Of a stretch of DNA of 64,000 nucleotides, positions 1 through 64,000 are shown one piece after another. The notes beneath the pieces are model-generated. The model did no database searches and had not been told where the DNA came from. It saw only the letters and a program-made list of their open reading frames with translations. Within the stretch, counting starts at the first letter, position 1; every line of letters starts with the position of its first letter. The stretch covers positions 32,001 to 96,000 of the IMG/VR virus record IMGVR_UViG_3300000976_000011, one strand, 5' to 3'. The position numbers and the translations under genes are program-made. The stretch is from a virus.

Positions 1-1027
1 TTAATGGTAATATTCTTTTTATTTGAGCTTTTTCATTATTTTTAATAGCTTCGAAGCAGGCAAATTGACAAAAAGTAATTTCAGTACCAAAAGTTGTGAG
101 ATATCCATCACGCTCTAAATTATTCTTATAGAATTCAAATAATTCTTCAGATTCAAACTCAAAGAATTCATGTTGGTGATCTCTAATAGATAAAATTATG
201 TTCTCCATGGCGTTATTGTTATTCAACTTAACATCAGGAAAAACGAATTCCATACCACGTTTAGCACCAGGACCTACAAGACAATAGTTATCATCTTCAT
301 CTATATGTTTTAAGTCTTCAGACCTACTAAAATTGCATGGAGGATGATAACCAAAATATGGTCCTATGCCTCTATGACTAATTAACCATTCACAAACATC
401 AGATAATTTATTTTCTTTATCAATCACTACAGAGCTAAGACCTAAATCGTCCAAATGCACTATCCATTCTATCATATCAGATAAATGAAATTTTCTTTGA
501 GGGTCAACATATTTTTCTCTGCAATAATTTCTTGCAGCAGTCTGTAATGATGTCTGTAATTGTGTTTTACCCCACACGGCTAACTTCATTTGATTTATAT
601 TTAGGTTCTCATTAATAAAATCAAAGTATTTAACGTCCTTTCTATAAAGATCAAAATCTATTATATTAGAATAATCTAGAGAGTTGGTGGCCACTAGGGT
701 AAGTGTTGGCATTCCAACAAATTTTACTACCATAGCATTAAGAATTTTATTTCTTAATGAAGTATCTTTATTAAATACAAAATTTTCTAGCCAATATACT
801 TCAGCGTGCTTAGATCGATTTGGATTCCAATATGAAACTTCTTGTCTCATAGCAGGCCCAAATAAAGGATTCTCTACATACTCATCTATACGATCTGATT
901 CTCTAAGACATTCTCGCTTAAAGAAATCTAAGACCCATGTATTAAAATAATCAAAATTTTCTTTATTGGTCATATCTTTAAGTTGACCTAAAGATAGCGG
1001 TTTTTCTTTATAAGATTGTATCTTCAA
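1..1027 (-). CDS. aGPT-Pplase1 / amino acid:DNA transferase (AADT)-like DNA hypermodification protein, HhH-glycosylase fold; 3'-truncated by the window edge
   Basis: Not in ORF track. Manual translation gives an open frame from TTG 1027 (or ATG 973) to the edge with YWNPNR, HRGIGPYFGYH, LVGPGAKRG and EITFCQF motifs typical of alpha-glutamyl/putrescinyl-thymine pyrophosphorylase clade 1. Confidence 0.75.
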   Translation of the reverse strand, partial: MKIQSYKEKPLSLGQLKDMTNKENFDYFNTWVLDFFKRECLRESDRIDEYVENPLFGPAMRQEVSYWNPNRSKHAEVYWLENFVFNKDTSLRNKILNAMVVKFVGMPTLTLVATNSLDYSNIIDFDLYRKDVKYFDFINENLNINQMKLAVWGKTQLQTSLQTAARNYCREKYVDPQRKFHLSDMIEWIVHLDDLGLSSVVIDKENKLSDVCEWLISHRGIGPYFGYHPPCNFSRSEDLKHIDEDDNYCLVGPGAKRGMEFVFPDVKLNNNNAMENIILSIRDHQHEFFEFESEELFEFYKNNLERDGYLTTFGTEITFCQFACFEAIKNNEKAQIKRILPL

Positions 1028-1749
1028 TCGACTTTCCTACGGTAAAATAAATCAAATCCAAATAATGAACCCGTATACTCTACTCCAAATGCTTCGCGCA
1101 TAACAGGATCCTTACCAACAAAACCGTAATTAGGTGTAGCTGAGACTAATTCAAAACCTTGAGCTAGAATGTACTTTTGATAATTAGCCTCGAAATCCAG
1201 AATATATTTTTCTGAATGAACTTCGAGAGACATCTCTTCGACAGAATTCGGTACAATAAAGTTTTCGTTTAAAAAATCTTTTTCAGCGCCTTCGATATCC
1301 ATTTTAATATGCGTGTATTTCCACATAGATAAAATAGTGTGAATATTTAAATTCTTTACTACGGTTTTAGTTAAAGCTTTTGTAACTTTTGCTGGATTAA
1401 CAGTTGCACTACATGAAAACTGTTTGCTATTTCTTATATAGAAAGCGATCTCTGGATCTTCAGAGTTAGAAACAGCCGCATTTAAAATTTTACCGTTTTC
1501 AGGCATATTATTTAATGCGCACTCATAATTAGATTTAAGAGCTTCGATACCTAAATATGCCTTTACGTTGGCTTCTTTACATATATGAGCAAAGCCACCG
1601 CAGTGAACACCTAGATCTAAAACTACAGAATTTTCATCTAATGAGAAATATGTATAATTTTGTAGACATTCATTTACCATACCTCGGTCAGTACTTTCAT
1701 AGATTGGGTCATCTCTAATAATGACTCCTTTATATTCTTTATAATTCAT
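1024..1749 (-). CDS. FkbM-family SAM-dependent methyltransferase
   Basis: VVLDLGVHCGGF motif I, NAAVS, IKMDIEGAE, SLEVH. Confidence 0.85.
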   Translation of the reverse strand: MNYKEYKGVIIRDDPIYESTDRGMVNECLQNYTYFSLDENSVVLDLGVHCGGFAHICKEANVKAYLGIEALKSNYECALNNMPENGKILNAAVSNSEDPEIAFYIRNSKQFSCSATVNPAKVTKALTKTVVKNLNIHTILSMWKYTHIKMDIEGAEKDFLNENFIVPNSVEEMSLEVHSEKYILDFEANYQKYILAQGFELVSATPNYGFVGKDPVMREAFGVEYTGSLFGFDLFYRRKVD

Positions 1750-1919
1750 TTCTTTAATTTCCTACAATACGCAAGCGCTTGATTATGACGACGTAATTGT
1801 TCTTCTACACATTTTATAGCTAATTTTACACAAGCTTTTTCTTCATGATGGCAGTCATCAAAATTAAGCTCACCTAGAAAATCTTTTAAATACTCTATAG
1901 TTTTCTCATAATCTTTCAT
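1746..1919 (-). CDS. small hypothetical protein (57 aa, MKDYEKTIEYL...)
   Basis: Manual translation; ATGA overlaps at both ends couple it to its neighbours. Confidence 0.55.
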   Translation of the reverse strand: MKDYEKTIEYLKDFLGELNFDDCHHEEKACVKLAIKCVEEQLRRHNQALAYCRKLKK

Positions 1920-2302
1920 AAATGTCTCACGTTCTCTTTTTCGACTAAATCATGCACTAATAATATCACATGCACGTCTGGATGTACATCAGTAATTTCT
2001 TTGGCTTGAACAGGGTCATCTTCAAAATGAATTCCTACTATATATCTCTGTTTAAGTTTACTGATGATGTTAGCTTTATGTTTACCAGATGATTGCCTAG
2101 TTTTTTTAGAAAAATGTCTAGGATTTAAAAACAATTTATTCTTAATTCCTTTAGACTCTAACATTTCTAAAGTCTCTTTTTCTTCTTGAAATGATCTTCC
2201 TGTTATGATGATATCGTCAGGGCCTGGATAGACCCCTCCGTATTCTCCCATAAAGATAACGCCGTCGATATCAAAAGTATTAATTATTTTTCTAGTAGTC
2301 AT
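1916..2302 (-). CDS. HAD-superfamily phosphatase (capless)
   Basis: FDIDGV motif I, ITGR motif II, conserved K, HFEDD motif IV. Confidence 0.85.
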   Translation of the reverse strand: MTTRKIINTFDIDGVIFMGEYGGVYPGPDDIIITGRSFQEEKETLEMLESKGIKNKLFLNPRHFSKKTRQSSGKHKANIISKLKQRYIVGIHFEDDPVQAKEITDVHPDVHVILLVHDLVEKENVRHL

Positions 2303-2505
2303 CAGTTATATCCAAAAATAAATCTTCCATTTGATCCATAGATTCTCTAAATTGTGTTAATAGATCAAACATAGCTTCTTTTTCTAATTCTACATTTGCA
2401 TTTCTAGCTGTCGAATAAGAAGCTTCCCAAATAGAATCATTTTGTTGAATTATTTCTTCTAATTTATTTTCAACATCAGTTCTTAAATCATCAAATTTTT
2501 TCATG

Positions 2506-2853
2506 TTATCCTATTCTCTGATATATTAAAGCTGTGACTATTGTCCATTCATCAAAACTATCACCATAACCTTCTTTCATCATATCAAATAAAACTTCTT
2601 TATTTCTAGCGCAAACATTGTGCTCCATTTTAAGCAGTCTTGATGGTATATTAAAAAAATCTCCAGTCCAGAAACCTAGTGATATTCCCTTTCCAACCAA
2701 TTTATCTTCTTTATCATCACTAAACTCTTCTACTAAATGAAATTTTTCATTAGGCTGTATAGCCCACTTTAAACCCTTTCTTATAGTAACACCTATATCA
2801 AAACATGCTAGATCAAATGTGTGGTCTAAATTTTTTAGTTGTTTAGTAGTCAT
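2506..2853 (-). CDS. hypothetical protein, possibly ASCH/PUA-like
   Basis: GVTIRKG motif and size resemble ASCH domains; weak. Confidence 0.35.
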   Translation of the reverse strand: MTTKQLKNLDHTFDLACFDIGVTIRKGLKWAIQPNEKFHLVEEFSDDKEDKLVGKGISLGFWTGDFFNIPSRLLKMEHNVCARNKEVLFDMMKEGYGDSFDEWTIVTALIYQRIG

Positions 2854-4117
2854 TTTTAGAATCCTGAAAAGTATATTCTAAATCAGATACTACTGGATCT
2901 TTAGTAGCTAATTGTTTTCTAGTGGTTGAAGTTAACTCTCGACGCGCTAAAGCGTCACACTCAAATTTTGCATCTTCAGTTTTCATTTGTACTGGTGGGC
3001 TTTTCTGAGTCCAAGCAGATGGGCCACGTAAGTAACCTACTAATCCCATCTCAGCAGCTACTTGAGCGAAACGAATTGCCGAAATAACAACTCCACCTGA
3101 ATTAGGTGAATCTTGAACAGATAATCTAGCAGTTAATTCATAACGAGCGCCAGCAAAACCATAAGCAACAATATCAAAATTAGCAATCTTATTGTCAGAC
3201 CCAATATATTCGCCACCTGGTTTTTGCTGTACGGTTAATGAGGGACCAGCGAACAATGTCATACCTTCTATAGACTCGTCTCGTACATGATTCTGACCTT
3301 TCAGAACGTTTTCTTTAGAAATATGTTTATTTTCTAAGCGGTCCTGTTTAGCCATATTTAGAAAATCAGTATTTGCTGTACGACCTGTCCGAATATGTTC
3401 TTGGCCTTGAGTAGAACCAGATGCCATATTGGTTTGGATGTGTTGAGTTACCATTAAACCAGAATCAATCATAGCTCCTTGTAAAACTTCAGACATTCTA
3501 GAAGCTCCCCATGCTGAACGCATATCAGAACCTACAAATGTTAAACCTGCATTAATAAATTTTTGTTCGACTCTTTTAGTATCTTCAGTAGAAATTAAAG
3601 TTGGAATACAATTAACAAAATGAACGCCTGCTTTAAGTGCTACATCTACCCAAAATTTCGAAGCTTCTTCAGACCCAACAGGTAAATAATTTACTAACAT
3701 ATCTACATCGAACGATTCAATTAAATCTACCGCTTCAGTGAAAGACACAGCCGTGTCAGCTTCAGTTCTAAAAGAGACATCTTCAGGATAATCATACATA
3801 TGAGGAGCTACGCCATCCAACAAAGGAGCAGAAAAAACTCCCGCTGAGTGTGGAACTACATTAGAAGTAATTTCTTTTACATGATTCATTGCACAATTTG
3901 GTTTAGCTAAAATTGCTTCTCTAAGATTTATTCCTACCTTTCTACGATCAACATCAAAGCCAATAACATATTCAATATCATTAACAGTATAGCCGCCAAT
4001 ATCTTCATACATTAAGCCGACTTTATCTTGAGGATTATCTTGATAATATTGAGTTCCTTGAATAAGGGAAGAAGCGCAGTTACCGACACCGATGATGCCA
4101 ACACGAATTTTTTTCAT
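2843..4117 (-). CDS. ino1: myo-inositol-1-phosphate (inositol-3-phosphate) synthase
   Basis: IRVGIIGVGNCASSLIQG Rossmann motif, FDVDRRKVG, NYLPVGSEEA, NTDFLNM, DSPNSGGVV as in archaeal/actinobacterial MIPS. Confidence 0.93.
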   Translation of the reverse strand: MKKIRVGIIGVGNCASSLIQGTQYYQDNPQDKVGLMYEDIGGYTVNDIEYVIGFDVDRRKVGINLREAILAKPNCAMNHVKEITSNVVPHSAGVFSAPLLDGVAPHMYDYPEDVSFRTEADTAVSFTEAVDLIESFDVDMLVNYLPVGSEEASKFWVDVALKAGVHFVNCIPTLISTEDTKRVEQKFINAGLTFVGSDMRSAWGASRMSEVLQGAMIDSGLMVTQHIQTNMASGSTQGQEHIRTGRTANTDFLNMAKQDRLENKHISKENVLKGQNHVRDESIEGMTLFAGPSLTVQQKPGGEYIGSDNKIANFDIVAYGFAGARYELTARLSVQDSPNSGGVVISAIRFAQVAAEMGLVGYLRGPSAWTQKSPPVQMKTEDAKFECDALARRELTSTTRKQLATKDPVVSDLEYTFQDSKNDY

Positions 4118-4504
4118 TTTTATACCTTTATGTTTATATCAGTTTATTTAAGTGACAAATTTGACCAGATTATCTGGAGTAGGTCACATATCTATTTATG
4201 ATTTGTAGCAGACAAAAATATTTCCATTTCTGCGCCTTCAAGAGTTATATAATCAATCATATTAGAATTATATAACAAAACAAATCTTCTGTAAATATCT
4301 TCAATTTGTGCTCGTTGAATAATAAGTCCAGTATATTTGTTAAGATTTTCTTCTTCAATTTCTTTTAAAACTGCTTTATTAGAAACTGCTTTGCGTCGAA
4401 ATATCCGTAAACCATTAGACATTTTTTCTCGAATTTGTTCAAAATTAACTTTTAAGAAATAATCTATTTCATTCTCTATAATAGGAAAATTATTCTTAAA
4501 ATCG

Positions 4505-5293
4505 TTAATCGGAATTTGAATTTGCATATTCGCTCTCAGGATATAATTTGTTATAAGAAGATTTTGTAATATCTAGCATTCCAGTTTTAATAAAATGATC
4601 TACAATATAAAAATGTCTTTCATATACGTGAAGATTTTGAACCTGCCAAAACATATTACCAACTGATAAATTTAAATCTTTAGCTAATTCTTTAAGAACA
4701 TAATCTTGCCACGCTTTATCATTACGATATCCAAAATAAACATCATTAGATCTCATTTGGACGACGCAATCAAGCTTGCCATGTCGAATATAATAGCTTA
4801 CTGAGTTAGTACAGACAAAATCATTTTTGCCGTTTTCACAATAATCATAATGCATGGTAGGTCTATTATAAATCATAGATGCTCTACGAGAATCTGGATT
4901 AGTCTTTAATTCTTGGAAAACATTATTATATTGATCTCCATATTTTTCTGAAAAAATAAGTAATCCATAATTAGAATTAATTTCGCCATCAGGGTTAGCA
5001 GCATATGACCACGCTTGTGGTGGCTGAAATTGTCTACCATTAATATCTAAAATATTACTTGATTGACTTTCATACCATTTTAATTCTTTTTCAATATAAT
5101 CTTTATTTGGAGTACCGAAAATGGCTTCTTCGTTAGCTTTAAAAGAAGCTCCTATTAATTCTATAGTTTTTACGCCTGTTTTATCAGTAGTAAAATGTTT
5201 ATAGAATAACATATCAGCAAAATGTTCTCTTATATTATCCATATCTGATGTGTTTTTCCACTTCATAGGTTTACCTTGTTCTATAATAGCCAT
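4505..5293 (-). CDS. 42: dCMP hydroxymethylase (T4 gp42-like thymidylate-synthase homolog)
   Basis: EINSNYG, DSRRASMIYNRP, DFVCTN, MRSNDVYFGYRNDKAWQ (Asp at the cytosine-specificity position), NLHVYERHF. Confidence 0.85.
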   Translation of the reverse strand: MAIIEQGKPMKWKNTSDMDNIREHFADMLFYKHFTTDKTGVKTIELIGASFKANEEAIFGTPNKDYIEKELKWYESQSSNILDINGRQFQPPQAWSYAANPDGEINSNYGLLIFSEKYGDQYNNVFQELKTNPDSRRASMIYNRPTMHYDYCENGKNDFVCTNSVSYYIRHGKLDCVVQMRSNDVYFGYRNDKAWQDYVLKELAKDLNLSVGNMFWQVQNLHVYERHFYIVDHFIKTGMLDITKSSYNKLYPESEYANSNSD

Positions 5294-5462
5294 TATGTCG
5301 TTAATTTTTTAATAGCAGCATCTTTTTCCTTATGTAATATATTCAGAAAAATATCTAGTTCATCATCACTTATTTCCAAATCTTGAACAATGTCATCTAC
5401 ATGTTCATATCCCATTTCGTTTATAACATTAATGATTCTATTAAAAATTGCATTTTCATACA

Positions 5463-6110
5463 TTATTTAAATACCTCGTAATCTTCTTCTGATTGACCTT
5501 CCATTTGTCCTCTGCAATATGATACAAAGAAACTAAGATAGTTAATTGCATCCTTAGCTGAATCTTCTAAAGATTCGAAATTAGTATCATAATTACTATC
5601 ATCTCTCATGGCTTCCATGACTGACCGCATTCGAAGCATTTTAGCATGAACGATTTCTTGAATAGTAAATAAGCCAGATGGATAATAATCGGATTGTTTT
5701 ACGGAACTATTAGGATTCTGATAGTCTTGAGATTTTTTAAGTTGAAGTTCTATGCATTCAGCTAAAACGTTTACCGATTCTTTAGATTCGTCTAAATCGT
5801 ATTTATTGTATAGGTAATCTTCTATATATGAAGGCAGCTCATGATCTTTTTCAGACTCTTCATAATTATCTGATCGATTCATAGAACCTAAAGCTTGTGC
5901 GATAGGATCTAAAAATTCTGGTTCTTTCGAATATTCAGTTTTACCCATGCCAGATAAAGCATTAACTATAGATGGATCAGTCATTATTTTATCATGATTT
6001 AACATTTGGGTTTTTATTTTATCAGCTTGTTCTTCTGTCATTTTTTCAACATGACCTGTAAAAGGCGCTGTTGGTTGCTTATTGGTCATACATTTCTCCG
6101 AAAGTGCCAT
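5463..6110 (-). CDS. DUF1599/Nmad1-like all-alpha nucleotide-modification-associated protein
   Basis: C-terminal KKSQDY...KMLRM...ESLEDSAKDAINY pattern. Confidence 0.65.
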   Translation of the reverse strand: MALSEKCMTNKQPTAPFTGHVEKMTEEQADKIKTQMLNHDKIMTDPSIVNALSGMGKTEYSKEPEFLDPIAQALGSMNRSDNYEESEKDHELPSYIEDYLYNKYDLDESKESVNVLAECIELQLKKSQDYQNPNSSVKQSDYYPSGLFTIQEIVHAKMLRMRSVMEAMRDDSNYDTNFESLEDSAKDAINYLSFFVSYCRGQMEGQSEEDYEVFK

Positions 6111-6480
6111 GATTACCTTTATGGGATGGTGGAAGCCATCCTTCCGGCTTCATTAAATCAGGAAAACCAAAAGGATTGGGTCTACCTTCTTTAATTCCTC
6201 TAATTTTTGCAAGATTAGCATTCATAACTTCAGAATAAGCTTTATCTGAATCTACTTTAAACAAATCAAGCGTACCTAAACAAAATACAATAATATCTAT
6301 TAATGCATCTACTATTTCTTCTGGATTTTCTTCGTCTACGGCATCACATAATTCAAAATATTCTTCTTGAATCATATTAAGCCTTAAATCCAAATGATCT
6401 CGATGTCCTTGGTTATCTAAATATTTTATTACGTCATGGAAGTCAAATTTGGCGTGCATTTTTTCTATTAAATCGATCAT
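6079..6480 (-). CDS. MazG/PRA-PH-like NTP pyrophosphohydrolase (candidate dCTPase/dUTPase)
   Basis: EEYFEL...EIVDALID, V..ANLAK, KPEGW.PP motifs. Confidence 0.8.
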   Translation of the reverse strand: MIDLIEKMHAKFDFHDVIKYLDNQGHRDHLDLRLNMIQEEYFELCDAVDEENPEEIVDALIDIIVFCLGTLDLFKVDSDKAYSEVMNANLAKIRGIKEGRPNPFGFPDLMKPEGWLPPSHKGNHGTFGEMYDQ

Positions 6481-7266
6481 GAAACTCTTTTATTGTTTTG
6501 GTTATTGTTTTCATAATATAAAATATCCTTATTCTTCTAATCTATCTTGATTAGATTTCCAGCTTACATACTTTAACGTAAATTCATCCTTAAATCTAGT
6601 TTTATTTATTTTATTATATTCGGTGATCTTCGTAAACACCCAAACGAAATATTGATTACATGAATCAAATATTTTTCCTTTATCCTTTTCTATATCAAAT
6701 ATAGCTTCATACATTTTAAGTTCTTTTACTGGAACCTTTTTACGCTTTTTAGCTTTAACTTTTTTTACCATCAATATATGCCATGTAAATTATAAAACAT
6801 AATGTAGAGAATAGAAATAATCCTAGACCAATTAATTCATAAAATTCAGCTATTATAACTGAACTTATACAAGATAATAAATATATTATATTTGATTTAG
6901 ATGAAATAATTCCATTATAAATCCATTTTAAAATATACCAAAAAGTTACGGCTATTCCTACAGATATAAACTGTACACAAAATACATAAAAGCCAAGTTC
7001 GTATAAAATTTCTTCTTTATTCCATTTCATAATCTTTTATTATATAACATTTGTTAACTTTATGTTCGTTTATTACTAAGATGTAATGAATTCGTAGAAT
7101 TTTTTATTCTGCAGAGCTAAAACATGTATAATATAGAATCCTAATACTATACCTGTTGCGTAATATCTCCCTACTTCGAATGTTAAATAAAACATTGCAT
7201 ATAATGGTATAACTAGAGTCAATAATGATAAACTCACAACTTCTAAATATGTCTTTATAATAAATT

Positions 7267-8058
7267 TCATAATTTAACTACCTCGTCTACGTATTCCACA
7301 AAACTTTTTCTATTTCTAGTAAAGTCCAAGATTTCTCCATCTACTGCAGCCAGTAGATGTCCACTTATAGATATTAAATAATTTTTCTTATCAAGCTGTC
7401 CAATTAATCCTTTTACAGAATATCCTTTAGACTTGGCTCTATATCCTGCATATGTTCTCTGCCTATCAAATTTATGAACTCTAACTAATTTATAACCTAA
7501 AATTTTAAGAGCTTTATTTGATACATAATGAGGAGTTCCTCTTCTAAATTTCCTACCGCTTTCGGCTAAAGTTTTATGCACTACAGAATAATCCAAACCT
7601 GTTGCTAAAGTGATTGCTTTTACAACACAGTCATTAGTTTCACCAAATTTCTTAGTCTGTTCTTTGACTGCTTCATATTTTTTCCAATTTTCAGTATCTC
7701 TGTATGATAAATCTATTGGCTTACGAACTCTGGGTTTAGATTTTCTTTCTAATTCTTTAGCTTTAAAAGCTTCAATAGCTTCAGGAGTCATACCATAAGT
7801 TTTATCCCAATTAACTTTTAAAGAATATCGTTCATAACCAGAATATCCTCGATAGTTGTAAAATAAAGCGGCTTGATAATATCTTTTACCATTAGTGACT
7901 ATAGCATAATCATCGCAATGACCTCTATAATTTGATAAGAGTTTTTCATTATTTTTGCGTTTAAATTCTTCAACAATTTCCATGTCAGCCCATTTTGGGT
8001 CAACTACGAAATCAGAGTCATATCCGGTATTATTCTTTACCCATTTAGAAAGTTTCAT
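7267..8058 (-). CDS. conserved phage protein with C-terminal papain/C39-like Cys-His domain
   Basis: NDCVVKAITLATG.DY and GHLLAAVDG motifs. Confidence 0.45.
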   Translation of the reverse strand: MKLSKWVKNNTGYDSDFVVDPKWADMEIVEEFKRKNNEKLLSNYRGHCDDYAIVTNGKRYYQAALFYNYRGYSGYERYSLKVNWDKTYGMTPEAIEAFKAKELERKSKPRVRKPIDLSYRDTENWKKYEAVKEQTKKFGETNDCVVKAITLATGLDYSVVHKTLAESGRKFRRGTPHYVSNKALKILGYKLVRVHKFDRQRTYAGYRAKSKGYSVKGLIGQLDKKNYLISISGHLLAAVDGEILDFTRNRKSFVEYVDEVVKL

Positions 8059-8346
8059 TTATAGAATTAAAGCAAATTGATTGTTTATTTTAACATATGT
8101 TAAGAAAGCTTCATAATAATTTTTGTTTAAAATTAGAACGTTCATAACTTTTTCATTTTTATAAATGGGAGTCATGTCTATATATTCTTCAAGATATCCG
8201 TGAGATTCTATTAACTCTAAATTCTTAGGTACTTTATTTTGTTTTATGTCTTCTATAAACTGCTCTAGATAACAACTCATTTTTAGATTATTTTTATTAA
8301 TAAATGCTAAAATTTTATTTAAATCTTTCATAATATAAATTTCCTA

Positions 8347-8395
8347 TTTGTTTAACTGATATAAAGATTATATCATATCTGATGGAAAAGTAAAC
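8347..8395 (-). promoter_or_regulatory. T4-type early promoter driving the leftward operon
   Basis: GTTTACT-N17-TATAAT followed by ATCAGTTAAACAAA, as in the other copies. Confidence 0.75.
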
Positions 8396-8437
8396 ACTCA
8401 GAATCCTTATAAATAATAATAATAAAATCATATTGTT

Positions 8438-9019
8438 ATGAGAGAATTAGAAAATAATAAGTATTTTATTTGGTATAGAGATCTTTGCAACTCTAGGCAA
8501 AAATTGAATCGAACTAAATCTGAATGTTATTATGAAGAGCATCATATTATGCCTAGGTCTTTAGGTGGTACTGATGACAGAGAGAATTTAGTACTTCTTA
8601 CACCTAGAGAACACTATATAGCTCATTTATTATTAACTAAATTTACCTATGGTAAATCTAAAGTAAAAATGAATCACGCTTTATGGAGAATGGCTTGTTG
8701 TAATGGAATTATCATTAATAGTAGATTATATCAAACATTAAAAGAATCTATATCACAAGAATTATCGGAAAGAAATTCTTCAATTAGATCTCATACATTT
8801 TCTGGTTGGTATATTACACCTTTCGGAAAATTTATTTCTTCCAGACAAGCATCAGAATCTATAAAGAACAAACTAAGTTACAAATTAATTCAGGCTTATT
8901 GCAAGAGAAATAATACAAAATTAACAAATAGATCAAATATAAAAACTAAATATTTTCAAGAAGAAGATATAGGAAAATCATTTAAAGAGTTAGGATTTTC
9001 TTTCCAGGAAATACAATGA
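8438..9019 (+). mobile_element. free-standing HNH homing endonuclease
   Basis: EEHHIMPRSLGG..NLVLLTPREHYIAHLLL; late promoter TATAAATA at 8408-8415. Confidence 0.88.
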
Positions 9020-10485
9020 CAAAAGTAGAATTAATAAAAATAGACGAGTCTTATTCTCAAATAGTTTGTGAAAGAGCTCAAATGTATGAACTTTCAGATG
9101 AACTAACATTCAAAGTTGATGGTGCTCATTGGTCTCCAGCTTTTCGCAACGGGTTTTGGGATGGAAAGATAAGACTGCTCAACAAAAATGGTCAACTCTA
9201 TACTGGATTGGCTGACTTTGTGAAAAACTTTTGTAAGCAAAGAAATTATAAATTTTCAGGCTTGGGTTTTGCTGAAGAAAAGGAAATTAATCCAGACAAA
9301 TTAATGAAAAATATTATGTCTTGGAATCCTACAAGATATGATGATAATCAAAAAAGAGTTCCTTTAAAACCACACAAAGAACAAATGATGGCTATTTACG
9401 CTGCTCTTTTAAAAAAGAGACTTATAGTTGAATCGGCTACTGCTGCAGGTAAGTCATTTATTGTTTGTACTCTTACAAGAATTCTTAGTAGAAATAAAAC
9501 ATTAATTATTGTTCCGAGGGTTGATTTAGCCAATCAAATGTTGGAAAACTATCATGAGTATTTTGAGAATTGGGATCCTACTATAGATCTATTATACTCT
9601 GGTCAAAAATTAACTGGTGCTGATATTTTGATTGGTACTTGGCAGTCTTTAGCCAAAAGACCTAAATCATTTTTCGAACAATTTAAAACCGTAATTTATG
9701 ATGAAGTTCACGAAGCTGAATCTAAATCTGCTTGTAAAATATTAGAATCTTGCACAAATGCTGAATTCAGAATAGGTCTTACAGGAACTCTAAAAGATGC
9801 TAAAACTCACCAATTAACTTTACAAGGATTATTCGGTAAAAACTATAAATTTAGTAGAGCGATTGATAATATCAACAAAGGTGTATCAGCTAAATTAGAT
9901 ATATTAGTGCAAAAATTAAATTATGATGTTCCTCTACAAGGCAAATTTGAAACAGGTAGTGAAAAATATATGGCAGAATTAGAGTATATTTGGCTACATA
10001 AAGCCAGAAATGCTCACATATATAATACTGCTAATAAATTAAAAGGAACAACATTAGTTTTATTTAAAAATACAGCTCATGGCGAGTTAATGTATAAAGA
10101 ATATAGAGAAAAGTATGGCGACAAAAATATCTTTATTATTCATGGTGGTATAGACAAAGAAAAACGTAAAAAAATACGTCAATACATAATGGCGCACCCT
10201 GAAGATGATATTTTACTTTTTGCATCTTTAGGAACATTTAGTACAGGTATAAATATTAAAACGATTAAAGCAGCTATATTAGCTGGGCCACTGAAAGATA
10301 AAATAAAATTACTTCAATCTATTGGTAGAGGTTTACGTGTAACTAATGATGGAGCAGGCTTTTTATTCATTGATTTGGTAGACATTATTCCAAACGCGAA
10401 TATTTTAAAGAAACATGGAATTGAGAGAGTCAATAGATATATTGAAGAGGAATTTTCATATAAAGTAGAACAAATTAAACTTTAG
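9016..10485 (+). CDS. uvsW: UvsW SF2 DNA helicase
   Basis: WDGKIRL, ATAAGKS, DEVH, GLTGT, STGINI, LQSIGRGLR. Confidence 0.95.
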   Translation: MTKVELIKIDESYSQIVCERAQMYELSDELTFKVDGAHWSPAFRNGFWDGKIRLLNKNGQLYTGLADFVKNFCKQRNYKFSGLGFAEEKEINPDKLMKNIMSWNPTRYDDNQKRVPLKPHKEQMMAIYAALLKKRLIVESATAAGKSFIVCTLTRILSRNKTLIIVPRVDLANQMLENYHEYFENWDPTIDLLYSGQKLTGADILIGTWQSLAKRPKSFFEQFKTVIYDEVHEAESKSACKILESCTNAEFRIGLTGTLKDAKTHQLTLQGLFGKNYKFSRAIDNINKGVSAKLDILVQKLNYDVPLQGKFETGSEKYMAELEYIWLHKARNAHIYNTANKLKGTTLVLFKNTAHGELMYKEYREKYGDKNIFIIHGGIDKEKRKKIRQYIMAHPEDDILLFASLGTFSTGINIKTIKAAILAGPLKDKIKLLQSIGRGLRVTNDGAGFLFIDLVDIIPNANILKKHGIERVNRYIEEEFSYKVEQIKL

Positions 10486-10627
10486 GTTCATAGTCGAAGC
10501 CTATTTCTTTAAATGTTTTACCTATAATTTTAAGACCTAGAGCTTTAAGATATTTAGATTGACACTGGCTTCTTAAACAAATTATTTTATCTGAATTTTT
10601 ACACCATCTATCATCAGAATTAGCATG
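10475..10627 (-). pseudogene. internally deleted HNH endonuclease remnant
   Basis: SD AAGGAG + ATG give a short ORF; another frame encodes the WCKNS...IGKTFKEIGF C-terminus shared with 8438 and 48711; no HNH core. Confidence 0.7.
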
Positions 10628-10655
10628 TGTCAGCTCCTTATAAATATATTTAATA

Positions 10656-10711
10656 GAGGGACAGCAATTGTGCTCCATTGTTGAATTAAGCTGTAACTTA
10701 ATTCTAACCTC
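10656..10711. ncRNA. HNH-associated structured repeat element, copy 1
   Basis: GAGGGACAGCAAT..CTCC.TTGTT-hairpin-ACCTC; homologous copies at 19611 and 63126. Confidence 0.7.
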
Positions 10712-10747
10712 ATATAAATATTTATTAAAAATAACAAATTAAAAATT

Positions 10748-10987
10748 ATGAACTTAATAGAAGAATTGGAAGGAATTTTCGAAGTGGAAAATAATATCAT
10801 TTTAGATATCAACTTTGTAGGTTCTGAAGAAGATGCAATGAAAGTTGCTAAACAAAATGGTATTAAATTTAAAGGATCGAAAATGTCTGGTCCTAAAGAT
10901 ATGGTAATGAAATTTCTTACAAGCGATCAAAAAGTATTTAATATTGATGATTTAAAGAAAGAACAGCCAAATCTATTTAAAGGTTAA
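10748..10987 (+). CDS. small late protein downstream of uvsW
   Basis: Preceded by TATAAATA 10713-10720; N-terminal LIEELE recalls T4 internal-protein leaders (weak). Confidence 0.5.
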   Translation: MNLIEELEGIFEVENNIILDINFVGSEEDAMKVAKQNGIKFKGSKMSGPKDMVMKFLTSDQKVFNIDDLKKEQPNLFKG

Positions 10988-11008
10988 AAATAATTAATAT
11001 TTAAAATA

Positions 11009-11052
11009 TTCAAAAAGATTAAGTTATGTATAGCCGGCTTAATCTTTTTGAA
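11009..11052. terminator. long inverted repeat, probable bidirectional terminator
   Basis: TTCAAAAAGATTAAG...CTTAATCTTTTTGAA perfect stem. Confidence 0.6.
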
Positions 11053-11323
11053 AATAATTATATTATGCGAACAGTTTACATTTAATGAAAAATAGTATAT
11101 AATAAAAAAATTACAGCATTAATTATAAATTCTGATTTATAAAGTTAACTTTTCGATGGAACCGAAAAGAAGATTGGAACAATCTTTACATATTTATTTT
11201 ATATAATATAGATATTAAGAAAATCTATAAGAACCTTCTTATTATAATACAAAAAGGATCTAATGTATAATAAGAAATATAATAAAGCCAGATAAGGCTT
11301 AAAAGTCGATAAAAATAATAAGA

Positions 11324-11812
11324 ATGACTAAAAAGAAAAATGAATACTATATAGAACCTAAAGTCTTTATACCAGAACTTAAAGCTTGGAAAGAAGCTAG
11401 AGCTCTTGATCCTTCAGTACAGTGGAGCGATAGTTTATGTAAAAAGTTTATGAAGATTATTGAAGGTTTATCCCACCATAAAAGTTTTTCAGGCTATAGT
11501 TATATAGATGAAATGAAAGACGAAGCATTGTTTCATATTATGAAATATGGCCATAATTATAATCCCGATAAGTTAGATGATAAAGGAAGACCATATAATC
11601 CATTTTCTTATTATAATAGAATTGCTTGGCAAGCTTTTGTTTCTATCATTAATAAAGAAAAACATCAGCAAATGATTAAAGGTGAATATTTAAGAAAGAA
11701 TTATACTTTAGATAGCGAATTATTTCTTGATGGAGCTGAAGATCACACTCAAGCATTAGACATGATGGCAAAAATGTATGATGTAAAATCTAAAGAGACA
11801 GAAGATAAATGA
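11324..11812 (+). CDS. 55: late-transcription sigma factor gp55
   Basis: FSGYSYIDEMKDEA, NPFSYYNRIAWQAF..INKEKHQ; T4 synteny. Confidence 0.93.
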   Translation: MTKKKNEYYIEPKVFIPELKAWKEARALDPSVQWSDSLCKKFMKIIEGLSHHKSFSGYSYIDEMKDEALFHIMKYGHNYNPDKLDDKGRPYNPFSYYNRIAWQAFVSIINKEKHQQMIKGEYLRKNYTLDSELFLDGAEDHTQALDMMAKMYDVKSKETEDK

Positions 11813-12227
11813 AAGTAACTATAAAGAAAAGTATTAATTTAGAAATAAGTGGTAAGACCATTGAAATTTCAGAAGATGCAGCAAGAAATTTATTAGACCA
11901 ACTGGAAGATGTAATTAACGAATTGGATTATGAAGAAACAGAATTTGTTTTTAATTCAACAAAAATTAAATGGCCACCGGAGATTATATAATGAGATTAT
12001 TAGATTTAGAAACCGACATAGCTTTATATCATACTAATACTATTTGTGAGTTGATACGTGATAAGATTAATGAACAAAAGAAAGAAGTGTGTTATCCTCC
12101 TGAAGATTTCGAAGAGAAACTTCCTATGGATAACGAGATTATTATGAGTCTCATAGAGAATGAATTCAAAGAAGATTTCACTATTATAAAAAGAGCAGAA
12201 GACATTTTAATTAAATGGTAATACATA

Positions 12228-13304
12228 ATGACGAATAAAAAGGTCGTTATATTAGGCGACACTCATTTCGGATTTAAAAAAGCTTCAGATATATTTTCAA
12301 ATTATTTCGAAGACTTCTTAACAAATCAATTCTTTCCTTACTTGGAAGAGCACGATATTAAAGTAGTTATTCAATTAGGTGATCTTCTTGATAGCAGAAA
12401 ATATATTAATGCTAAAACTTTAAAATTTGTTAATGAAAAATATTTAGAAGAATTTGAAAAGAGAAAAATAACTCTCTATCAAATGGTAGGTAATCATGAT
12501 GTCTATTATAAAAATACCAATAAAATCAATTGGATAGATAACATACTAAGTTTTAGTAATTACGAATATGTCAATTTTTGTGATTCGTGGGAAACTTACG
12601 AGATATTTGGTGAGAAGTTTGATATTATTCCATGGATCAACGAAGAAAATGAATCTAAAATTTTTGACTTTATGGACAAGTCTAATTCTAAGTATCTATT
12701 TGGTCATCTAGAATTATCAGGTTTCGAGTTAACTCCTGGCCATTTTTCACAACATGGTCATTCTGTTAAACCATTTAAGAAATATGATAAAGTAGTTTCA
12801 GGACATTATCATATAAGAAGCAAGAAAGGTAATATTACATATGCAGGTATTCCTTATCAATTAACTTGGTCAGATTGTGACGATAAGAAAGGTTTCTGGG
12901 TTTTAGATGTAGAATCTAATAGAATGACTCATAAAGTTAACCCTAGAGCTATTTTTAAACGTATAGAATATGATGAAGACTTTATAGATATAAAAGATTT
13001 TGATTTTAATAGTTATGAAAATTCTTATGTTAAAGTATTTGTCAGGAACAAGAAGGATGATGCAAAATACAATGATTTCGTTACACGGCTTAATTCTATA
13101 GCAGTATATGATTTATCCATTATCACAAATAATGAAATCATAACTAACGATATAGATATTGAAGGTTTAGAAGTAGAAGACACTTTAACTATTCTTAGAA
13201 AATTTATTTTAAAGAATGTAAATGACAATATGAACTCAGATAATATAGTAAAACATGTAGAAAATTTATATAATGAAGGTCTAATTTTAATGAAGGATGT
13301 ATAA
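12228..13304 (+). CDS. 47: recombination endonuclease subunit gp47 (Mre11/SbcD-like)
   Basis: GDTHFG, LGDLLD, GNHD, GHLEL, SGHYH. Confidence 0.95.
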   Translation: MTNKKVVILGDTHFGFKKASDIFSNYFEDFLTNQFFPYLEEHDIKVVIQLGDLLDSRKYINAKTLKFVNEKYLEEFEKRKITLYQMVGNHDVYYKNTNKINWIDNILSFSNYEYVNFCDSWETYEIFGEKFDIIPWINEENESKIFDFMDKSNSKYLFGHLELSGFELTPGHFSQHGHSVKPFKKYDKVVSGHYHIRSKKGNITYAGIPYQLTWSDCDDKKGFWVLDVESNRMTHKVNPRAIFKRIEYDEDFIDIKDFDFNSYENSYVKVFVRNKKDDAKYNDFVTRLNSIAVYDLSIITNNEIITNDIDIEGLEVEDTLTILRKFILKNVNDNMNSDNIVKHVENLYNEGLILMKDV

Positions 13305-13997
13305 TGATTAAAGAATATACATCTAGTGCTATATTTGAGTATAGTAAAAAGCAAATTAAGTTCTTTGGGCCATATTCTATATTGGACATGAATCTAGCAG
13401 TTCTTAATATCTATAATTTAATTGTTAGTTTGTCTGATTTAGAATCATTTAAATTTGAGATAGATTCAGAAGAGTATAACTATATTGATATAGAGTATAA
13501 AATATTAGGATCAAAATTAACTATTATGTCGTTTTCTCCAGAATACTCAACTATTACGGAATACAATGAATAATCAAGAAATATTAAATTTGCCAATTAA
13601 AACCTGGTATGAGCCAGTAACTATTAGAGAATTCTTAAAAGATCTTTTAAAGGTTTTAATTGTTGAACAGGAATCTTTTTCAGGAAAACGACCTTTCGGA
13701 GATTCGGATTGGTTTTGGGTTTTATCTGAGCCTTTAGTAACGTATAAGCTTATAGATGGCAAATGCGACGATAATGGAATGATAGAAGATTTTAATCACC
13801 AAGAAGCCGAAGATTTATTTTTAAAACTTATAGATGCATTATGAAAAATAAAGAAACAGATATAGAGTATAATTTAATTAGAATGAATTTATGGAAAGAT
13901 GCATGGGTTTCAACAGCAAATTCTAGCTCATGCCGACTAACAGAAACTGCTACAAAATATGCTGATATAGCATTAACAGAGTTCGATATAAGATTTC

Positions 13998-14528
13998 CTA
14001 AGAATAGTATCTTTCCGGATACTTTGAATAATATTTAGCAAAAGTTTTATCATACTTGTAAAAATCGCGGTATGCCTGTACAGGATCATTATTATGATAT
14101 TTTTCAGGCATACATTGCGGAAAGTGAGTAATACCTTTATCCTGTAGTGAATCTGGAGCATAAGCCAATATATCTATTAGTTTAGTTTCACTAAGATGAT
14201 CGTTATTAAACCGCCTGCGGAACTCTTTACATAATTCGCTCCACATTTCATACATAAATTCGTAATTTGCTTTTGATTCTCGAACCCAAATAGCACTTGG
14301 ATGATTTACGTGAGTGGCTTTATATAATACATTTTCAAGAGCTTTATCAGGATGTTTCCACCGTTTAATTTTACGGCCTGATGAATCGTCAATGTATAAT
14401 TCGCCATCAAGCATACGATGAGCTGTAGACATCATTTGAGCATATTCAATAGGCATTTTTAAAACGTGCTCATTACAATGCATTTGCGCAGCTTTAATGG
14501 GATCTTGGTGTAATAAGAAAATGTTAAT
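13998..14528 (-). CDS. denV: pyrimidine-dimer DNA glycosylase (DenV-like); start extended to ATT at 14528
   Basis: (M)NIFLLHQDPIKAAQMHCNEHVLKM, HVNHPSAIWVRES..NY, PQCMP..Y...DPVQAYR..Y. Confidence 0.75.
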   Translation of the reverse strand: MNIFLLHQDPIKAAQMHCNEHVLKMPIEYAQMMSTAHRMLDGELYIDDSSGRKIKRWKHPDKALENVLYKATHVNHPSAIWVRESKANYEFMYEMWSELCKEFRRRFNNDHLSETKLIDILAYAPDSLQDKGITHFPQCMPEKYHNNDPVQAYRDFYKYDKTFAKYYSKYPERYYS

Positions 14529-14589
14529 GTTCTTTCTCCATAATAATCTTTAATTTATAAATATCACTATAAACCAAAAGATAACAAAT

Positions 14590-15216
14590 ATGAATAGACA
14601 TTTAAAAAGATATAATAAACTTATAGAATTTTTTAAAAATAATCCTAGAGACGGTCATTGCGAACTACATCATATTATACCTAAATGTATGAGTGGAACG
14701 GATGATAAAAATAATTTAATATTATTACCAACCAAGGCTCATTTTATTGCTCATTACTTACTTCATAAAGCATATCCAGATAATATAAAATTATCTCAAG
14801 CTTTTTCTATGATGTGCGTAAATAACAAAAGTCAAAAAAGAAGAAATACAGGAAAACTTTATGAAATTTCTAAAATAGCTAGATCTAATGCATTGAAAGG
14901 GGTTCCTAGACCTGAATGGGTAAAAGAAAAACTCAGAGTTCCTAAAAAGTCAAAAAAGAATTATATTGGTAGAAAACTATCAAAAGAAACTAAAGATAAA
15001 ATATCTAAAGCTAACAAGGGTAAAGCATTTTCTGAAGAACATAAAAAGAATTTAAGAATCTCAATGGAAAAAGTTTATCAAAAAAGAACAGAAAAAAGAA
15101 ATACAAAGGCTAAATCCTTTCAAGCTCTTTTTGATCAATTTGAAGGAACAAAGAAAGAATTCGCTAAAAGCCAACATGTAAATTATAGTACAATGAAAGG
15201 ATATTTGAGAAAATAA
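14590..15216 (+). mobile_element. HNH homing endonuclease with NUMOD3-like repeats
   Basis: ELHHIIPKC..NLILLPTKAHFIAH; TATAAATA at 14556-14563. Confidence 0.85.
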
Positions 15217-15906
15217 AAATAATTAGATATGATAGTATACTTCAACTAAAAAGAGGTTTATAATGATTGAATGGCCAAAAGAATATGTTGTAGACATTGA
15301 GAAGCCACCTATAGGGCCTCCAAATAGAGAACAATATTGTGGTATATTTTCATCAGGTGAAACTTCTGCATCTATTTTACAGGGTAAAAAGTGGAGTAAA
15401 TATATAGATGAATATCGAGATGCTCTCTATAATGATAAAAATGAGAGAATTTTACCAAAACTAGGAAAATTAGATTTAGAATGATAAAAGATAAAGAATG
15501 TATATTATTTTTCGCTTTCAGATATTCTTTAAAAAGACAAACTTATGCACCTAGCGTAGTTTGTGAAGAATTATTGAATTGTTGGCAAGATTTAAGTCAT
15601 AACGCTAAATTATCTATTTACAAAGAAATTAAAGATGATTATGATGATTTAGATTATATTAATAAAAAGATTTGGGATCAAATAATAGAAAAATATGAGT
15701 CAGAAATTAAATAGTGAGCATCCTGTTTTCAGTATGAGTAAATATGTTAAATCGGAAGATTTATATAAAGATAAAGCAGAATATTATGAGAAAGAATATA
15801 TTAAATGTTTAGTATTATTAAATAAAATTGAAGCGAACGTAGATAGATATTCTCAAGAGGGTGTTTATATTAAAACTTTAATAAGAGAATCATTCGAGGA
15901 TTAATT

Positions 15907-17619
15907 TTGTACATAAAATTTGAGAAGATATCATATAAGAATCTTTTATCAGTAGGCAACAATCCAGTAGAATTAAATTTTTTAGAAGCTCCGACCACAT
16001 TATTATTTGGCAAAAATGGTAATGGTAAATCTTCTATTATTGAGGCTATTCATTTTGCTCTTTATGGTAAAGCATTTCGGAAAATCGTTAAGAATCAATT
16101 AGTTAATAATGTTAATAAGAAAAACTTATTAGTTGAGTTGTGGTTTTCCATTGGCCAAAAAAGCTATAAAATAGAAAGAGGAATACGACCTAATATTTTT
16201 AATGTATATTGTAACGGTGAAAAATTAGATAACGACGCCTCCGCCGTCGATTTTCAAAAAGAATTAGAATTCACTATTCTTAAAATGACTCGCGAAACCT
16301 TTAGACAAATCGTCGTATTAGGTTCTACTTCTTATGTTCCATTTATGAGACTTAATAATCGCGATCGAAATTTAATTATCGAAGATCTTTTAGATATTCA
16401 AATATTTTCTAAAATGCTTATAGTTCTTAAACAGAAATTATCTCTGAATAAAAGAAGTTTAATAGACATCAATCACTCCATTGAACTTACAACTAATAGT
16501 ATAGTACATACGTCTGATCATATTGATAAAATTCAAGACAATAATGATAAATTAAAGAAAGATAATCAAAAACAAATTGATAATATTAAATCTAAATTAA
16601 ATAGATATACAAACGATAAAGAAAAGTTAAATCAGATGCTTATAGATAATGCACTTGATGATAATATTTTAGAAGAAAAAAGACAAGTTAGACAAGAAAT
16701 AGTAAATGCTAATATTTCTATAAAGAGTAACCTTAAAGAAGTTAATAAGCTTCTTGATTTCTTTGAGCACCAGGCTACATGTCCGACCTGTCAACAAGAT
16801 ATAACTGAAGAAACTAAAAAAGAAAAATTATTAGAGTTAGAATCTAAATCTTCAATGATGAAAGGCCGCTTGGACAAAAATAAAACCTTTGTATCTAAGG
16901 CTGATAAAAATATAGCAAAATATGAAGAACATACTAGAAAACTTGAAGAGCTTGCTAAATCTATAGAAGCCTTAACTATAAAAATTTCTCAAGAAAAAGC
17001 TCTTTTAAGAAGAGTTGATTCGGTAGTTGAGATAGATAATTCTGAATCTATTAAAAATTTAAAAGATTTGAATGTCGAGTTAAAGAAATTTATCAAGAAG
17101 CAACAAGAAATTAGTAAGTTTATAGAAGAATATCAATTTATTCAAGAGATTTTAAATGAAAATGGTATTAAGTCTTCTATTATTAAGACATATTTACCAA
17201 TTATAAATAAAATTATACAAAAGTATTTACAAATACTTGAATTTGATATAGAATTTGAATTCGATGAAACATTTGCTGAAAGAATTAAATTCGCAGGACG
17301 CGAAGATGTTCAGTATTTTGCATTATCTGAAGGTCAAAAACTAAGACTTGATTTATGTTTATTATTTACTTTTCGTGATGTCAGTAATCTAAAAAATTCT
17401 ACTTCTACAAATTTATTAATTTTTGATGAAATCGGCGGGAGTTCTCTGGATTCTGAAGGTATGGATTCTTATCTGCGTATTGTTTTTGAAGACGCTAATA
17501 AAGGAAGTAATATTTTAATTATTAGTCATGATAATTATATGCAGACGAATGATGTTCTAGATAGATCATTAGAATTTCGTAAAGATGGAACTTTCACCGA
17601 ACTATTACAAGAAAAATAA
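15907..17619 (+). CDS. 46: recombination endonuclease subunit gp46 (Rad50/SbcC-like ATPase)
   Basis: GKNGNGKS Walker A, CPTC zinc hook, LSEGQK, LIFDE. Confidence 0.95.
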   Translation: MYIKFEKISYKNLLSVGNNPVELNFLEAPTTLLFGKNGNGKSSIIEAIHFALYGKAFRKIVKNQLVNNVNKKNLLVELWFSIGQKSYKIERGIRPNIFNVYCNGEKLDNDASAVDFQKELEFTILKMTRETFRQIVVLGSTSYVPFMRLNNRDRNLIIEDLLDIQIFSKMLIVLKQKLSLNKRSLIDINHSIELTTNSIVHTSDHIDKIQDNNDKLKKDNQKQIDNIKSKLNRYTNDKEKLNQMLIDNALDDNILEEKRQVRQEIVNANISIKSNLKEVNKLLDFFEHQATCPTCQQDITEETKKEKLLELESKSSMMKGRLDKNKTFVSKADKNIAKYEEHTRKLEELAKSIEALTIKISQEKALLRRVDSVVEIDNSESIKNLKDLNVELKKFIKKQQEISKFIEEYQFIQEILNENGIKSSIIKTYLPIINKIIQKYLQILEFDIEFEFDETFAERIKFAGREDVQYFALSEGQKLRLDLCLLFTFRDVSNLKNSTSTNLLIFDEIGGSSLDSEGMDSYLRIVFEDANKGSNILIISHDNYMQTNDVLDRSLEFRKDGTFTELLQEK

Positions 17620-17752
17620 TGACTGAAGAGCCTAATTTTGTAGATTTAAAACTACATGATGCAGTAGAAAGATTTCTGGTAAATTCTATTGGAAAGAATA
17701 GAGAAAATTTAGAGAAAGCTAAAAAGCATTTGAATAATATAGAAAATACATT

Positions 17753-18298
17753 ATGAGAAAAACAATTTATTTTGATATGGATGGAACTTTAGCTGCGTAT
17801 CATCAACATATAGAATCTTTAGGAGTTGATTTAGAATCTATTACAACAGAAGAGGATTACGAAGAAAAAATCATTTTGCCTCATTTTGGTTCAGATATAT
17901 TTTTAAATCTTAATCCTCTTCCATTACTTAGTTATTTAAAGGAATGGTATGAAGAAACAACTTATTCTAAAACTAATATATTAAAGAAAAATATAGCATT
18001 TGTTAGTTTTGTTGGTCATCATAAGCATAATTTAAATTCTATTAAAATGAAAAGATTATGGTTGGAAAAAAATGGTCTAAACCGCATGGGTGAATTTATT
18101 CCACTGATTGGCCAATATGAAGATAGAGCATTATTAGCAGATAAAAACAGTTTACTTTTTGATGACTGTGAGTATACAATAGAACTCTTTATAAAAAATG
18201 GTGGTTAAGGAGTGACCGTACACCCAGATGTAACTGAAGTTACAGAAGAAGGATACGAAAAATTTAAAACAATAATTAATAACTTTTTGGAAAATTAA
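17753..18298 (+). CDS. HAD-family 5'(3')-deoxyribonucleotidase-like protein with an in-frame TAA at 18206-18208
   Basis: FDMDGTLA and LLFDD motifs; frame continues GVTVHPD... for 29 codons after the stop. Confidence 0.65.
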
Positions 18299-18301
18299 AA
18301 T

Positions 18302-19000
18302 ATGAAATTAACAGCAGACTTATTGTCGAAGCTAACCAAATTATCTAGAATCAATAATAGCATTGTATTAACTGAAGGTAATGTATTAGGTGTAAAACAA
18401 ACTGATGCTCATGTAGCAGATGTGATTTTAGAAGAGGCTATCCCAGCAGAAGCAGCAATTTATGATTTACCGCTCTTCATTAAGACTCTAGGATTATTCA
18501 ATGTTGATAATACTAAGTTAGAATTTTCTGATTCTAGAATCATTATTAAGTCAAAATCACAGAAAGCGTCTTATCTATTAACTGAAAAGCGCTTAATAGA
18601 CTCATGTGCGCCTTCTGCTTCAGTTCAGCAAGTAGCTTCTTCTGGTAAATTAGGTGAAGAACTTTTATCTTTTGAACTATCAGGAGAATTACTGGCTCAA
18701 ATTACTTCAAATGCTAAAACACTTGGTTTAGATCATATTTCTTTTGCTATGAAACAAGGTGTTCTTACAGTAACTATTTGTGATAAAAATAACCCAGGTG
18801 AAAATAGTATCGAAACTGTGGTAGCACAAGCTGATTCTCCAGAATTTGAATATGTGTTTTTAACTGAAGATTTCATGAAAATTCCAGCATCTATTTACAA
18901 TATGACATTCTATAAAGATGTAGCTTCGTTTACTCTTATATCAGATAATTTCAATATGTTCTTATGTGCAGACGCGGAATTCACAACTAAGGTTACTTAA
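18302..19000 (+). CDS. 45: sliding clamp gp45
   Basis: MKL...INNSI, AIYDL..F; position between 46 and 44. Confidence 0.88.
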   Translation: MKLTADLLSKLTKLSRINNSIVLTEGNVLGVKQTDAHVADVILEEAIPAEAAIYDLPLFIKTLGLFNVDNTKLEFSDSRIIIKSKSQKASYLLTEKRLIDSCAPSASVQQVASSGKLGEELLSFELSGELLAQITSNAKTLGLDHISFAMKQGVLTVTICDKNNPGENSIETVVAQADSPEFEYVFLTEDFMKIPASIYNMTFYKDVASFTLISDNFNMFLCADAEFTTKVT

Positions 19001-19580
19001 TACTCTTACAATTATCAAAATGATATCTTGTCATATTAGGCCCTGCTCCTTCTTTGTTACAATTAGGACAGGTAATTTTTTTAAATGGTTTACTTCTAGC
19101 TTTTGAAATTTTATCTTTAGTTTCTTTAGAAAATACTCTGTTTTTCATTTTAAGAATGCTTTCTTTAGAGTGCTCGCGCCCATACATAGGATTATTTTTA
19201 CCAGAATTATTATGGCTCATTTTACTCCTAGTTTCAATTGAAAGTATTTTTTCTGATAATATCTTAGAATGTTGTATTTTTAAGAAAGCATATAATTCTT
19301 TATCTATGATTTTATTGCTTATTCTAGACATCAAATTCCAAGCATAGATCATCTTTATTTTATCTTTTCCATCAGTAAAATAAGGAAGTAATTCGTGAAC
19401 TCTATAATGTTCCTTAGCGGTAAGTAGAACTAAGTTATCAGGATCATTGGATCCGCCTAATGATCTAGGAACTATATGGTGCTTTTCATAGTAAACTTCT
19501 TTAGATTTAATTCTTTCTTGTTTCTTAGCTTGGCTTATTATGTTATAATATTCATGATAAAATTTATTTTCAATAAACAT
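18993..19580 (-). mobile_element. HNH homing endonuclease (NUMOD3 + C-terminal zinc motif) inserted between 45 and 44
   Basis: EKHHIVPRSLGG..NLVLLTAKEHYRVH; NPMYGREHS; CPNC...RYHFDNCK. Confidence 0.88.
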
Positions 19581-19610
19581 ATTTAGTTACTCGTAATAAA
19601 TAAAAATTAT

Positions 19611-19669
19611 GAGGGACAGCAATGTGTTACTCCGTTGTTGGATAATACTTCCAATATTAACCTAACCTC
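19611..19669. ncRNA. HNH-associated structured repeat element, copy 2
   Basis: Same core as 10656 and 63126, flanked by convergent AATAAATA. Confidence 0.7.
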
Positions 19670-19685
19670 TAATAATTATTTATTA

Positions 19686-20633
19686 ATGCTTAAACAAACA
19701 AAAGACCCACTTATGGATATGGTCTGGTCGCAAAAACATAGACCAGAAAAATTAAAAGATATAGTTCTTCCAGATTCTTTACGAACAGTTTTAGATAAAA
19801 CCGTGGAAGACGGTGAAATACCAAATTTTTTATTTTATAGTAATTCGGCAGGAGTAGGAAAAACTACTGTAGCGCAAGCTTTAGCAAGTGAATTAGATGC
19901 TTCTGTTTTAACTATCAACGGTTCTTTAGATAAAAATATTGATACGCTTAGAGGAGAAATATCCAAATTCTGCTCTGCATTTGATCCAGATGGTAGGCGT
20001 AAGTTGGTACTAATTGATGAGTCTGATTATTTAAATCCGAACTCGACCCAGCCAGCACTTAGGCATTTTATAGAAAAATTTTCAACAATGGCTTCATTTA
20101 TATTTACTTGTAATTATGCAAATAAATTAATACCCGCTCTTAGAAGTAGATTTGTTCAACGATCTTTCGATTTTGAAAATAAAGATAAAAATTCATTAAT
20201 GATGCAAATGCTTGATAGAGCTTGTTATATATTAGATGAAGAAGAAGTAAAATATGATAAGAAAATTGTTGCTCATTATGTAAAGAGTAATTATCCTGAT
20301 TTTAGAAGTTGTATTAATGCTTTACAAATAGCAGCTAAATCTGGACCCATCGTTAAGGTTATTGAGACTCAAAAAACTGAAATTGATAAATTATTAACAA
20401 TAATTAAAAATAAAAAGTTTAAAGAGATGAGATCTTGGTGTGCGGAAAACCATACTCTTGGTATGCCATGGTTAGCTGATAAAATCTATAAAAATCTAGA
20501 TAATTTGTTTGAACCGAGCGCACAACCATTGGCTATTGCATTTCTGGCTGATTATAGTTATAAATCAGGATTTGCTGTAAGTATGGAAATTAATATGGCT
20601 GCATGTTTAAGCGAAATATTTATGGAATGTTAA
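19686..20633 (+). CDS. 44: clamp loader large subunit gp44 (probable start 19686)
   Basis: WSQKHRP, AGVGKTT, IDESD, IPALRSR, YPDFR. Confidence 0.95.
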   Translation: MLKQTKDPLMDMVWSQKHRPEKLKDIVLPDSLRTVLDKTVEDGEIPNFLFYSNSAGVGKTTVAQALASELDASVLTINGSLDKNIDTLRGEISKFCSAFDPDGRRKLVLIDESDYLNPNSTQPALRHFIEKFSTMASFIFTCNYANKLIPALRSRFVQRSFDFENKDKNSLMMQMLDRACYILDEEEVKYDKKIVAHYVKSNYPDFRSCINALQIAAKSGPIVKVIETQKTEIDKLLTIIKNKKFKEMRSWCAENHTLGMPWLADKIYKNLDNLFEPSAQPLAIAFLADYSYKSGFAVSMEINMAACLSEIFMEC

Positions 20634-21072
20634 AATGAAAGTAGAATTAATTATAAATGATAAAAATTATACAGGAATATCTTTTGCACATGAATTTTAC
20701 TGAGTTTAATGTAGATGATTTATATGATAGATCAAGAGCCGGTAAAGAATTTGAGAAAATGATAACCACTGAAGTTGTAATGAAATATAAATATAGTGAT
20801 TTAGATCGTAGGGTTTTTACAATACTATTTGAAAAAGAATTAGATCAATTTTTAAGAAAAGAGGCTAAATATGGAAGTAAATAAAAAAGAAAAAAGAAAA
20901 GTATTGATAAAATACAAATTATTTGAATCTGAAGTAGTTCGAACTGCAACTTTTTTCGATAATGATAGATTATATTTAGCAATATCTGAAGGTTTTTGGG
21001 TAACATCTTATCACAATAGAGCATTAGGTTTTAATGAAAGATCAGATTATGTTCTTCCAAAAAATATCTTGA

Positions 21073-21618
21073 GTGTTTATGTCCCAGATAGTTAAAAATA
21101 AAGATGGAACTATTAACTGTATAAGAGATAAATCGTCAGGAACTGAAATTAAACCTGAAGATTTAAATTTATCTAATAAGCATAATAAGATTAATGTACA
21201 ATTACTTAAAGATGCTTTAGAATATGAATTATTTCCTCCTGTAAAGCCAGGACTTTTTGATTTATTAAACGATATAAGTTCTGGTTCAGGCGATCTAATT
21301 AATGGTAATGAAAAAACATATTCGCCATTTGTTATCAATAATTTATTATCTTATTCTAATGATTGTATATTTCACGTTAATGAAATGAATCTACGTGGCT
21401 CGATCGATGGAAAATATCAGTATAAATATTTAAGTGGATCTGTTAGAAAAAAGAAAAGATTTAATAGAACCCATAAAGTTACTAAAGAAGAAGATGTAGA
21501 AATTATTTCTAAAATATATCATCTTAGTTACAGAAAAGCGGCCCAAATTTTAGATATTGTTTATCAAGAACTTGGAGAATTACCAAAATATTACAAAGAC
21601 TTATATAAAAAATTATGA
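21073..21618 (+). CDS. 62: clamp loader small subunit gp62 with N-terminal extension
   Basis: LFDLLNDI, YSPFVINNLLS, NEMN, QYKYL..SVRKKKRF. Confidence 0.85.
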   Translation: MFMSQIVKNKDGTINCIRDKSSGTEIKPEDLNLSNKHNKINVQLLKDALEYELFPPVKPGLFDLLNDISSGSGDLINGNEKTYSPFVINNLLSYSNDCIFHVNEMNLRGSIDGKYQYKYLSGSVRKKKRFNRTHKVTKEEDVEIISKIYHLSYRKAAQILDIVYQELGELPKYYKDLYKKL

Positions 21619-22016
21619 TAGAAGCCCCAAGATGGTCTCTAGAAGACGCCATCGAAATTAAATTTAATGATGAAGAAAACTTCTTAAAAATTGCCGAAAC
21701 TTTAACAAGGATAGGAAATCCTAATAAAAATAAAGAATTATCTCAATTATCGCACCTATTACATAAAAAAGGAAAGTATTATATAATCCACTATAAAGGT
21801 ATGTATGCTTTAGATGGTAATTATTCTTTTGATTATGATATGGAAGATGTTGAAGCTCAAAACAAGATTGCGAAATTAATCGAATCTTGGGGCTTAGCAG
21901 AAATCATCGATAAACATAAAGTAAATCAAACCGACGATGTATTCGTTAAAGTTGTACCTTGGAAAGATAAAAATAATTGGACACTGATACCACAATACAA
22001 ATTTGGCGCCAAATAA
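21615..22016 (+). CDS. regA: translational repressor RegA
   Basis: FLKIAETLTRIG, HLLHKKGKYYIIHYK, W.LIPQY. Confidence 0.93.
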   Translation: MIEAPRWSLEDAIEIKFNDEENFLKIAETLTRIGNPNKNKELSQLSHLLHKKGKYYIIHYKGMYALDGNYSFDYDMEDVEAQNKIAKLIESWGLAEIIDKHKVNQTDDVFVKVVPWKDKNNWTLIPQYKFGAK

Positions 22017-22091
22017 ATAGAAAGCGACAAGGAGAACTGATTGTTTTAGTCTTTCTCTTCTAGTCGTTTTTACATAAAATAAGGTTATATA

Positions 22092-23006
22092 ATGAAACAT
22101 TTACATGAAGTACAGAACTCAAATATATTAGATAGAGATTTTTTCGTTAATATCAAATTAGATTATTCAGCATTTATAGTTAAATATGAAAATGGTGTTT
22201 CTACTTATCATGGTAGAAACTTAAAAGAAATTACTCATTTCGGATTTGAGAATAGATTTGCTATTTTATCGCCAGCTCGCTCTATATTTTTAGCTAATTC
22301 TGAAGACATATTGGATAAAGATGGATATTATCATTTTGAATATAAAAATCCTGATATGGAATATACTATCGACGATGGCCGAGATCCTGGTCTATATTTT
22401 TCATATTTTACAGATTTAGATCATAATGTTCAAAATACTGATATAGTTAGAGAAACATCAATAGAAATTTCTCGTGATGATTTAAAAAATCTATCTTCTA
22501 GTGATCTTTTAGTAAAATACAATCTAGGTCAAGAAGAAGGTATAGTTGTACATTTTCCTATGTATAATGATTCAGTAAAAGTAGTAAATCCATATTTTAC
22601 AAGTTATGCTAAATTAAAGCGCTCAGTAAATAGTAATAGTAAAGAAGTAAGAGCCTTTGTTAAGGCTTTCTTTGAACAAGGTAAACAGGGTTTAGTTTCA
22701 GGAGTAAGCAAGAATATAGAAGACACTCAAGCTTATAAAAATTTCATATTTAATAATGCTGTTATCGTTTATGCTGATCTTATGACAGATTTAGATATAG
22801 ATTTTTTTAAAACTAATCCTGCTCTATTATCTTATAATAAATTATTTAAATTTTATTCATATGAATTATGGGAAATAGTAGAAAATCAAACTGCCATGGA
22901 ACAGTTTGATAGATATATTGGAAGAGGCAATTATGAACTTATCTCCTTTATATACATAGTGTTAATGAATTTAGTTGAAAAAGAATTAGAAAATGAAATT
23001 AAATAA
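22092..23006 (+). CDS. RNA-ligase-like covalent nucleotidyltransferase (divergent)
   Basis: KLDYS (motif I-like), EGIVV (IV), KVVNP (V). Confidence 0.55.
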   Translation: MKHLHEVQNSNILDRDFFVNIKLDYSAFIVKYENGVSTYHGRNLKEITHFGFENRFAILSPARSIFLANSEDILDKDGYYHFEYKNPDMEYTIDDGRDPGLYFSYFTDLDHNVQNTDIVRETSIEISRDDLKNLSSSDLLVKYNLGQEEGIVVHFPMYNDSVKVVNPYFTSYAKLKRSVNSNSKEVRAFVKAFFEQGKQGLVSGVSKNIEDTQAYKNFIFNNAVIVYADLMTDLDIDFFKTNPALLSYNKLFKFYSYELWEIVENQTAMEQFDRYIGRGNYELISFIYIVLMNLVEKELENEIK

Positions 23007-23520
23007 AATAGACGTTGAAATTTCTGATATGGAAGGAAGACTTTTAATAAATTCTTTATCTTTATATTTAAAATGTGATGGCTGTTTAGCATATTATTCC
23101 AATGGCGCTCAACTTCTTGATAATGAAAGACATTATTTAGAATTGTTATATCATTTTTGTACTTTATTTGATAAAATAGAAGTCTATACTAAAACTTTAG
23201 AAACGATAACAAAACATTATGCTGACTGATGAAATATTAAATAAAATAGATTATGTTGCTGCTAGGGTAGTTCCTAGATTTCTTAATGAAAACTGTGTTA
23301 ATGGATTTTCTATAAAAGAAAATGATGAAGAATTAGAGCTAATAGGTTTTCATGGAAAACTTCTTTATCTTCATAAAAATAAATTTCAATCAGACTTATA
23401 TAGAATGTTTATTTTTCAAGCTATTTGTGAATATAAATGCATAGAATTAAATGAAAACGAACTTGATATAATTTTAGAATTTCAAGAAGCAATACCAAAA
23501 TATAACCGGAGAACCCATTA

Positions 23521-24519
23521 ATGTACACCGATATAGAAGAACAATATTCTCAATTATTAAATCATGTAAAATTATATGGTCATCAAGTAGATAATGATCG
23601 AACAGGAGTCGGCACTAAAAAAGATTTTGGTCATTTAATTAAATTAGATGTAGAAGAAGTAGGGTTCCCAATTCTTACAAGTAAATTTGTACATTTTAAA
23701 TCTATTGTAGTTGAACTATTATGGATGTTAAATGGCGATGATAATACCGATTATCTTAAAGAGCACGGTGTTACTATCTGGGATGAGTGGGCAGATGATA
23801 ATGGAGATCTAAATGGCGTATATGGAAAACAGTGGCGACATTGGCATAGAAATGTTTACAAGCGAGAAGTAAAATCTTTGGAGGATCTATGTGATATGTT
23901 CGGTCGCCCTGAAGAATTTACTGGCCACACTGCTATTTTTAAAAATGGTCAAACTTGGAACTATTTTAATAAAGAAAATTTCTTTAGATGGGATCAATCT
24001 ATAGATCAAGTAGAACAGCTGATTAATACAATTAAAACCAATCCAAATGATAGGCGACAAATAGTTACAGCTTGGAATGTAGATGCATTAGACAGTATGA
24101 ATTTACCACCTTGTCATCATACCTGGCAAACATTTGTTAGAGGTGACACTTTAGATTTAATGATGCATCAGAGAAGCTGTGATATGTTTCTAGGTGTACC
24201 TTTTAATCTAACAGCATATTCTCTTTTATTGTGCATTTTGGCTAAAATAACTGGATTAAAACCTGGAAAATTTACATGGACGGGTGGCGACTGTCATGTA
24301 TACTCTAACCATGTTAATCAAGTTGATAAGTATTTAGATAATTATTATACCAATGCTTCATCAAATGGCGGTATTCAATATCCAACTCTTTGCTTTAATG
24401 ATGATATTGATTTTTCAAGCTTACAATCATTTTTAGATACAACATTGGATAATCCTGAAAGAATATTTTTAATGGATTATAAACATATGGGTTCTATTAA
24501 AGCGGATGTGGCAGTGTGA
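23521..24519 (+). CDS. td: thymidylate synthase
   Basis: DRTGVGT, IWDEWAD, LPPCH, QRSCDMFLGVPFN (Asn, dUMP-specific), HVYSNH. Confidence 0.96.
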   Translation: MYTDIEEQYSQLLNHVKLYGHQVDNDRTGVGTKKDFGHLIKLDVEEVGFPILTSKFVHFKSIVVELLWMLNGDDNTDYLKEHGVTIWDEWADDNGDLNGVYGKQWRHWHRNVYKREVKSLEDLCDMFGRPEEFTGHTAIFKNGQTWNYFNKENFFRWDQSIDQVEQLINTIKTNPNDRRQIVTAWNVDALDSMNLPPCHHTWQTFVRGDTLDLMMHQRSCDMFLGVPFNLTAYSLLLCILAKITGLKPGKFTWTGGDCHVYSNHVNQVDKYLDNYYTNASSNGGIQYPTLCFNDDIDFSSLQSFLDTTLDNPERIFLMDYKHMGSIKADVAV

Positions 24520-24771
24520 TGAAAGATAAATTAGGAAGACATTTAGATGCAAATGATTTGATTGTATATTCTACATCATCAAGAGATTATAATAATTTTA
24601 AATTTGCTAAAATATTAGAAGTAGAAGAGAAATCTTTAACCCTTATTCCATTGGTTGAAAATTGGAATAAGGGTTTTCGAATCGGTAAAAAGTGTAAAAT
24701 ATCTCATTCTGAAAGAATTCTTAAGATTGATGACGCTACATCAGTTTTAGCTAATATGAAGTTAGAATCAC

Positions 24772-24880
24772 TTACTCAAATTTAAAATCAAATCCCAAGT
24801 CCTTAAAAGATAAACCTTTAGGGAAAACTTTTAAGGACTTGGGATTTGATTTTAAATTTGATCCATATAAGTTTTTATAA
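24772..24880 (-). pseudogene. HNH endonuclease C-terminal remnant
   Basis: Encodes GLSFKDLGFDF tail; degenerate late promoter; antisense and overlapping the convergent gene stop like the intact HNH genes. Confidence 0.5.
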
Positions 24881-24892
24881 AGGAGAATTTTT

Positions 24893-25339
24893 TTGACTAC
24901 AATTTGCTGGGACGGAGAAACATTGGCAACAGATTCTTTATTAAATTCTGATTCAGGAGTTAGCCAAGTTGAAACTAAAAAATTATTTAAAGTAAATAGA
25001 TATTTTGATTTCATAAATGTGAAATTTGAAGATAAAGGATTCTATCTGGCTGGAGCTGGAAATTACACTGAAATTTTAACTATTTTAGATACGTTAAATT
25101 TTTCAAGTATTGAAGAATCAGAATTTTTTATATTAGATATCAATTTAACTAAGTGTTATTATATTGATAGTTATGGTATAATGGAAATTAAAGAATCTAT
25201 GGCTATTGGCTCAGGAAGTCAATATGCCATGGGAGCGATGTTGGCAGGATCAAACGCAGCCGAAGCTGTTAAGATCGCGTCACAATTAGATACTGAAACA
25301 GGTGGAAATGTACAATATATAAAGGTTACATATTCTTAA
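24893..25339 (+). CDS. Ntn-hydrolase, HslV/proteasome beta-subunit-like peptidase
   Basis: N-terminal (M)TTIC..ATDS, AIGSGSQYAMGAM, A..LDTETGG. Confidence 0.75.
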   Translation: MTTICWDGETLATDSLLNSDSGVSQVETKKLFKVNRYFDFINVKFEDKGFYLAGAGNYTEILTILDTLNFSSIEESEFFILDINLTKCYYIDSYGIMEIKESMAIGSGSQYAMGAMLAGSNAAEAVKIASQLDTETGGNVQYIKVTYS

Positions 25340-25577
25340 TAAAATAGTTATTTACTTTTATACCCATTAATATATAATACTCATCAAGTTAAACAAATTA
25401 TGAAAACAACAAACGAAATTTTAAATGATACTTTAGAAGATTTACAAGAAGCATTAGTTTTAGCAGGCGGTAAATTTTTCCGTAGAGAAGAATTGTTAAA
25501 TATGCCAGTAGATGAATTATTTGCTATGTGTATTTCTAATAAAATTAAATTAAAAATTAAATTTATTTCAAAATAAT

Positions 25578-25627
25578 GTTTACATTGTGATTTAAATAGT
25601 ATATAATGTATTCATCAGTTAGATAAA
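25578..25627 (+). promoter_or_regulatory. early promoter heading the tRNA region
   Basis: GTTTACA-N17-TATAAT then ATCAGTTAGATAAA. Confidence 0.75.
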
Positions 25628-25650
25628 TAAATTTAACTAAACAGAATTAT

Positions 25651-25698
25651 GCCGTAGTTGTACGAATGTAGGTGGTCTGAATCCACCCTACGGCGCCA
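25651..25698 (+). ncRNA. tRNA minihelix-like RNA (acceptor stem + T arm + CCA)
   Basis: GCCGTAG/CTACGGC-G-CCA, GGTGG-TCTGAAT-CCACC; D and anticodon arms replaced by 13 nt. Confidence 0.7.
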
Positions 25699-25713
25699 AT
25701 TTTGATATTATAA

Positions 25714-25789
25714 TGCGGAGAAGTATTGGTTATACAAACTGAAGATTAATATTTCAGTTATCAGGTTCGATTCCTAGGCTCCGTGAACA
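25714..25789 (+). pseudogene. degenerate tRNA-like gene with extended anticodon stem
   Basis: GCGGAG/CTCCGT acceptor, GGTTCGATTCC T loop, 8-bp stem with ATTAATA loop, no CCA. Confidence 0.5.
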
Positions 25790-25909
25790 TTTGTGAGTTA
25801 ATAGGCAAGGTTATAATATTAAATTTTTCTGATTAATTAGGTTCAAATTTGATTAAGAACCAACTGAGGTCACCTAATTAGTCTTTTTTAAAGTTTTATA
25901 AATAGATAT

Positions 25910-26014
25910 ATGAATTATACAAATACAATCAGACCGACGAATATCGCTACTAAAGAACTGACAGTAGTGGAATATCGCGCGAATCCTATCTTTGATAAGG
26001 AGTCTGGAAGTTAA
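25910..26014 (+). CDS. 34-aa leader-like peptide MNYTNTIRPTNIATKELTVVEYRANPIFDKESGS
   Basis: ATG 6 nt after TATAAATA (25897-25904), followed by a terminator. Confidence 0.45.
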   Translation: MNYTNTIRPTNIATKELTVVEYRANPIFDKESGS

Positions 26015-26040
26015 GTAGGTAAATACAATAGTATTTTAAG

Positions 26041-26072
26041 AGCCTACTTATTAATTTAAGTAGGCTTTTTTT
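26041..26072 (+). terminator. intrinsic terminator upstream of the tRNA array
   Basis: AGCCTACTTA/TAAGTAGGCT stem + T run. Confidence 0.8.
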
Positions 26073-26085
26073 AACACAAAATAAT

Positions 26086-26161
26086 GGTCACGTAGCTTAG
26101 CGGCAAAAGCACTCCCCTGTCAAGGGAGTAGACGAGAGTTCGAATCTCTTCGTGACCGCCA
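26086..26161 (+). tRNA. tRNA-Asp(GTC)
   Basis: Cloverleaf, CTCCC-CTGTCAA-GGGAG, CCA. Confidence 0.93.
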
Positions 26162-26165
26162 AAAT

Positions 26166-26240
26166 GTACTTGTAGCTGAGATGGATTAGCGTTAGGTTGA
26201 AGCCCTAAAGACGGAGGATCGTTACCTCCCGAGTACACCA
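26166..26240 (+). tRNA. tRNA-Phe(GAA)
   Basis: TTAGG-TTGAAGC-CCTAA, CCA. Confidence 0.9.
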
Positions 26241-26248
26241 AGTTTCAT

Positions 26249-26324
26249 TCCTTAGAAGTTCACCAGGTAGAACGCCGGACTGTTAATCCGGATGTTGGGA
26301 GTTCGAGTCTCTCCTAGGGAGCCA
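26249..26324 (+). tRNA. tRNA-Asn(GTT)
   Basis: CCGGA-CTGTTAA-TCCGG, CCA. Confidence 0.92.
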
Positions 26325-26329
26325 ATTTT

Positions 26330-26420
26330 ATTGGTAGTTATAGTACTGCACTAGCTCAGAAAGCACGCGAGGCAACGTATACCTCTTGCATGATCGGGAA
26401 AAACTTGAGTAACTATCAAT
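26330..26420 (+). ncRNA. unassigned structured RNA between tRNAs
   Basis: 11-bp closing helix ATTGGTAGTTA/TAACTATCAAT with internal GAGG/CCTC hairpin. Confidence 0.5.
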
Positions 26421-26422
26421 AC

Positions 26423-26497
26423 AGTCGATTAGTTTAATGGCTAAAACCCCGAACTGATAATTCGGAGAAGAAGGATCGAGACCTTCATCGACTACCA
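26423..26497 (+). tRNA. tRNA-Ile(GAT)
   Basis: CCGAA-CTGATAA-TTCGG, CCA. Confidence 0.92.
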
Positions 26498-26534
26498 CTT
26501 TTAACTTTTTATAAATAATAATAAAGTTAAAAGT
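26497..26534 (+). promoter_or_regulatory. late promoter inside a translation-blocking hairpin (I-TevI-type control)
   Basis: ACTTTTAACTTT/AAAGTTAAAAGT 12-bp stem encloses TATAAATA and ends 1 nt before the HNH ATG. Confidence 0.7.
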
Positions 26535-26535
26535 T

Positions 26536-27222
26536 ATGAACTATAAAAAGATATACGATTCTCTAATTGAAAGAGGATCGAATAGAAAATTAGAGTGCTA
26601 TAAAGAATCTCATCATATCCTACCTAGATGTATAGGAGGAACAGATGAAAAAGATAATTTAGTAGAATTAACCCCAGAAGAGCATTATTTAGCTCACCAA
26701 TTGTTAGTTAAAATTTATCCAGACGAAGCTAAGTTAGTTTATGCTGCTAATATGATGATTCCTAATAGATCGTCTAATAAAATGTATGGTTGGTTAAGAA
26801 GGAGATTCTCTAAAGAAATATCTATTAATCAAAAAGGTAAAGGTAATTCTCAAGCTAACACTTTTTGGGTAAGTAATATAAATGAAAGAAAAAACCTGAA
26901 ACTTAAAAAGGGTGATGATATTCCTTTAAATTACTTACCAGGTAGAAATCTTTGGAAAGAATTAGATAGGCAGTATGAATTAGAAAGAAACAAAGAAATA
27001 AAATTACAAAATAATATAGATAAAGCTAAAAAATACTATTTACTTTTTTGTGATTCTAATTATAATTCTTTAAAATCATTTGGAGAATCAAACATGTATC
27101 CGCATTCGTATATAAGTTTGTATAAGCTCTGGAAAAAATATTTGCCGGAATATAATGAAATATCCGGTCAAGGTAAAAGCATTAAAAAGATAATGGGGTG
27201 TAGCTCAGAGGCAGAGCAGTAG
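26536..27222 (+). mobile_element. HNH homing endonuclease inserted in the tRNA cluster
   Basis: ESHHILPRCIGG..NLVELTPEEHYLAH; its 3' end runs into tRNA-Lys. Confidence 0.88.
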
Positions 27223-27268
27223 ACTTTTAATCTATTGGACGGGATTTCGAAATTCCCTACCCCAACCA
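27194..27268 (+). tRNA. tRNA-Lys(TTT)
   Basis: GTAGA-CTTTTAA-TCTAT, CCA. Confidence 0.9.
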
Positions 27269-27278
27269 AATATTAAAC

Positions 27279-27368
27279 GCGTAGACTGAGCATTGGCGAG
27301 CTCAAGTGGCTGTAACCCACCCGCATATAAATAAGTCTGTATAGGTTCAACTCCTATTCTGCGCACCA
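27279..27368 (+). tRNA. tRNA-Tyr(GTA)
   Basis: GTGG-CTGTAAC-CCAC, long variable arm, CCA. Confidence 0.88.
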
Positions 27369-27376
27369 CAATATAA

Positions 27377-27452
27377 GCACTTGAAGCATTTATTGGATGA
27401 TGCCCGGTTTTGTAATCCGGTGAATACGGCTCGATTCCGTACTAGTGCTCCA
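27377..27452 (+). tRNA. tRNA-Thr(TGT)
   Basis: CCGG-T-TTTGTAA-T-CCGG, CCA; two stem mismatches. Confidence 0.82.
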
Positions 27453-27455
27453 AAA

Positions 27456-27576
27456 TTTAGTAATCGCTTGAATGTGATAATGAATTAATATTAAACATGT
27501 CAATGATATTATGAATTTATTGCTTGGATAAAGCACTAGGCAACTAGAGCTGATGGTTCGAATCCATCTTACTAAA
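27456..27576 (+). ncRNA. Ser-tRNA-like RNA with large AT-rich insertion in the D region
   Basis: TTTAGTA/TACTAAA acceptor, CTAG-GCAA-CTAG variable arm, GATGG-TTCGAAT-CCATC T arm. Confidence 0.55.
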
Positions 27577-27722
27577 TAAAAATTTGCAAATAGCTCGAAC
27601 TGAACCAGAAATGGTCGGACAAGATACCCGATAAGTGGTCGTGGCAGTGCCGGTAAAGTCTTAAATCAGGAAGTCATTGATTTTGAATGACTAATTCATT
27701 CTATCTAGAGAATGAATTTTAT

Positions 27723-27797
27723 GAATCGGAAGGCAAATGGTTAGCCATCACACTTTCAATGTGACGTTAGCGGGTTCGAACCCCGTCCGGTTCTCCA
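27723..27797 (+). tRNA. tRNA-Glu(TTC)
   Basis: TCACA-CTTTCAA-TGTGA, CCA. Confidence 0.9.
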
Positions 27798-27800
27798 AAT

Positions 27801-27916
27801 TAAATGTGATCTAAAGCCTATCATTTGAAGCTCAAACTTAGATTGGAGAATAAGGGTCTAAGGTGCTCTTTAAATACCAATATCACCTGAATGACGATTC
27901 AGGAATGATCACTTTA
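27801..27916 (+). ncRNA. unassigned multibranch structured RNA
   Basis: GTGATC/GATCAC closing helix, CTTAGA/TCTAAG and CCTGAAT/ATTCAGG hairpins. Confidence 0.5.
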
Positions 27917-27923
27917 GCCTTAT

Positions 27924-28001
27924 CTGTGTGTAGCTCAGTCAGGTCAGAGTCCTCGCCTTGGAAGCGAGAAGCCGTTGGTTCGAATCCAACCACGCAGACC
28001 A
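27924..28001 (+). tRNA. tRNA-Pro(TGG)
   Basis: CTCGC-CTTGGAA-GCGAG, CCA. Confidence 0.93.
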
Positions 28002-28008
28002 AATTTAT

Positions 28009-28092
28009 GCCTCTGTGGTGAAATGGAAAACACACTGGTTTTAGATGCCAGCGACGAAAGTCTTGTCGGTTCGAATCCGACCAGGGGTACCA
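28009..28092 (+). tRNA. tRNA-Leu(TAG)
   Basis: CTGGT-TTTAGAT-GCCAG, variable arm, CCA. Confidence 0.92.
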
Positions 28093-28201
28093 AATTATTA
28101 TAAATATAATTGGATATTAATTTAATTAAGAGAAATTTATACCATTATCTGATGAATCAATTGTTTTCTTCACAGATAAACCTGGTTTAGTATAAACTTA
28201 C

Positions 28202-28273
28202 GCCCAAGGCAATTGGATGCACACCGGCCTACGAAGCTGGTTCTTATAGGTTCGAGTCCTATCTTGGGTGCCA
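28202..28273 (+). tRNA. tRNA-Arg(ACG), shortened D region
   Basis: CCGGC-CTACGAA-GCTGG, T arm, CCA. Confidence 0.8.
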
Positions 28274-28280
28274 AATTAAT

Positions 28281-28349
28281 GGGGTTGCTAGATGGGCTAG
28301 ACTTGACATTTGCAATGTCGATGGCAGGGATCGTTACCCTGTAGCTCCA
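28281..28349 (+). tRNA. tRNA-Cys(GCA), shortened D region, CCA not encoded
   Basis: TGACA-TTTGCAA-TGTCG; CAGGG-ATCGTTA-CCCTG. Confidence 0.65.
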
Positions 28350-28393
28350 AAAATTCTTATAAATATTATTGATTAAAATTTGAGATAAAATAC

Positions 28394-28687
28394 ATGAAAA
28401 CTAAATCAATAACTTATTCAACTTTATTAGCGCTTGCTTTAACAACTTCTACTACATTATCCGCTCCTTCTTTAGAGCGATGCGCAGATGTAATTAAAGG
28501 TGGGAAAAATTCTTGCGCGGTTAAATCTCTTGGTATTTCTTGCCAGGGTCAAGCGACTGACGACATAAATGCTCCAGAAGGAACTAAACCTAGAAAATTG
28601 GCTAAAGCTTGTAATAAAATTGCTGATCAAAATGATCATAAAATCACTGGTGGTAGATTGGTTGATAGATACGGCGAATCAATATGA
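28394..28687 (+). CDS. DUF2282/BufA1-like cysteine-rich secreted protein
   Basis: Signal peptide then ERC....GGKNSC....SCQGQA...C.KI...GG; preceded by TATAAATA. Confidence 0.6.
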   Translation: MKTKSITYSTLLALALTTSTTLSAPSLERCADVIKGGKNSCAVKSLGISCQGQATDDINAPEGTKPRKLAKACNKIADQNDHKITGGRLVDRYGESI

Positions 28688-28923
28688 TAAACAAGCAGAC
28701 ATTTTATGATTTAGCCGATATATTTGACAGATTTAGAATATTTCCTATTTTAATGATGCTATGTTATGGATATTTTGTGTTTGATGTGTTTAATTGGATT
28801 AAATCATTAGAAACTATATCTTTAGAAGCAGCGGGTATATTTTCCACTGTTACTGGCGTAGCTGGATTTGTGTTCAATTTTTATACCAACTTATTAAGTA
28901 GGGAAGTAAAGAATGATAAATAA
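28684..28923 (+). CDS. two-TM holin-like membrane protein
   Basis: D.FRIFP motif, two hydrophobic segments, late operon. Confidence 0.5.
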   Translation: MINKQTFYDLADIFDRFRIFPILMMLCYGYFVFDVFNWIKSLETISLEAAGIFSTVTGVAGFVFNFYTNLLSREVKNDK

Positions 28924-29458
28924 AGGTGCAGTGTAACAATTATTAACTCAACAACGGTTAATATCAGAATAAAAGAACTAGAGAATTTAATAACTAATTG
29001 TAAGAATTATAAAAAGTTAAAAATTCTTGAGAAAGATCTAACATCCTTTAGATGTATAAAAATATTATTGGATAATAATGGAAAAAGTACTTAGAGAGTG
29101 GCTAAACGAAGAAGATTCTTCAGATAATGGTTGGTTTAAATTCGAAATGGCTGCTGACTGTGAAGAAGTATATTGTGATTTAACTATAGCTGATTGTTCG
29201 AGATCTGTTCATTTATCTATTACTTGGGCTGAAGATGATTCTAAGTATCGAAAGAATTTAGAACAGGCTAAAGCTAAAATGGATAAACTTATCGAAGGTT
29301 TAGTAAGTTTTAGAAATGATTTCGATAAATTTCACGAACATTTCTTAGAAGAAAAAGATAAAGCTATTAAAAAACGAGAAGAAGCTAAAAATAAAGAAAA
29401 ATAATCGTTTACAATATTATCCGGTAGTATATAATTATTCTATCAGTTAAACAAATAT

Positions 29459-29544
29459 ACCCTTTGTTCCTGACATCGGTCTTCTAAACCGATCCTTTAA
29501 TGTTAGGTGGTAAGTGTGAGGTTCGATTCCTCCAGAGGGTGCCA
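29459..29544 (+). tRNA. non-canonical tRNA-Arg(TCT)-like RNA lacking a D arm, with long variable region
   Basis: ACCCTTTG/CAGAGGGT-G-CCA, ATCGGT-CTTCTAA-ACCGAT, GAGG-TTCGATT-CCTC; directly after early promoter 29407-29455. Confidence 0.7.
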
Positions 29545-29658
29545 TAATACTCGGGAGCACAGTGGATGACCGTTATCATCACGACTGAGGTATTAGTACA
29601 GTTCCAAAATTTGTACTCTAAGTCTATGATTCTTAGGTTAAAAATCATCTTTTAACAA

Positions 29659-29743
29659 TAGGTAAATTGTGAGCTAAGATTGATAGCTGGTTATCGAAAC
29701 GTAAATTCGAGTTAGGAAAAGTAGTGTCAACGTTCCTTGCCTA
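29659..29743 (+). ncRNA. degenerate cloverleaf RNA
   Basis: TAGGTAA/TTGCCTA closing stem with three hairpins; no T-loop consensus. Confidence 0.4.
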
Positions 29744-29759
29744 AATCTAGAACAAATAT

Positions 29760-29836
29760 CGCGGTTGTAGGAAGGGTGGTCCCTACTGAGGCTCATAACC
29801 TTTAGTTACCTAGTTCGATTCTAGCCTCCGCTACCA
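29760..29836 (+). tRNA. tRNA-Met(CAT), initiator-like
   Basis: Unpaired C1, CTCATAA loop, CCA; several acceptor mismatches. Confidence 0.7.
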
Positions 29837-29837
29837 A

Positions 29838-29914
29838 CGAGATAAGGCGAACAAGGTGGACGCACTAGATTCATAACCTAGTTATGGCTGATTCGATTTC
29901 AGCTATCTCGACCA
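29838..29914 (+). tRNA. tRNA-Met(CAT)
   Basis: CGAGATA/TATCTCG, TTCATAA loop, CCA. Confidence 0.85.
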
Positions 29915-29922
29915 AAACTACA

Positions 29923-30042
29923 TACACGGGTCTGGTACTGTTAGGTTCTTCGAAGGCCGACCAGAGGACATCGCGTAATAGGATAATATACTAGTACCTT
30001 GCTTCCTATTGATTAGGGGTTCGATTCCTCTTCTGTGTACCA
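29923..30042 (+). ncRNA. enlarged tRNA-like RNA A
   Basis: TACACGG/CTGTGTA acceptor + CCA, AGGGG-TTCGATT-CCTCT T arm, two long internal hairpins. Confidence 0.65.
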
Positions 30043-30049
30043 TTATTAG

Positions 30050-30164
30050 CGTCGGAAAGCATTTGCAAAGATCAATTAAGAAGAGAGGGCAGTTACCCGA
30101 GATCATAGGTTGATGCGCCAGGTAGCTCCTGAGAAGTTAGGTTCGAATCCAACTCCGACGGCCA
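30050..30164 (+). ncRNA. enlarged tRNA-like RNA B
   Basis: CGTCGGA/TCCGACG-G-CCA, GGTTCGAATCC T loop, CAGG-TAGCT-CCTG arm. Confidence 0.65.
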
Positions 30165-30390
30165 TTATGAAATATAAGTATGAAGTTAAAATAGTTCCTG
30201 AACTTCCTAATGGAATGGAACCCGCTTGCAGAGTTTTATCAGAAACTGAAGTATTATTTTTGATAGATATATCTTATAGAAAGGATAAAACTGAGAAAGA
30301 GATTGTTTCGAATCTGATGCAATTTACTAAAGGTTTTGTTAATCCTGCTTTAATTGTAAAAGTATTAAGAAATTATCAAAGGAATTTATT

Positions 30391-30705
30391 ATGAAAAAGA
30401 TTTTTATTTTATCCCTGATTATTTTATCAGGATGTGTAGAACCAAGTTTTAGATTTATACATACTAAAGCTAAAGTTTCAGAACAAGGTATTTGTATAGA
30501 AGACGAATGCTCATATAAAATAAAAACTGAATTAGGTGAAAATGATTTTATAAATATAAGAAGTCCCGCTTCGGTTGGTCAAACTGTTTATAAGATCTGT
30601 AGAAGTAAAAAGAATAAAATATATAATTGTGGTTGGTACGTAGAAAACGACCTAAGATATATTAATTTAGAAGAAAAACCAAGCTCGATTAGCTCAGTCA
30701 GGTAG
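30391..30705 (+). CDS. putative lipoprotein
   Basis: MKK + hydrophobic core + ILSGC lipobox; 3' end overlaps tRNA-Val. Confidence 0.6.
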   Translation: MKKIFILSLIILSGCVEPSFRFIHTKAKVSEQGICIEDECSYKIKTELGENDFINIRSPASVGQTVYKICRSKKNKIYNCGWYVENDLRYINLEEKPSSISSVR

Positions 30706-30760
30706 AGCTCTGTCCTTACAAGTCAGGTAAGCAATGGTTCGAATCCATTATCGAGTACCA
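30683..30760 (+). tRNA. tRNA-Val(TAC)
   Basis: CTTACAA loop, GCTCGAT/ATCGAGT, CCA. Confidence 0.88.
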
Positions 30761-31290
30761 ATTTTTACAATGAGTATATTATGTTCAAATTCTTCAAGAA
30801 GAAACCAAAATATCCCACCAAAAATAATCCTACCACTTTTGAAATACATAGTGGATGGGGAGATAATATCAGTTGGTTAAATACCGAACAATTTAATAAT
30901 TATACGGAAGATACCATCTTTAAAGTTTATGGTCATCTACCATTTGAATTTCCAGAAGTAGGCGATCTACTCGAAGGATATTTTGAATCAGGTGAAGTAA
31001 TGTTTAAATTTATAAAGGTTCAAAGAAAATCTGATCCTAGAGATATGTTTTTCGCAGAGGTTGTATTACATGAAGGTTAAAACTCTATATTCTGAATTAG
31101 AGATAATTCATAAAGGTGGACAAGAGCTAGTTGAGAGTTCAGTTGATGCTACGTTCCAAACGCGATTTGGCATTTGTTTATCTTTATTAAAGCCAATGGA
31201 ATTAGAAAGAACCAAATTCTTACAAGATATAATTGATGGAAAAATTAAAGGAGCTGAAGCTAGAAGAATAGCAATTCAGAAATTTACATA

Positions 31291-31737
31291 ATGAATAGTA
31301 TTCCTTTAGTCGCTTATAGCATTAATAATATGTATTTCATGGGAATTCAAGCTGGAATTCAAGCATATCATAGTTGTATAGAATTAGGTCAATTTTGCCA
31401 TAAACTAGGACCAGGAAACGAAAACCGATCTATTGGTAAATTACACTTTGACTTTCATGGTATTTATTCAGATTGGGCAGATAATCATAAAAGTGTATCT
31501 ATTCTTAATGGCGGTACTAGAAACAATCTTGAAGAACTTGCTAGTATTATAGAAAGATCATCATTTCCATCTAAAAGGTTTTATGAAAGGGATTGTTCTG
31601 AAGATGCATTTAGTAGTATCACGGTTGTATGTCCTAATGTCAGAGACATTTTGAAAAGAAAATATTTACACAAATTTATATCTAATGAAGATTATTGTAT
31701 GTTTGAACATTTAGTTTCATTGAGGGTCGCAACTTGA
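31291..31737 (+). CDS. peptidyl-tRNA hydrolase Pth2-fold-like phage protein
   Basis: NMY..GIQAGIQA.H, W....K...ILNGG, FYE.D pattern. Confidence 0.5.
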   Translation: MNSIPLVAYSINNMYFMGIQAGIQAYHSCIELGQFCHKLGPGNENRSIGKLHFDFHGIYSDWADNHKSVSILNGGTRNNLEELASIIERSSFPSKRFYERDCSEDAFSSITVVCPNVRDILKRKYLHKFISNEDYCMFEHLVSLRVAT

Positions 31738-32329
31738 AAAATCTCGAAGAATTAATGGATTATTTAAGCAGAATATCAAATAACTGGACTTTTAGTTTTT
31801 CCAATAATAAATATACTATATCAGCAAATAAAAATTCAAAAAAAATAATTATATCATCTACAACTTTGTATGATGGTTTAAATGAAATAATAGATAAAAT
31901 TGAAAACTAAAGAAAGATTATTAGAGATAGTATTTTTAATAGCTTTAGTTTATGTATCTTATCAAATTGGAAGTATTAATAATTTAGTTATAAATCATAT
32001 AGATGTAAGCAAAACCGCCTGTCAAAATGTTTTTAAGCCATTAATAGATAAGGAACTCAGTCAAGACATGATTCCTAAAGATAGATTATTTGATATATGA
32101 GTTTACAATATCAATTTAATGTTTTATAATAACTTATCAGTTAAATAATAGGTAATTAAATTATGAAATTTACAGATTATGATCTTTGGATAGAAAAATT
32201 AAATCAAATTTATGAAGATGGAATTATTTTTCCATTAGAACCTATTGGAAAACATTATTTTATGATAAATAATCGTATTGATAATGTTGTAGCAGAATGG
32301 GACATTTATTCTAATATCGGAACAATTAC

Positions 32330-32404
32330 GGGCCTCTAGCATAGTAGGTTAATGCACCCGACTCATAATCGGTAGAGTGATAGGTTCGAATCCTTCGGGG
32401 CCCA
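32330..32404 (+). tRNA. tRNA(CAT), probably Ile2 (lysidine type)
   Basis: GGGCCTC/GGGGCCC acceptor, CCGA-CTCATAA-TCGG; resembles bacterial Ile2; CCA not encoded. Confidence 0.8.
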
Positions 32405-32456
32405 TACTTATACAAAAAGTTCGATTGTTATAATTCGAACTTTTATAAATAATAGT

Positions 32457-33107
32457 ATGAAAAGAAAATACTATTTAATTTATAAAACCACCAATCTTAT
32501 CAATGGTAAAATTTATATAGGATGCCACAAGACCGACGACTTACAAGATTCATATCTGGGCTCTGGAAAAATATTAAATTATGCTATTAAAAAATATGGA
32601 AAAGAGAATTTTTCCAGAGAAATTATAGAAATATTTGATAATCCTGATGATATGTTTTCTTTAGAATCAACTTTAGTAAATCAAACGTTTGTGTTGAATG
32701 ATAAAAATTATAATATTATGAAAGGCGGCCACGGCGGCTGGGAATTTGTTAATAAAACTAAAAACTTTCATAAGCATAATAAAACTATATCTATTCTTGG
32801 CGGCAAGGCCTTTGCTAAAAAATTAAATAATTGTGAAAAAACTAAAGAAGCATTTAAAAATAATTTCATTGAAACTGGTAAGTTAGCATCTAAATTAAAA
32901 TATCCCAATGGTCTATTTTATGGTAGAAACCACTCAGATGAAACTAAAGCTCTTATGTCTGAGAAAGCCAAATTAAGAAAGGGAAATAAAAATTCCCAAT
33001 ATGGAACCAGGTGGATTCATAATCTGGACTTGAAAAAGTCCAAGAAGATAAAGAAAGAAGATCAAGTGCCAGAAGGCTGGTTACTTGGTAGAAAATTAAA
33101 GTTTTAA
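32457..33107 (+). mobile_element. GIY-YIG (Seg-like) homing endonuclease between tRNA genes
   Basis: LIYKTTNLINGKIYIGCH, YLGSG, FSREII, YNI..GG; TATAAATA 32444-32451. Confidence 0.9.
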
Positions 33108-33117
33108 TAAAAAATGA

Positions 33118-33195
33118 GTGCTAGTGGCTGAGTGGTCCAAGGCAACAGCTTGCAAACCTGTAAAACCGTCAGTTCGAATCTGACCTAGTACTCCA
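33118..33195 (+). tRNA. tRNA-Cys(GCA)
   Basis: GTGCTAG/CTAGTAC-T-CCA, TTGCAAA loop. Confidence 0.85.
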
Positions 33196-33219
33196 ATTTA
33201 ATAATGAGAAATTTATATA

Positions 33220-33690
33220 ATGTTTAATTTTACCGAAAAACAAGAAATTATAGAATATTTACAAAATACCGAAGGCAATGTATATATTGGTTGTGATTCA
33301 GTACGTAAAAAGGCTAGAGATCATATTACTTGGGTAGCTGAATATAGCGTGACTTTTTGCGTGCATATTAATAATGCTAATGGTTGTAAAATTTTTTATT
33401 ATAAGGAAAAAGAACCCATTTTTGGTGATCCAAAGAAACCTGGTCAAAGACTTATGAATGAAGTCTTTAAAACTGTAGAATTGTATAAAGAATTTGAATA
33501 TGAACTTATTGATAGAGATGTTGAAATTCATCTAGACGTTAATCCTTTAGACGAATTTGCTTCTTCTAAGGTTGTAAAACAGGCTAAAGGATATGTATTA
33601 GGAGTAATTGGAATAGATCCACAGTTAAAGCCTGATGCTTATGCCGCAAGTTATGCAGCTGATCATGCCGCAAGGAATAAGAAATTTTAA
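33220..33690 (+). CDS. YkuK/DUF458 RNase H-fold protein
   Basis: YIGCDS, EIHLDVN, LKPDAYAASYAADH. Confidence 0.8.
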   Translation: MFNFTEKQEIIEYLQNTEGNVYIGCDSVRKKARDHITWVAEYSVTFCVHINNANGCKIFYYKEKEPIFGDPKKPGQRLMNEVFKTVELYKEFEYELIDRDVEIHLDVNPLDEFASSKVVKQAKGYVLGVIGIDPQLKPDAYAASYAADHAARNKKF

Positions 33691-33691
33691 T

Positions 33692-34321
33692 ATGAAACCT
33701 ATATTACTTAATAATATTTTTAAAGATGATAAAAATTTTAAAGAAGATTATGGTTATTCTAATTGGTTTGAATTTATAGATCAAACGACCCAATGGATAA
33801 ATGTTGGTGCTCCTAGAGACGAATGTTTTATGGCTGCTCCTAAATTTGTTCCTATTGAAATAACTGATAATAGTTCATTTTTAGGAAATCTTCAAACTAA
33901 TGAATGGCCTCTAAAATATTCTTATAGACCTGGAAAATTCTATGAATCTTTAAAAATGTCATTCGCTGTTGAAAATATAATGAGGTATTTAAATAATGTG
34001 ACTAATTGTGAATACGACATTTGTTTCTTAAATAGATATGAAGATGAGACCAAACATTTAGGTTGGCATGCTGATGATAGCCCAGAGATGGACCAAAGTC
34101 ATCCTATAGCTTCAGTATCATTTGGAGCCGAAAGAGAAATTTGGATTAAAGAACAAGACTTTAAAGGAGCCATTCCTGAAGAAAATAAGTATTTACTTTT
34201 AGATGGTTCTTGTTTTATAATGCCACCTGGATTTCAACAGAAATACTATCACAAAATACCTAAGGTAGGTAATAAGTGTGATCCAAGAATCAGTTTAACT
34301 TTTAGGAAATTTAATATATGA
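33692..34321 (+). CDS. AlkB-family 2OG-Fe(II) dioxygenase (probable start 33692)
   Basis: LNRY, GWHADD, IASVSFGAER, HKIPK, RISLTFR. Confidence 0.88.
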   Translation: MKPILLNNIFKDDKNFKEDYGYSNWFEFIDQTTQWINVGAPRDECFMAAPKFVPIEITDNSSFLGNLQTNEWPLKYSYRPGKFYESLKMSFAVENIMRYLNNVTNCEYDICFLNRYEDETKHLGWHADDSPEMDQSHPIASVSFGAEREIWIKEQDFKGAIPEENKYLLLDGSCFIMPPGFQQKYYHKIPKVGNKCDPRISLTFRKFNI

Positions 34322-34517
34322 ATACATTAACTTTATTTTTAATAGTTTATTTTTCTTTTTCTATTATAGCCACATTTTATTTTATAAGATATTCTTGGGT
34401 TTTATCCAAGAAACAAAATTTTAAAGAATGGTTTAAAGTACAAGATAAAAGCATTTATATAGGTGTTTTCTTTGTGGCTCCATTAATCTCAATATACATA
34501 TTTTTTAAAGGTGATAA

Positions 34518-35381
34518 ATGAATAATTTTGAATTTCAACCCGAACTTAAAGTAGATTTTTTAACTTTTAGCGACGGCGCTGAACATGTGCAATTAGATCC
34601 TAATTCTGTTTATACTTCAATGGATCTATATGCGAATTTAAATTCATCTCAAAACATAATGAGATTTTTCTTACTTATTGAAGCTCTTAATGAAGTACAA
34701 AAACAAGATGGTCATGTAGGAAATCTTACAGTTGATATGCCTTATTTACCATATGCAAGACAAGATCGACACTGCGCCCCTGGACAGTCATTTGCTTTAG
34801 ATGTCTTTATGGGACTATTGTCTAGAGCAGTATATAATTGTGAAAACTTAAATATAATTTTTGATGTTGAAGATTTACACAGCGATGTAGCTTTAGAATT
34901 AGCTGAAACTTGGAGCTTACAATTCAATCACCACACCCAACTAGATGCCATCAAGCAAGATGAAGAAGTAAAAGCATTTGTACAAGATTGTGATGTAGTA
35001 ATATCTCCTGATGCTGGTGCTACTAATAAATCAGCTGAGATAGCTAATTATTTAGAAATTTGGCATTTTGCTTCTAGTAAAAAGAGAGATCCAAAAACTG
35101 GATATATCACAAAAACAGATGTCCATTGCTCTCATGCACCAGAGTACGTAAAAGATAAAAATGTTCTTATTTGTGATGATATATGTGACGGTGGAATGAC
35201 TTTCAACCTGCTAGCCGATGAATTGAAAAAGTATGAACCAGCTAGTATAAATTTATTAATCTCACATGGAATTTTTAGCAAAGGAATTGATACATTAAGA
35301 GAAAATTTTGATTCTTTAATGGTTCTTAATTGTATGAATGATGATTTAGAAGATGATGAATTTTTAACGATTATTAGTTAA
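34518..35381 (+). CDS. prs: ribose-phosphate pyrophosphokinase-like (NARP1 Adps candidate)
   Basis: FSDGAE, MPYLPYARQDR, DLHS, SPDAGA, DDICDGGMTF, HGIFSKG. Confidence 0.9.
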   Translation: MNNFEFQPELKVDFLTFSDGAEHVQLDPNSVYTSMDLYANLNSSQNIMRFFLLIEALNEVQKQDGHVGNLTVDMPYLPYARQDRHCAPGQSFALDVFMGLLSRAVYNCENLNIIFDVEDLHSDVALELAETWSLQFNHHTQLDAIKQDEEVKAFVQDCDVVISPDAGATNKSAEIANYLEIWHFASSKKRDPKTGYITKTDVHCSHAPEYVKDKNVLICDDICDGGMTFNLLADELKKYEPASINLLISHGIFSKGIDTLRENFDSLMVLNCMNDDLEDDEFLTIIS

Positions 35382-35565
35382 TAAAATCAAAGCCTAAATC
35401 TTTAAACGATTGTCCTATACAATCAGTTCCTAAACTTGTTAGATATTTTGATCGATGATAAGATTTATTAGTAACTAGCTTATTTGAATTTTTAACTCGA
35501 TTAAGTTTCTTAACCTGATTTATTATGTTATAATATCTGTCACTAAATTTATTTTTAATTAACAT
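35374..35565 (-). pseudogene. mini-HNH: N- and C-termini fused in frame, nuclease core deleted (63 aa)
   Basis: NKF..YYNII...KLNRVKNS joined to ...IGQSFKDLGFDF; intact TATAAATA at 35571-35578. Confidence 0.75.
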
Positions 35566-35936
35566 ATAACTATTTATACAATATGAAAAAAGTAACAAAG
35601 AAAGAACGTAAACGTCAAGGTAGAAATGCCTTTGTTAGAAACATTTTAGCAAATGGCCGGAGTTTTACATTAGGAAACGAATTGTATGTTAGAGGATTAC
35701 CTCAAACTGGCTCTAAAGGATATATGGTAGAAATGCCTATTGTAAGAGTTTCTTATGGAACATCTTAAATGCTCTGGCAGTATGAAGGCGGCTGCTATAC
35801 AAGTCGCTTGCGATTTCGAAGTTCGTATGAACCAGCCTGGTATAGATTCAAGGTCAGTTACAGATGATGAAGTTCGTATGGCAATTTTGGTAGCTTACAT
35901 TCAAGAATTAGAAGAACAATTAACAAGGAAACACTA

Positions 35937-37649
35937 ATGGAAATTAATTACAAAAATCCTATTTTTCATACAGATTTTTACAAAACAGGCCACCTTAAAC
36001 AGTATCCTGAAGGTACTGAATTTGTCTATTCAAATTTTACTCCTAGATCAGATAAAATTGCTCGAAGAAATGGCGATGTCCTAAAAGATTTCGATGGTAG
36101 AGTAGTAAATTTCGGATTACAAGGCATTATTGTAGAATTTTTAATAGAATCATTTAATGAACACTTTTTCGGTGTGTCTATGATGAAAGCTATTGAAGCT
36201 TATCAATTTGTAATGGATAGCGCATTAGGTCCTAATGTTGTTACTTCAGAACATTTAGAAGAATTGTGGGAATTTGGTAGCTTACCTTTAGAAATTAAAG
36301 CTTTACCTGAAGGTGCAAGAGTACCAGTAGGTGTTCCATTATTTACAATTATTAATACGGATGAAAGATTCTACTGGTTAGTAAATTATTTAGAGACCGT
36401 ATTATCTTCTGAGTTATGGCAATCATGTACTAGTGCTACAATCGCCTATGAATATAAGCGATTATTATCTTATTATGCTAATAAAACTGGCGTTCCTCCT
36501 GAATTCGTTGCTATTCAAGGCCACGATTTTTCTTTTAGAGGATTAAGTTCAAGATTTAGCGCTGTAAAATCAGCCATTGGCCACTTAACAAGTTTTATTG
36601 GAACAGATACTATACCAGCTATTCCATATCTGATGCAATATTATGGAGCAACAAATGATATTATGCCTATTGGTGTAAGTGTTCCTGCTACTGAGCACAG
36701 TGTTATGTGTTTAGGTGGCCAAGAAACTGAAATTGATACTGTCCGTCGACTAATTGTTGATAAGTACAACTCAGGCGTGATATCGGTAGTATCTGATACA
36801 TGGGATTATTGGCAACTTCTTACAAAATTTACGACAGAATTGAAGCCTGAAATTCTAGCTAGAGAAGCCGATGCTAATGGTCTATCTAAAGTAGTTTTTA
36901 GGCCTGATAGTGGAAATCCTGTAGATATTATTTGCGGTTTAGATTTTCAAGACTTTGACAAGCAGATAGAGCTAGGTTTAGTTGATAAACATAGTGTGTA
37001 TATGGATTCCATGGCTATATGTAGTCCTTTATCTGATTATAATGATCAAAACTACTTATCAATAGATGCTGTTAAATATGAAGATAAGTTCTATTCAGTA
37101 GAAAATGGGTCAATACGATGGAAGAAAGAGATTCCATGTCATGTTGTAAAAGGTTCTGTAGAAGTTTTATGGGATATATTTGAAGGAAATGTTAACGATA
37201 AAGGTTATAAAGAATTAAATGATAAAGTTGGCCTAATTTATGGTGATTCTATTACTATTTCTAGAGCTGAAGAAATTCTAAGAAAATTAGAAGCTAAAGG
37301 TTTTGCATCTAGCAATATCGTTTTTGGTATTGGTTCATATACATATCAATATAACACTCGAGATACTTTTGGTTTTGCCATGAAAGCTACTTGGGGAGTT
37401 GTTAATGGAGAAGAAAGAGAAATCTTTAAGGATCCTAAGACTGATGATGGTACTAAAAAATCAGCTAAAGGTCTTTTAAGTGTTGGAACCGATAATGAAT
37501 ATGATGAAACTATTAATTATGTATTAGTAGATCAATGTGAAAAATCAACTGAAGAAATCGGCTACTTAGAAACTATATTTTTAAATGGTAAATTAATTAA
37601 AGAAACTAGTTTACAAGAAGTTCGCGATAGATTAGAATCTAGCAAATAG
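35937..37649 (+). CDS. nadV: nicotinamide phosphoribosyltransferase-like (NARP1 Namat candidate)
   Basis: TDFYKTGH, HDFSFRG, VPATEHSVM, SVVSDTWD, RPDSG, IYGDSIT, KDPKTD..KKSAKG. Confidence 0.92.
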   Translation: MEINYKNPIFHTDFYKTGHLKQYPEGTEFVYSNFTPRSDKIARRNGDVLKDFDGRVVNFGLQGIIVEFLIESFNEHFFGVSMMKAIEAYQFVMDSALGPNVVTSEHLEELWEFGSLPLEIKALPEGARVPVGVPLFTIINTDERFYWLVNYLETVLSSELWQSCTSATIAYEYKRLLSYYANKTGVPPEFVAIQGHDFSFRGLSSRFSAVKSAIGHLTSFIGTDTIPAIPYLMQYYGATNDIMPIGVSVPATEHSVMCLGGQETEIDTVRRLIVDKYNSGVISVVSDTWDYWQLLTKFTTELKPEILAREADANGLSKVVFRPDSGNPVDIICGLDFQDFDKQIELGLVDKHSVYMDSMAICSPLSDYNDQNYLSIDAVKYEDKFYSVENGSIRWKKEIPCHVVKGSVEVLWDIFEGNVNDKGYKELNDKVGLIYGDSITISRAEEILRKLEAKGFASSNIVFGIGSYTYQYNTRDTFGFAMKATWGVVNGEEREIFKDPKTDDGTKKSAKGLLSVGTDNEYDETINYVLVDQCEKSTEEIGYLETIFLNGKLIKETSLQEVRDRLESSK

Positions 37650-37661
37650 GAGAAAGTAAAA

Positions 37662-38762
37662 ATGAATATTGAAGAATTATGTAAATTAACCGATGAATTA
37701 TTTTGTGAAAATGGTGGTCCTTTATATGAGAGTGATCTAACTCTTGAAAGATTAAGAGCTTCAGCTAAAGCCGATTGGATTCAAAAATATCCTGAAAAGA
37801 TTGAGAAAATAAATGAAAATTACAAAATCTTACAAGAAAATGATGTTGAATTCTTCTTGGAGCACCAATGGGGCGGCGAAGATCAAGGCTCTTCATATGG
37901 AGTAGTTTGGAAAGTAGTTCATGAAGGAACTCCGCATCTTATTATGAAAACAGCATGGTACGCTTCACACTATGGAACTGACGACTGGACGGATGCTAAA
38001 GTAGCTACGCCTAAAGAAGTAACAACAATTGAGTATGAATAATGAAAGTAGAAAGAATTTTAGAATTAATACAAATAGTATCAGATTTTGATGATTATGA
38101 ATATGAATCTTGGACGATTAAAGATCTTCGTGAATATAGTGAACATTTAGATCATTATGATGTTTCTGAAGAGCAATATAATGAATTAGTCGACGAATTA
38201 GAAAATTTTGGTGCTCATTTAGAGCAAAAAGATCAATGGGGTGGCGAAGATGAGGGCTCCAGTTATGGAGTAGTTTTTAAAGTCGGTCCTTATTTTTTCA
38301 GAGGTGAAAATACTTATGCATCTCACGCCGGTTTAATTGGTGAGTGGGATGTTAAACAAGTATTTGCTAAAGTAGTGGAACAAACAATTTATGAATAGTC
38401 AAACCGTTGAGTCTAGGATCATTCAGATCCTAGACCTTATAGTAGTTTCTGATGATTTAGCTGAGAATTTAGATAGAGAAAAATGCTTAGAATATTCTGA
38501 ATGGTATGATGCAAAATCTAGATTTATGACTGCCTGGCATATCTGGGCTGATTTTAAAGATTTAGAATTAACTTTAGTTGAATCTAAAGGTGGATATGAA
38601 GAATTAGAAGGAGATTGGCATGCTATTTGGTCAGTTCAGATAGATAATGAAATAGTTTATTTTAAAAAGTCTGCCCAATATTATAGTCATATTGGTTTAG
38701 ATAATATAGGGAAAGCTAAACAAGTATTTGCTACAGAAGTAACTAAATTGGAATTTCACTAA
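37662..38762 (+). repeat. three tandem paralogous small acidic genes (37662-38042, 38042-38398, 38391-38762)
   Basis: Shared GGE..G....VW.V...Y.SH.G...V...EV....YE pattern. Confidence 0.8.
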
Positions 38763-38972
38763 TGTTTGAAGGAATAAAGAATTAGAAAAAGATGTTGATA
38801 GAGCCAGAACTAGACAAAAAAATAATGGTTATGGCGATGAAACTCTTAGAGAAGATTATGAAATTTACTCTAATGATTCTACAGCAACATTGGAAATAGA
38901 CTATTGCGCAAGATGTCGCACTTGCGATTTCGAATTTTTCTATAAAAAATCAATTAATATGATGGCATCAAA

Positions 38973-39935
38973 ATGATAAATATAAAACTTCCAGTTGAAG
39001 GTAAATTTCTATTAACTGGTTCTAGAGCTTTAGGAACTAGAATTGCTAAAGATATAGATTTCATTTGTCACAGTTCCCAATTATTAGGTGATAACTGGTC
39101 TTTTTCTGATGGTATGTATGCTGCATCAAAAGATAATTATGATGTCATTTTAACAGATAATCATCCATCTTTAGAAAATTTAATTAAATTGTTTGGAAAG
39201 AAGAAAGCTTATAGATCTCCTGAAGTTTTATTTGTATTAAAAGCATCACATATTCATATACCAAGAAGAAATTGGTTTAATGATATTCAAGATTATACAA
39301 TTTTAAAAAATGAATTATATAGAGAATATTTTCATAAACAATCTGGCTTAATTCAAAATAGATTAGGAAGACTTATTATCGATTTCAAAAATGAATTAGA
39401 TAATTTGAATAATACTCATCAGATGAAACTAAATGTAACTAAAGATGAGTTCTTTAATGACGGTGTTGTTAAATTTATAGATCATGATATTTTGCATGAA
39501 ATGTTTGCTCATGAAGACGAACCGATATACAAAAAGACACAAACCGACCAAGCAGAAGTATTCTGTTCAAAAAGTTTGTGGGATCTATTAAGCTATCAAC
39601 AAAAGATCCACATGGTATTGGAGGAGACTTATGTGATCGCTGCTGAAAGATTCGTTATACCTAGAATGGTTTCTGGATATGCTGAAGTAAATTCTTTATA
39701 TGAAAGCGACCATATGCATAAAGGGGCTATCTATTTTAACGGAGATCCAGGTAATTTACATCTACAAACTATTCTTAATGCATTAAAGAAAGTGTGTACT
39801 TCTTTGTCTTCTGGTTATTTTCGTGAGTTCTCTATAAATAATTATTATGAGATATGTAATAATATAGACATGACTTATTTTAGAAGTGTTTGTTCTATAA
39901 TCCACAACGAAGGTAAAATATATGACTCGCTATAA
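38973..39935 (+). CDS. conserved phage protein with N-terminal Pol-beta-like nucleotidyltransferase motif
   Basis: LLTGSRAL...DID; FFND.V....DHD.LHE. Confidence 0.5.
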   Translation: MINIKLPVEGKFLLTGSRALGTRIAKDIDFICHSSQLLGDNWSFSDGMYAASKDNYDVILTDNHPSLENLIKLFGKKKAYRSPEVLFVLKASHIHIPRRNWFNDIQDYTILKNELYREYFHKQSGLIQNRLGRLIIDFKNELDNLNNTHQMKLNVTKDEFFNDGVVKFIDHDILHEMFAHEDEPIYKKTQTDQAEVFCSKSLWDLLSYQQKIHMVLEETYVIAAERFVIPRMVSGYAEVNSLYESDHMHKGAIYFNGDPGNLHLQTILNALKKVCTSLSSGYFREFSINNYYEICNNIDMTYFRSVCSIIHNEGKIYDSL

Positions 39936-40434
39936 AATCTTATTAATTCTATTTACTGCCGCAGCATTGTTCTTTGGTTATCTATTAATCGCTGGAGCTG
40001 AAGAAACAGGACCAACTACCGATGAAATTTGTTTAGCTCAAAATATTTATCATGAAGCTAGAGGAGAAAGTGCTTTTGGTCAGCTCATGGTAGCTTTAGT
40101 CACAATCAATCGTTTAAATTCTGATATTGCTCCATTTAATAAATATAAATCTATATGTGATGTAGTATTTGATGGCGGGTATGGACCCACAGGAGCAACT
40201 ACGTGTCAGTTTGCTTGGACCTGCGATTCTATTCCTGACTTTTTACCTAAGCATTACATGAAACAAGTAAAAGAAAATCTATTACCTATTTTAGAAACTT
40301 CTACTTTAGATGATTGTTATCTTTATTATCACGCAGATGATGGCAGAGAAAGAGGATGGATTCAAAGAGGCGGTTTAACAGATCCCTTAAAAGTAGGTAA
40401 TCATCTATTTTATAAGGATCCTTCTTGTAAATAA
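39922..40434 (+). CDS. SleB-like cell wall hydrolase (Hydrolase_2)
   Basis: CLAQNIYHEARGES..GQ..VA.V..NR, CQFAW, GNHLFY. Confidence 0.9.
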   Translation: MTRYKILLILFTAAALFFGYLLIAGAEETGPTTDEICLAQNIYHEARGESAFGQLMVALVTINRLNSDIAPFNKYKSICDVVFDGGYGPTGATTCQFAWTCDSIPDFLPKHYMKQVKENLLPILETSTLDDCYLYYHADDGRERGWIQRGGLTDPLKVGNHLFYKDPSCK

Positions 40435-40440
40435 TTTTAT

Positions 40441-40510
40441 GCCTAGTCCTTTGGAAGGAAGCGAGACTCCAAATCTTGCTAACGGGGTTCGATTCCCTGA
40501 CTGGGTGCCA
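40441..40510 (+). tRNA. tRNA-Trp(CCA), compact D region
   Basis: CGAGA-CTCCAAA-TCTTG, GGTTCGATTCC, CCA; 70 nt. Confidence 0.8.
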
Positions 40511-41881
40511 TTTTACATTTAACTGATAATGTGATATAATGACTTATCAGTTAAATTAATAGGCTTTAATTATGAATATACACTTCGCATATCTAGCAAA
40601 ACTCGTGATAAGTTCCGGAATCAAGGAGATTAAAGATGCCTAATCATAGAGGAGATTATACTCTAGCAGCTAAAGTTTTGGAATCTAAAACTCCAAAGAA
40701 AGATATGACTATTGTCGAAGAATTTAAATCGACACCTAAAATCGATAAGATGGTCAAGTCTTATAAATCCTTTTCAATATCTTTTCAGAGATTAGGATCT
40801 CTCTGTGTTCTTGTTAAAATTGTAGATAATATTGTCCCAAGCAGAAATATTAAAACTACGGTTAATACAGAAAAAGAAATTTTAAATGCTATACCAGATT
40901 TAGTTCAAAGATTAACTAATAATATGTCTGATCAGGAACGAGATTTTTATGGTAACGGCGTTGGAACTATAGAAGATATTATAAACGAAGAGCCTGGAGC
41001 TAAAGAAGAAGGAAAATATCAGTATAGTAAAACTGCTATAGTATCAAAAATTATCAAAAATCCATTCAGAGATGGAACAAAATCTCATGGTGAATTTGAG
41101 AAAATGAGTAAGCATGCAATAGGTAAATCTCATAAAGATTTAATTAAAATGAAACTTAATGCTGGAGCATTAAAAACTGGTTGGGAAAAAGGATTTGTAG
41201 TATTCGAATGAGTAAAATTTTAGAAAAATCATTACTTACTTTCTTAGAGGGAGAGTTACCATTAGATAAAGTCGAGGAAGATCTTGATATTATCATATTT
41301 GGTATAACTAATTTATTACCTTCTAAGGCTACCCATTATCAGATGAATAGATACTTTGAAAATGATAATTGGGATTTAAAAATATGGTATAGAGAAGATG
41401 ATTTCCAAAAAGCTTTAATTATTAGTAAAATAGAATCAACGTTTAATATAGGTGTCATATGACTCGAAAAAGAAATCAGATTAGAAATCCTAATAAAATT
41501 AAACTTACTGATGGCTTAGAAGGTACTTTCACATTTAGATTATATCCTGATGGAATTAAAGAATTCGTATTAACAGGTAAATATAAGTATGTTAAGAAAG
41601 AAGCTTTAGCCTATTTTAATATGACTAATAGTACAAATTTCTTTACTATAGAGCTTTTATCTTATGCAGAATTAGAATCTGAATTCAAAAAACCAAAAGA
41701 CTTTAATAAAGAAATTAAAGCTCTTAAGAAAATGTTTAACAAAAAGAAGTAGTTATGATATAATAACTCAAGGTAATATGTTATAGTCTAAAATGTAATA
41801 CTAAATGATTGATTTTTAATGACTTTTATATATAATTAAATATATAATCATCATTCAAATTAATCAACTAGGAGTATTATA

Positions 41882-41950
41882 ATGACAACTATAGGAATTT
41901 TAGTAGTGTTGACACTATTAAGTATAGTAGCAGTAGCGGACAGAACTTAG
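41882..41950 (+). CDS. 22-aa hydrophobic peptide MTTIGILVVLTLLSIVAVADRT
   Basis: Strong AGGAG SD; overlapping hairpin and T run. Confidence 0.5.
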   Translation: MTTIGILVVLTLLSIVAVADRT

Positions 41951-42270
41951 TTCGCTACTTAATTTTTTAATAATTAGGTATTTTATTATGGAAAAAAGCG
42001 ATTTTAACACATTTATGAATTTCATTAATCTTATGGGTTTTAAATATGATAAATTCGTCTATAGAAATGAAATATATGTTAGAGCCGATGATAGTAAAAA
42101 GTCATCTATTTGTCAAACCATAGGCTACGACGATATAATTTTATTAGGCGTATTTAATGAATTTACAGGTCAAGCATTAGAATTATATAATGTATCTCAT
42201 GTAGCTCATTGGCCTGAAGGCGCAGAAAAATTAGATACATTATTTTTTAACTTAAATAAGGATTTAAAAA

Positions 42271-42843
42271 ATGAAACAAAATAAACCAGAGCTAATCAAC
42301 AAAGCCGCTCACTTTGCTCTTAATGCACATAGTATTGGGATGGACCTATCTAATAGGAAACTGCAGTTGAGAAAGAATTCTAACATGCCTTATATTTTCC
42401 ATCCGATGGCAGTTGCTGAAATAGCTTCTAAATATACAGACGATTCTGAAGTAGTGGCAGCTGCTGTTCTTCATGACGTGCTCGAAGATACTGGATTTAC
42501 CGCTAAAGCTATGGAAAATCAATTCGGAAAAAGAGTTACTGAATTTGTTAAAGAAGTTACCAATTTAGAGAATAATGAAGGTACCAGAGAAGAACGTGTT
42601 AATAGGAACATACAAAAACTCTCCACGATTTCACCTGAGGGTCAATTAATTAAAGCTGCAGATTGTAACCACAACTTATCTGATTTAATTTATGCTCCGG
42701 AGGCTTGGGCACTAAGATACTCTAATGAAAAATTTAAACTTTTGAGTGTTTTAACTGAAGCTCCAGAAGATTTAAAACAAAAATGTAAAGATAAAATTCA
42801 TCAATTTCAAATTTCAATAATAAGTTCTAGAACTAATGGATAA
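42271..42843 (+). CDS. HD-domain (p)ppGpp hydrolase-like protein (Mesh1/SAH)
   Basis: A..AH, RK....PYIFHP..VA, AAVLHDVLEDT, IKAAD..HN. Confidence 0.85.
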   Translation: MKQNKPELINKAAHFALNAHSIGMDLSNRKLQLRKNSNMPYIFHPMAVAEIASKYTDDSEVVAAAVLHDVLEDTGFTAKAMENQFGKRVTEFVKEVTNLENNEGTREERVNRNIQKLSTISPEGQLIKAADCNHNLSDLIYAPEAWALRYSNEKFKLLSVLTEAPEDLKQKCKDKIHQFQISIISSRTNG

Positions 42844-43421
42844 TTTAAAACAAGAAATTAAGTCATTTATTACTTTTATTTTCGATAATCCTGAAATGTG
42901 AAATGTTTATATTTCTGGCGACTGGGTTATTTTAAAAATTCACGATTGGTCAAATCCATTAACAACTAAGCATTTTGAATTAAAGACCGACGATTTATTA
43001 TATTATAGAGAAGAACATGAGAAACGTATATTGGCGAAAAGCCTGTAATCTTATTTTATTCGATTCCCCATATTTGTGGCATGATGGCAGAATCATGTCT
43101 AATTTGTTAATGAGAAGAAACTCTTGGGCCTATGATAATTTTATTAATAGAGAAGGTTTTAGGTTAGATAAAGATTTCCCTAATCGTGAGCTGCAAGTTA
43201 TTTTCAGGAGATATCCTAAATAATATGTCAATGTATGATATAGATATAATAAGAGCCATATTTTCTGTTGGTCATGAATTATACTATTTGGATATAAGAA
43301 TAAAGACTTTAGGTTGGGCAAGCTGTTTAAATCAACAAGGAGACTGGCAGTATTTTCAAGATATGAATTTGGATAATTTTTCTTTTTAAAAGTTCAAAAT
43401 ATTCTTCAAATAAATATTCAT

Positions 43422-43877
43422 ATGGAAGAATATGAAAATCCTTGGTTATATCAAGAAGAAAAAGTTTTAGAAGCCCCAGAAGAAAAATATGGGTTTGTCT
43501 ATATAATTACTAATTTAGAAACTCAGCAGAAATACATAGGAAGAAAAATCTTATGGAACACCGTAACTAAGCCGCCTCTTAAAGGTAAAAAGCGTAAGCG
43601 TAAAATTAAGAAAGAATCTGACTGGAAGAAGTATTATGGCTCTTCAGAGTTTATTAAAGAAGATGTTAAAGCTTTAGGCAAAGAGAGATTTTCAAGAGAG
43701 ATTTTAGTTTTTTGTGATAATAAAACTGAGATGACTTTCTTTGAGACTATGTTTCAATGGAAGAAAAATTGTTTATATGCTAGATTACCAAACGGCGAAA
43801 AAGAATTTTACAATGGTTCTATTTCTGGTAAATTCTATTGGAAAGATCATATAGAGGAAAAATTAAACCTTATGTAG
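43422..43877 (+). CDS. GIY-YIG-domain protein conserved in T4-like phages
   Basis: NPW, YGFVYIITN...KYIGRK, ESDWKKYYGSS, FSREIL. Confidence 0.8.
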   Translation: MEEYENPWLYQEEKVLEAPEEKYGFVYIITNLETQQKYIGRKILWNTVTKPPLKGKKRKRKIKKESDWKKYYGSSEFIKEDVKALGKERFSREILVFCDNKTEMTFFETMFQWKKNCLYARLPNGEKEFYNGSISGKFYWKDHIEEKLNLM

Positions 43878-43925
43878 TTTACATTATCATTCTACTTGTT
43901 TATAATAGATATATCAGTTAAACAA
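43877..43925 (+). promoter_or_regulatory. early promoter; further copies at about 11074, 25351, 29407, 32101, 40512, 56071, 61541
   Basis: GTTTACA-N17-TATAAT followed by ATCAGTTAAACAA. Confidence 0.8.
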
Positions 43926-45766
43926 GTAGGAATTTTATATTATGAAATTATTAATGGTTAATATTGAAAATCCAGATAAATCTCTATATTTGTGTAATTT
44001 AGATCTTTTTCAATATTTAGAAAATAAAGATATTTCAAACTTTGAATTCTTTATTATAGGTTCTCTTGGTAACTATCATATTGATTTTAGAACTCATTTT
44101 GTAAATGATGATCTGAATTCTAAAATTGATCATATTAATTTAATGGTTAATTTATATTCTAACAAGTAGGAATTTTATATTATGAACTCACACGACCAAC
44201 TAATTATCAGATCTTGTAAGTCAGAAGATCCTGAGCAAGCCCTTAAAAGAATAATCAAAAGATTATATATTGAGCAAGAATCTGAGAAAGACCGAGAGCA
44301 TCAACTCTTAATTGTCTTAGTAGACTTATGTCAAAAATATAATCTTTGCACCATTTCGGAAGCTCTTTGGGCTTTTAAAGGCGGAGCTTACACAGATTAT
44401 CTAACCACTGAGCAAAAAGTCATTGATTTTTGCATGATGCGTATTCGATATAAAGCTGTAGAAGCTTTCGAAGGCTATCGAGTACCTGCGAGGATTCGTA
44501 ATGGAAAATGAATTAAAAAGAAAAGCTTTAGAGGAAGTGTTACAAGTTCTTAATAAACATGAAGAAGTAATCAGTTTATTATATGATATTGATATTAGAT
44601 CTAAATGTGAAGGTCATCTAAATAATTTAGATTTATGTGAACTCTTTGACTTAGATATACCTGTAACAATTCATAGTAAATATATACCTATGGGTAATAA
44701 TAGATATCTTTGCTTTTTAGATGCTAAGAAAAGAAGAATCGCGTGGTCAGATTGTGGAAATCAACCTACAGGATGGTTCTATAAAATTGGTTTTCCGACT
44801 GGACCTTATATATTTTCACAAGAAGCAAATTACGATGTTTTCCATGAGTTTTTCAGAGAATTAATAAAATATAAACCATCATATATAGATTCAGCTAATA
44901 AATCTTTATATTTTGATTCGGAATTTGCTAAATATATTCATAGAGATTATGATGATATATTTAAAGAATATTGTGAAATTGAAAGAAAGGCATCTAGAGA
45001 GTTTAGGAAACAGAAATTACTGAATCAAATTAAGGATTTAGAAAATGAAGAATAAACTAAAACAATTCGAAGAATGTTACTATAAGACTGGAAAATGGTC
45101 TTCTCCTATAATTAAGAAAGGTATATTTGTTGCGACTATACCAGAAAAATATAGAAAAAACGAATTATATCATATTGTGATTACTAAAAATAGAAATATA
45201 TGTAGAGTTTCCGATGTCATGAAAGTTGATTATGTTAAGAAAGAAGCTCCTAAATTAGATATGCATGGAAAACAATATATTTTATTTGAGGTACCTGATG
45301 AAACCAATTAAATTAATAATTTTATCAATTTTACTTACTGGCTGCGCAGATATTAACAAAAAAGAAGATATAGATTTAGCTGTTAAGTTTTGTTCTGATA
45401 AAGATGGCTTAGAAAATTTATATAAAAGTACTATAGACAACACGACACAAGTAACATGTAGTAACGGTAGTGAAATCAAATTAACACCCAACGTAAAAGC
45501 GGTAATGAAATGAATTTTAAAGATTATGTAGAGAATTTAACGACTTTGTTGAAAGATAATCCAGAACTAGGTGATCTTTTAGTGATTACGGCTAAAGATG
45601 ATGAAGGTAATGGCTTCAACGAAGTTTGGTCTGAACCTACTTTAGGTGAATTCAACAGTGAATATAATGGAGAATTTTGTTCTGAGTCAGACTTTAAAGA
45701 AGAAACCGAATACTTTAAAGATATGGGTTTTGAAAAAGAATATGAAGTAAACGCAATTTGTGTAAA

Positions 45767-46378
45767 TTAAATATGTTTACAATTATTGAAGTGGTATCGT
45801 TTCATAAGATTTAAACCTCCAACTTTAGAGCAGTGAGGACAAGAAACTTTTTCTTTAGGACCAAACATTTTATCTTTATTTTTTCTTGGTTTTCTCATTT
45901 TAGATAAAGTTTCTTCTGATTTCTTAGTACCATACTGTGGATGTTTTGAACCTGAAAAATCTGCATGATTTTTAGACATATTTCTTTTATGGTCCTCTGA
46001 TTTGGGTACTCCATATAGTGGTGAAAGTTTTCCTTTATATTTTGATGCTGCAATCGATAACTTCTTTTTAGTTTCGTTAGATGTAGGTTTTCTAGTATAA
46101 GTACTGGCTCCACCTTCTTTAAGATTATAATATAAAGAACTATTAACGGCGTCAACAGACTTTATATATGATTCCTCTTTATTATTTAAATCTTGTAAGT
46201 CTTCACATATTTGAAGAATTTTCCTAGAAAAATGCTCTTTACCATATTTCCTAATAGCCTTATGTAATAAAGTTCCTGAACCTAAATAATTATCGTCCAA
46301 ATAGCCAAAATGTTGACCTATATACTTTTTCTTATTAATTAGATTTGTTGTTTCATAAACAAAGTGTATTTTAGACAT
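45767..46378 (-). mobile_element. GIY-YIG homing endonuclease with NUMOD3 and C-terminal zinc motif
   Basis: FVYETTNLINKKKYIGQH, YLGSG; CPHC...RYHFNNCK. Confidence 0.9.
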
Positions 46379-46429
46379 TAGATAAATAATTTTTAATTAA
46401 TAACAATAATATTTATAGAGAGGTAAAAT

Positions 46430-46630
46430 TTGCCATTATATCAATATCACTGCGATAAATGTGACAAAACAGTCGAAGAATTAAGAAAAATTTCTGAGAT
46501 GAATAATATACCTAAGTGTAAAAAAGCTGATTGTGAAATGAAAAAAATTATTTTTACAACCGGTCTTAAAATTTCAGGTAAAGGCGTATATTCTCCAGGA
46601 TTTCATGTTAATTCGACAAGAAAAAAATAA
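46430..46630 (+). CDS. FmdB-family zinc-ribbon protein
   Basis: PLYQYHCDKC...PKCK..C.MKKI. Confidence 0.8.
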   Translation: MPLYQYHCDKCDKTVEELRKISEMNNIPKCKKADCEMKKIIFTTGLKISGKGVYSPGFHVNSTRKK

Positions 46631-46782
46631 AATGCTAAAGAAAACTCTTATAGGTTCCACTAAAATAGCTGTTGAAGTTATGGCTGAAAAATATTTAGAT
46701 GAAGGTTGGAAAATTTCAGGTCCGCCAACATTCTTTGAAGATTATTGTGATGGTACTGAAACTTGGACCTTAGTAATAACAT

Positions 46783-47298
46783 ATGAAAATTAAATATAAA
46801 GTTGGCTGTCTTATAGAGGCAGCAAAAGAGGGCGAAGTTGATATAATAGCTCATCAAACAAATTGTAAATGTTTAATGGAAAATGGCATCGCGCCTTTAA
46901 TTGCTGATGCATTTGATCCAGTTGTTAGAAATGCTGATTACTTGGCCGGAATTAAAAAGCAAAACATTTTAGGAAATTATTCTAAAGCTATAGGATTTAA
47001 CTATGTTGGCGGAGGAGTGACAATATTTAATCTATATGGTCAATATGATCGTGGCGAAGATATCAATAATCTGTATACCGATTACTCAGCATTATCAACT
47101 AGTTTAGAGAAAATGGCAAATTATTTATATGCTAATTATCTACCTGAATACAGGAAACTAGGACTTCCTAAATTAGGTGCAGGAAGGGCAAATGGAGATT
47201 GGGAAATTATATATGAAATAATTAAAACCAAGCTTGAAGGTTTTGATGTAACAATTTACGTGCTGAATAAAGATGAGATACCAATCGAAGTTAACTAA
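46783..47298 (+). CDS. macrodomain ADP-ribose-processing protein (T4 Tk.4-like)
   Basis: IAHQTNC...M..GIA, NLYGQY, PKLGAGRANGDW. Confidence 0.85.
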   Translation: MKIKYKVGCLIEAAKEGEVDIIAHQTNCKCLMENGIAPLIADAFDPVVRNADYLAGIKKQNILGNYSKAIGFNYVGGGVTIFNLYGQYDRGEDINNLYTDYSALSTSLEKMANYLYANYLPEYRKLGLPKLGAGRANGDWEIIYEIIKTKLEGFDVTIYVLNKDEIPIEVN

Positions 47299-47445
47299 AT
47301 ATCTTTTAGATTATAAAATCAAAGGTGAACCACAGAAAGTTTTCTTATGGTTACCAAAAAGAATAGATAATAGAATTGTATTTTTTGAGTTCGTTCATAG
47401 AACTCCAGAATGGGTGAACTGGAGTTCTATGAGAGTCGGTTGGAA

Positions 47446-48039
47446 TTATACTCTCTTACCAGAATCTTTATAAACTTGAGGTTTTGTAGCTCTCTTGAAG
47501 TTAGCTAAAGGTAATAAAACTATTTCATGCCAATCAGTCGCTGGAATTTTAATGAGCTTACTTCTAAGCTGACTATAAAGATAGTGTTTATATGTCACTT
47601 TATAATATTTTGAAGCAGATTTAACTACGCCGTATGAAAGTTTTAATTTAGATCTTTCTGTTATTTTTCTTAAATTAGAAACAGCAATTAATTTATCTAA
47701 AACTAAAACTCTTTTTCTCGGTGGTATATAATGAAGATTAAGACCAGCAAAGCCGCCAGCTTTAGGACCAATATGTAAAATTAGAGGAAATCTATCCCAA
47801 TAAGGTAATTTATCATCATGTTTAGCAGAATATTGAAATAGATACATATTACCTATTGTTGGTCTACTAACTTGATTCTTTTTAGTTTGTTTCGTAAAAT
47901 CTTTTATTCTATTTGATAAAAAAGTTTTTGAACGACGAGTAGCTCTTTCAATGCTTGATTTTTTTCTACCAGTTAATAGAAAATCTTTTAGGCTTGATTG
48001 TTGTTCATTTCTTTTCATAAATATATTTATATACAACAA
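47446..48039 (-). CDS. 2: DNA end protector protein gp2
   Basis: G.MYLFQY.AKH...LPYWDRFPL, GLNLHY, KHYL, W....LLP...F; late promoter; real start probably 48018. Confidence 0.9.
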   Translation of the reverse strand: MLYINIFMKRNEQQSSLKDFLLTGRKKSSIERATRRSKTFLSNRIKDFTKQTKKNQVSRPTIGNMYLFQYSAKHDDKLPYWDRFPLILHIGPKAGGFAGLNLHYIPPRKRVLVLDKLIAVSNLRKITERSKLKLSYGVVKSASKYYKVTYKHYLYSQLRSKLIKIPATDWHEIVLLPLANFKRATKPQVYKDSGKRV

Positions 48040-48710
48040 GGTTAATAAGTGTTATAATTATAAATTATGAAGAGCACTAAAAGGGTTGACAAGTGGTAAT
48101 AGATGAATATACAGAATATTTTCTTGATGCTTTTATATTTTGCAAAGAAGAATTAGTAACAATAGATGAAAGTGTTTATGAATTTACAGTATTTTTAGAG
48201 GGCTCTACAGAAAAATTTAATAATAAACTTCAGGCTATGGTTTTTATAAACGAGTGGTCTGATAAAATACAATTTAATGAGGTATCATGAAATTTAAGAA
48301 TTTAAGAATAGGACAAAGATTTATGCATGATAATTTTTTGTTTATAAAATTATTCAGTTCAATAATGTTAGTTTCAACTAAAGCTACTTACGAGTCACTA
48401 AGCTGTGACACAGAGGTTATCCTTGTCAAGAACTAAAGCAATTAACGAAAAATGTAAAGAATGTATTTATGATGAAACCCAAAAAGGAACGTGGCGGCAA
48501 CAAGTCGCTGATTGTACGAGCTATACATGCGCTCTTAGGCCCTTTCGACCCTTGCCAAAAGGATATAAAGAATCTAGATTGGCCAAAAGAGACAAAGGCC
48601 GAAGAAGCATGGCGAATCGATAGTTTTTTAAGATTACAAGCTGATAGATATGCTGATCAAAGAAAGTTTCCTAGGTATGCCGATAGTTCTGGCAATTTAA
48701 GAAACACGAG

Positions 48711-49541
48711 CTACTCATGAGACTTTTCGAATGTGAAACCTAAATCTCTAAGAGATTTACCTATAATAGAGTTATCATAAGTTTTATTTAAGTAATTAGA
48801 TTTCTGATAAAATGTTTTAGTGATAACTCTATTATTTTTACAAAAATCTCTTATTTGTCTAATACTTAATAGTCCGTTTGAAACATCTATAGATTTTAAT
48901 GTTTCAAACTTTCCTATAGGGGTAATCCAGTAGCCTTTCCAAGAAGGATTGTTTTTATTAAGAATAGAATTCGATATATTATCCTTATGTTTCTGCGATA
49001 AAGAAGAACCTAATTTTGCTAAAGATATATTTTTACTGTGTTCTTTAGATCTAATTTTACCTTTTAATTTTTCTGAGAGTAATCTTTTAGTTTGTTCTGA
49101 AACTTTAGGTTTAGAAAATGCGCTTTTAGACATTTTCGCTTTACTTTCTTTACTATGTTTTCTACCATTCATCGGGCCTTTAGTTCCAAACCAATGATTG
49201 TTAGATCCTTTCATAGAATTTGAATGCTCGAGTCTATATTTTTCAAACAATCTGGAATTAATCTTATTTTTGTATTTAGATAAATTACACATATACCATC
49301 TTGCTCTTACCATCTTTTCATGATCAAGTCCTTTTGTAAATTTAGGTAATAGAAGGTGAGCTATAAAGTGTTCTTTTGCCGTCAGCAAGACTAAATTAGT
49401 TTTATCATTAGAGCCATTACAAGATTTAGGTATTATATGGTGAGATTCATAATAAGCATCTTTCTTAGATCTTTTTAGTTTACTTCTAGAATTAATTAGG
49501 TTATAATACCAATTATAGTATTTGTTATTTAATATATCCAT
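48711..49541 (-). mobile_element. HNH homing endonuclease with NUMOD3 repeats
   Basis: ESHHIIPKSC..NLVLLTAKEHFIAH; GYWITPIGKF...IGKSLRDLGF; TATAAATA 49547-49554. Confidence 0.9.
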
Positions 49542-49559
49542 ATAACTATTTATAAAATT

Positions 49560-50323
49560 ATGAATAAAAATGTAAAAAAAAAAAAGTTTGTTTAATTAGT
49601 GATATTCACGTAGAATTCTATGATAAAAATGCTTTATTAGATCTTATACCATCAGAAGGCTATGACATACTCTTGCTCCTAGGCGACATCAGTGAGAATC
49701 CTAAATTCATACAAAGAATCTGTGATAAAATTACTAATAAGCCTATAATTTATGTATTAGGAAATCATGAATATTATGGTAATCCGCATAGCGGCATGGC
49801 GTCGACAGAATCTAATTATCATGATATTGAAAAGATATACGATAACCTTACAGTATTTTCTTCTAAATTTAATTATATTGATATAGATGGAACAATCTTC
49901 TTAGGTTCAGTAAATTGGCCTGATATACCAGTAAATGATCAATTTAACATTTCTAGAAGTATAAATGATTTTAGAACTGGAAATATTTCTATCGCTGAAA
50001 GCGTATATTCTAAAATACAATTTGATAAAGATATAGAAGCATATTTAGATTTAACGTATGATGAGAATAAAACTTATATAGGTTTAACTCATTTTATTCC
50101 AGGAGAATTTGCCTGTGCACCTCAATGGAAGGGACATAGTTTAAATTGTTATTTTGTTTCTCCTATTAATTTTGATATATTTTCTCGATGTAATTATTGG
50201 CTATTTGGCCACGGTCATGATCCTATAAATACTATTGTAGAAGGATGTAATTTTATATCAAATCCACTGGGTTATCCACATGAAGGAAATCATGAATGGC
50301 AACCTTTAATTATAGAACTTTAG
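49560..50323 (+). CDS. calcineurin-like metallophosphoesterase, frameshifted in an A12 run near its start
   Basis: ISDIHVE upstream of ORF-track start, GDI, GNHE, THF, GHGH, NPLGY. Confidence 0.75.
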
Positions 50324-50333
50324 GTATCAAAAA

Positions 50334-51137
50334 ATGTTTAAAAAATTAATTGTAGTAGGTGCAATGGCTTTAGCTATCACTGGCTGCGCAACTAGCACAA
50401 TATCGACGTCAGATACAAGATTTGATGTAGAAACAAATAAAACTGTAACGCAAACTGAAACCAAACAAGTTTCTCAAAGAACTCTTAAATATATTTCAAG
50501 AGTTGACTTAGCGAAAACAATGTGTGAATCTTCAGGAAATGCATATAAAGAATTTTTAGTTTTATCTGATACAAATGTTGAGTTTTTACCTATTGTGATT
50601 CAAGATGGTAAATATGTTCAATTACCGGATGAAGCAAAAATTGTTTTCAGTAATACAGTTAATCGGCCTGACGCATCGCCGTTTAATGTCGGGAATTGCG
50701 TTGAAGATATAATGAAAACTGGAATCGAAAGAGTGTTTACTAGTTTATATAAAGATGTATTTAAATTAGGTAGAGATTTAGTTCCTTATGGTGCAGGCTT
50801 TGCTATAGCTGATAGATTCTTTGATTTTGCTCAAGATAGTAATGATTCTATTGCTGAAAATGCTGGAGATAGATTAACAGTAACTGGTGATAATAATCGT
50901 GTAGCATCAGGTGCTGATTCTACGTTTAATGAACAGCCAGGTATTCCTGTTGAACCGGTAACTCTAGAAGACGGTGCTTTATCGGGTGACGATGACTCAT
51001 GCGAAGATCAAGGTGGAACAGTTAGACCTATTATTCCAACAGAAAATAATCCATTAGAAGATATAAATGGTGCTTTCGACGCGAATGGTGATGGCCTAGT
51101 ATGTTCAATTCCAGGCGGCGGTTCAATCGACAATTAA
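50334..51137 (+). CDS. lipoprotein with acidic C-terminal tail
   Basis: LAITGC lipobox; DANGDGLVC Ca-binding-like loop. Confidence 0.65.
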   Translation: MFKKLIVVGAMALAITGCATSTISTSDTRFDVETNKTVTQTETKQVSQRTLKYISRVDLAKTMCESSGNAYKEFLVLSDTNVEFLPIVIQDGKYVQLPDEAKIVFSNTVNRPDASPFNVGNCVEDIMKTGIERVFTSLYKDVFKLGRDLVPYGAGFAIADRFFDFAQDSNDSIAENAGDRLTVTGDNNRVASGADSTFNEQPGIPVEPVTLEDGALSGDDDSCEDQGGTVRPIIPTENNPLEDINGAFDANGDGLVCSIPGGGSIDN

Positions 51138-51638
51138 TTTATAATAGGTGGCTGTTGTAGAAATATGACAGCCACCAAGGTTTAAGTATGTATAAATGTC
51201 CTCACTGTAATGGTTTAACTTACTTTCGTTTAATTAATGATAATGATGTACAATATATCGCTTGTGTCTGTTTAGGACCAGTTAATAATCAACATGAATT
51301 AAACGGGCTACAGAATAAACTAAAAAGATTTGAAAAATTAGAAAATGTTACAGCTACTGGTTTCACTGTAGAAAATAGAGAAATTCAGTATATTGATAAT
51401 GTTGAATCTAAAGATATTAAAACAACATGATTAATGAAGAAGATTTCGACATAGAAATAAAAAAATTATTTGATGAAATTGTTTTCTCGGATAGTTTACA
51501 AAACAAACTAAATAGTTTAAAATTCTATATCTCAATAGAGCCTGATTTTGAAATGGATTCATTAAAGGTATCATTAGACTATTGCAATAAATATAATTTC
51601 TACAGAAGGATCTGTTTCTACTTTCAAGGTAAGGTGCC

Positions 51639-52391
51639 TTACCTGATTTGAGGACAATTATCGAAATGATAAGGTTTCATATTAGCTAAAGATCCAGTTT
51701 TGCCGCAATTTGGGCATAGACCTCTAGGCCTAATTTTTCCTTTAAGAGCTTTAGATACTGCATCTTTATGACTCTGAGATATTTTTTTACCCTTATTGGC
51801 TTTCGAAATTTTAGCTTTTACAACATTTGAGTGATCTTTTCCATAAAATGGATTATTTTCGCCTGAGTAATTTTGAGAATTATATGTAGCTCTCCTAATA
51901 GAAGCTTCTTTTTTTCTTTTGTCGGACCAAGAATCGGACATTTTGTCTCTAGTTTCTTGAGAATAAATATGACCGTACATAGGGTTGTTTTCTGGCTCAG
52001 CAAGACGTTTCTTGGTACTCTTTGATAATTTGTCTCTAGTTTCTTGAGAAATTATTCTATTTGACATACTCACAGAAAACTTTTTCTTTATTTTATCATA
52101 AAGAAAAGAATTGATTTTATTTTTGCTGGTTGATCCCATCATAACTATAGCAAATAACATAGATTTTTTATCCTTTCCTTTTAAAAATCTAGGTAATAAT
52201 AAATGAGCTATAAAGTGTTCTCTAGCAGTAAGAAGTACTAAATTATCGGGTCGATTAGATCCACCTAAACTTCTAGGAATTATGTGATGTTGTTCGAAGT
52301 AATTTTTAGAGTTTTTAACTCTATTTAGTTTACTTCTTGATTCCATTAAGTTATAATACCACGTGGAATATTTGTTTTTAATTTCGTTCAT
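51639..52391 (-). mobile_element. HNH homing endonuclease with NUMOD3 and C-terminal zinc motif
   Basis: EQHHIIPRSLGG..NLVLLTAREHFIAH; CPNC...YHFDNC; TATAAATA 52397-52404. Confidence 0.9.
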
Positions 52392-52414
52392 AAATATATT
52401 TATAGGAGTTCAAT

Positions 52415-53341
52415 ATTCAATTTTTAGATTACAGAGGCTATATCATGGCCCAAATATTTGGCTATTCAAAATTTATACAAGATGGTGTTTTTGATGATGA
52501 TTTCTTCATTGAAAGATTTTTAGTTAATGTTGGAAAACTTTCTAGAAAATACAGAAAATATGGAAAATTAGTTATCGCGGCTGACTCAAATAAGAGAAAA
52601 TATTGGCGCACTTTAGAATTTGAACATTATAAAGCTGGAAGATATAAGGATGATAGTGCTAAATTATCTCCTAAAGATTTAGAAACTAGACAAAAGTTAA
52701 GAGAGATACCTAATAAATTAGAAAAGGTTCTTAAAGATAATTTTCCATTTTATTTTATTAGATCTATAAATGCCGAAGCTGATGATGTAATTGCTACAAT
52801 AATCGCTCACAAATTCGATGAGAAACATTTAATATTATCTGCTGATGGTGACTTTGTACAACTTCAAAGATATAATGTTGATCAGTGGGATACAACTAGA
52901 AATAGATGGTTGAAATCACAAACACCTGAATTAGATTTAACAGAGAAAATATTTAGAGGAGATACTGGAGACGGTATACCAAACATTCTATCAGATGATG
53001 ACACTTTAGTTATTGAAGCAAAACGCCAAGGTAGAATGACTCAGAAAAAATTAAAGTATCTATTTAACTTAGACTTTGATAAAATGAAATCAGATATCGA
53101 ATACTATATGTCACTATCTGAAAACAAGGAGAAATCAATGGAAGATTTCGACAATGGAAAACTTGTAAAGCGATATTTCCAAAATAAAAAGCTTATTGAT
53201 TTATCAGAAACTCCTTTAGAAGTAAAGGAAGATATTTTAAATCAATATCGAGAATATGGAGAATTACCAAACCGAGTTATGAAATATTGTATGAAAAACA
53301 AATATGCTCATATATTCGAACACCTTAACCTTTTTAATTAA
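52415..53341 (+). CDS. rnh: RNase H / 5'-3' flap exonuclease; start extended to ATT at 52415
   Basis: FLD N-terminal motif, YWR...YKAGR, AEADDVIA, SADGDFVQLQ, GDTGDGIPN. Confidence 0.92.
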   Translation: MQFLDYRGYIMAQIFGYSKFIQDGVFDDDFFIERFLVNVGKLSRKYRKYGKLVIAADSNKRKYWRTLEFEHYKAGRYKDDSAKLSPKDLETRQKLREIPNKLEKVLKDNFPFYFIRSINAEADDVIATIIAHKFDEKHLILSADGDFVQLQRYNVDQWDTTRNRWLKSQTPELDLTEKIFRGDTGDGIPNILSDDDTLVIEAKRQGRMTQKKLKYLFNLDFDKMKSDIEYYMSLSENKEKSMEDFDNGKLVKRYFQNKKLIDLSETPLEVKEDILNQYREYGELPNRVMKYCMKNKYAHIFEHLNLFN

Positions 53342-53637
53342 GAAAAAAATATGACTGATAGAACACCTGAAGAATTGAATAAAGTACTTAAAGAGCGCTG
53401 CAGAGAATTAGAAAATCATCTACAAAATACTCGAACAGAGTTAGAGAATCTAAGAAATGCAAAAGCTCGAACAGGTTTTGATTTTACTCCAATCGTTAAT
53501 CCAGAAAATGGCCAAGTAGAATTTTATAGCGTTGTTTATATTATCTCAGACAATAATGTAATTCCTTTGATTCGTCATGGCGTAAAAGATGAAAATAATG
53601 TGATTGTTTGGACTGAAATGCAAGATAAATTTGAATA

Positions 53638-54057
53638 ATGAATCCAGTAGATGAACTAAATTCTGATCTTAGTTTTAATGAACATAATTTATCTGAAAAG
53701 ATAATTGAAGTTCCTGTTATAGTAACTAAATGGGCTGATAGACTTATTAAAGCTAAAAGAAAATTAGTAACATTAGAGTCTGAAAAATCTAAATTAGTTA
53801 AAGGTAGAACCAATTATTATTCTGGTAGAAAGAAAAATCCTGCTACTGATAAATTTGTTCCTGCGACTTTAAGTGCTCAAGAAATTAGAGATGTCTATAT
53901 ACCTGGTGATGAAACCATAATTGAAGCTAGTAAGAAAGTAGCAGCTCAAAAAAGTCAAGTATTATTTTTTGAGCACGCTATGAAGCAAGCCAATCAATTA
54001 CAGTGGACAATTAAAAATTATATTGAGTGGCAAAAATACACTCAAGGAGCTATGTAA
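53638..54057 (+). CDS. uvsY: recombination mediator UvsY
   Basis: YYSG, YI.GD, W.IKN.IEW.K...G pattern. Confidence 0.8.
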   Translation: MNPVDELNSDLSFNEHNLSEKIIEVPVIVTKWADRLIKAKRKLVTLESEKSKLVKGRTNYYSGRKKNPATDKFVPATLSAQEIRDVYIPGDETIIEASKKVAAQKSQVLFFEHAMKQANQLQWTIKNYIEWQKYTQGAM

Positions 54058-54311
54058 TGAATATATCTAAAGAATTAAAAGATTTAATAATGGAAAAATC
54101 AATAGAAATTTCTCGCGAATTATATGAAGAGGAAACAGATCGAGGAATTGTAGGCGCTGAGACTACTATTGATTTAATTTATGAAAAGGAAATTTATAAA
54201 TTAACAATTTCGGCCTTCTGGGAAAAATGTAATTATTTTGATTATCATATAACAGATGGAAAAACCTCAAGAAGTCAGGTGGTTGCTGGCTATTTCTAAA
54301 TAAATAATATT

Positions 54312-55625
54312 ATGAAAAAATATACATACGTATCAGAAATTATTGAAGATGTGAAAAATGAATCTTCGACTAATAAAAAAATAGAAATTCTTAAATCGCA
54401 AGCAGATAATAAGGAATTAAAATATGCTTTATATTTAGCTTACAATGATTATATTCAATTCTATATAAGAAAAATACCTGGATACATTCAAAATGAATCA
54501 TTCAATAATATTTCTTTATACAACGCACTAAGCGATATAGAAAATATTTTGGCTACTAGAAAGAAAACTGGTAATGTTGGCAAAATGTTTCTAACATTTC
54601 TTTTAGAAAGTGTTGTTGCTGAAGACGCGCCTATTATAGAAAAAGTAATAGCTAGAAATTTTGATTGTGGTATTTCTATTAAAACCATAAATAAAGTTTG
54701 GCCTGATCTTATTCCAACGTTTGATGTAATGCTTTGTTCAGACTTTGAAAGAGATAGAGTAGAATATCCTTGTATGGTTCAAGAAAAGCTTGATGGAATG
54801 AGAGCTCTCCTTTTTTCAGAAGATGGCGAAAAGTATACAATTAGATCTCGTAAAGGTTTAGTTATAGACGACTTAGATAATTTTCAAGAAGTTAGATCTG
54901 CTATGGCGACTGGTTGGGTGTTAGACGGAGAATTAGTTGTTTATGATACCAACGGAAAAATCATGTCTCGCAAAAAAGGCAATGGTATTTGTAATAAAGC
55001 TATTAAAGGAACTATTTCTGAAGATGAAGCTTCTCGTATCGCCTTTTTTGCATTTGACGTAGTTCCAATTGATACCTTTAAAGGTAAAACCGAGTTTCTT
55101 GGCACTCAAGAAAGGTTTGAAATGTTGACCAACCTAGTCAATTCTGTTAACAGTCCTAAACTACTTATAGCCTCAAATGAAATCGTTTCAAATGAAAGAC
55201 AGATACTAAAAATGTTCACTGAATTTACTGAACAAGGAATGGAAGGAGTCGTCGTTAAAAATTCAAATCAGCCATTTGAAGCTAAAAGATCTAAAGGTTG
55301 GATGAAGATGAAAATGGAAAATGAAATGGAGCTTGCGATCGATGAGGTCGTAGAAGGCTTGGGAAAGCATCGAGGTCGTCTAGGTACTTTGAAATGCAGA
55401 GATGCAAGTGGAAGACTTACTGTAGGTATTGGAGGTGGCTATTCCGACGATCAAAGAGAAGAATTTTGGGCTATGAAAGATGAATTAATTGGACAAATTA
55501 TCACAGTTAGATATAATGAATTAATTAGTGATGATTATGGAGATATTTCGCTATTTTTGCCTAGATTTATAGAACATCGTTTAGATAAAACTGAAGCTGA
55601 TGATGTTTTCAATTTAATAAGTTAG
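54312..55625 (+). CDS. 30: ATP-dependent DNA ligase gp30
   Basis: EKLDGMR, LDGEL, EGVVVK, KRSKGWMK, SLFLPRF. Confidence 0.95.
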   Translation: MKKYTYVSEIIEDVKNESSTNKKIEILKSQADNKELKYALYLAYNDYIQFYIRKIPGYIQNESFNNISLYNALSDIENILATRKKTGNVGKMFLTFLLESVVAEDAPIIEKVIARNFDCGISIKTINKVWPDLIPTFDVMLCSDFERDRVEYPCMVQEKLDGMRALLFSEDGEKYTIRSRKGLVIDDLDNFQEVRSAMATGWVLDGELVVYDTNGKIMSRKKGNGICNKAIKGTISEDEASRIAFFAFDVVPIDTFKGKTEFLGTQERFEMLTNLVNSVNSPKLLIASNEIVSNERQILKMFTEFTEQGMEGVVVKNSNQPFEAKRSKGWMKMKMENEMELAIDEVVEGLGKHRGRLGTLKCRDASGRLTVGIGGGYSDDQREEFWAMKDELIGQIITVRYNELISDDYGDISLFLPRFIEHRLDKTEADDVFNLIS

Positions 55626-56371
55626 AGGAAAATAATGGATCTTAAAAGTATTAATAAATTAGTTTGGAATTGGATAAAAGAATTTAATATAGGATTAGAT
55701 TTACCTTCTCATAATGCGTTAATTTTTGGAGCAGGTGTAATTGTTGGCTTATTTGCCAAACAATTTGCTATCTTAGCAGCTATATTATATTTAGCATATT
55801 GCTTCTATAATCAAAGAAAGTCAAATTAATAATGTACATAAATGCCTATTTGGTATATAATTATATAAAATCAAATAGGTATTAAATTATGAAGAAAATT
55901 TCATTAATCGTTGTCATTTGTATTATTTTAAACGGATGTGCGGTGCAAACATATAATGGTTCAAGAACTATAGGTGATGTTACTGCTTATTGTGGTCCAG
56001 AGAATTGCAGTTTTTATCATAAGAAATTTGGTTCTATTTTAACTAAACGAACAAAGATTGATAAAAAGTAGTTTACATTTTGTCTCAATAGTATATAATA
56101 GATTCATCAGTTAAACAAATAAAAACATTTATATTATGAAATACGAAATTACATTTAAAAATAAATATGACGGATTATTAGAAAATATTATCGTTCGCGA
56201 TTATAATATGCCTACTAAAGTTTCAGATTTAAGTAATGGACCTTATATTATTATCAAAGTGGAAATTCATCTTCCTGAAGACGACTAAACAAAAGAAAAC
56301 TGATAGGCCAGGCGACTCATCTGGATTCCTATTACCATTTAACTGGAGTCGCCTGGCCGCCTTAGGGTAAT

Positions 56372-56947
56372 ATGACTAAAATTTGTAGCATGACAGATAT
56401 AGAAGCTGTGGGCACCACTGGAGACACTGGTATCCTTTCAGTGTCTACCGTTATCTTTGACTTTGAAGATCCTCAAAAGAATTACATAGATGAATTTACA
56501 ACTTACTTAGATGTTAAAGATCAAATTGAAAGATTAGGTCGAACGTTTAGCAAAGATACTATGGACTGGTGGAAAAAACAAGACCCTGCAGTTTTTAAGT
56601 CTCAATTTGCTGGTAAAACTAAGATTGAAGATGGTCTTACTAGCTTATTAAGCTTCTTTGATAATCATGAATGTGATTGGCATTTTGCTAAAGGTGTGCA
56701 TTTTGATATGGCTATTTTAAAAGATGCTTGTCATTCACTAAATCTTAATGATCATCCATTTATTAAAGAGTTTTGGAAGTGGCAATGTTGTGCTACTATC
56801 GGCAGACAATATGAATATGAATTAGGTGAGAAATGGTTAGTTAATAATATGACTCGTAAATATAATAAAGAATTTGGTGCATCACATGATCCGTTAGTTG
56901 ATTGTAAAATTCAAATTGAAATCTTAAAAGACTTTACGGTACGATAA
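56372..56947 (+). CDS. dexA: DEDDh 3'-5' exonuclease (DexA-like)
   Basis: DIEAVG, T.DWW..Q, G.HFDMAIL, HDPLVDC. Confidence 0.8.
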   Translation: MTKICSMTDIEAVGTTGDTGILSVSTVIFDFEDPQKNYIDEFTTYLDVKDQIERLGRTFSKDTMDWWKKQDPAVFKSQFAGKTKIEDGLTSLLSFFDNHECDWHFAKGVHFDMAILKDACHSLNLNDHPFIKEFWKWQCCATIGRQYEYELGEKWLVNNMTRKYNKEFGASHDPLVDCKIQIEILKDFTVR

Positions 56948-57277
56948 TATGCCTTGTACAATATATGAAGATAGAGCAAAAACAATTGTTGAACCTAGTA
57001 GAAACTCATTAGATAAAATTAAAGTTAAAAATTTAGAAGCGTGTTTGTGCGCCGTTTTAAGAGAACTAAATAGAAGAAATCTATTAACAGATATTTTAGA
57101 ATCTTCTTCTATTAAGGGTAAAGTTGATGTGCAATCATGGTGGGAAGAGCACAGAAAAGCTGATATCAATAGAATCTCAAAAGTTATTGCTGATTTCTCT
57201 GAAGATGATAAAGAACTCACTCACATTACTGACGAAGAAGTAATAAAGCATCTTAATACTACTTCTAGATACACATA

Positions 57278-57529
57278 ATGGATCGTAGAGGATTTTTAAA
57301 GAATATTATGATTGCGGGAGTTGCTCCCGCTTTCATAAAAAGCGAATCTTTAATGGGTTTATATGTACCTGAACCAGAGATTATATTTTTAAATGCAAAA
57401 CACGGAACAGAGCTTATATTTTTAAATGCAAATAGAGGAACAGAAATAATAGTGCATAAAGCTCGAATGGATTATGATACAGGCATTATTCGGTGTCCAT
57501 ATATTCCACAAACGAAATTAATAACTTAA
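57278..57529 (+). CDS. Tat-signal small protein with capsid-like C-terminal motif
   Basis: MDRRGFLK twin-arginine motif; YDTGIIRCPYIP. Confidence 0.6.
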   Translation: MDRRGFLKNIMIAGVAPAFIKSESLMGLYVPEPEIIFLNAKHGTELIFLNANRGTEIIVHKARMDYDTGIIRCPYIPQTKLIT

Positions 57530-57941
57530 CAGGAGTAAAATATGTTTGAATCAATTGGTAATTTTTTAGATAATGTATGGGGTGGATTATTTTCATTTAA
57601 TCCTTTAGATCCTTGGGCCGCAGGCTTTTATTTTTTACCATTAGTTATTTGTGCTATCTCGTATATTTTTGAAACAATATCAGATTTAGCAATAGATGCT
57701 CGTCATTTAAAAGAATATAATAATGGTGATCATAGTTATTATGATCCGAAAACTACAGTTGGATTAATTCTAGGTAGAGCCTTTTTAACTGTACTACCAG
57801 CTGTTAATATATTTGTAGCTATCTTTTCTAGACTTGGACAAATTTTAGATTGGCTAGGAAAAACATTTAATATAGCTATTATAGGAAAGAAGCAATCCAG
57901 ATCATTTGAAGAAACTCAAAAAGTAAAAGCAGCAAAAAGAA

Positions 57942-58186
57942 ATGCATCGTAGAGGATTTTTAAAGAATATTATGAAAGCGAATCTTTAATGGGTTTATTT
58001 GTACCTGAATCTAAAATACAATCCTTATATAAACCCATATTAATATCTATGCCAAGAAAAATATATCCTCTTTCAATTATTGAAGATGTAAATGAAGTTA
58101 AACCTGTCATAAACGACAAAGAAAAACTTAAAGAAATGAATGAAAATATAAACGATAATTTAGGTATAATTATTGAATTTGTATAA
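57942..58186 (+). pseudogene. paralogous Tat-signal gene with 28-nt deletion; downstream part 57989-58186 open
   Basis: Near-identical 5' DNA to 57278, lacking 57311-57338 equivalent. Confidence 0.65.
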
Positions 58187-58218
58187 GTAAATAAATATCT
58201 CTATATGAGGTATTTTAA

Positions 58219-58794
58219 ATGAAACGGATAGCAATTAGTATAGGACATTATCCAGAGAAATCTGGTGCAAGATTTGAGGATCTTATTGAACATGAAATAG
58301 CTGGCGAATGGGTCGACAAGATTTTAGACACTTTCGACGATATATATGACTTCGATTGTGAAGAACCAATATTTGAATTTATTCCTGTTCCAGTAGGCAC
58401 CCTTAGAGAAAAAGTAAAGTGGATTAATAGTCATGATTTTGATTATGCTATTGAAATGCATTTTAATTCAGTTGGTGGTGCTATAGTATCAGGAGCAGAA
58501 ACCCTTTATATGCCTGGTAGCTATAGAGGTAGACAATTTGCATCTATAGTTCAAGATTACACAATAGTTCCTTTAAATATTAGAGATCGCGGTATTAAAG
58601 AAGGACTTTACTGGTCTTCTAGAGAAAGAACAAATACTCCTTTATATTTTTTAAGAAGAACAAATTGTCCTGCTATTATTATGGAACCAGAGTTTCTTCA
58701 ATCATATAAAAGGACTATAAATAATCGTAAGATAGTAGATTTTTGCTACGCTTTAATCGATGCTCTAGAAACAGTTGTTCTAGATGAAATTTAA
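58219..58794 (+). CDS. N-acetylmuramoyl-L-alanine amidase (Amidase_3), probable endolysin
   Basis: ISIGH, E, IEMHFNS, GAETLY, FLRRT.CPAIIMEP; late-type AATAAATA upstream. Confidence 0.88.
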   Translation: MKRIAISIGHYPEKSGARFEDLIEHEIAGEWVDKILDTFDDIYDFDCEEPIFEFIPVPVGTLREKVKWINSHDFDYAIEMHFNSVGGAIVSGAETLYMPGSYRGRQFASIVQDYTIVPLNIRDRGIKEGLYWSSRERTNTPLYFLRRTNCPAIIMEPEFLQSYKRTINNRKIVDFCYALIDALETVVLDEI

Positions 58795-58813
58795 CAAAAA
58801 GAGAAAATATAAA

Positions 58814-59368
58814 ATGAGTTTAACTAAAATAAAAGGCGTCGGCGAAAAAGTAGCTAAGTCTATTACAGAATTAACAGGTATTAGTACGCTTGAAGATTTT
58901 GCAGTGATTGATCAAGACACTATTCAAAAAATTGCTGATGAGGTTCCTGGTGGTCCAGCTAAAGTAGCTGGTTGGGTTGAGCAAGCTAAAGGATTAGTTG
59001 ATGTTGTGGTTGAGGAAGAAATTGTTGATCCTGAAGCTGAAATTCAGGAAGATGAAGAAGAAACAACCGTTGAAGATGTTGTTGAAGATTCTGAGGAAGT
59101 TGAGGAAACTATTGAAGAAAATCCTGCAGATATTGTTGTTTCTGATGTTGTCGATGATAATATTTCTGATGATGCTGTTGAAAAGTTAGATGTTTTAGAT
59201 TGGTTTGAATTGAAAGGAATGAATATGCTAGAGCTTGGTTACGCTCGATCGAGCATTTTAATCGCTGCAGCTTCATATTATGGATTAGAGAAGCGTGATG
59301 TATTAAAGAATATTAATTTAAGTATTAGCACCAAAGATAATCTATTAAAGGCTATTAAAGGCGTTTAA
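58814..59368 (+). CDS. HhH-domain protein with long acidic linker
   Basis: LTKIKGVGEKVAK helix-hairpin-helix; E/D/V-rich middle. Confidence 0.55.
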   Translation: MSLTKIKGVGEKVAKSITELTGISTLEDFAVIDQDTIQKIADEVPGGPAKVAGWVEQAKGLVDVVVEEEIVDPEAEIQEDEEETTVEDVVEDSEEVEETIEENPADIVVSDVVDDNISDDAVEKLDVLDWFELKGMNMLELGYARSSILIAAASYYGLEKRDVLKNINLSISTKDNLLKAIKGV

Positions 59369-60037
59369 TATGATTATAAGAGAAGAATGGTACTAATTAA
59401 AAGGAGCTTATTGCTCCTTTTAATTTTACTATTATTAACAAGTGTTATATAATGTTTAAAATTAAAAATATATTAATAATGGAGTTTTATCATGCATCAA
59501 GAATTTCAATTTCAGAATTACATCATACGCCATACTGAAAATAAAAGTATCGCTTTCCACAAAACTTTTAAAGATAGATTTCAAAAATTTGTTGGATTGG
59601 ATGCAGTATCTCAAGCCAAAGATTGGGTAAGAAATTTCTGTGAAAAATCAAGAACTTCTTGGAAAAATGTAAATCAATGTTGTATAAGTTTTAATTCTAC
59701 ATTCATTTATGATATAATGGGCGAAGAAGATTTCTTTTCATTTGATATGATTAAAGAAGCCGATGACATATTTTTTAAAGTTTATTGTGATTATAACAAA
59801 GGTCAATTTAAAACATATGGAAAATCTACTAGAAAGAAGCCTTGTGTTGGAGCCGAATGGCATGGTTCACCGAATTTAATTGAACAGAATAGATTTTTGC
59901 CAAATGCTAGATACTCTTTAGAAGAAATTGAAAATAATACTTTTAAATTAATATTTGATAGTATCATTGAAGATAAGTCCCAGAGATACTCTTTAGGTAT
60001 TCCTGGAATAATGTTTTATAGTATGAGGAAATAAATT

Positions 60038-60298
60038 ATGAGAAATTCTGGCTTTACTTTGATAGATCTAATGATTGTTATATCCATTATTGGAATTTTA
60101 GCTGCGGTTGATTTATACTTTCTTTATCAAGATTGGAAAAATCAAAAATTAAGCGGAGAAAATAGCCCAAATATAATTAAAATGGATAGTATATCTGACA
60201 TTACAAAAGAAGAAAGATTTGCTCAATTATTAGTTGAAAAGCATAGAATTGAAAAGGAAATAGAGAGGTTAAGTAAATTAGAGAAGCTTGTAAAGTAG
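60038..60298 (+). CDS. type IV pilin-like N-terminal methylation-motif protein
   Basis: MRNSG/FTLIDLMIVISIIGILAAV. Confidence 0.75.
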   Translation: MRNSGFTLIDLMIVISIIGILAAVDLYFLYQDWKNQKLSGENSPNIIKMDSISDITKEERFAQLLVEKHRIEKEIERLSKLEKLVK

Positions 60299-60468
60299 GA
60301 ACATGCATTTTATCTCTTGAAGATAATAATGTAACACCTCTTATTCAAGTCAAGCAATAATATTTTACTTTTATTATTTATTAGTATATAATTAAATTCC
60401 TTATATAGATGATTTAATATTAATTTAATTGAGGAACATATTATGAATTAGTTAATAGAAATATTAAC

Positions 60469-60499
60469 AAAAATGGGAACCTAATGGTTCCCATTTTTT
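60469..60499. terminator. bidirectional intrinsic terminator
   Basis: AAAAATGGGAACC/GGTTCCCATTTTTT between convergent units. Confidence 0.75.
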
Positions 60500-60561
60500 A
60501 TTCTTCGATTTTAAATAAATTTTTAATTGTATTGAATAATTCCTTTAATCCAAATTTTCTT

Positions 60562-61002
60562 TTATCCAAAAATAAGATTATTGATATTACTCCTACACCT
60601 AGCAAGATAATTATTAATTCTTTTTCCATAACCTATCCCGGCTCCCCCAGCAAGTATAAGTTGTAACAATAAAAGATTAACGGAGATAATCCAAGAAATC
60701 TCTGCTTCCGCAATCTCGGCTATTTTAGGTAAATCAATAATCACTCGCAGACAATATAGATATGCTATTGCATGATTTATTTCATTACCTTTTAAATCTT
60801 TACATCCTATTAATGCTATAACAGCTCCAACTAAGAAAGAGAATGACGAGAAATCATTCAAATTAAAAGTTGGTAATAGAAGACCTAATGTATTTGTAGT
60901 AAAAAGAGCTATAGATACTTGTTTATTGTGTTTAAAGCATATAAAGGAAGTCAAATATACTATTAAAAATATTATGTTCTCCATCATAAAATTTGTTATC
61001 AT
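60562..61002 (-). CDS. multi-pass membrane protein in a small minus-strand membrane-protein operon
   Basis: Several hydrophobic segments; overlapping neighbours include unlisted single-TM ORFs. Confidence 0.55.
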   Translation of the reverse strand: MITNFMMENIIFLIVYLTSFICFKHNKQVSIALFTTNTLGLLLPTFNLNDFSSFSFLVGAVIALIGCKDLKGNEINHAIAYLYCLRVIIDLPKIAEIAEAEISWIISVNLLLLQLILAGGAGIGYGKRINNYLARCRSNINNLIFG

Positions 61003-62479
61003 CTTCTTGTACCACCGAATCTTCTGAAATCTTCAGTTGTTAATTTACGATAACCTAAATCTTGATAACCTTCTGATAATGCTTTATGTGCTATTTCTAC
61101 TCGTTCAACCGCAGCTAAAGCTTCATAAACGTAAGATCTAATTTCACCTAAATCTACATTCTGTACTACTTCATCATCTAAATCTTTGTTAGTATCTTTT
61201 AAAGCTTGTTCTAAACAATCTAAAGCCTGATTAGTATACTTTAAATATTTTACTCTGGCTTTTGAAAGCATATATCCAGTTAATATCTGACTATCTAATG
61301 GTTCTCTTTTATCAGTCATCTTCCTTTTCCTCAAGTTTTTCAACGTCCTTTTCTAACATCTCTAATCTATATAAGATTAGTTCAATTTTACCATCGTGTT
61401 TTATCAGCATAGCAGCTCCAGCCAACAATGCTGTAAATATAATTGTAATAAAAGCTGAGCCAATCTTATCCTTTAATCCATTCATATTGATTGACTTAAT
61501 GTTCTCTTTTTGATTGATTTTAAATATTTATTAAAAAATGATTCACTTTTCGCTATAAATTGATTATAATATTCATATTAGTTAAACAAAATAGGAAACT
61601 TATATTATGACTATCAATAAAAATACAGTAATTGAAAATCGAGACAAAATTAATGAGTATTTAAAAGCATTAGGTGATCTTTTAGATATGGATTTCCATG
61701 CTGGAAATTGTAGCTATGACGGCGATAAAGCTACTTATAAATTAGAAATGCGAGCCCGTCGAACTGATGGCAAATCAACTCAAGAAGTAGAATTTGAGAA
61801 AAATAAGTTGAGACATTTTGGCTTATTTAATGTTGAATTTGGTGATACTTTCAAAGATCGAAGAGGCGAAACTTTTTCTGTAGCTGGATGTGCAGCTAGA
61901 AGAAACAAATATTCTTTATATGGTAAATCTAATAATGGTAAAACTTATAAATTTGCTATTGAAGATGTAACATTTGACCGAGTTGGTTCTGATGCATATA
62001 TGGATGCAGATTTAGCTCAATAAAATAGGAAACTTATATTATGAAAGTAGCATATAATGGTTGTTATGGCGGATTTAGTCTTTCGCCTTTCGCGGAAACT
62101 ATTTACCAAGAACTTAAAGGTTTGACTTTAACTTGGTATGAGGGAATAGGTAGATATCCATACACTTCATATAAAAAGATAGACGATATTGAGTCTTATA
62201 AAAACTCTTCTATATTTGGTTTGTCTCCATCAAAGGTTGATTTAGGTGAAAATCCTAAAGAGATTCCAAATGAGCACTATTATTATAATGAGTGGGCAGA
62301 TGAAGATCGCTCAGATCCTGACTTAATAGCGGTGATTGAGAAGCTAGGTGAAAAGGCTAATGGTATGTGTGCAAATTTGTGTATTGAAGAGATTCCTGAT
62401 GGAGCAGAATATGAAATTGATGAGTATGACGGCTTCGAATCAGTAGTTCCGCCGCGCTGGCGGTGGTAAAATAATTGTT

Positions 62480-63100
62480 TTACTTAAATTTACAGTTAGA
62501 AAAATGATATCTTTTCATATTGCCAGTGCCGCCTTCTTTTCTACAATAAGGGCATTTAATTATTTCTTGAGGCCCTTTAGATTTTCCCTTACCACTTTTA
62601 GACATTTTCTTTCTGGTTTCCTTAGTGTGAGTTTTACCATAAAAAGGATTACCTGAACCCATTCTGTTTTTAGATTGATTTAATTTTCTTTCTTCGGAAT
62701 GTGGAATGTTTGATAAATGGTGCTCTCCTTTCTTTATTTTAAAGCTCGGATGATTCACGCCGCTTATAGACTTCACAAATTTTAATCTTGTTTCTTCATA
62801 TAAGTTAGATTTATATTTTTTATTAAAATTAGACATCATGTTCCAAGCTGCTAGCATCTTAAAAAGAGATTTACCTTTTGTAAACTTTGTTAACAAAATA
62901 TGTGCTATATAATGTTCCCTAGCTGAAAGTAGTACTAGGTTCTCAGGATCATCTGAACCGTCCATAGATCTAGGTATTATATGGTGTGATTCATAATAAA
63001 TTTCTGCAGTTTTAACTCGATTAAGCTTACTTCTAGATTCCATTAAGTTATAATACCATTTGGAATATTTGTTAATAATAAAATCTCTATGAATAAACAT
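62480..63100 (-). mobile_element. HNH homing endonuclease with NUMOD3 and C-terminal zinc motif
   Basis: ESHHIIPRSM..NLVLLSAREHYIAH; NPFYGKTH; CPYC...RYHFSNCK. Confidence 0.9.
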
Positions 63101-63125
63101 ATTTGCTCCTTATAAATAAAATTAT

Positions 63126-63181
63126 GAGGGACAGCAATGATGCTCCGTTGTTTCCTTAAGCTACAACTTAAGGATTACCTC
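63126..63181. ncRNA. HNH-associated structured repeat element, copy 3
   Basis: Flanked by convergent TATAAATA (63111-63118 plus, 63191-63198 minus). Confidence 0.72.
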
Positions 63182-63193
63182 AATTTTTAATAT

Positions 63194-63649
63194 TTATAGA
63201 AAGTCTGTATTTACCATTCCCTTTTCAGTTAATATAGAAAACTGCCAACCTTTTTTCTTAGCATATATTTTAGCCGCTTTCCACTTAGCAACATTTATTA
63301 TATATGTTGTTGCTTTATCCTCCCACTTTTTAGTTTTACGTTTCGGCTTCTTGGGTTGCTGAGTTTGGTCATATGGCTTAATTTCTACTATAGCTTCTTT
63401 AATAATTCCATTCTTATCTCTGAATTTCATATATACATCCATAAAGTACCGGTGAAATTTACCTGTTGTAGGTTTCTTATAAGGTATCACAACTTCTTCG
63501 CTGGACCAAGCAATAACGTTTGGATTTCTATCCATTTTTAAGAAATAGTTCAATTCCCAGCTGCTCCGATATACTATTTTTGTATAATCACCTTTATATT
63601 TTTTAGGGTTTTTAGGTGTAAATTTACCCTGATGATTAAATAATATTAT
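63194..63649 (-). CDS. 4: head completion nuclease gp4 (start uncertain)
   Basis: GKFTPKNPKKYKGD...YRSSWE, WSSEE..IPY, HRYF.D, EIKP..QT, N.AKWKAA, ILTE. Confidence 0.92.
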   Translation of the reverse strand: MILFNHQGKFTPKNPKKYKGDYTKIVYRSSWELNYFLKMDRNPNVIAWSSEEVVIPYKKPTTGKFHRYFMDVYMKFRDKNGIIKEAIVEIKPYDQTQQPKKPKRKTKKWEDKATTYIINVAKWKAAKIYAKKKGWQFSILTEKGMVNTDFL

Positions 63650-64000
63650 GGATATTGAAGATATTAAAAATAGAGTCTTTGGACAAGGATTAGCCCGAAG
63701 AAATAGATTCCAAGTAGAAATTCCAGGCATTCCTGAGGATTTATTGGCTAGTGAATGTAATCTTCCTGCTTTAAATATCAACACAACTCCTAATAGACAT
63801 TATCCGCCGATGCACCACGTTGCAACTGATATAGTATTTGAAGACTTAGCTATAACTTTTTACGTTGATTCGAATTATAACATACGTAAACAATTTCAGC
63901 TTTGGATCAATGAAATTATTAATATTCAGGATGGCTCGTGGAATTTCTTTGATGAATATGTAAGAGACATCAACATCTCGTTTCAAGATGAAGAGAACGC
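63648..64000 (+). CDS. gp54/gp48-like baseplate tail-tube protein, 3'-truncated by the window edge
   Basis: Not in ORF track; MDIEDIKNRVFGQGLARRNRFQVEIP...C.LP...F.D...TFYVD...R..F..W...I; divergent from gene 4. Confidence 0.7.
   Translation, partial: MDIEDIKNRVFGQGLARRNRFQVEIPGIPEDLLASECNLPALNINTTPNRHYPPMHHVATDIVFEDLAITFYVDSNYNIRKQFQLWINEIINIQDGSWNFFDEYVRDINISFQDEEN

Follow-up and report, generated by a model that had tools for sequence, protein, structure and literature searches.

A conserved gene cluster in a T4-like phage very likely installs hydroxymethylcytosine and joins a sugar alcohol of the inositol type to it

Why would a T4-like phage carry genes for inositol synthesis amid genes for nucleotide modification? 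The question is raised by the first 6,480 nucleotides of a 64,000-nucleotide stretch of viral DNA (IMGVR_UViG_3300000976_000011:32001-96000), here called the window, which belongs to a genome of 141.7 kb with 371 ORFs. The initial annotation had described one co-oriented operon with overlapping genes. Indeed, in the ORF list every operon gene lies on the minus strand, and 8 of the 11 gene junctions overlap by 1-32 nt. Of the seven families assigned at that time, MazG, gp42-type hydroxymethylase, myo-inositol-phosphate synthase (MIPS), HAD, FkbM and aGPT-Pplase1 were recovered, and DUF1599 was lost. The cluster is conserved and very likely installs hydroxymethylcytosine (hmC), then attaches an inositol-type sugar alcohol. 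Together with two genes beyond the window's left edge, the operon is most likely a cytosine hypermodification pathway, a reading held with moderate confidence. The hmC steps and the MIPS and HAD steps are backed by strong homology; the attachment chemistry and the product are inferred.

The pathway would start with the nucleotide pool. The MazG-like all-alpha NTP pyrophosphatase (6079-6480) matches Pfam PRA-PH (2.2e-10), phrog_671 (2e-22) and the MazG-like PDB protein DR2231 (3.7e-5). It is likely a dCTPase, with dCTP as presumed substrate, which like T4 gp56 provides dCMP and prevents the incorporation of C into DNA. The gene at 4505-5293 encodes a T4 gp42-type dCMP hydroxymethylase (5-hmdCMP synthase). 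It matches PDB 1b5e with an E-value of 1.5e-72 over residues 17-248, compared to only 1.6e-10 for the best ThyA, and its full-length homology to gp42 exceeds that to ThyA. Its motifs DFVCTN, with the catalytic Cys in CTN, and RSND...RND align with DFMCTN and RSND...RND of T4, in agreement with the cytosine-specific enzyme proposed earlier from the Asp in RND. In E. coli ThyA numbering, transferred by eye through the motifs and not through a printed ThyA alignment, the enzyme has Asp at the L143 position, retains Asp169 and has Asp at the N177 position. The last of these denotes dCMP specificity, an acidic residue at L143 is a further criterion, and D169N is the signature of 5-hydroxy-dCMP synthases (PMC13326640). 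Since Asp169 is retained, the protein is of the hydroxymethylase type and not of the D169N type. Moreover, the separate ThyA noted earlier is a canonical thymidylate synthase on the plus strand at 23539-24516 (genome 55539-56516; PF00303, 294 bits), so the TS homologue of the operon is a second, specialised copy. With an upstream gp1-type dNMP kinase, the MazG-like protein and the hydroxymethylase would swap dCTP for 5-hm-dCTP, and the DNA would thus carry 5-hmC.

A 215-aa protein without assigned family (5463-6110) is always found between the MazG protein and the hydroxymethylase. It had been called Nmad1/DUF1599, an assignment that could not be reproduced: PF07659 (DUF1599) gave zero matches across the whole genome at E<=10, and the protein had no significant Pfam match, relaxed scan included. 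It matches the C-terminal part of phrog_18404, the N-terminal part of which matches the MazG protein. Conservation is restricted to its C-terminal ~100 residues, and the orthologues in contigs L007, L011, L013, L109 and L110 measure 113-159 aa. A 56-aa ORF (5293-5463) comes from the ORF list only. A 111-aa ORF (4192-4527), not conserved according to profile searches and the comparison of relatives, takes the position held by a dCMP deaminase in relatives.

The group to be attached would be supplied by two further genes. The MIPS-family protein (myo-inositol-3-phosphate synthase; 2843-4117) scores 32.7 bits against PF01658 (cut-off 27), and M. tuberculosis Ino1 (1gr0) is by far its best PDB match (E 1e-53, residues 3-386). 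The motifs GxGNCA (NAD-binding), K..ISK, DNK, DSPNS and QK.PP are invariant in seven phage homologues and align to Ino1. From archaeal and mycobacterial structures, we take the Lys and Asp of these motifs to be the catalytic residues. The same MIPS occurs in at least 458 IMG/VR contigs. With TIGR03450 (6e-64), it reaches 216 bits, below the equivalog cut-off of 638 bits; it is a divergent member, and its product identity is therefore not guaranteed. The HAD phosphatase (1916-2302, 128 aa) is capless. Its motifs I-IV, read in the sequence as DIDGV, TGR, K and EDD, and its match to phrog_415 (9e-10), a polynucleotide kinase family, bear out the HAD assignment; the match to Pfam Acid_phosphat_B is weak (E 0.012, 15.5 bits against a cut-off of 27). 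It is predicted to be an inositol-phosphate phosphatase, with either free inositol phosphate or its DNA-bound form as substrate. MIPS would form inositol-3-phosphate by cyclisation of glucose-6-phosphate, and the phosphate would be removed by the small HAD enzyme. In mycothiol-type supply (Ino1 plus phosphatase), MIPS followed by a phosphatase likewise leads to free or conjugated inositol; in contrast, the genes are here phage-encoded, and the genome lacks an MshA-type GT. A 115-aa ORF (2506-2853; profile searches, relatives compared) and a 70-aa ORF (2292-2504; relaxed Pfam scan, relatives compared) are not conserved, and a 57-aa ORF (1746-1919) was read in the sequence.

A cyclitol might also reach the DNA by another route or as another compound. 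Inositol phosphate itself could be attached, and a PNK-phosphatase-like HAD could afterwards remove the phosphate on the DNA, in keeping with the polynucleotide kinase family as the only family match of the HAD protein. A divergent MIPS could deliver a cyclitol other than myo-inositol: besides the score under the equivalog cut-off, the seven-sequence alignment shows two insertions, and the second-best PDB relative is a five-membered cyclitol-phosphate synthase (6k96). Finally, an SGNH enzyme with invariant residues and a clamp-type tail, described below, could make a phosphodiester or ester link. These variants are judged unlikely. The presumed catalytic Lys and Asp are retained, no other PDB protein comes close to Ino1, and the known E-x3-C chemistry of AADT-type Pplases forms C-N or C-O bonds with the methylene.

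Attachment itself would fall to P0001 (1-1027), of which the window holds residues 1-342 of 362; its edge cuts off the last 20 residues, GLF tail included. The protein matches PF18723 (1.5e-9, 38 bits, cut-off 25), formerly aGPT-Pplase clade 1 and presently named HMUDK_hel (kinase helical domain). It is homologous to the M6 PF18723 protein over its full length (hhalign 96%, E 3e-9, 296 columns), and its BFVD matches, named Pplase1 or HMUDK_hel, include the kinase-Pplase fusion SP10 gp186 and the clade 1 protein of PhiW-14. The clade 1 part of the earlier aGPT-Pplase1/AADT label thus stands. The AADT part belongs to the sister family PF18724 (aGPT-Pplase clade 2), which did not match P0001 even at E<=10 and was not found elsewhere in the genome; nor did hhalign show a significant relation to M6 gp51, an AADT of clade 2 (probability 2%). 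P0001 was therefore not filed as an AADT, and family membership was rejected. Membership aside, its E-x3-C motif and predicted fold support the view that it works like one. All of the 47 diverse homologues share E316 and C320, Q321 is nearly invariant, and the E-C spacing equals that in the AADTs of M6 (gp51) and contig L067. In M6 gp51, mutation of the conserved Cys or of the Glu abolishes activity. The predicted structure (pLDDT 93) has the AADT PaMx11 gp46 as best PDB match (8z2n; Z 9.8, 241 residues, rmsd 4.4 A). P0001 is predicted to be a DNA 5-hydroxymethylcytosine group transferase. To our knowledge, no activity has been demonstrated so far for clade 1 Pplases.

The Pfam name of PF18723 would suit a more modest role. 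P0001 could be a DNA-binding or base-flipping accessory ('helical domain') serving an SGNH enzyme as the only catalyst, which would, e.g., acylate or de-acylate 5-hmC. M6 gp55 is dispensable for the reconstituted modification step, and the family of the SGNH protein P0002 has 1245 matches compared to 44 for P0001 and is also found without P0001. Against it stand the invariant Glu and Cys at the catalytic spacing of AADTs. Furthermore, the only Pplase domain of SP10 in the 2018 gene table is of this kind, fused to a kinase, and SP10 makes glutamylthymine. The accessory role is considered improbable.

The transferase reading of P0001 leaves the activation of 5-hmC to be explained. A DNA kinase had been predicted beyond coordinate 1, but the adjacent gene, next after P0001 (genome 30210-31280, outside the window), encodes P0002. 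This protein consists of a Rossmann-like part and an SGNH fold (Z 13.8 to 7e16 over residues 155-343; Foldseek probability 1.0), and S164, G186, N212 and H333 of the Ser/Gly/Asn/His blocks are invariant in 40 homologues. The P-loop 5-hm-pyrimidine DNA kinase (PF18751), expected alongside PF18723, is absent beside P0001 and gave no match in the 141.7-kb genome. A Walker A scan found no plausible small P-loop protein; the sole Walker A motif within the cluster falls in a stretch of p215 that looks low-complexity by eye. P0002 would occupy the slot that the P-loop DNA kinase has in thymidine systems, and it would probably make the hydroxymethyl a better leaving group (e.g. an ester), or help otherwise. 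In the Aeromonas phages 44RR2.8t and 31, P0002 is fused N-terminally to the P0001 homologue, which parallels the activating-enzyme-Pplase fusion of SP10 gp186. We know of no precedent for an SGNH enzyme acting on DNA.

P0001 and P0002 also share their C-terminus with the replication machinery. A GLF end occurs in only 4 of the 371 ORFs, namely the DNA polymerase, a 77-aa protein, P0001 and P0002. In L011, the tails of P0001 and P0002 change in step with the polymerase's own tail, and most homologues end in (S/T)LExFF. Judged from these sequences, the common tail looks like a sliding-clamp-binding tail. P0001 and P0002, with this polymerase-like tail, would probably travel on the gp45 sliding clamp in the wake of the replication fork. 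Binding to gp45 has been reported for the T4 alpha-glucosyltransferase (Sommer et al. 2004).

In the proposed transfer, P0001 would act as a PF18723 enzyme with the HhH-glycosylase-like AADT fold. Cys320 would add to C6 of 5-hmC in DNA, Glu316 would serve as acid, and the 5-methylene substituent would depart. An inositol hydroxyl would then add at the 5-methylene to form an ether, 5-(inosityl-O-methyl)cytosine. Thymidine hypermodification in M6, ViI, PaMx11, SP10 and PhiW-14 (5-hmdU, 5-HMUDK kinase, AADT/aGPT-Pplase; PMC8989533, PMC5889632, PMC11472151) shares the TS homologue which makes the hydroxymethylpyrimidine, and the post-replication modification, carried out by an enzyme of HhH-glycosylase-like type in which an indispensable Cys has a Glu close by (E-x3-C). 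In ViI, a hydroxyl (serine O) already serves as nucleophile, as the inositol hydroxyl would here. In contrast to these systems, the base is cytosine, as indicated by the Asp that the gp42-type enzyme has in place of N177, and the Pplase belongs to clade 1 (PF18723), whereas their characterised ones belong to clade 2. An SGNH-fold protein is found in place of the P-loop kinase, and the supplied group would be a cyclitol from phage MIPS and HAD, not an amino acid or polyamine.

The pathways to glucosyl-hmC in T-even phages and to arabinosyl-5-hydroxycytosine in RB69/DLP3 (PMC13326640) have other features in common with the cluster. In them, three enzymes (dCTPase, TS homologue and dNMP kinase) exchange C ahead of replication, and the synthesis of the appended polyol is phage-encoded, including a small HAD sugar-phosphate phosphatase. 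However, neither glycosyltransferase nor NDP-sugar genes were found here, and a carbocycle would be expected to be joined through an ether instead of a glycosidic bond. The absence of a glucosyltransferase and a kinase, noted earlier for the window, holds for the complete genome of 141.7 kb in the case of GT1, GT2, TAGT and PF18751. T4 beta-GT gave no match in the genome, but the same search was silent in every control genome, so its absence is not established.

Gene content across phages makes the link from inositol to DNA appear much stronger. The linkage counts were drawn from 80 related gp42-type contigs, of which the 47 MIPS contigs having 3 kb or more of downstream sequence were scored. 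HAD follows MIPS in all 47, and P0001 and P0002 are each present in 44/47; since the 80 contigs are mutually related, these counts are not independent events. The gene order is the same in L013, although its P0001 is just 31% identical. A second context in ~10 contigs comprises, in order, a TET/JBP dioxygenase, an FkbM-like gene, a PF18724 AADT, MIPS, HAD and a PF18751 P-loop kinase, with a MIPS 73-76% identical to that of the window. Among cultured phages, Cr30 encodes TET (gp129), AADT (gp123), MIPS (gp121), HAD (gp118) and a weak TAGT match (gp122), and RP13 encodes an AADT-like protein (ORF118), a PF18723 protein (ORF120), MIPS (ORF125) and HAD (ORF127). HAD also comes after MIPS in RP13, Moby and Cr30. 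These inositol genes are thus found in several further DNA-modification clusters of phages. The co-occurrence of MIPS, gp42 and Pplase, which the initial annotation proposed to check, is seen in the related contigs, and MIPS and HAD also accompany the PF18724 AADT of the second context and the Pplase-type genes of Cr30 and RP13. The sister cassette (L067, L094-L102, Cr30) has 5mYOX, P-loop kinase and AADT, which are known companions; the searched parts of two accounts of TET/JBP (5mYOX) clusters (PMC13229309; bioRxiv 10.1101/2023.12.21.572611) make no mention of MIPS or inositol as belonging to them. The window's own phage, unlike these, has no TET in its genome.

Some contigs break the association. 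MIPS and HAD lie inside 7-deazaguanine clusters without any Pplase in Moby and L073; L012 has HAD, P0001 and P0002 and no MIPS in the visible part of the contig; in L109 and L110, P0002 and the hydroxymethylase accompany other, different cassettes. Such cases would fit an auxiliary metabolic pair providing the infected cell with inositol as osmolyte, for lipids or to divert carbon, with Pplase and SGNH protein attaching something else or nothing. This seems quite unlikely. MIPS and HAD abut a Pplase-type gene in two otherwise unlike clusters (gp42, PF18723 and SGNH versus TET, PF18724 and P-loop kinase) and lie near such genes in Cr30 and RP13, and even in Moby and L073 they are within a DNA-modification cluster. 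The overlaps in the operon also resemble a translationally coupled unit.

The central proposal of hmC in DNA, inositol from MIPS and HAD, attachment by the Pplase and possible methylation by FkbM therefore gained comparative support, while the kinase, DUF1599 and the clade 2 AADT identity dropped out of it; the product stays a prediction. A more specific version, possible but doubtful as a whole, can be put forward. The hmC lineage would use no DNA kinase, and a clamp-riding SGNH enzyme would activate 5-hmC, e.g. by O-acylation, for the clade 1 Pplase. The resulting cyclitol-ether base on 5-hydroxymethylpyrimidines, sometimes O-methylated, would be widespread in environmental T4-like phages and also occur in Cr30 and RP13. 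No report of inositol on DNA was found in the literature searched. If true, such an ether would represent a class of DNA base not described so far, clade 1 Pplases would gain their first function, and action on DNA would be known for the first time from an SGNH enzyme.

The last gene, at 1024-1749, encodes the FkbM-family SAM methyltransferase, which scores above the cut-offs of TIGR01444 (2.3e-11, 44.3 bits against 37.7) and PF05050 (26.6 against 22.7). It would O-methylate the cyclitol in phages having FkbM. It is present in 3/80 gp42-type relatives, and in 2/47 of those with enough flank. Homologues of ~30% identity are located immediately upstream of the AADT in L094-L100 and L102. In the gp42-type lineage FkbM is an accessory gene; the TET/AADT lineage has it almost always.

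The operon is best read, with a little better than an even chance, as a pathway in which hydroxymethylcytosine (hmC) enters the phage DNA and a cyclitol made by myo-inositol-phosphate synthase (MIPS) and a HAD phosphatase is attached to it by P0001, the Pplase-type protein at the window edge. The source virus is a T4-like phage with a G+C content of about 30%, and its IMG/VR record comprises 141,675 bp with direct terminal repeats, of which the window covers positions 32001-96000. A run of minus-strand ORFs extends from window position 8331 beyond coordinate 1, and 8 of its 11 gene junctions overlap by 1-32 nt. The same strand carries, just upstream, genes for UvsX, a DNA polymerase of family B, a gp1-type dNMP kinase, gp32, gp59 and dCMP deaminase. 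A megablast search with the operon found no match and no close relative among cultured phages. The ORFs of 115, 111, 98, 70 and 170 aa gave nothing significant in Pfam, and none of these, nor the 57-aa ORF, was recovered by tblastn (1e-5) in 80 related contigs.

The genes expected to supply hmC were largely borne out. The MazG/PRA-PH family call stands for the protein at window 6079-6480. The gp42-type dCMP hydroxymethylase (4505-5293) matches T4 gp42 with an E value of 1.5e-72, and the Cys motif, RSND and RND are common to both. Its residue at the L143 position is acidic, Asp169 is retained and Asp occupies the N177 position, which identifies it as a 5-hm-dCMP synthase under the residue criteria that separate this activity from the D169N 5-hydroxy-dCMP synthase of RB69 (PMC13326640). 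An enzyme of the RB69 type was considered and rejected on account of the retained Asp169. The separate canonical ThyA of the initial annotation is present at 23539-24516. The DUF1599 assignment of the 215-aa protein, in contrast, is supported by no HMM test, and conservation of this protein is limited to its C-terminal 100 residues. Its Walker-A-like 'ALSGMGKT' was considered as a sign of a hidden kinase and rejected, as the stretch is of low complexity by eye and missing from the orthologues. Searches of the genome for GT1, GT2 and TAGT glycosyltransferases gave no match; T4 beta-GT was not matched either, but as it was matched in no control genome, this does not establish its absence. In one close relative (L007, 12187-13395), the gene after the one for the SGNH protein encodes a C5 cytosine DNA methyltransferase (PF00145), despite the expected replacement of C by hmC.

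MIPS (2843-4117) passed its Pfam test, matches M. tuberculosis Ino1 at 1e-53 and retains the Lys and Asp motifs. It scores under the NCBIfam equivalog cut-off, has two insertions, and its second-best PDB relative is a five-membered cyclitol-phosphate synthase. That a different cyclitol is made, or that a cyclitol is attached by another route, we regard as unlikely. The 128-aa phosphatase has all four HAD motifs, and the FkbM methyltransferase passed TIGR01444. Sequence searches of the PDB returned no match for the former and chance-level matches only for the latter.

The association of MIPS and HAD with Pplase-type genes recurs in other viruses. MIPS relatives occur in at least 458 IMG/VR contigs, the 80 closest of which were analysed. 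In 47 of them the sequence continues for 3 kb or more past MIPS; HAD follows MIPS in all 47, and P0001 and P0002 (a 356-aa Rossmann-like and SGNH protein) follow in 44 of these 47, counts that are not independent since the contigs are related to each other. The usual gene order is MazG, the C-terminal part of the 215-aa protein, hydroxymethylase, dCMP deaminase, MIPS, HAD, P0001, (FkbM) and P0002. It is retained even in L013, where P0001 is just 31% identical. A second context (L067, L093-L100, L102; one contig of 131 kb) has, in this order, TET/JBP, an FkbM-like protein, a PF18724 AADT, MIPS, HAD and a PF18751 P-loop kinase, and its MIPS is 73-76% identical to that of the window phage. Here the hydroxymethyl source, the Pplase clade and the candidate activator all differ from those of the window phage, while MIPS and HAD, with or without FkbM, stay the same. 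This second context is the independent evidence for the link with inositol synthesis. P0002 and the P-loop kinase are mutually exclusive among the contigs. The kinase is a candidate by position and not a proven 5-HMUDK orthologue, since PF18751 misses the proven M6 kinase gp54 and the BLAST alignment covers the P-loop only.

In a third context, MIPS and HAD occur without a Pplase, within a 7-deazaguanine DNA-modification cluster of Stenotrophomonas phage Moby and of contig L073. The cluster includes FolE, QueC, DpdA/TGT and QueE (Moby 7207-12621; L073 9962-14058). No Pplase-type gene was found in the Moby genome, and two L073 proteins, of 540 and 244 aa, have no Pfam or profile match. Inositol may also feed purine modification, or the role of MIPS and HAD may be more general. 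That they form a metabolic pair without any role on DNA is quite unlikely, given their recurrence beside two Pplase clades.

P0001 (genome 31939-33027, window 1-1027) comprises 362 aa, of which only 20 lie beyond the window edge. Its aGPT-Pplase assignment is valid under an older name: Pfam now calls the family PF18723 'HMUDK_hel', and the call stands because BFVD entries of PF18723 bear both this name and 'Pplase1 ... clade 1'. The AADT label was not upheld, as P0001 is not a member of PF18724. The protein aligns with the M6 PF18723 protein over 296 columns; a PDB sequence search gave no match. Among 47 homologues, E316 and C320 never vary and Q321 hardly does, and the E-x3-C spacing equals that of the AADTs of M6 (gp51) and L067. 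M6 gp51 and ViI gp247 lose their activity when the conserved Cys, or the conserved Glu, is mutated. The closest structure to the AlphaFold model (pLDDT 93) is the AADT PaMx11 gp46 (Z 9.8, rmsd 4.4 Å, 241 residues aligned), followed by HhH glycosylases.

The initial annotation had predicted a DNA kinase beyond coordinate 1. This did not hold: the next large gene encodes P0002 (genome 30210-31280, 356 aa), and PF18751 has no match in the genome. The N-terminal domain of P0002 is Rossmann-like; the C-terminal domain has an SGNH fold, with a structural match at Z 13.8 and invariant Ser, Gly, Asn and His. Pfam gave nothing significant for the protein and a PDB sequence search was empty. For the N-terminal domain, the ESM Atlas feature search gave no usable match, and structure searches found generic Rossmann/SDR likeness only (TM about 0.6). 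The Aeromonas phages 44RR2.8t and 31 encode a single 795-aa protein in which a P0002 homologue precedes a P0001 homologue, the same layout as in the kinase-Pplase fusion SP10 gp186. With the invariant Glu and Cys of P0001 in mind, we hold it very unlikely that P0001 is a non-catalytic accessory to the SGNH enzyme.

The P0002 family is far wider, with 1245 matches. In the T4-like contigs L109 and L110, P0002 is accompanied by the same MazG, hydroxymethylase and dCMP deaminase, and a two- or three-gene cassette replaces MIPS-HAD-P0001. This arrangement suggests that the step carried out by P0002 on hmC is a general one, with the attached group determined by the cassette. The cassette (L109 3888-6957; L110 4952-7004) encodes proteins of 386, about 295 and, in L109, 344 aa, and may be another hmC modification cassette; no Pfam or profile match was found for its 386-, 296- and 344-aa proteins. 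In 44RR2.8t (4154-8134), the fusion ORF233c directly follows a sodium:solute symporter, ORF234c; a gp42 homologue is present and MIPS absent, and the phage may import its attached group instead of synthesising it. In a phage with a family-A polymerase (L012, 7571-15463), an SGNH homologue occurs with HAD, a thymidylate-kinase-like gene, a thymidylate synthase homologue and dCMP deaminase. Its Pplase is fused to MazG (629 aa), and the visible part of the contig holds no MIPS.

The C-termini of P0001 and P0002 point to a place of action. Only 4 of 371 ORFs end in GLF, namely the DNA polymerase (genome 21212-23686), a 77-aa protein (27293-27526), P0001 and P0002. The last residues of most P0001 and P0002 homologues read (S/T)LExFF, which we take to be the T4-type clamp-binding pattern, and the tails covary with that of the polymerase in relatives. 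In L011, for instance, the three tails read LEDFFG, LECFFE and LEAFMV. In L067 (5667-8206; same genes in L094 and L096), the TET/JBP and AADT tails are SSLEGFF and GLEVFYN, compared with STLEDFFG of the polymerase. The common tail looks like a sliding-clamp-binding tail. Since both proteins have polymerase-like tails, they probably work on DNA at the clamp.

Under the favoured cyclitol pathway, homology predicts that dC would be replaced by hmC ahead of replication, and that glucose-6-phosphate would be cyclised to inositol phosphate and then dephosphorylated. Cys320 of P0001 would attack C6 of hmC, the methylene substituent would depart, and an inositol hydroxyl would add to give an ether. 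P0002 may provide the leaving group or assist otherwise, and FkbM, where present, could O-methylate the cyclitol. C5-methyltransferases are able to swap the 5-hmC hydroxyl for thiols without prior activation; by analogy, phosphorylation may not be strictly required on cytosine. A precedent for an ether product is ViI, where the serine oxygen is the nucleophile.

The scheme of a hydroxymethylpyrimidine and a Pplase-type transferase is already known (PMC8989533). New are the cyclitol, the cytosine base, the clade 1 candidate catalyst, the SGNH partner replacing the kinase and the clamp tails. A full-text literature search found, within the limits of the collection searched, no report of inositol on DNA. 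If the pathway is real, a carbocyclic polyol would be a new chemical class among phage DNA modifications, and Pplase/AADT chemistry would reach beyond thymine to cytosine. Moreover, clade 1 Pplases and the very large phage SGNH family (>1200 clusters) would gain a function. The exchange of the 5-hmC hydroxyl for other nucleophiles, perhaps free of ATP, could be a useful tool for 5-hmC labelling. As the module is frequent in environmental viral contigs, it could influence evasion of restriction and defence as well as sequencing, cloning and enzymatic handling of viral DNA.

A direct test is possible in two harmless cultured phages. Ralstonia phage RP13 encodes an AADT-like protein (ORF118), PF18723 (ORF120), MIPS (ORF125) and HAD (ORF127). 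Caulobacter phage Cr30 encodes TET (gp129), AADT (gp123), MIPS (gp121) and HAD (gp118). Cr30 gp129 (59353-60681) bears the annotation SNF2 DNA repair protein and has a Tet_JBP dioxygenase domain (8.7e-23), and gp114 (51788-52333), annotated as terminase small subunit, has a weak match to P-loop kinase 3 (E 0.003).

Follow-up and report, generated by a model that had tools for sequence, protein, structure and literature searches.

An uncultured T4-like phage genome of 141,675 bp harbours four copies of a short element upstream of HNH genes, three of them inside the 64,000-nt stretch of DNA analysed here (the window) and one outside it. What is this element, and what does it do to the genes that it accompanies? 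The first-pass annotation had read it as a small RNA that silences or partners the nuclease, either C4-antisense-like or an RNA cofactor. Our analysis upholds a structured RNA that folds on the plus strand, accompanies mobile nuclease genes and has a loop co-varying with the ribosome-binding region of the gene, a co-variation that fits a silencing RNA; the cofactor role and membership in the C4 family are not supported. We consider it somewhat probable that the element is an RNA scaffold made from a late promoter, with a loop that pairs with the ribosome site of the nuclease. On the sequence evidence, its likeliest role is that of a portable brake that limits translation of the nuclease.

Copies of the element and their partner genes

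The three copies in the window, all on the plus strand, lie where the first-pass annotation had placed them: copy 1 at 10656-10711, copy 2 at 19611-19669 and copy 3 at 63126-63181, with covariance model scores of 77.1, 73.1 and 75.1 bits and P2 loops at 10669-10676, 19624-19633 and 63139-63146, respectively. Copy 4 (L048:1074-1131, which is 125473-125530 of the genome) is located upstream of a fourth minus-strand HNH gene. Scanned over the whole genome, the covariance model finds these four copies at 73-77 bits and no other match. The 13-mer that opens the window's copies occurs exactly 3 times in the window; looser matches to it number 7, which is the shuffled expectation.

As had been claimed, the element stands 5' of minus-strand HNH genes, three of them intact (copies 2, 3 and 4) and one a remnant (copy 1). 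The intact genes are of the MobE type, with HNH and NUMOD3 domains in all three and 36-41% identity to T4/T6 MobE. The homing endonuclease gene at copy 2 (18993-19580, minus strand; NUMOD3 3e-13, HNH 6e-7) is inserted between gene 45 and gene 44, which are 18-26 nt apart in the closest cultured relatives. Its counterpart at copy 3 (62480-63100, minus strand) was assigned by domain search and MobE similarity. The remnant at copy 1 (10475-10626, minus strand) aligns at 50% identity with residues 176-215 of the HNH protein of copy 4. No more than the C-terminal ~45 residues can still be recognised; it has lost the catalytic part and every Pfam domain, and has kept the start codon and the Shine-Dalgarno region. 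No conserved motif was found at the 3' ends of the HNH genes.

Copy 1 appears mosaic, with a P3 like that of copy 3 and a gene remnant and ribosome site like those of copy 4. Intact cassettes are kept beside decayed nuclease genes at copy 1 and also in the comparison of L088 with L142, and this retention hints that cassette promoters have been co-opted by neighbouring phage genes.

Fold, strand and flanking promoter motifs

Every copy forms a three-way junction of 56-59 nt. The stems P1, P2 and P3 are those first described, with the refinements that P2 has 7 bp and that P3 of copy 2 contains one A.A mismatch. An invariant 5' core and a 3' junction close the 4-bp P1, and the two variable stems, P2 and P3, keep their pairing through compensatory changes. 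Among the four local copies 97% of the pair cells are paired and 8 pairs are changed on both sides (0/500 shuffles); in an alignment of 17 sequences from 13 contigs these values rise to 98.7% and 87 cells (0/500 shuffles), with one both-sided swap in P1. The structure, for which the first-pass annotation had proposed a covariation test, beats all 500 shuffles with four copies already. A G.U pair in P2 is conserved in 16 of the 17 sequences. Thermodynamics alone was unconvincing as support, with z-scores of -1.0 to -3.4; the lowest belongs to copy 3, whose minimum free energy structure is the three-way junction (z -3.4).

The fold functions on the plus strand only, opposite the HNH gene. The mirrored P2 of the minus strand is just 71% paired, and the energy of the three-way junction is -6 to -13 kcal/mol on the plus strand and +0.6 to -7 kcal/mol on the minus strand.

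Late-promoter octamers converge on the element from both strands in each of the four copies, at 7-10 nt from P1; for the three in the window the first reading had noted convergent late promoters. On the plus strand, the complement of the Shine-Dalgarno sequence is followed by the octamer at copy 1 (10633-10637, then 10639-10646) and at copy 3 (63104-63109, then 63111-63118), and at copy 2 the complement of the ribosome-binding region (19586-19592) precedes the octamer at 19595-19602. In each of the four copies the facing minus-strand octamer, which would serve the HNH messenger, stands clear of the element by 7-9 nt; it is late-promoter-like at copy 1 (10719-10726, 7 nt from P1) and copy 2 (19677-19684) and a late-promoter octamer at copy 3 (63191-63198). 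Across the genome (31% GC) the 8-nt motif shows no overall enrichment. No terminator is predicted downstream of the element, and sigma-70-like matches at the element occur only at the level of shuffles. Opposite-strand promoter motifs, with the geometry expected of a cis-encoded antisense regulator, are present and conserved; an RNA started there would overlap the HNH messenger at its 5' end.

The element might instead work as DNA, either as operator half-sites for the nuclease or as a module for recombination that shuffles cassettes. Direct repeats of 5-8 bp do flank the plus-strand promoter, copy 1 has the mosaic look described above (P3 against gene remnant and ribosome site), and I-TevI sets a precedent for autorepression by binding an operator over its own late promoter (PMC2988022). 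For recombination the model would be the PeSLs of T4-like phages, in which a terminator hairpin is followed by an early promoter of the sigma-70 type and for which recombination is the presumed mode of action (PMC4122927). Like PeSLs, the elements are regulatory cassettes, short and conserved, that recur within one T4-like genome where variable genes begin or end; unlike them, they have late-type promoters, no predicted terminator and a covarying three-way junction. Compensatory changes in three helices and the conserved G.U pair point to RNA, the invariant core is common to unrelated nuclease families, and neither the sigma-70 promoter nor the terminator that marks a PeSL is present; we regard a DNA-level role as very improbable.

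Loop, ribosome site and relatives in other phages

The loop and ribosome-site strings quoted in the first-pass annotation are present in all three window copies. The P2 loop of copy 2 contains the same 7-mer as 19586-19592 and that of copy 3 the same 6-mer as 63104-63109; in copy 4 the match is 8/9, and the lone difference still permits a G.U pair. Against an exact-string null the four copies give p about 7e-4, and by helix length with G.U allowed p about 0.04, a weak value in this AT-rich genome. Nor is the match cognate-specific within the genome: 9 nt of the copy-1 site can be paired by the loop of copy 4. Taken by themselves, the four copies give the match no more than moderate support.

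Strict patterns derived from the local copies returned chance matches only, in GC-rich coding DNA of viral and metagenome contigs. A looser pattern combined with the covariance model yielded about 30 further matches in other uncultured phage contigs, with relatives scoring 27-47 bits over the full model. The search patterns required the core sequence, and the breadth and variability of the family are therefore under-sampled. In this family the late-promoter octamer lies 5-11 nt before P1 on the scaffold strand, a feature partly imposed by one search pattern, although a second search without it recovered the same loci, along with three hits judged to be chance (L164, L166 and L169). The loci of relatives of the HNH proteins or of gp44 gave no credible covariance-model match. 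The best non-self HNH relatives are 44-51% identical, and the element is absent from the two such loci fetched, one with a 28-nt upstream gap and the other overlapping a preceding TnsA-like gene. HTVC008M, Melnitz and Mosig, the cultured phages nearest to this one with gp44 identity of about 41%, gave no match.

The relatives fall into two configurations. In type A, that of the phage studied here, 5-10 nt complementary to the ribosome-binding region of the divergent nuclease gene recur in the P2 loop, and a facing promoter follows 15 of 18 copies. In type B it is the P3 loop that pairs, in cis, with the Shine-Dalgarno sequence of a downstream gene (p about 5e-5), and a facing promoter follows 0 of 12. 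Contig L094 has both, for paralogous genes. The type B scaffold shares the sense strand with the gene that it faces, which gives independent evidence of the orientation in which the scaffold functions. With the relatives added, the evidence for the loop/ribosome-site match is strong: the strings vary from cassette to cassette, and in type A the longest string shared by cognate loop and site averages 6.2 nt, compared with 3.8 nt for non-cognate pairs, a value reached in 0 of 20,000 permutations (p about 5e-5). When the local pairs were cofolded, the P2 loop landed on the Shine-Dalgarno sequence in 4 of 4. The helices between loop and site are short, with little net binding predicted (-0.6 to -9.5 kcal/mol). 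Unconstrained duplex energies were discarded as a test, as they do not separate cognate from non-cognate pairs. Target-site duplication was also rejected as the source of the repeated string: the repeats are of unequal length (5 to 10 nt), and bases to either side of the presumed insert pair with each other in P2 and show compensatory changes.

The sequences show the fold, its strand, the promoter motifs and the co-variation of loop and ribosome site; from there we infer that the element is transcribed, pairs in vivo and represses its neighbour. It would belong to an uncatalogued family of three-way-junction RNAs driven by late promoters, with an invariant junction core and two stems free to vary, whose job may be to display a loop that can pair with the ribosome-binding region of a mobile nuclease gene. 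The RNA would be read from the plus strand, divergently from the HNH gene, with a predicted 5' end 2-4 nt before P1. The HNH messenger would begin at the facing promoter beyond the element and, starting on the far side, would carry the antisense of the scaffold as its leader. The P2 loop of the plus-strand RNA could then pair with 5-8 nt of the HNH Shine-Dalgarno sequence and spacer and also, by definition, with the identical copy of the string in the HNH leader. The predicted outcome is that nuclease translation is held down late in infection.

It is distinctly unlikely that the HNH leader itself is the working molecule, its second Shine-Dalgarno sequence being a standby or decoy site or belonging to a coupled short upstream frame, and its invariant stretch acting as an anti-Shine-Dalgarno. 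GGAG is indeed followed by TTG or ATG after 5-7 nt in 4 of 4 local copies, the short frame of the three intact copies ends 6 nt before, 1 nt before and 13 nt after the HNH start, and in copies 3 and 4 the minimum free energy structure has the invariant stretch paired to the true site. Yet P2 is not formed on the minus strand, relatives such as L107 and L111 have not conserved the start codon, peptide conservation is at most four residues with frame shifts among the copies, and the type B scaffold is oppositely oriented relative to its gene. The upstream reading frame was demoted on account of its lack of conservation in relatives and these shifts. The variable bases are unable to pair with the invariant stretch, and a search for a third co-varying partner on the HNH messenger found none, which leaves pairing of the plus-strand loop in trans as the sole explanation covering the variable bases.

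The overlap of the two transcripts could itself be the mechanism, with convergent late transcription over the ~60 nt element causing interference or a processed duplex and the loop match being secondary. That the facing promoter is specific to type A (15/18 and 0/12), that both predicted starts lie 2-4 nt outside P1 and that the two RNAs are complementary along the whole element all speak for it. It leaves unexplained, however, both the co-variation of the loop with the true ribosome site, which is outside the overlap, and the cis anti-Shine-Dalgarno loop of type B on the same scaffold. We hold this reading to be rather unlikely.

A role as RNA cofactor or guide would account for the constant physical linkage with nuclease genes, and the relative L129 adjoins a TnpB-like gene, of a family known for guide RNAs. 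But the scaffold stands beside at least five unrelated nuclease or mobile-gene families (HNH, GIY-YIG, TnpB-like, DUF7487 and DUF4379), mostly classical protein-only homing endonucleases with NUMOD3 motifs, a range which fits a generic translational brake and not a protein cofactor. The variable loop matches the ribosome site of the gene itself, not a plausible DNA target, and the type B scaffold is a plain leader acting on the Shine-Dalgarno sequence in cis. A cofactor is the least probable reading, and we consider it extremely so.

Comparison with known systems and meaning

When the covariance model was built and Rfam was scanned, as the first-pass annotation had proposed, no already described motif was matched. 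At gathering thresholds Rfam 15 finds only tRNAs, and the elements are without a match even at E up to 5, which argues against membership in the C4 family (RF01695). A sub-threshold hit to SAM-III (21 bits, cut-off 45) was judged to be chance. The c4 antisense RNA of P1 and P7 is a small structured RNA, excised from the same transcript as its target, whose loops pair at a ribosome-binding region and co-vary with it; it controls an antirepressor. The element shares the loop pairing at a ribosome-binding region and the co-variation between relatives, but its RNA is predicted to be read divergently from its own late promoter and its targets are mobile nucleases. In IS10 RNA-OUT/RNA-IN, hok/sok, symE/SymR and P22 sar, facing promoters produce a structured antisense RNA that blocks the translation start of a costly gene, and the overlap itself covers the ribosome site. 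Facing promoter motifs and an overlapping 5' region are predicted here as well, but the plus-strand promoter sits between element and ribosome site, and the overlap ends about 25 nt before that site, covering neither it nor the start codon; instead a separate loop string matches. The target is a nuclease of 195-220 residues, not a small toxin or transposase.

Among T-even homing genes, I-TevI, I-TevII, I-TevIII, segB and Aeh1 mobE have simple hairpins in the sense messenger that sequester the ribosome site, and late transcripts escape the hairpin because a late promoter is nested inside it (PMC2988022). Common to both are T4-type homing endonuclease genes, a late promoter beside an RNA structure and, as proposed here, a limit on translation at the Shine-Dalgarno sequence. 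Here, however, it is the opposite strand that has the conserved fold, a three-way junction, and the loop of the sense strand is identical and not complementary to the site, with no sense helix involving the Shine-Dalgarno sequence, and the late promoter lies outside the whole element, so placed that transcripts lacking the 5' arm are not predicted. The T4-like cyanophage S-PM2 has an antisense RNA, CfrI, linked to a homing endonuclease gene (Millard et al. 2010, as cited in PMC2984593); it is about 225 nt, antisense to the coding region and psbA, with no described conserved fold or loop/site match. Dassa et al. 2009 (PMC2677866) describe conserved 5' UTR hairpins with TATAAATA that precede free-standing endonucleases of the GIY-YIG and Vsr-like kinds in marine metagenomes. 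These share with the element a late-promoter box and conserved motifs before free-standing homing endonucleases of uncultured marine phages; as described there, they differ in being simple hairpins on the sense strand, like that of Aeh1 mobE. The core string of the element is absent from the text of that paper, whose motif sequences stand in a figure.

It is possible, and we suggest it tentatively, that a single portable and re-programmable scaffold serves at least five unrelated mobile nuclease families, with an invariant junction (possibly a protein docking site) and a rewritten loop aimed at any ribosome-binding site, deployed as a cis leader or as a divergent trans RNA. Homing endonucleases need enough expression to spread and little enough to spare the phage, and T-even phages are known to control them by simple hairpins and by autorepression. 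If the proposal is true, a scaffold with a rewritable loop, used in cis or from the opposite strand by unrelated nucleases, would be a general and so far uncatalogued solution to this control. It would add a new RNA family to phage annotation, account for many of the seemingly 'empty' gaps of 100 nt that adjoin nuclease genes of uncultured T4-like phages, and offer a compact natural design for programmable translational repression.

The phage and its copies of the element

On sequence grounds this phage is a distant T4-like myovirus, with a genome of 141,675 bp, terminal repeats and 30.7% GC; the window covers bases 32001-96000 of it. Its clamp loader shares ~41% identity with the clamp loaders of Pelagibacter phage HTVC008M and Methylophilales phage Melnitz, and no close relative of the phage was found in any collection searched. 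The element is a putative small RNA encoded on the plus strand, opposite an adjacent minus-strand HNH gene. The three copies reported in the first-pass annotation (window 10656-10711, 19611-19669 and 63126-63181) are present at those positions, and the 13-mer that opens the element occurs exactly three times in the window. A fourth copy lies outside the window, at genome positions 125473-125530 (L048:1074-1131, L048 being another stretch of this phage). The covariance model R1, built from these four local copies, scores them at 73-77 bits and has no further match in the phage genome, even at E = 10.

In total the genome contains about eleven genes or remnants of MobE-like type; where the element is absent, the layout differs from that at the loci that have it. 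Three of the four copies stand ahead of an intact MobE-like gene that carries HNH and NUMOD3 motifs, the exception being copy 1, where an intact cassette adjoins a gutted gene in which just the final ~45 residues of a copy-4-type protein survive. At this locus a 67-codon frame (window 10475-10678, minus strand), with its ATG inside the element, continues in the same frame into the remnant of the HNH C-terminus and is probably a by-product of the deletion; the annotated-looking start codon of the remnant, at 10626, opens a frame of only 14 codons. Copy 2 and its gene have been inserted between genes 45 and 44; in the closest cultured relatives these two genes are spaced by 18-26 nt. The HNH protein of copy 3 has its closest outside relative, at 44% identity, in two other sequences (L069:683-1811 and L070:158-1286). 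There, as at copy 3, the HNH gene directly follows a TnsA-like (gene 4-like) gene, which it overlaps by 8 nt, and it has no scaffold.

Additional MobE-like fragments, all without the scaffold, occur at window 26542-26823 (plus), 14647-15117 (plus) and 45770-46018 (minus), one of them inside a tRNA cluster. Four further MobE-like HNH genes or remnants, together with one GIY-YIG gene, lack a Shine-Dalgarno sequence and carry the T4-type late-promoter octamer exactly 5 nt ahead of the ATG (at window 52391, 49541 and 35565 on the minus strand and 32457 on the plus strand, and at genome 23711 on the plus strand). This arrangement suggests that leaderless late messengers are a second way of expressing homing endonucleases in this phage.

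Fold, promoters and loop match in the local copies

The consensus fold is a three-way junction, in which a 4-bp stem (P1) and a 2-nt junction lead to a 7-bp stem (P2) with an 8-10 nt loop, followed by a directly abutting stem of 7-8 bp (P3) and a 4-nt junction back to P1; RNAalifold returned the same fold from the four copies. The preserved pairing claimed for the element is borne out, with standard pairs in 97% of pair cells, a level unapproached by any shuffle or slid register. Both sides change in eight pairs. All seven pairs of P3 vary in this way across the four copies, and P2 has a single A-U to U-A swap, in copy 4. The fold belongs to the plus strand. The mirror structure on the minus strand loses P2 and is 71% paired, with one position never paired, and evaluated energies are -6 to -13 kcal/mol for the plus strand versus +0.6 to -7 for the minus strand. 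Whole-element minimum free energies (MFE) are similar for the two strands, because P1 and P3 are symmetric.

Each copy has a plus-strand octamer 7-10 nt before P1, overlapping the region just upstream of the HNH Shine-Dalgarno sequence, and a second octamer on the minus strand 7-9 nt beyond P1. In T4, late transcription initiates about 6 nt after the octamer; by this rule the 5' end of either predicted RNA would fall 2-4 nt outside P1, and the two RNAs would overlap across the whole element. These promoter calls are motif-based. The octamer is not enriched genome-wide, so the evidence is its conserved position at the copies rather than its mere presence. No terminator was predicted after the element. 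The complement of the facing octamer gives each RNA a U-rich stretch just past the fold, and any bearing of this stretch on the RNA 3' end is speculative.

The plus-strand P2 loop carries a string complementary to the HNH ribosome-binding sequence, with match lengths of 5, 7 and 6 nt in copies 1, 2 and 3, respectively; in copy 4 the loop matches at 8 of 9 nt, and the lone difference still permits a G.U pair. Against all other gene starts of the genome, an exact-string test gave a combined p of about 7e-4, while a helix-length test with G.U allowed gave a p of only 0.04; within the genome the loop-to-site match is not cognate-specific. When the four local pairs were cofolded, the P2 loop lay on the ribosome site in every case, and the net gains were small (-0.6 to -9.5 kcal/mol). 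No third, co-varying complement was found on the HNH messenger. The HNH leaders of this phage also contain a short reading frame; it was considered as a functional feature and judged unlikely, since it is not conserved among the relatives.

Relatives in other contigs and two configurations

Relatives were gathered through sequence-anchored patterns. Strict first patterns found none, and a looser one, consisting of the promoter and a 9-nt core, gave 90 stretches; R1 had full-length matches in about 24 loci of this set, some at positions outside the pattern's own picks. A second pattern, in which the plus-strand promoter was optional, picked up ten of these loci again along with a few new ones. 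In most relatives the MFE fold is the three-way junction or close to it, despite entirely different P2 and P3 sequences. An alignment of 17 sequences drawn from 13 contigs has 98.7% of its pair cells paired, and 87 cells are changed on both sides versus 24 expected. Fitting this alignment to the model favours the structure, but pairing is visible in the raw sequences as well. P1 shows one G-C to A-U swap, and 16 of the 17 sequences retain a G.U pair in P2.

The relatives fall into two configurations. In type A, which has the layout of the window copies, the start of the opposite-strand gene immediately precedes the scaffold's promoter, and 5-10 nt of the ribosome-site complement recur in the P2 loop, the matched strings varying between cassettes. 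Cognate matches average 6.2 nt versus 3.8 for non-cognate ones, and none of 20,000 permutations reached the observed sum; this test is conservative, as loops were taken automatically and some are mis-set. The proposed match of the loop to the ribosome-binding site of its own gene is moderately supported by the four local copies and strongly supported once these relatives are included. One type A relative (L167:4685-4750 and L170:6747-6812) has its 9-nt loop match on the start-codon complement and not on the Shine-Dalgarno sequence. Type B copies have a short P2, and here it is the P3 loop that can pair in cis with the Shine-Dalgarno sequence of a same-strand gene 20-33 nt downstream; cognate and non-cognate pairs separate with p about 5e-5. 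Of the type A copies, 15 of 18 have a facing promoter beyond the element, versus 0 of 12 of type B. One contig, L094, carries type A twice and type B once, with three paralogous genes. In type B, the short P2 loops often contain a palindrome of 4-6 nt, with cores such as GATC, GGCC, TTAA or AGCT (for example L087:7955-8010, L128:6899-6954, L147:1011-1060, L123:4412-4464 and L152:10901-10950), which could allow loop-loop dimerisation.

Three scaffolds are identical (L088:10373-10426, L139:3363-3416 and L142:3755-3808), and a DUF7487 gene adjoins the L142 copy. Relative to L142, the other two have an 885-nt deletion, with about 11 nt shared at the junction, that removed most of the nuclease gene (its 5' part) and the ribosome site and left the promoter and scaffold.

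Proposed mechanism, known systems and partner genes

As far as sequence comparison goes, type B shows the orientation in which the scaffold would function and its apparent purpose, an anti-Shine-Dalgarno loop held against the ribosome site. The type A scaffold faces away from its gene, so its loop could reach the site only between molecules; such intermolecular pairing is the only reading that would account for the co-varying bases. The element resembles anti-Shine-Dalgarno regulators in its predicted working and, in type A, also cis-encoded antisense RNAs. An Rfam scan gave no match of any family to the element, which places it outside the C4 family. Neither of the two defining features of the T-even scheme of a hairpin with a nested late promoter (PMC2988022) is present in the element. 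Among published antisense RNAs we found only one, CfrI of S-PM2, that is linked to a homing endonuclease of a T4-like phage, and it has no described fold in common with the element (PMC2984593). Dassa et al. (PMC2677866) described hairpins, conserved and accompanied by a late-promoter box, in front of free-standing endonucleases of marine origin; these hairpins may include the scaffold.

We favour a reading in which the plus-strand RNA would damp HNH translation late in infection. The facing promoter would give the HNH messenger a leader comprising the scaffold antisense and a second copy of the target string, and the overlap of the two RNAs may add interference, processing or titration. The element had also been proposed as an RNA cofactor of the HNH nuclease; the breadth of partner families argues against this, as they include HNH, GIY-YIG with NUMOD3, TnpB/OrfB_IS605-like, DUF7487 and DUF4379 zinc-finger proteins. 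The TnpB/OrfB_IS605-like gene, with a Cas12f-like TNB domain, lies at L129:3504-4757 (minus) beside a type A scaffold at L129:4781-4840 (plus), whose loop repeats 8 nt of the region preceding the start codon of that gene. With such a partner, the cassette is not restricted to classical homing endonucleases.
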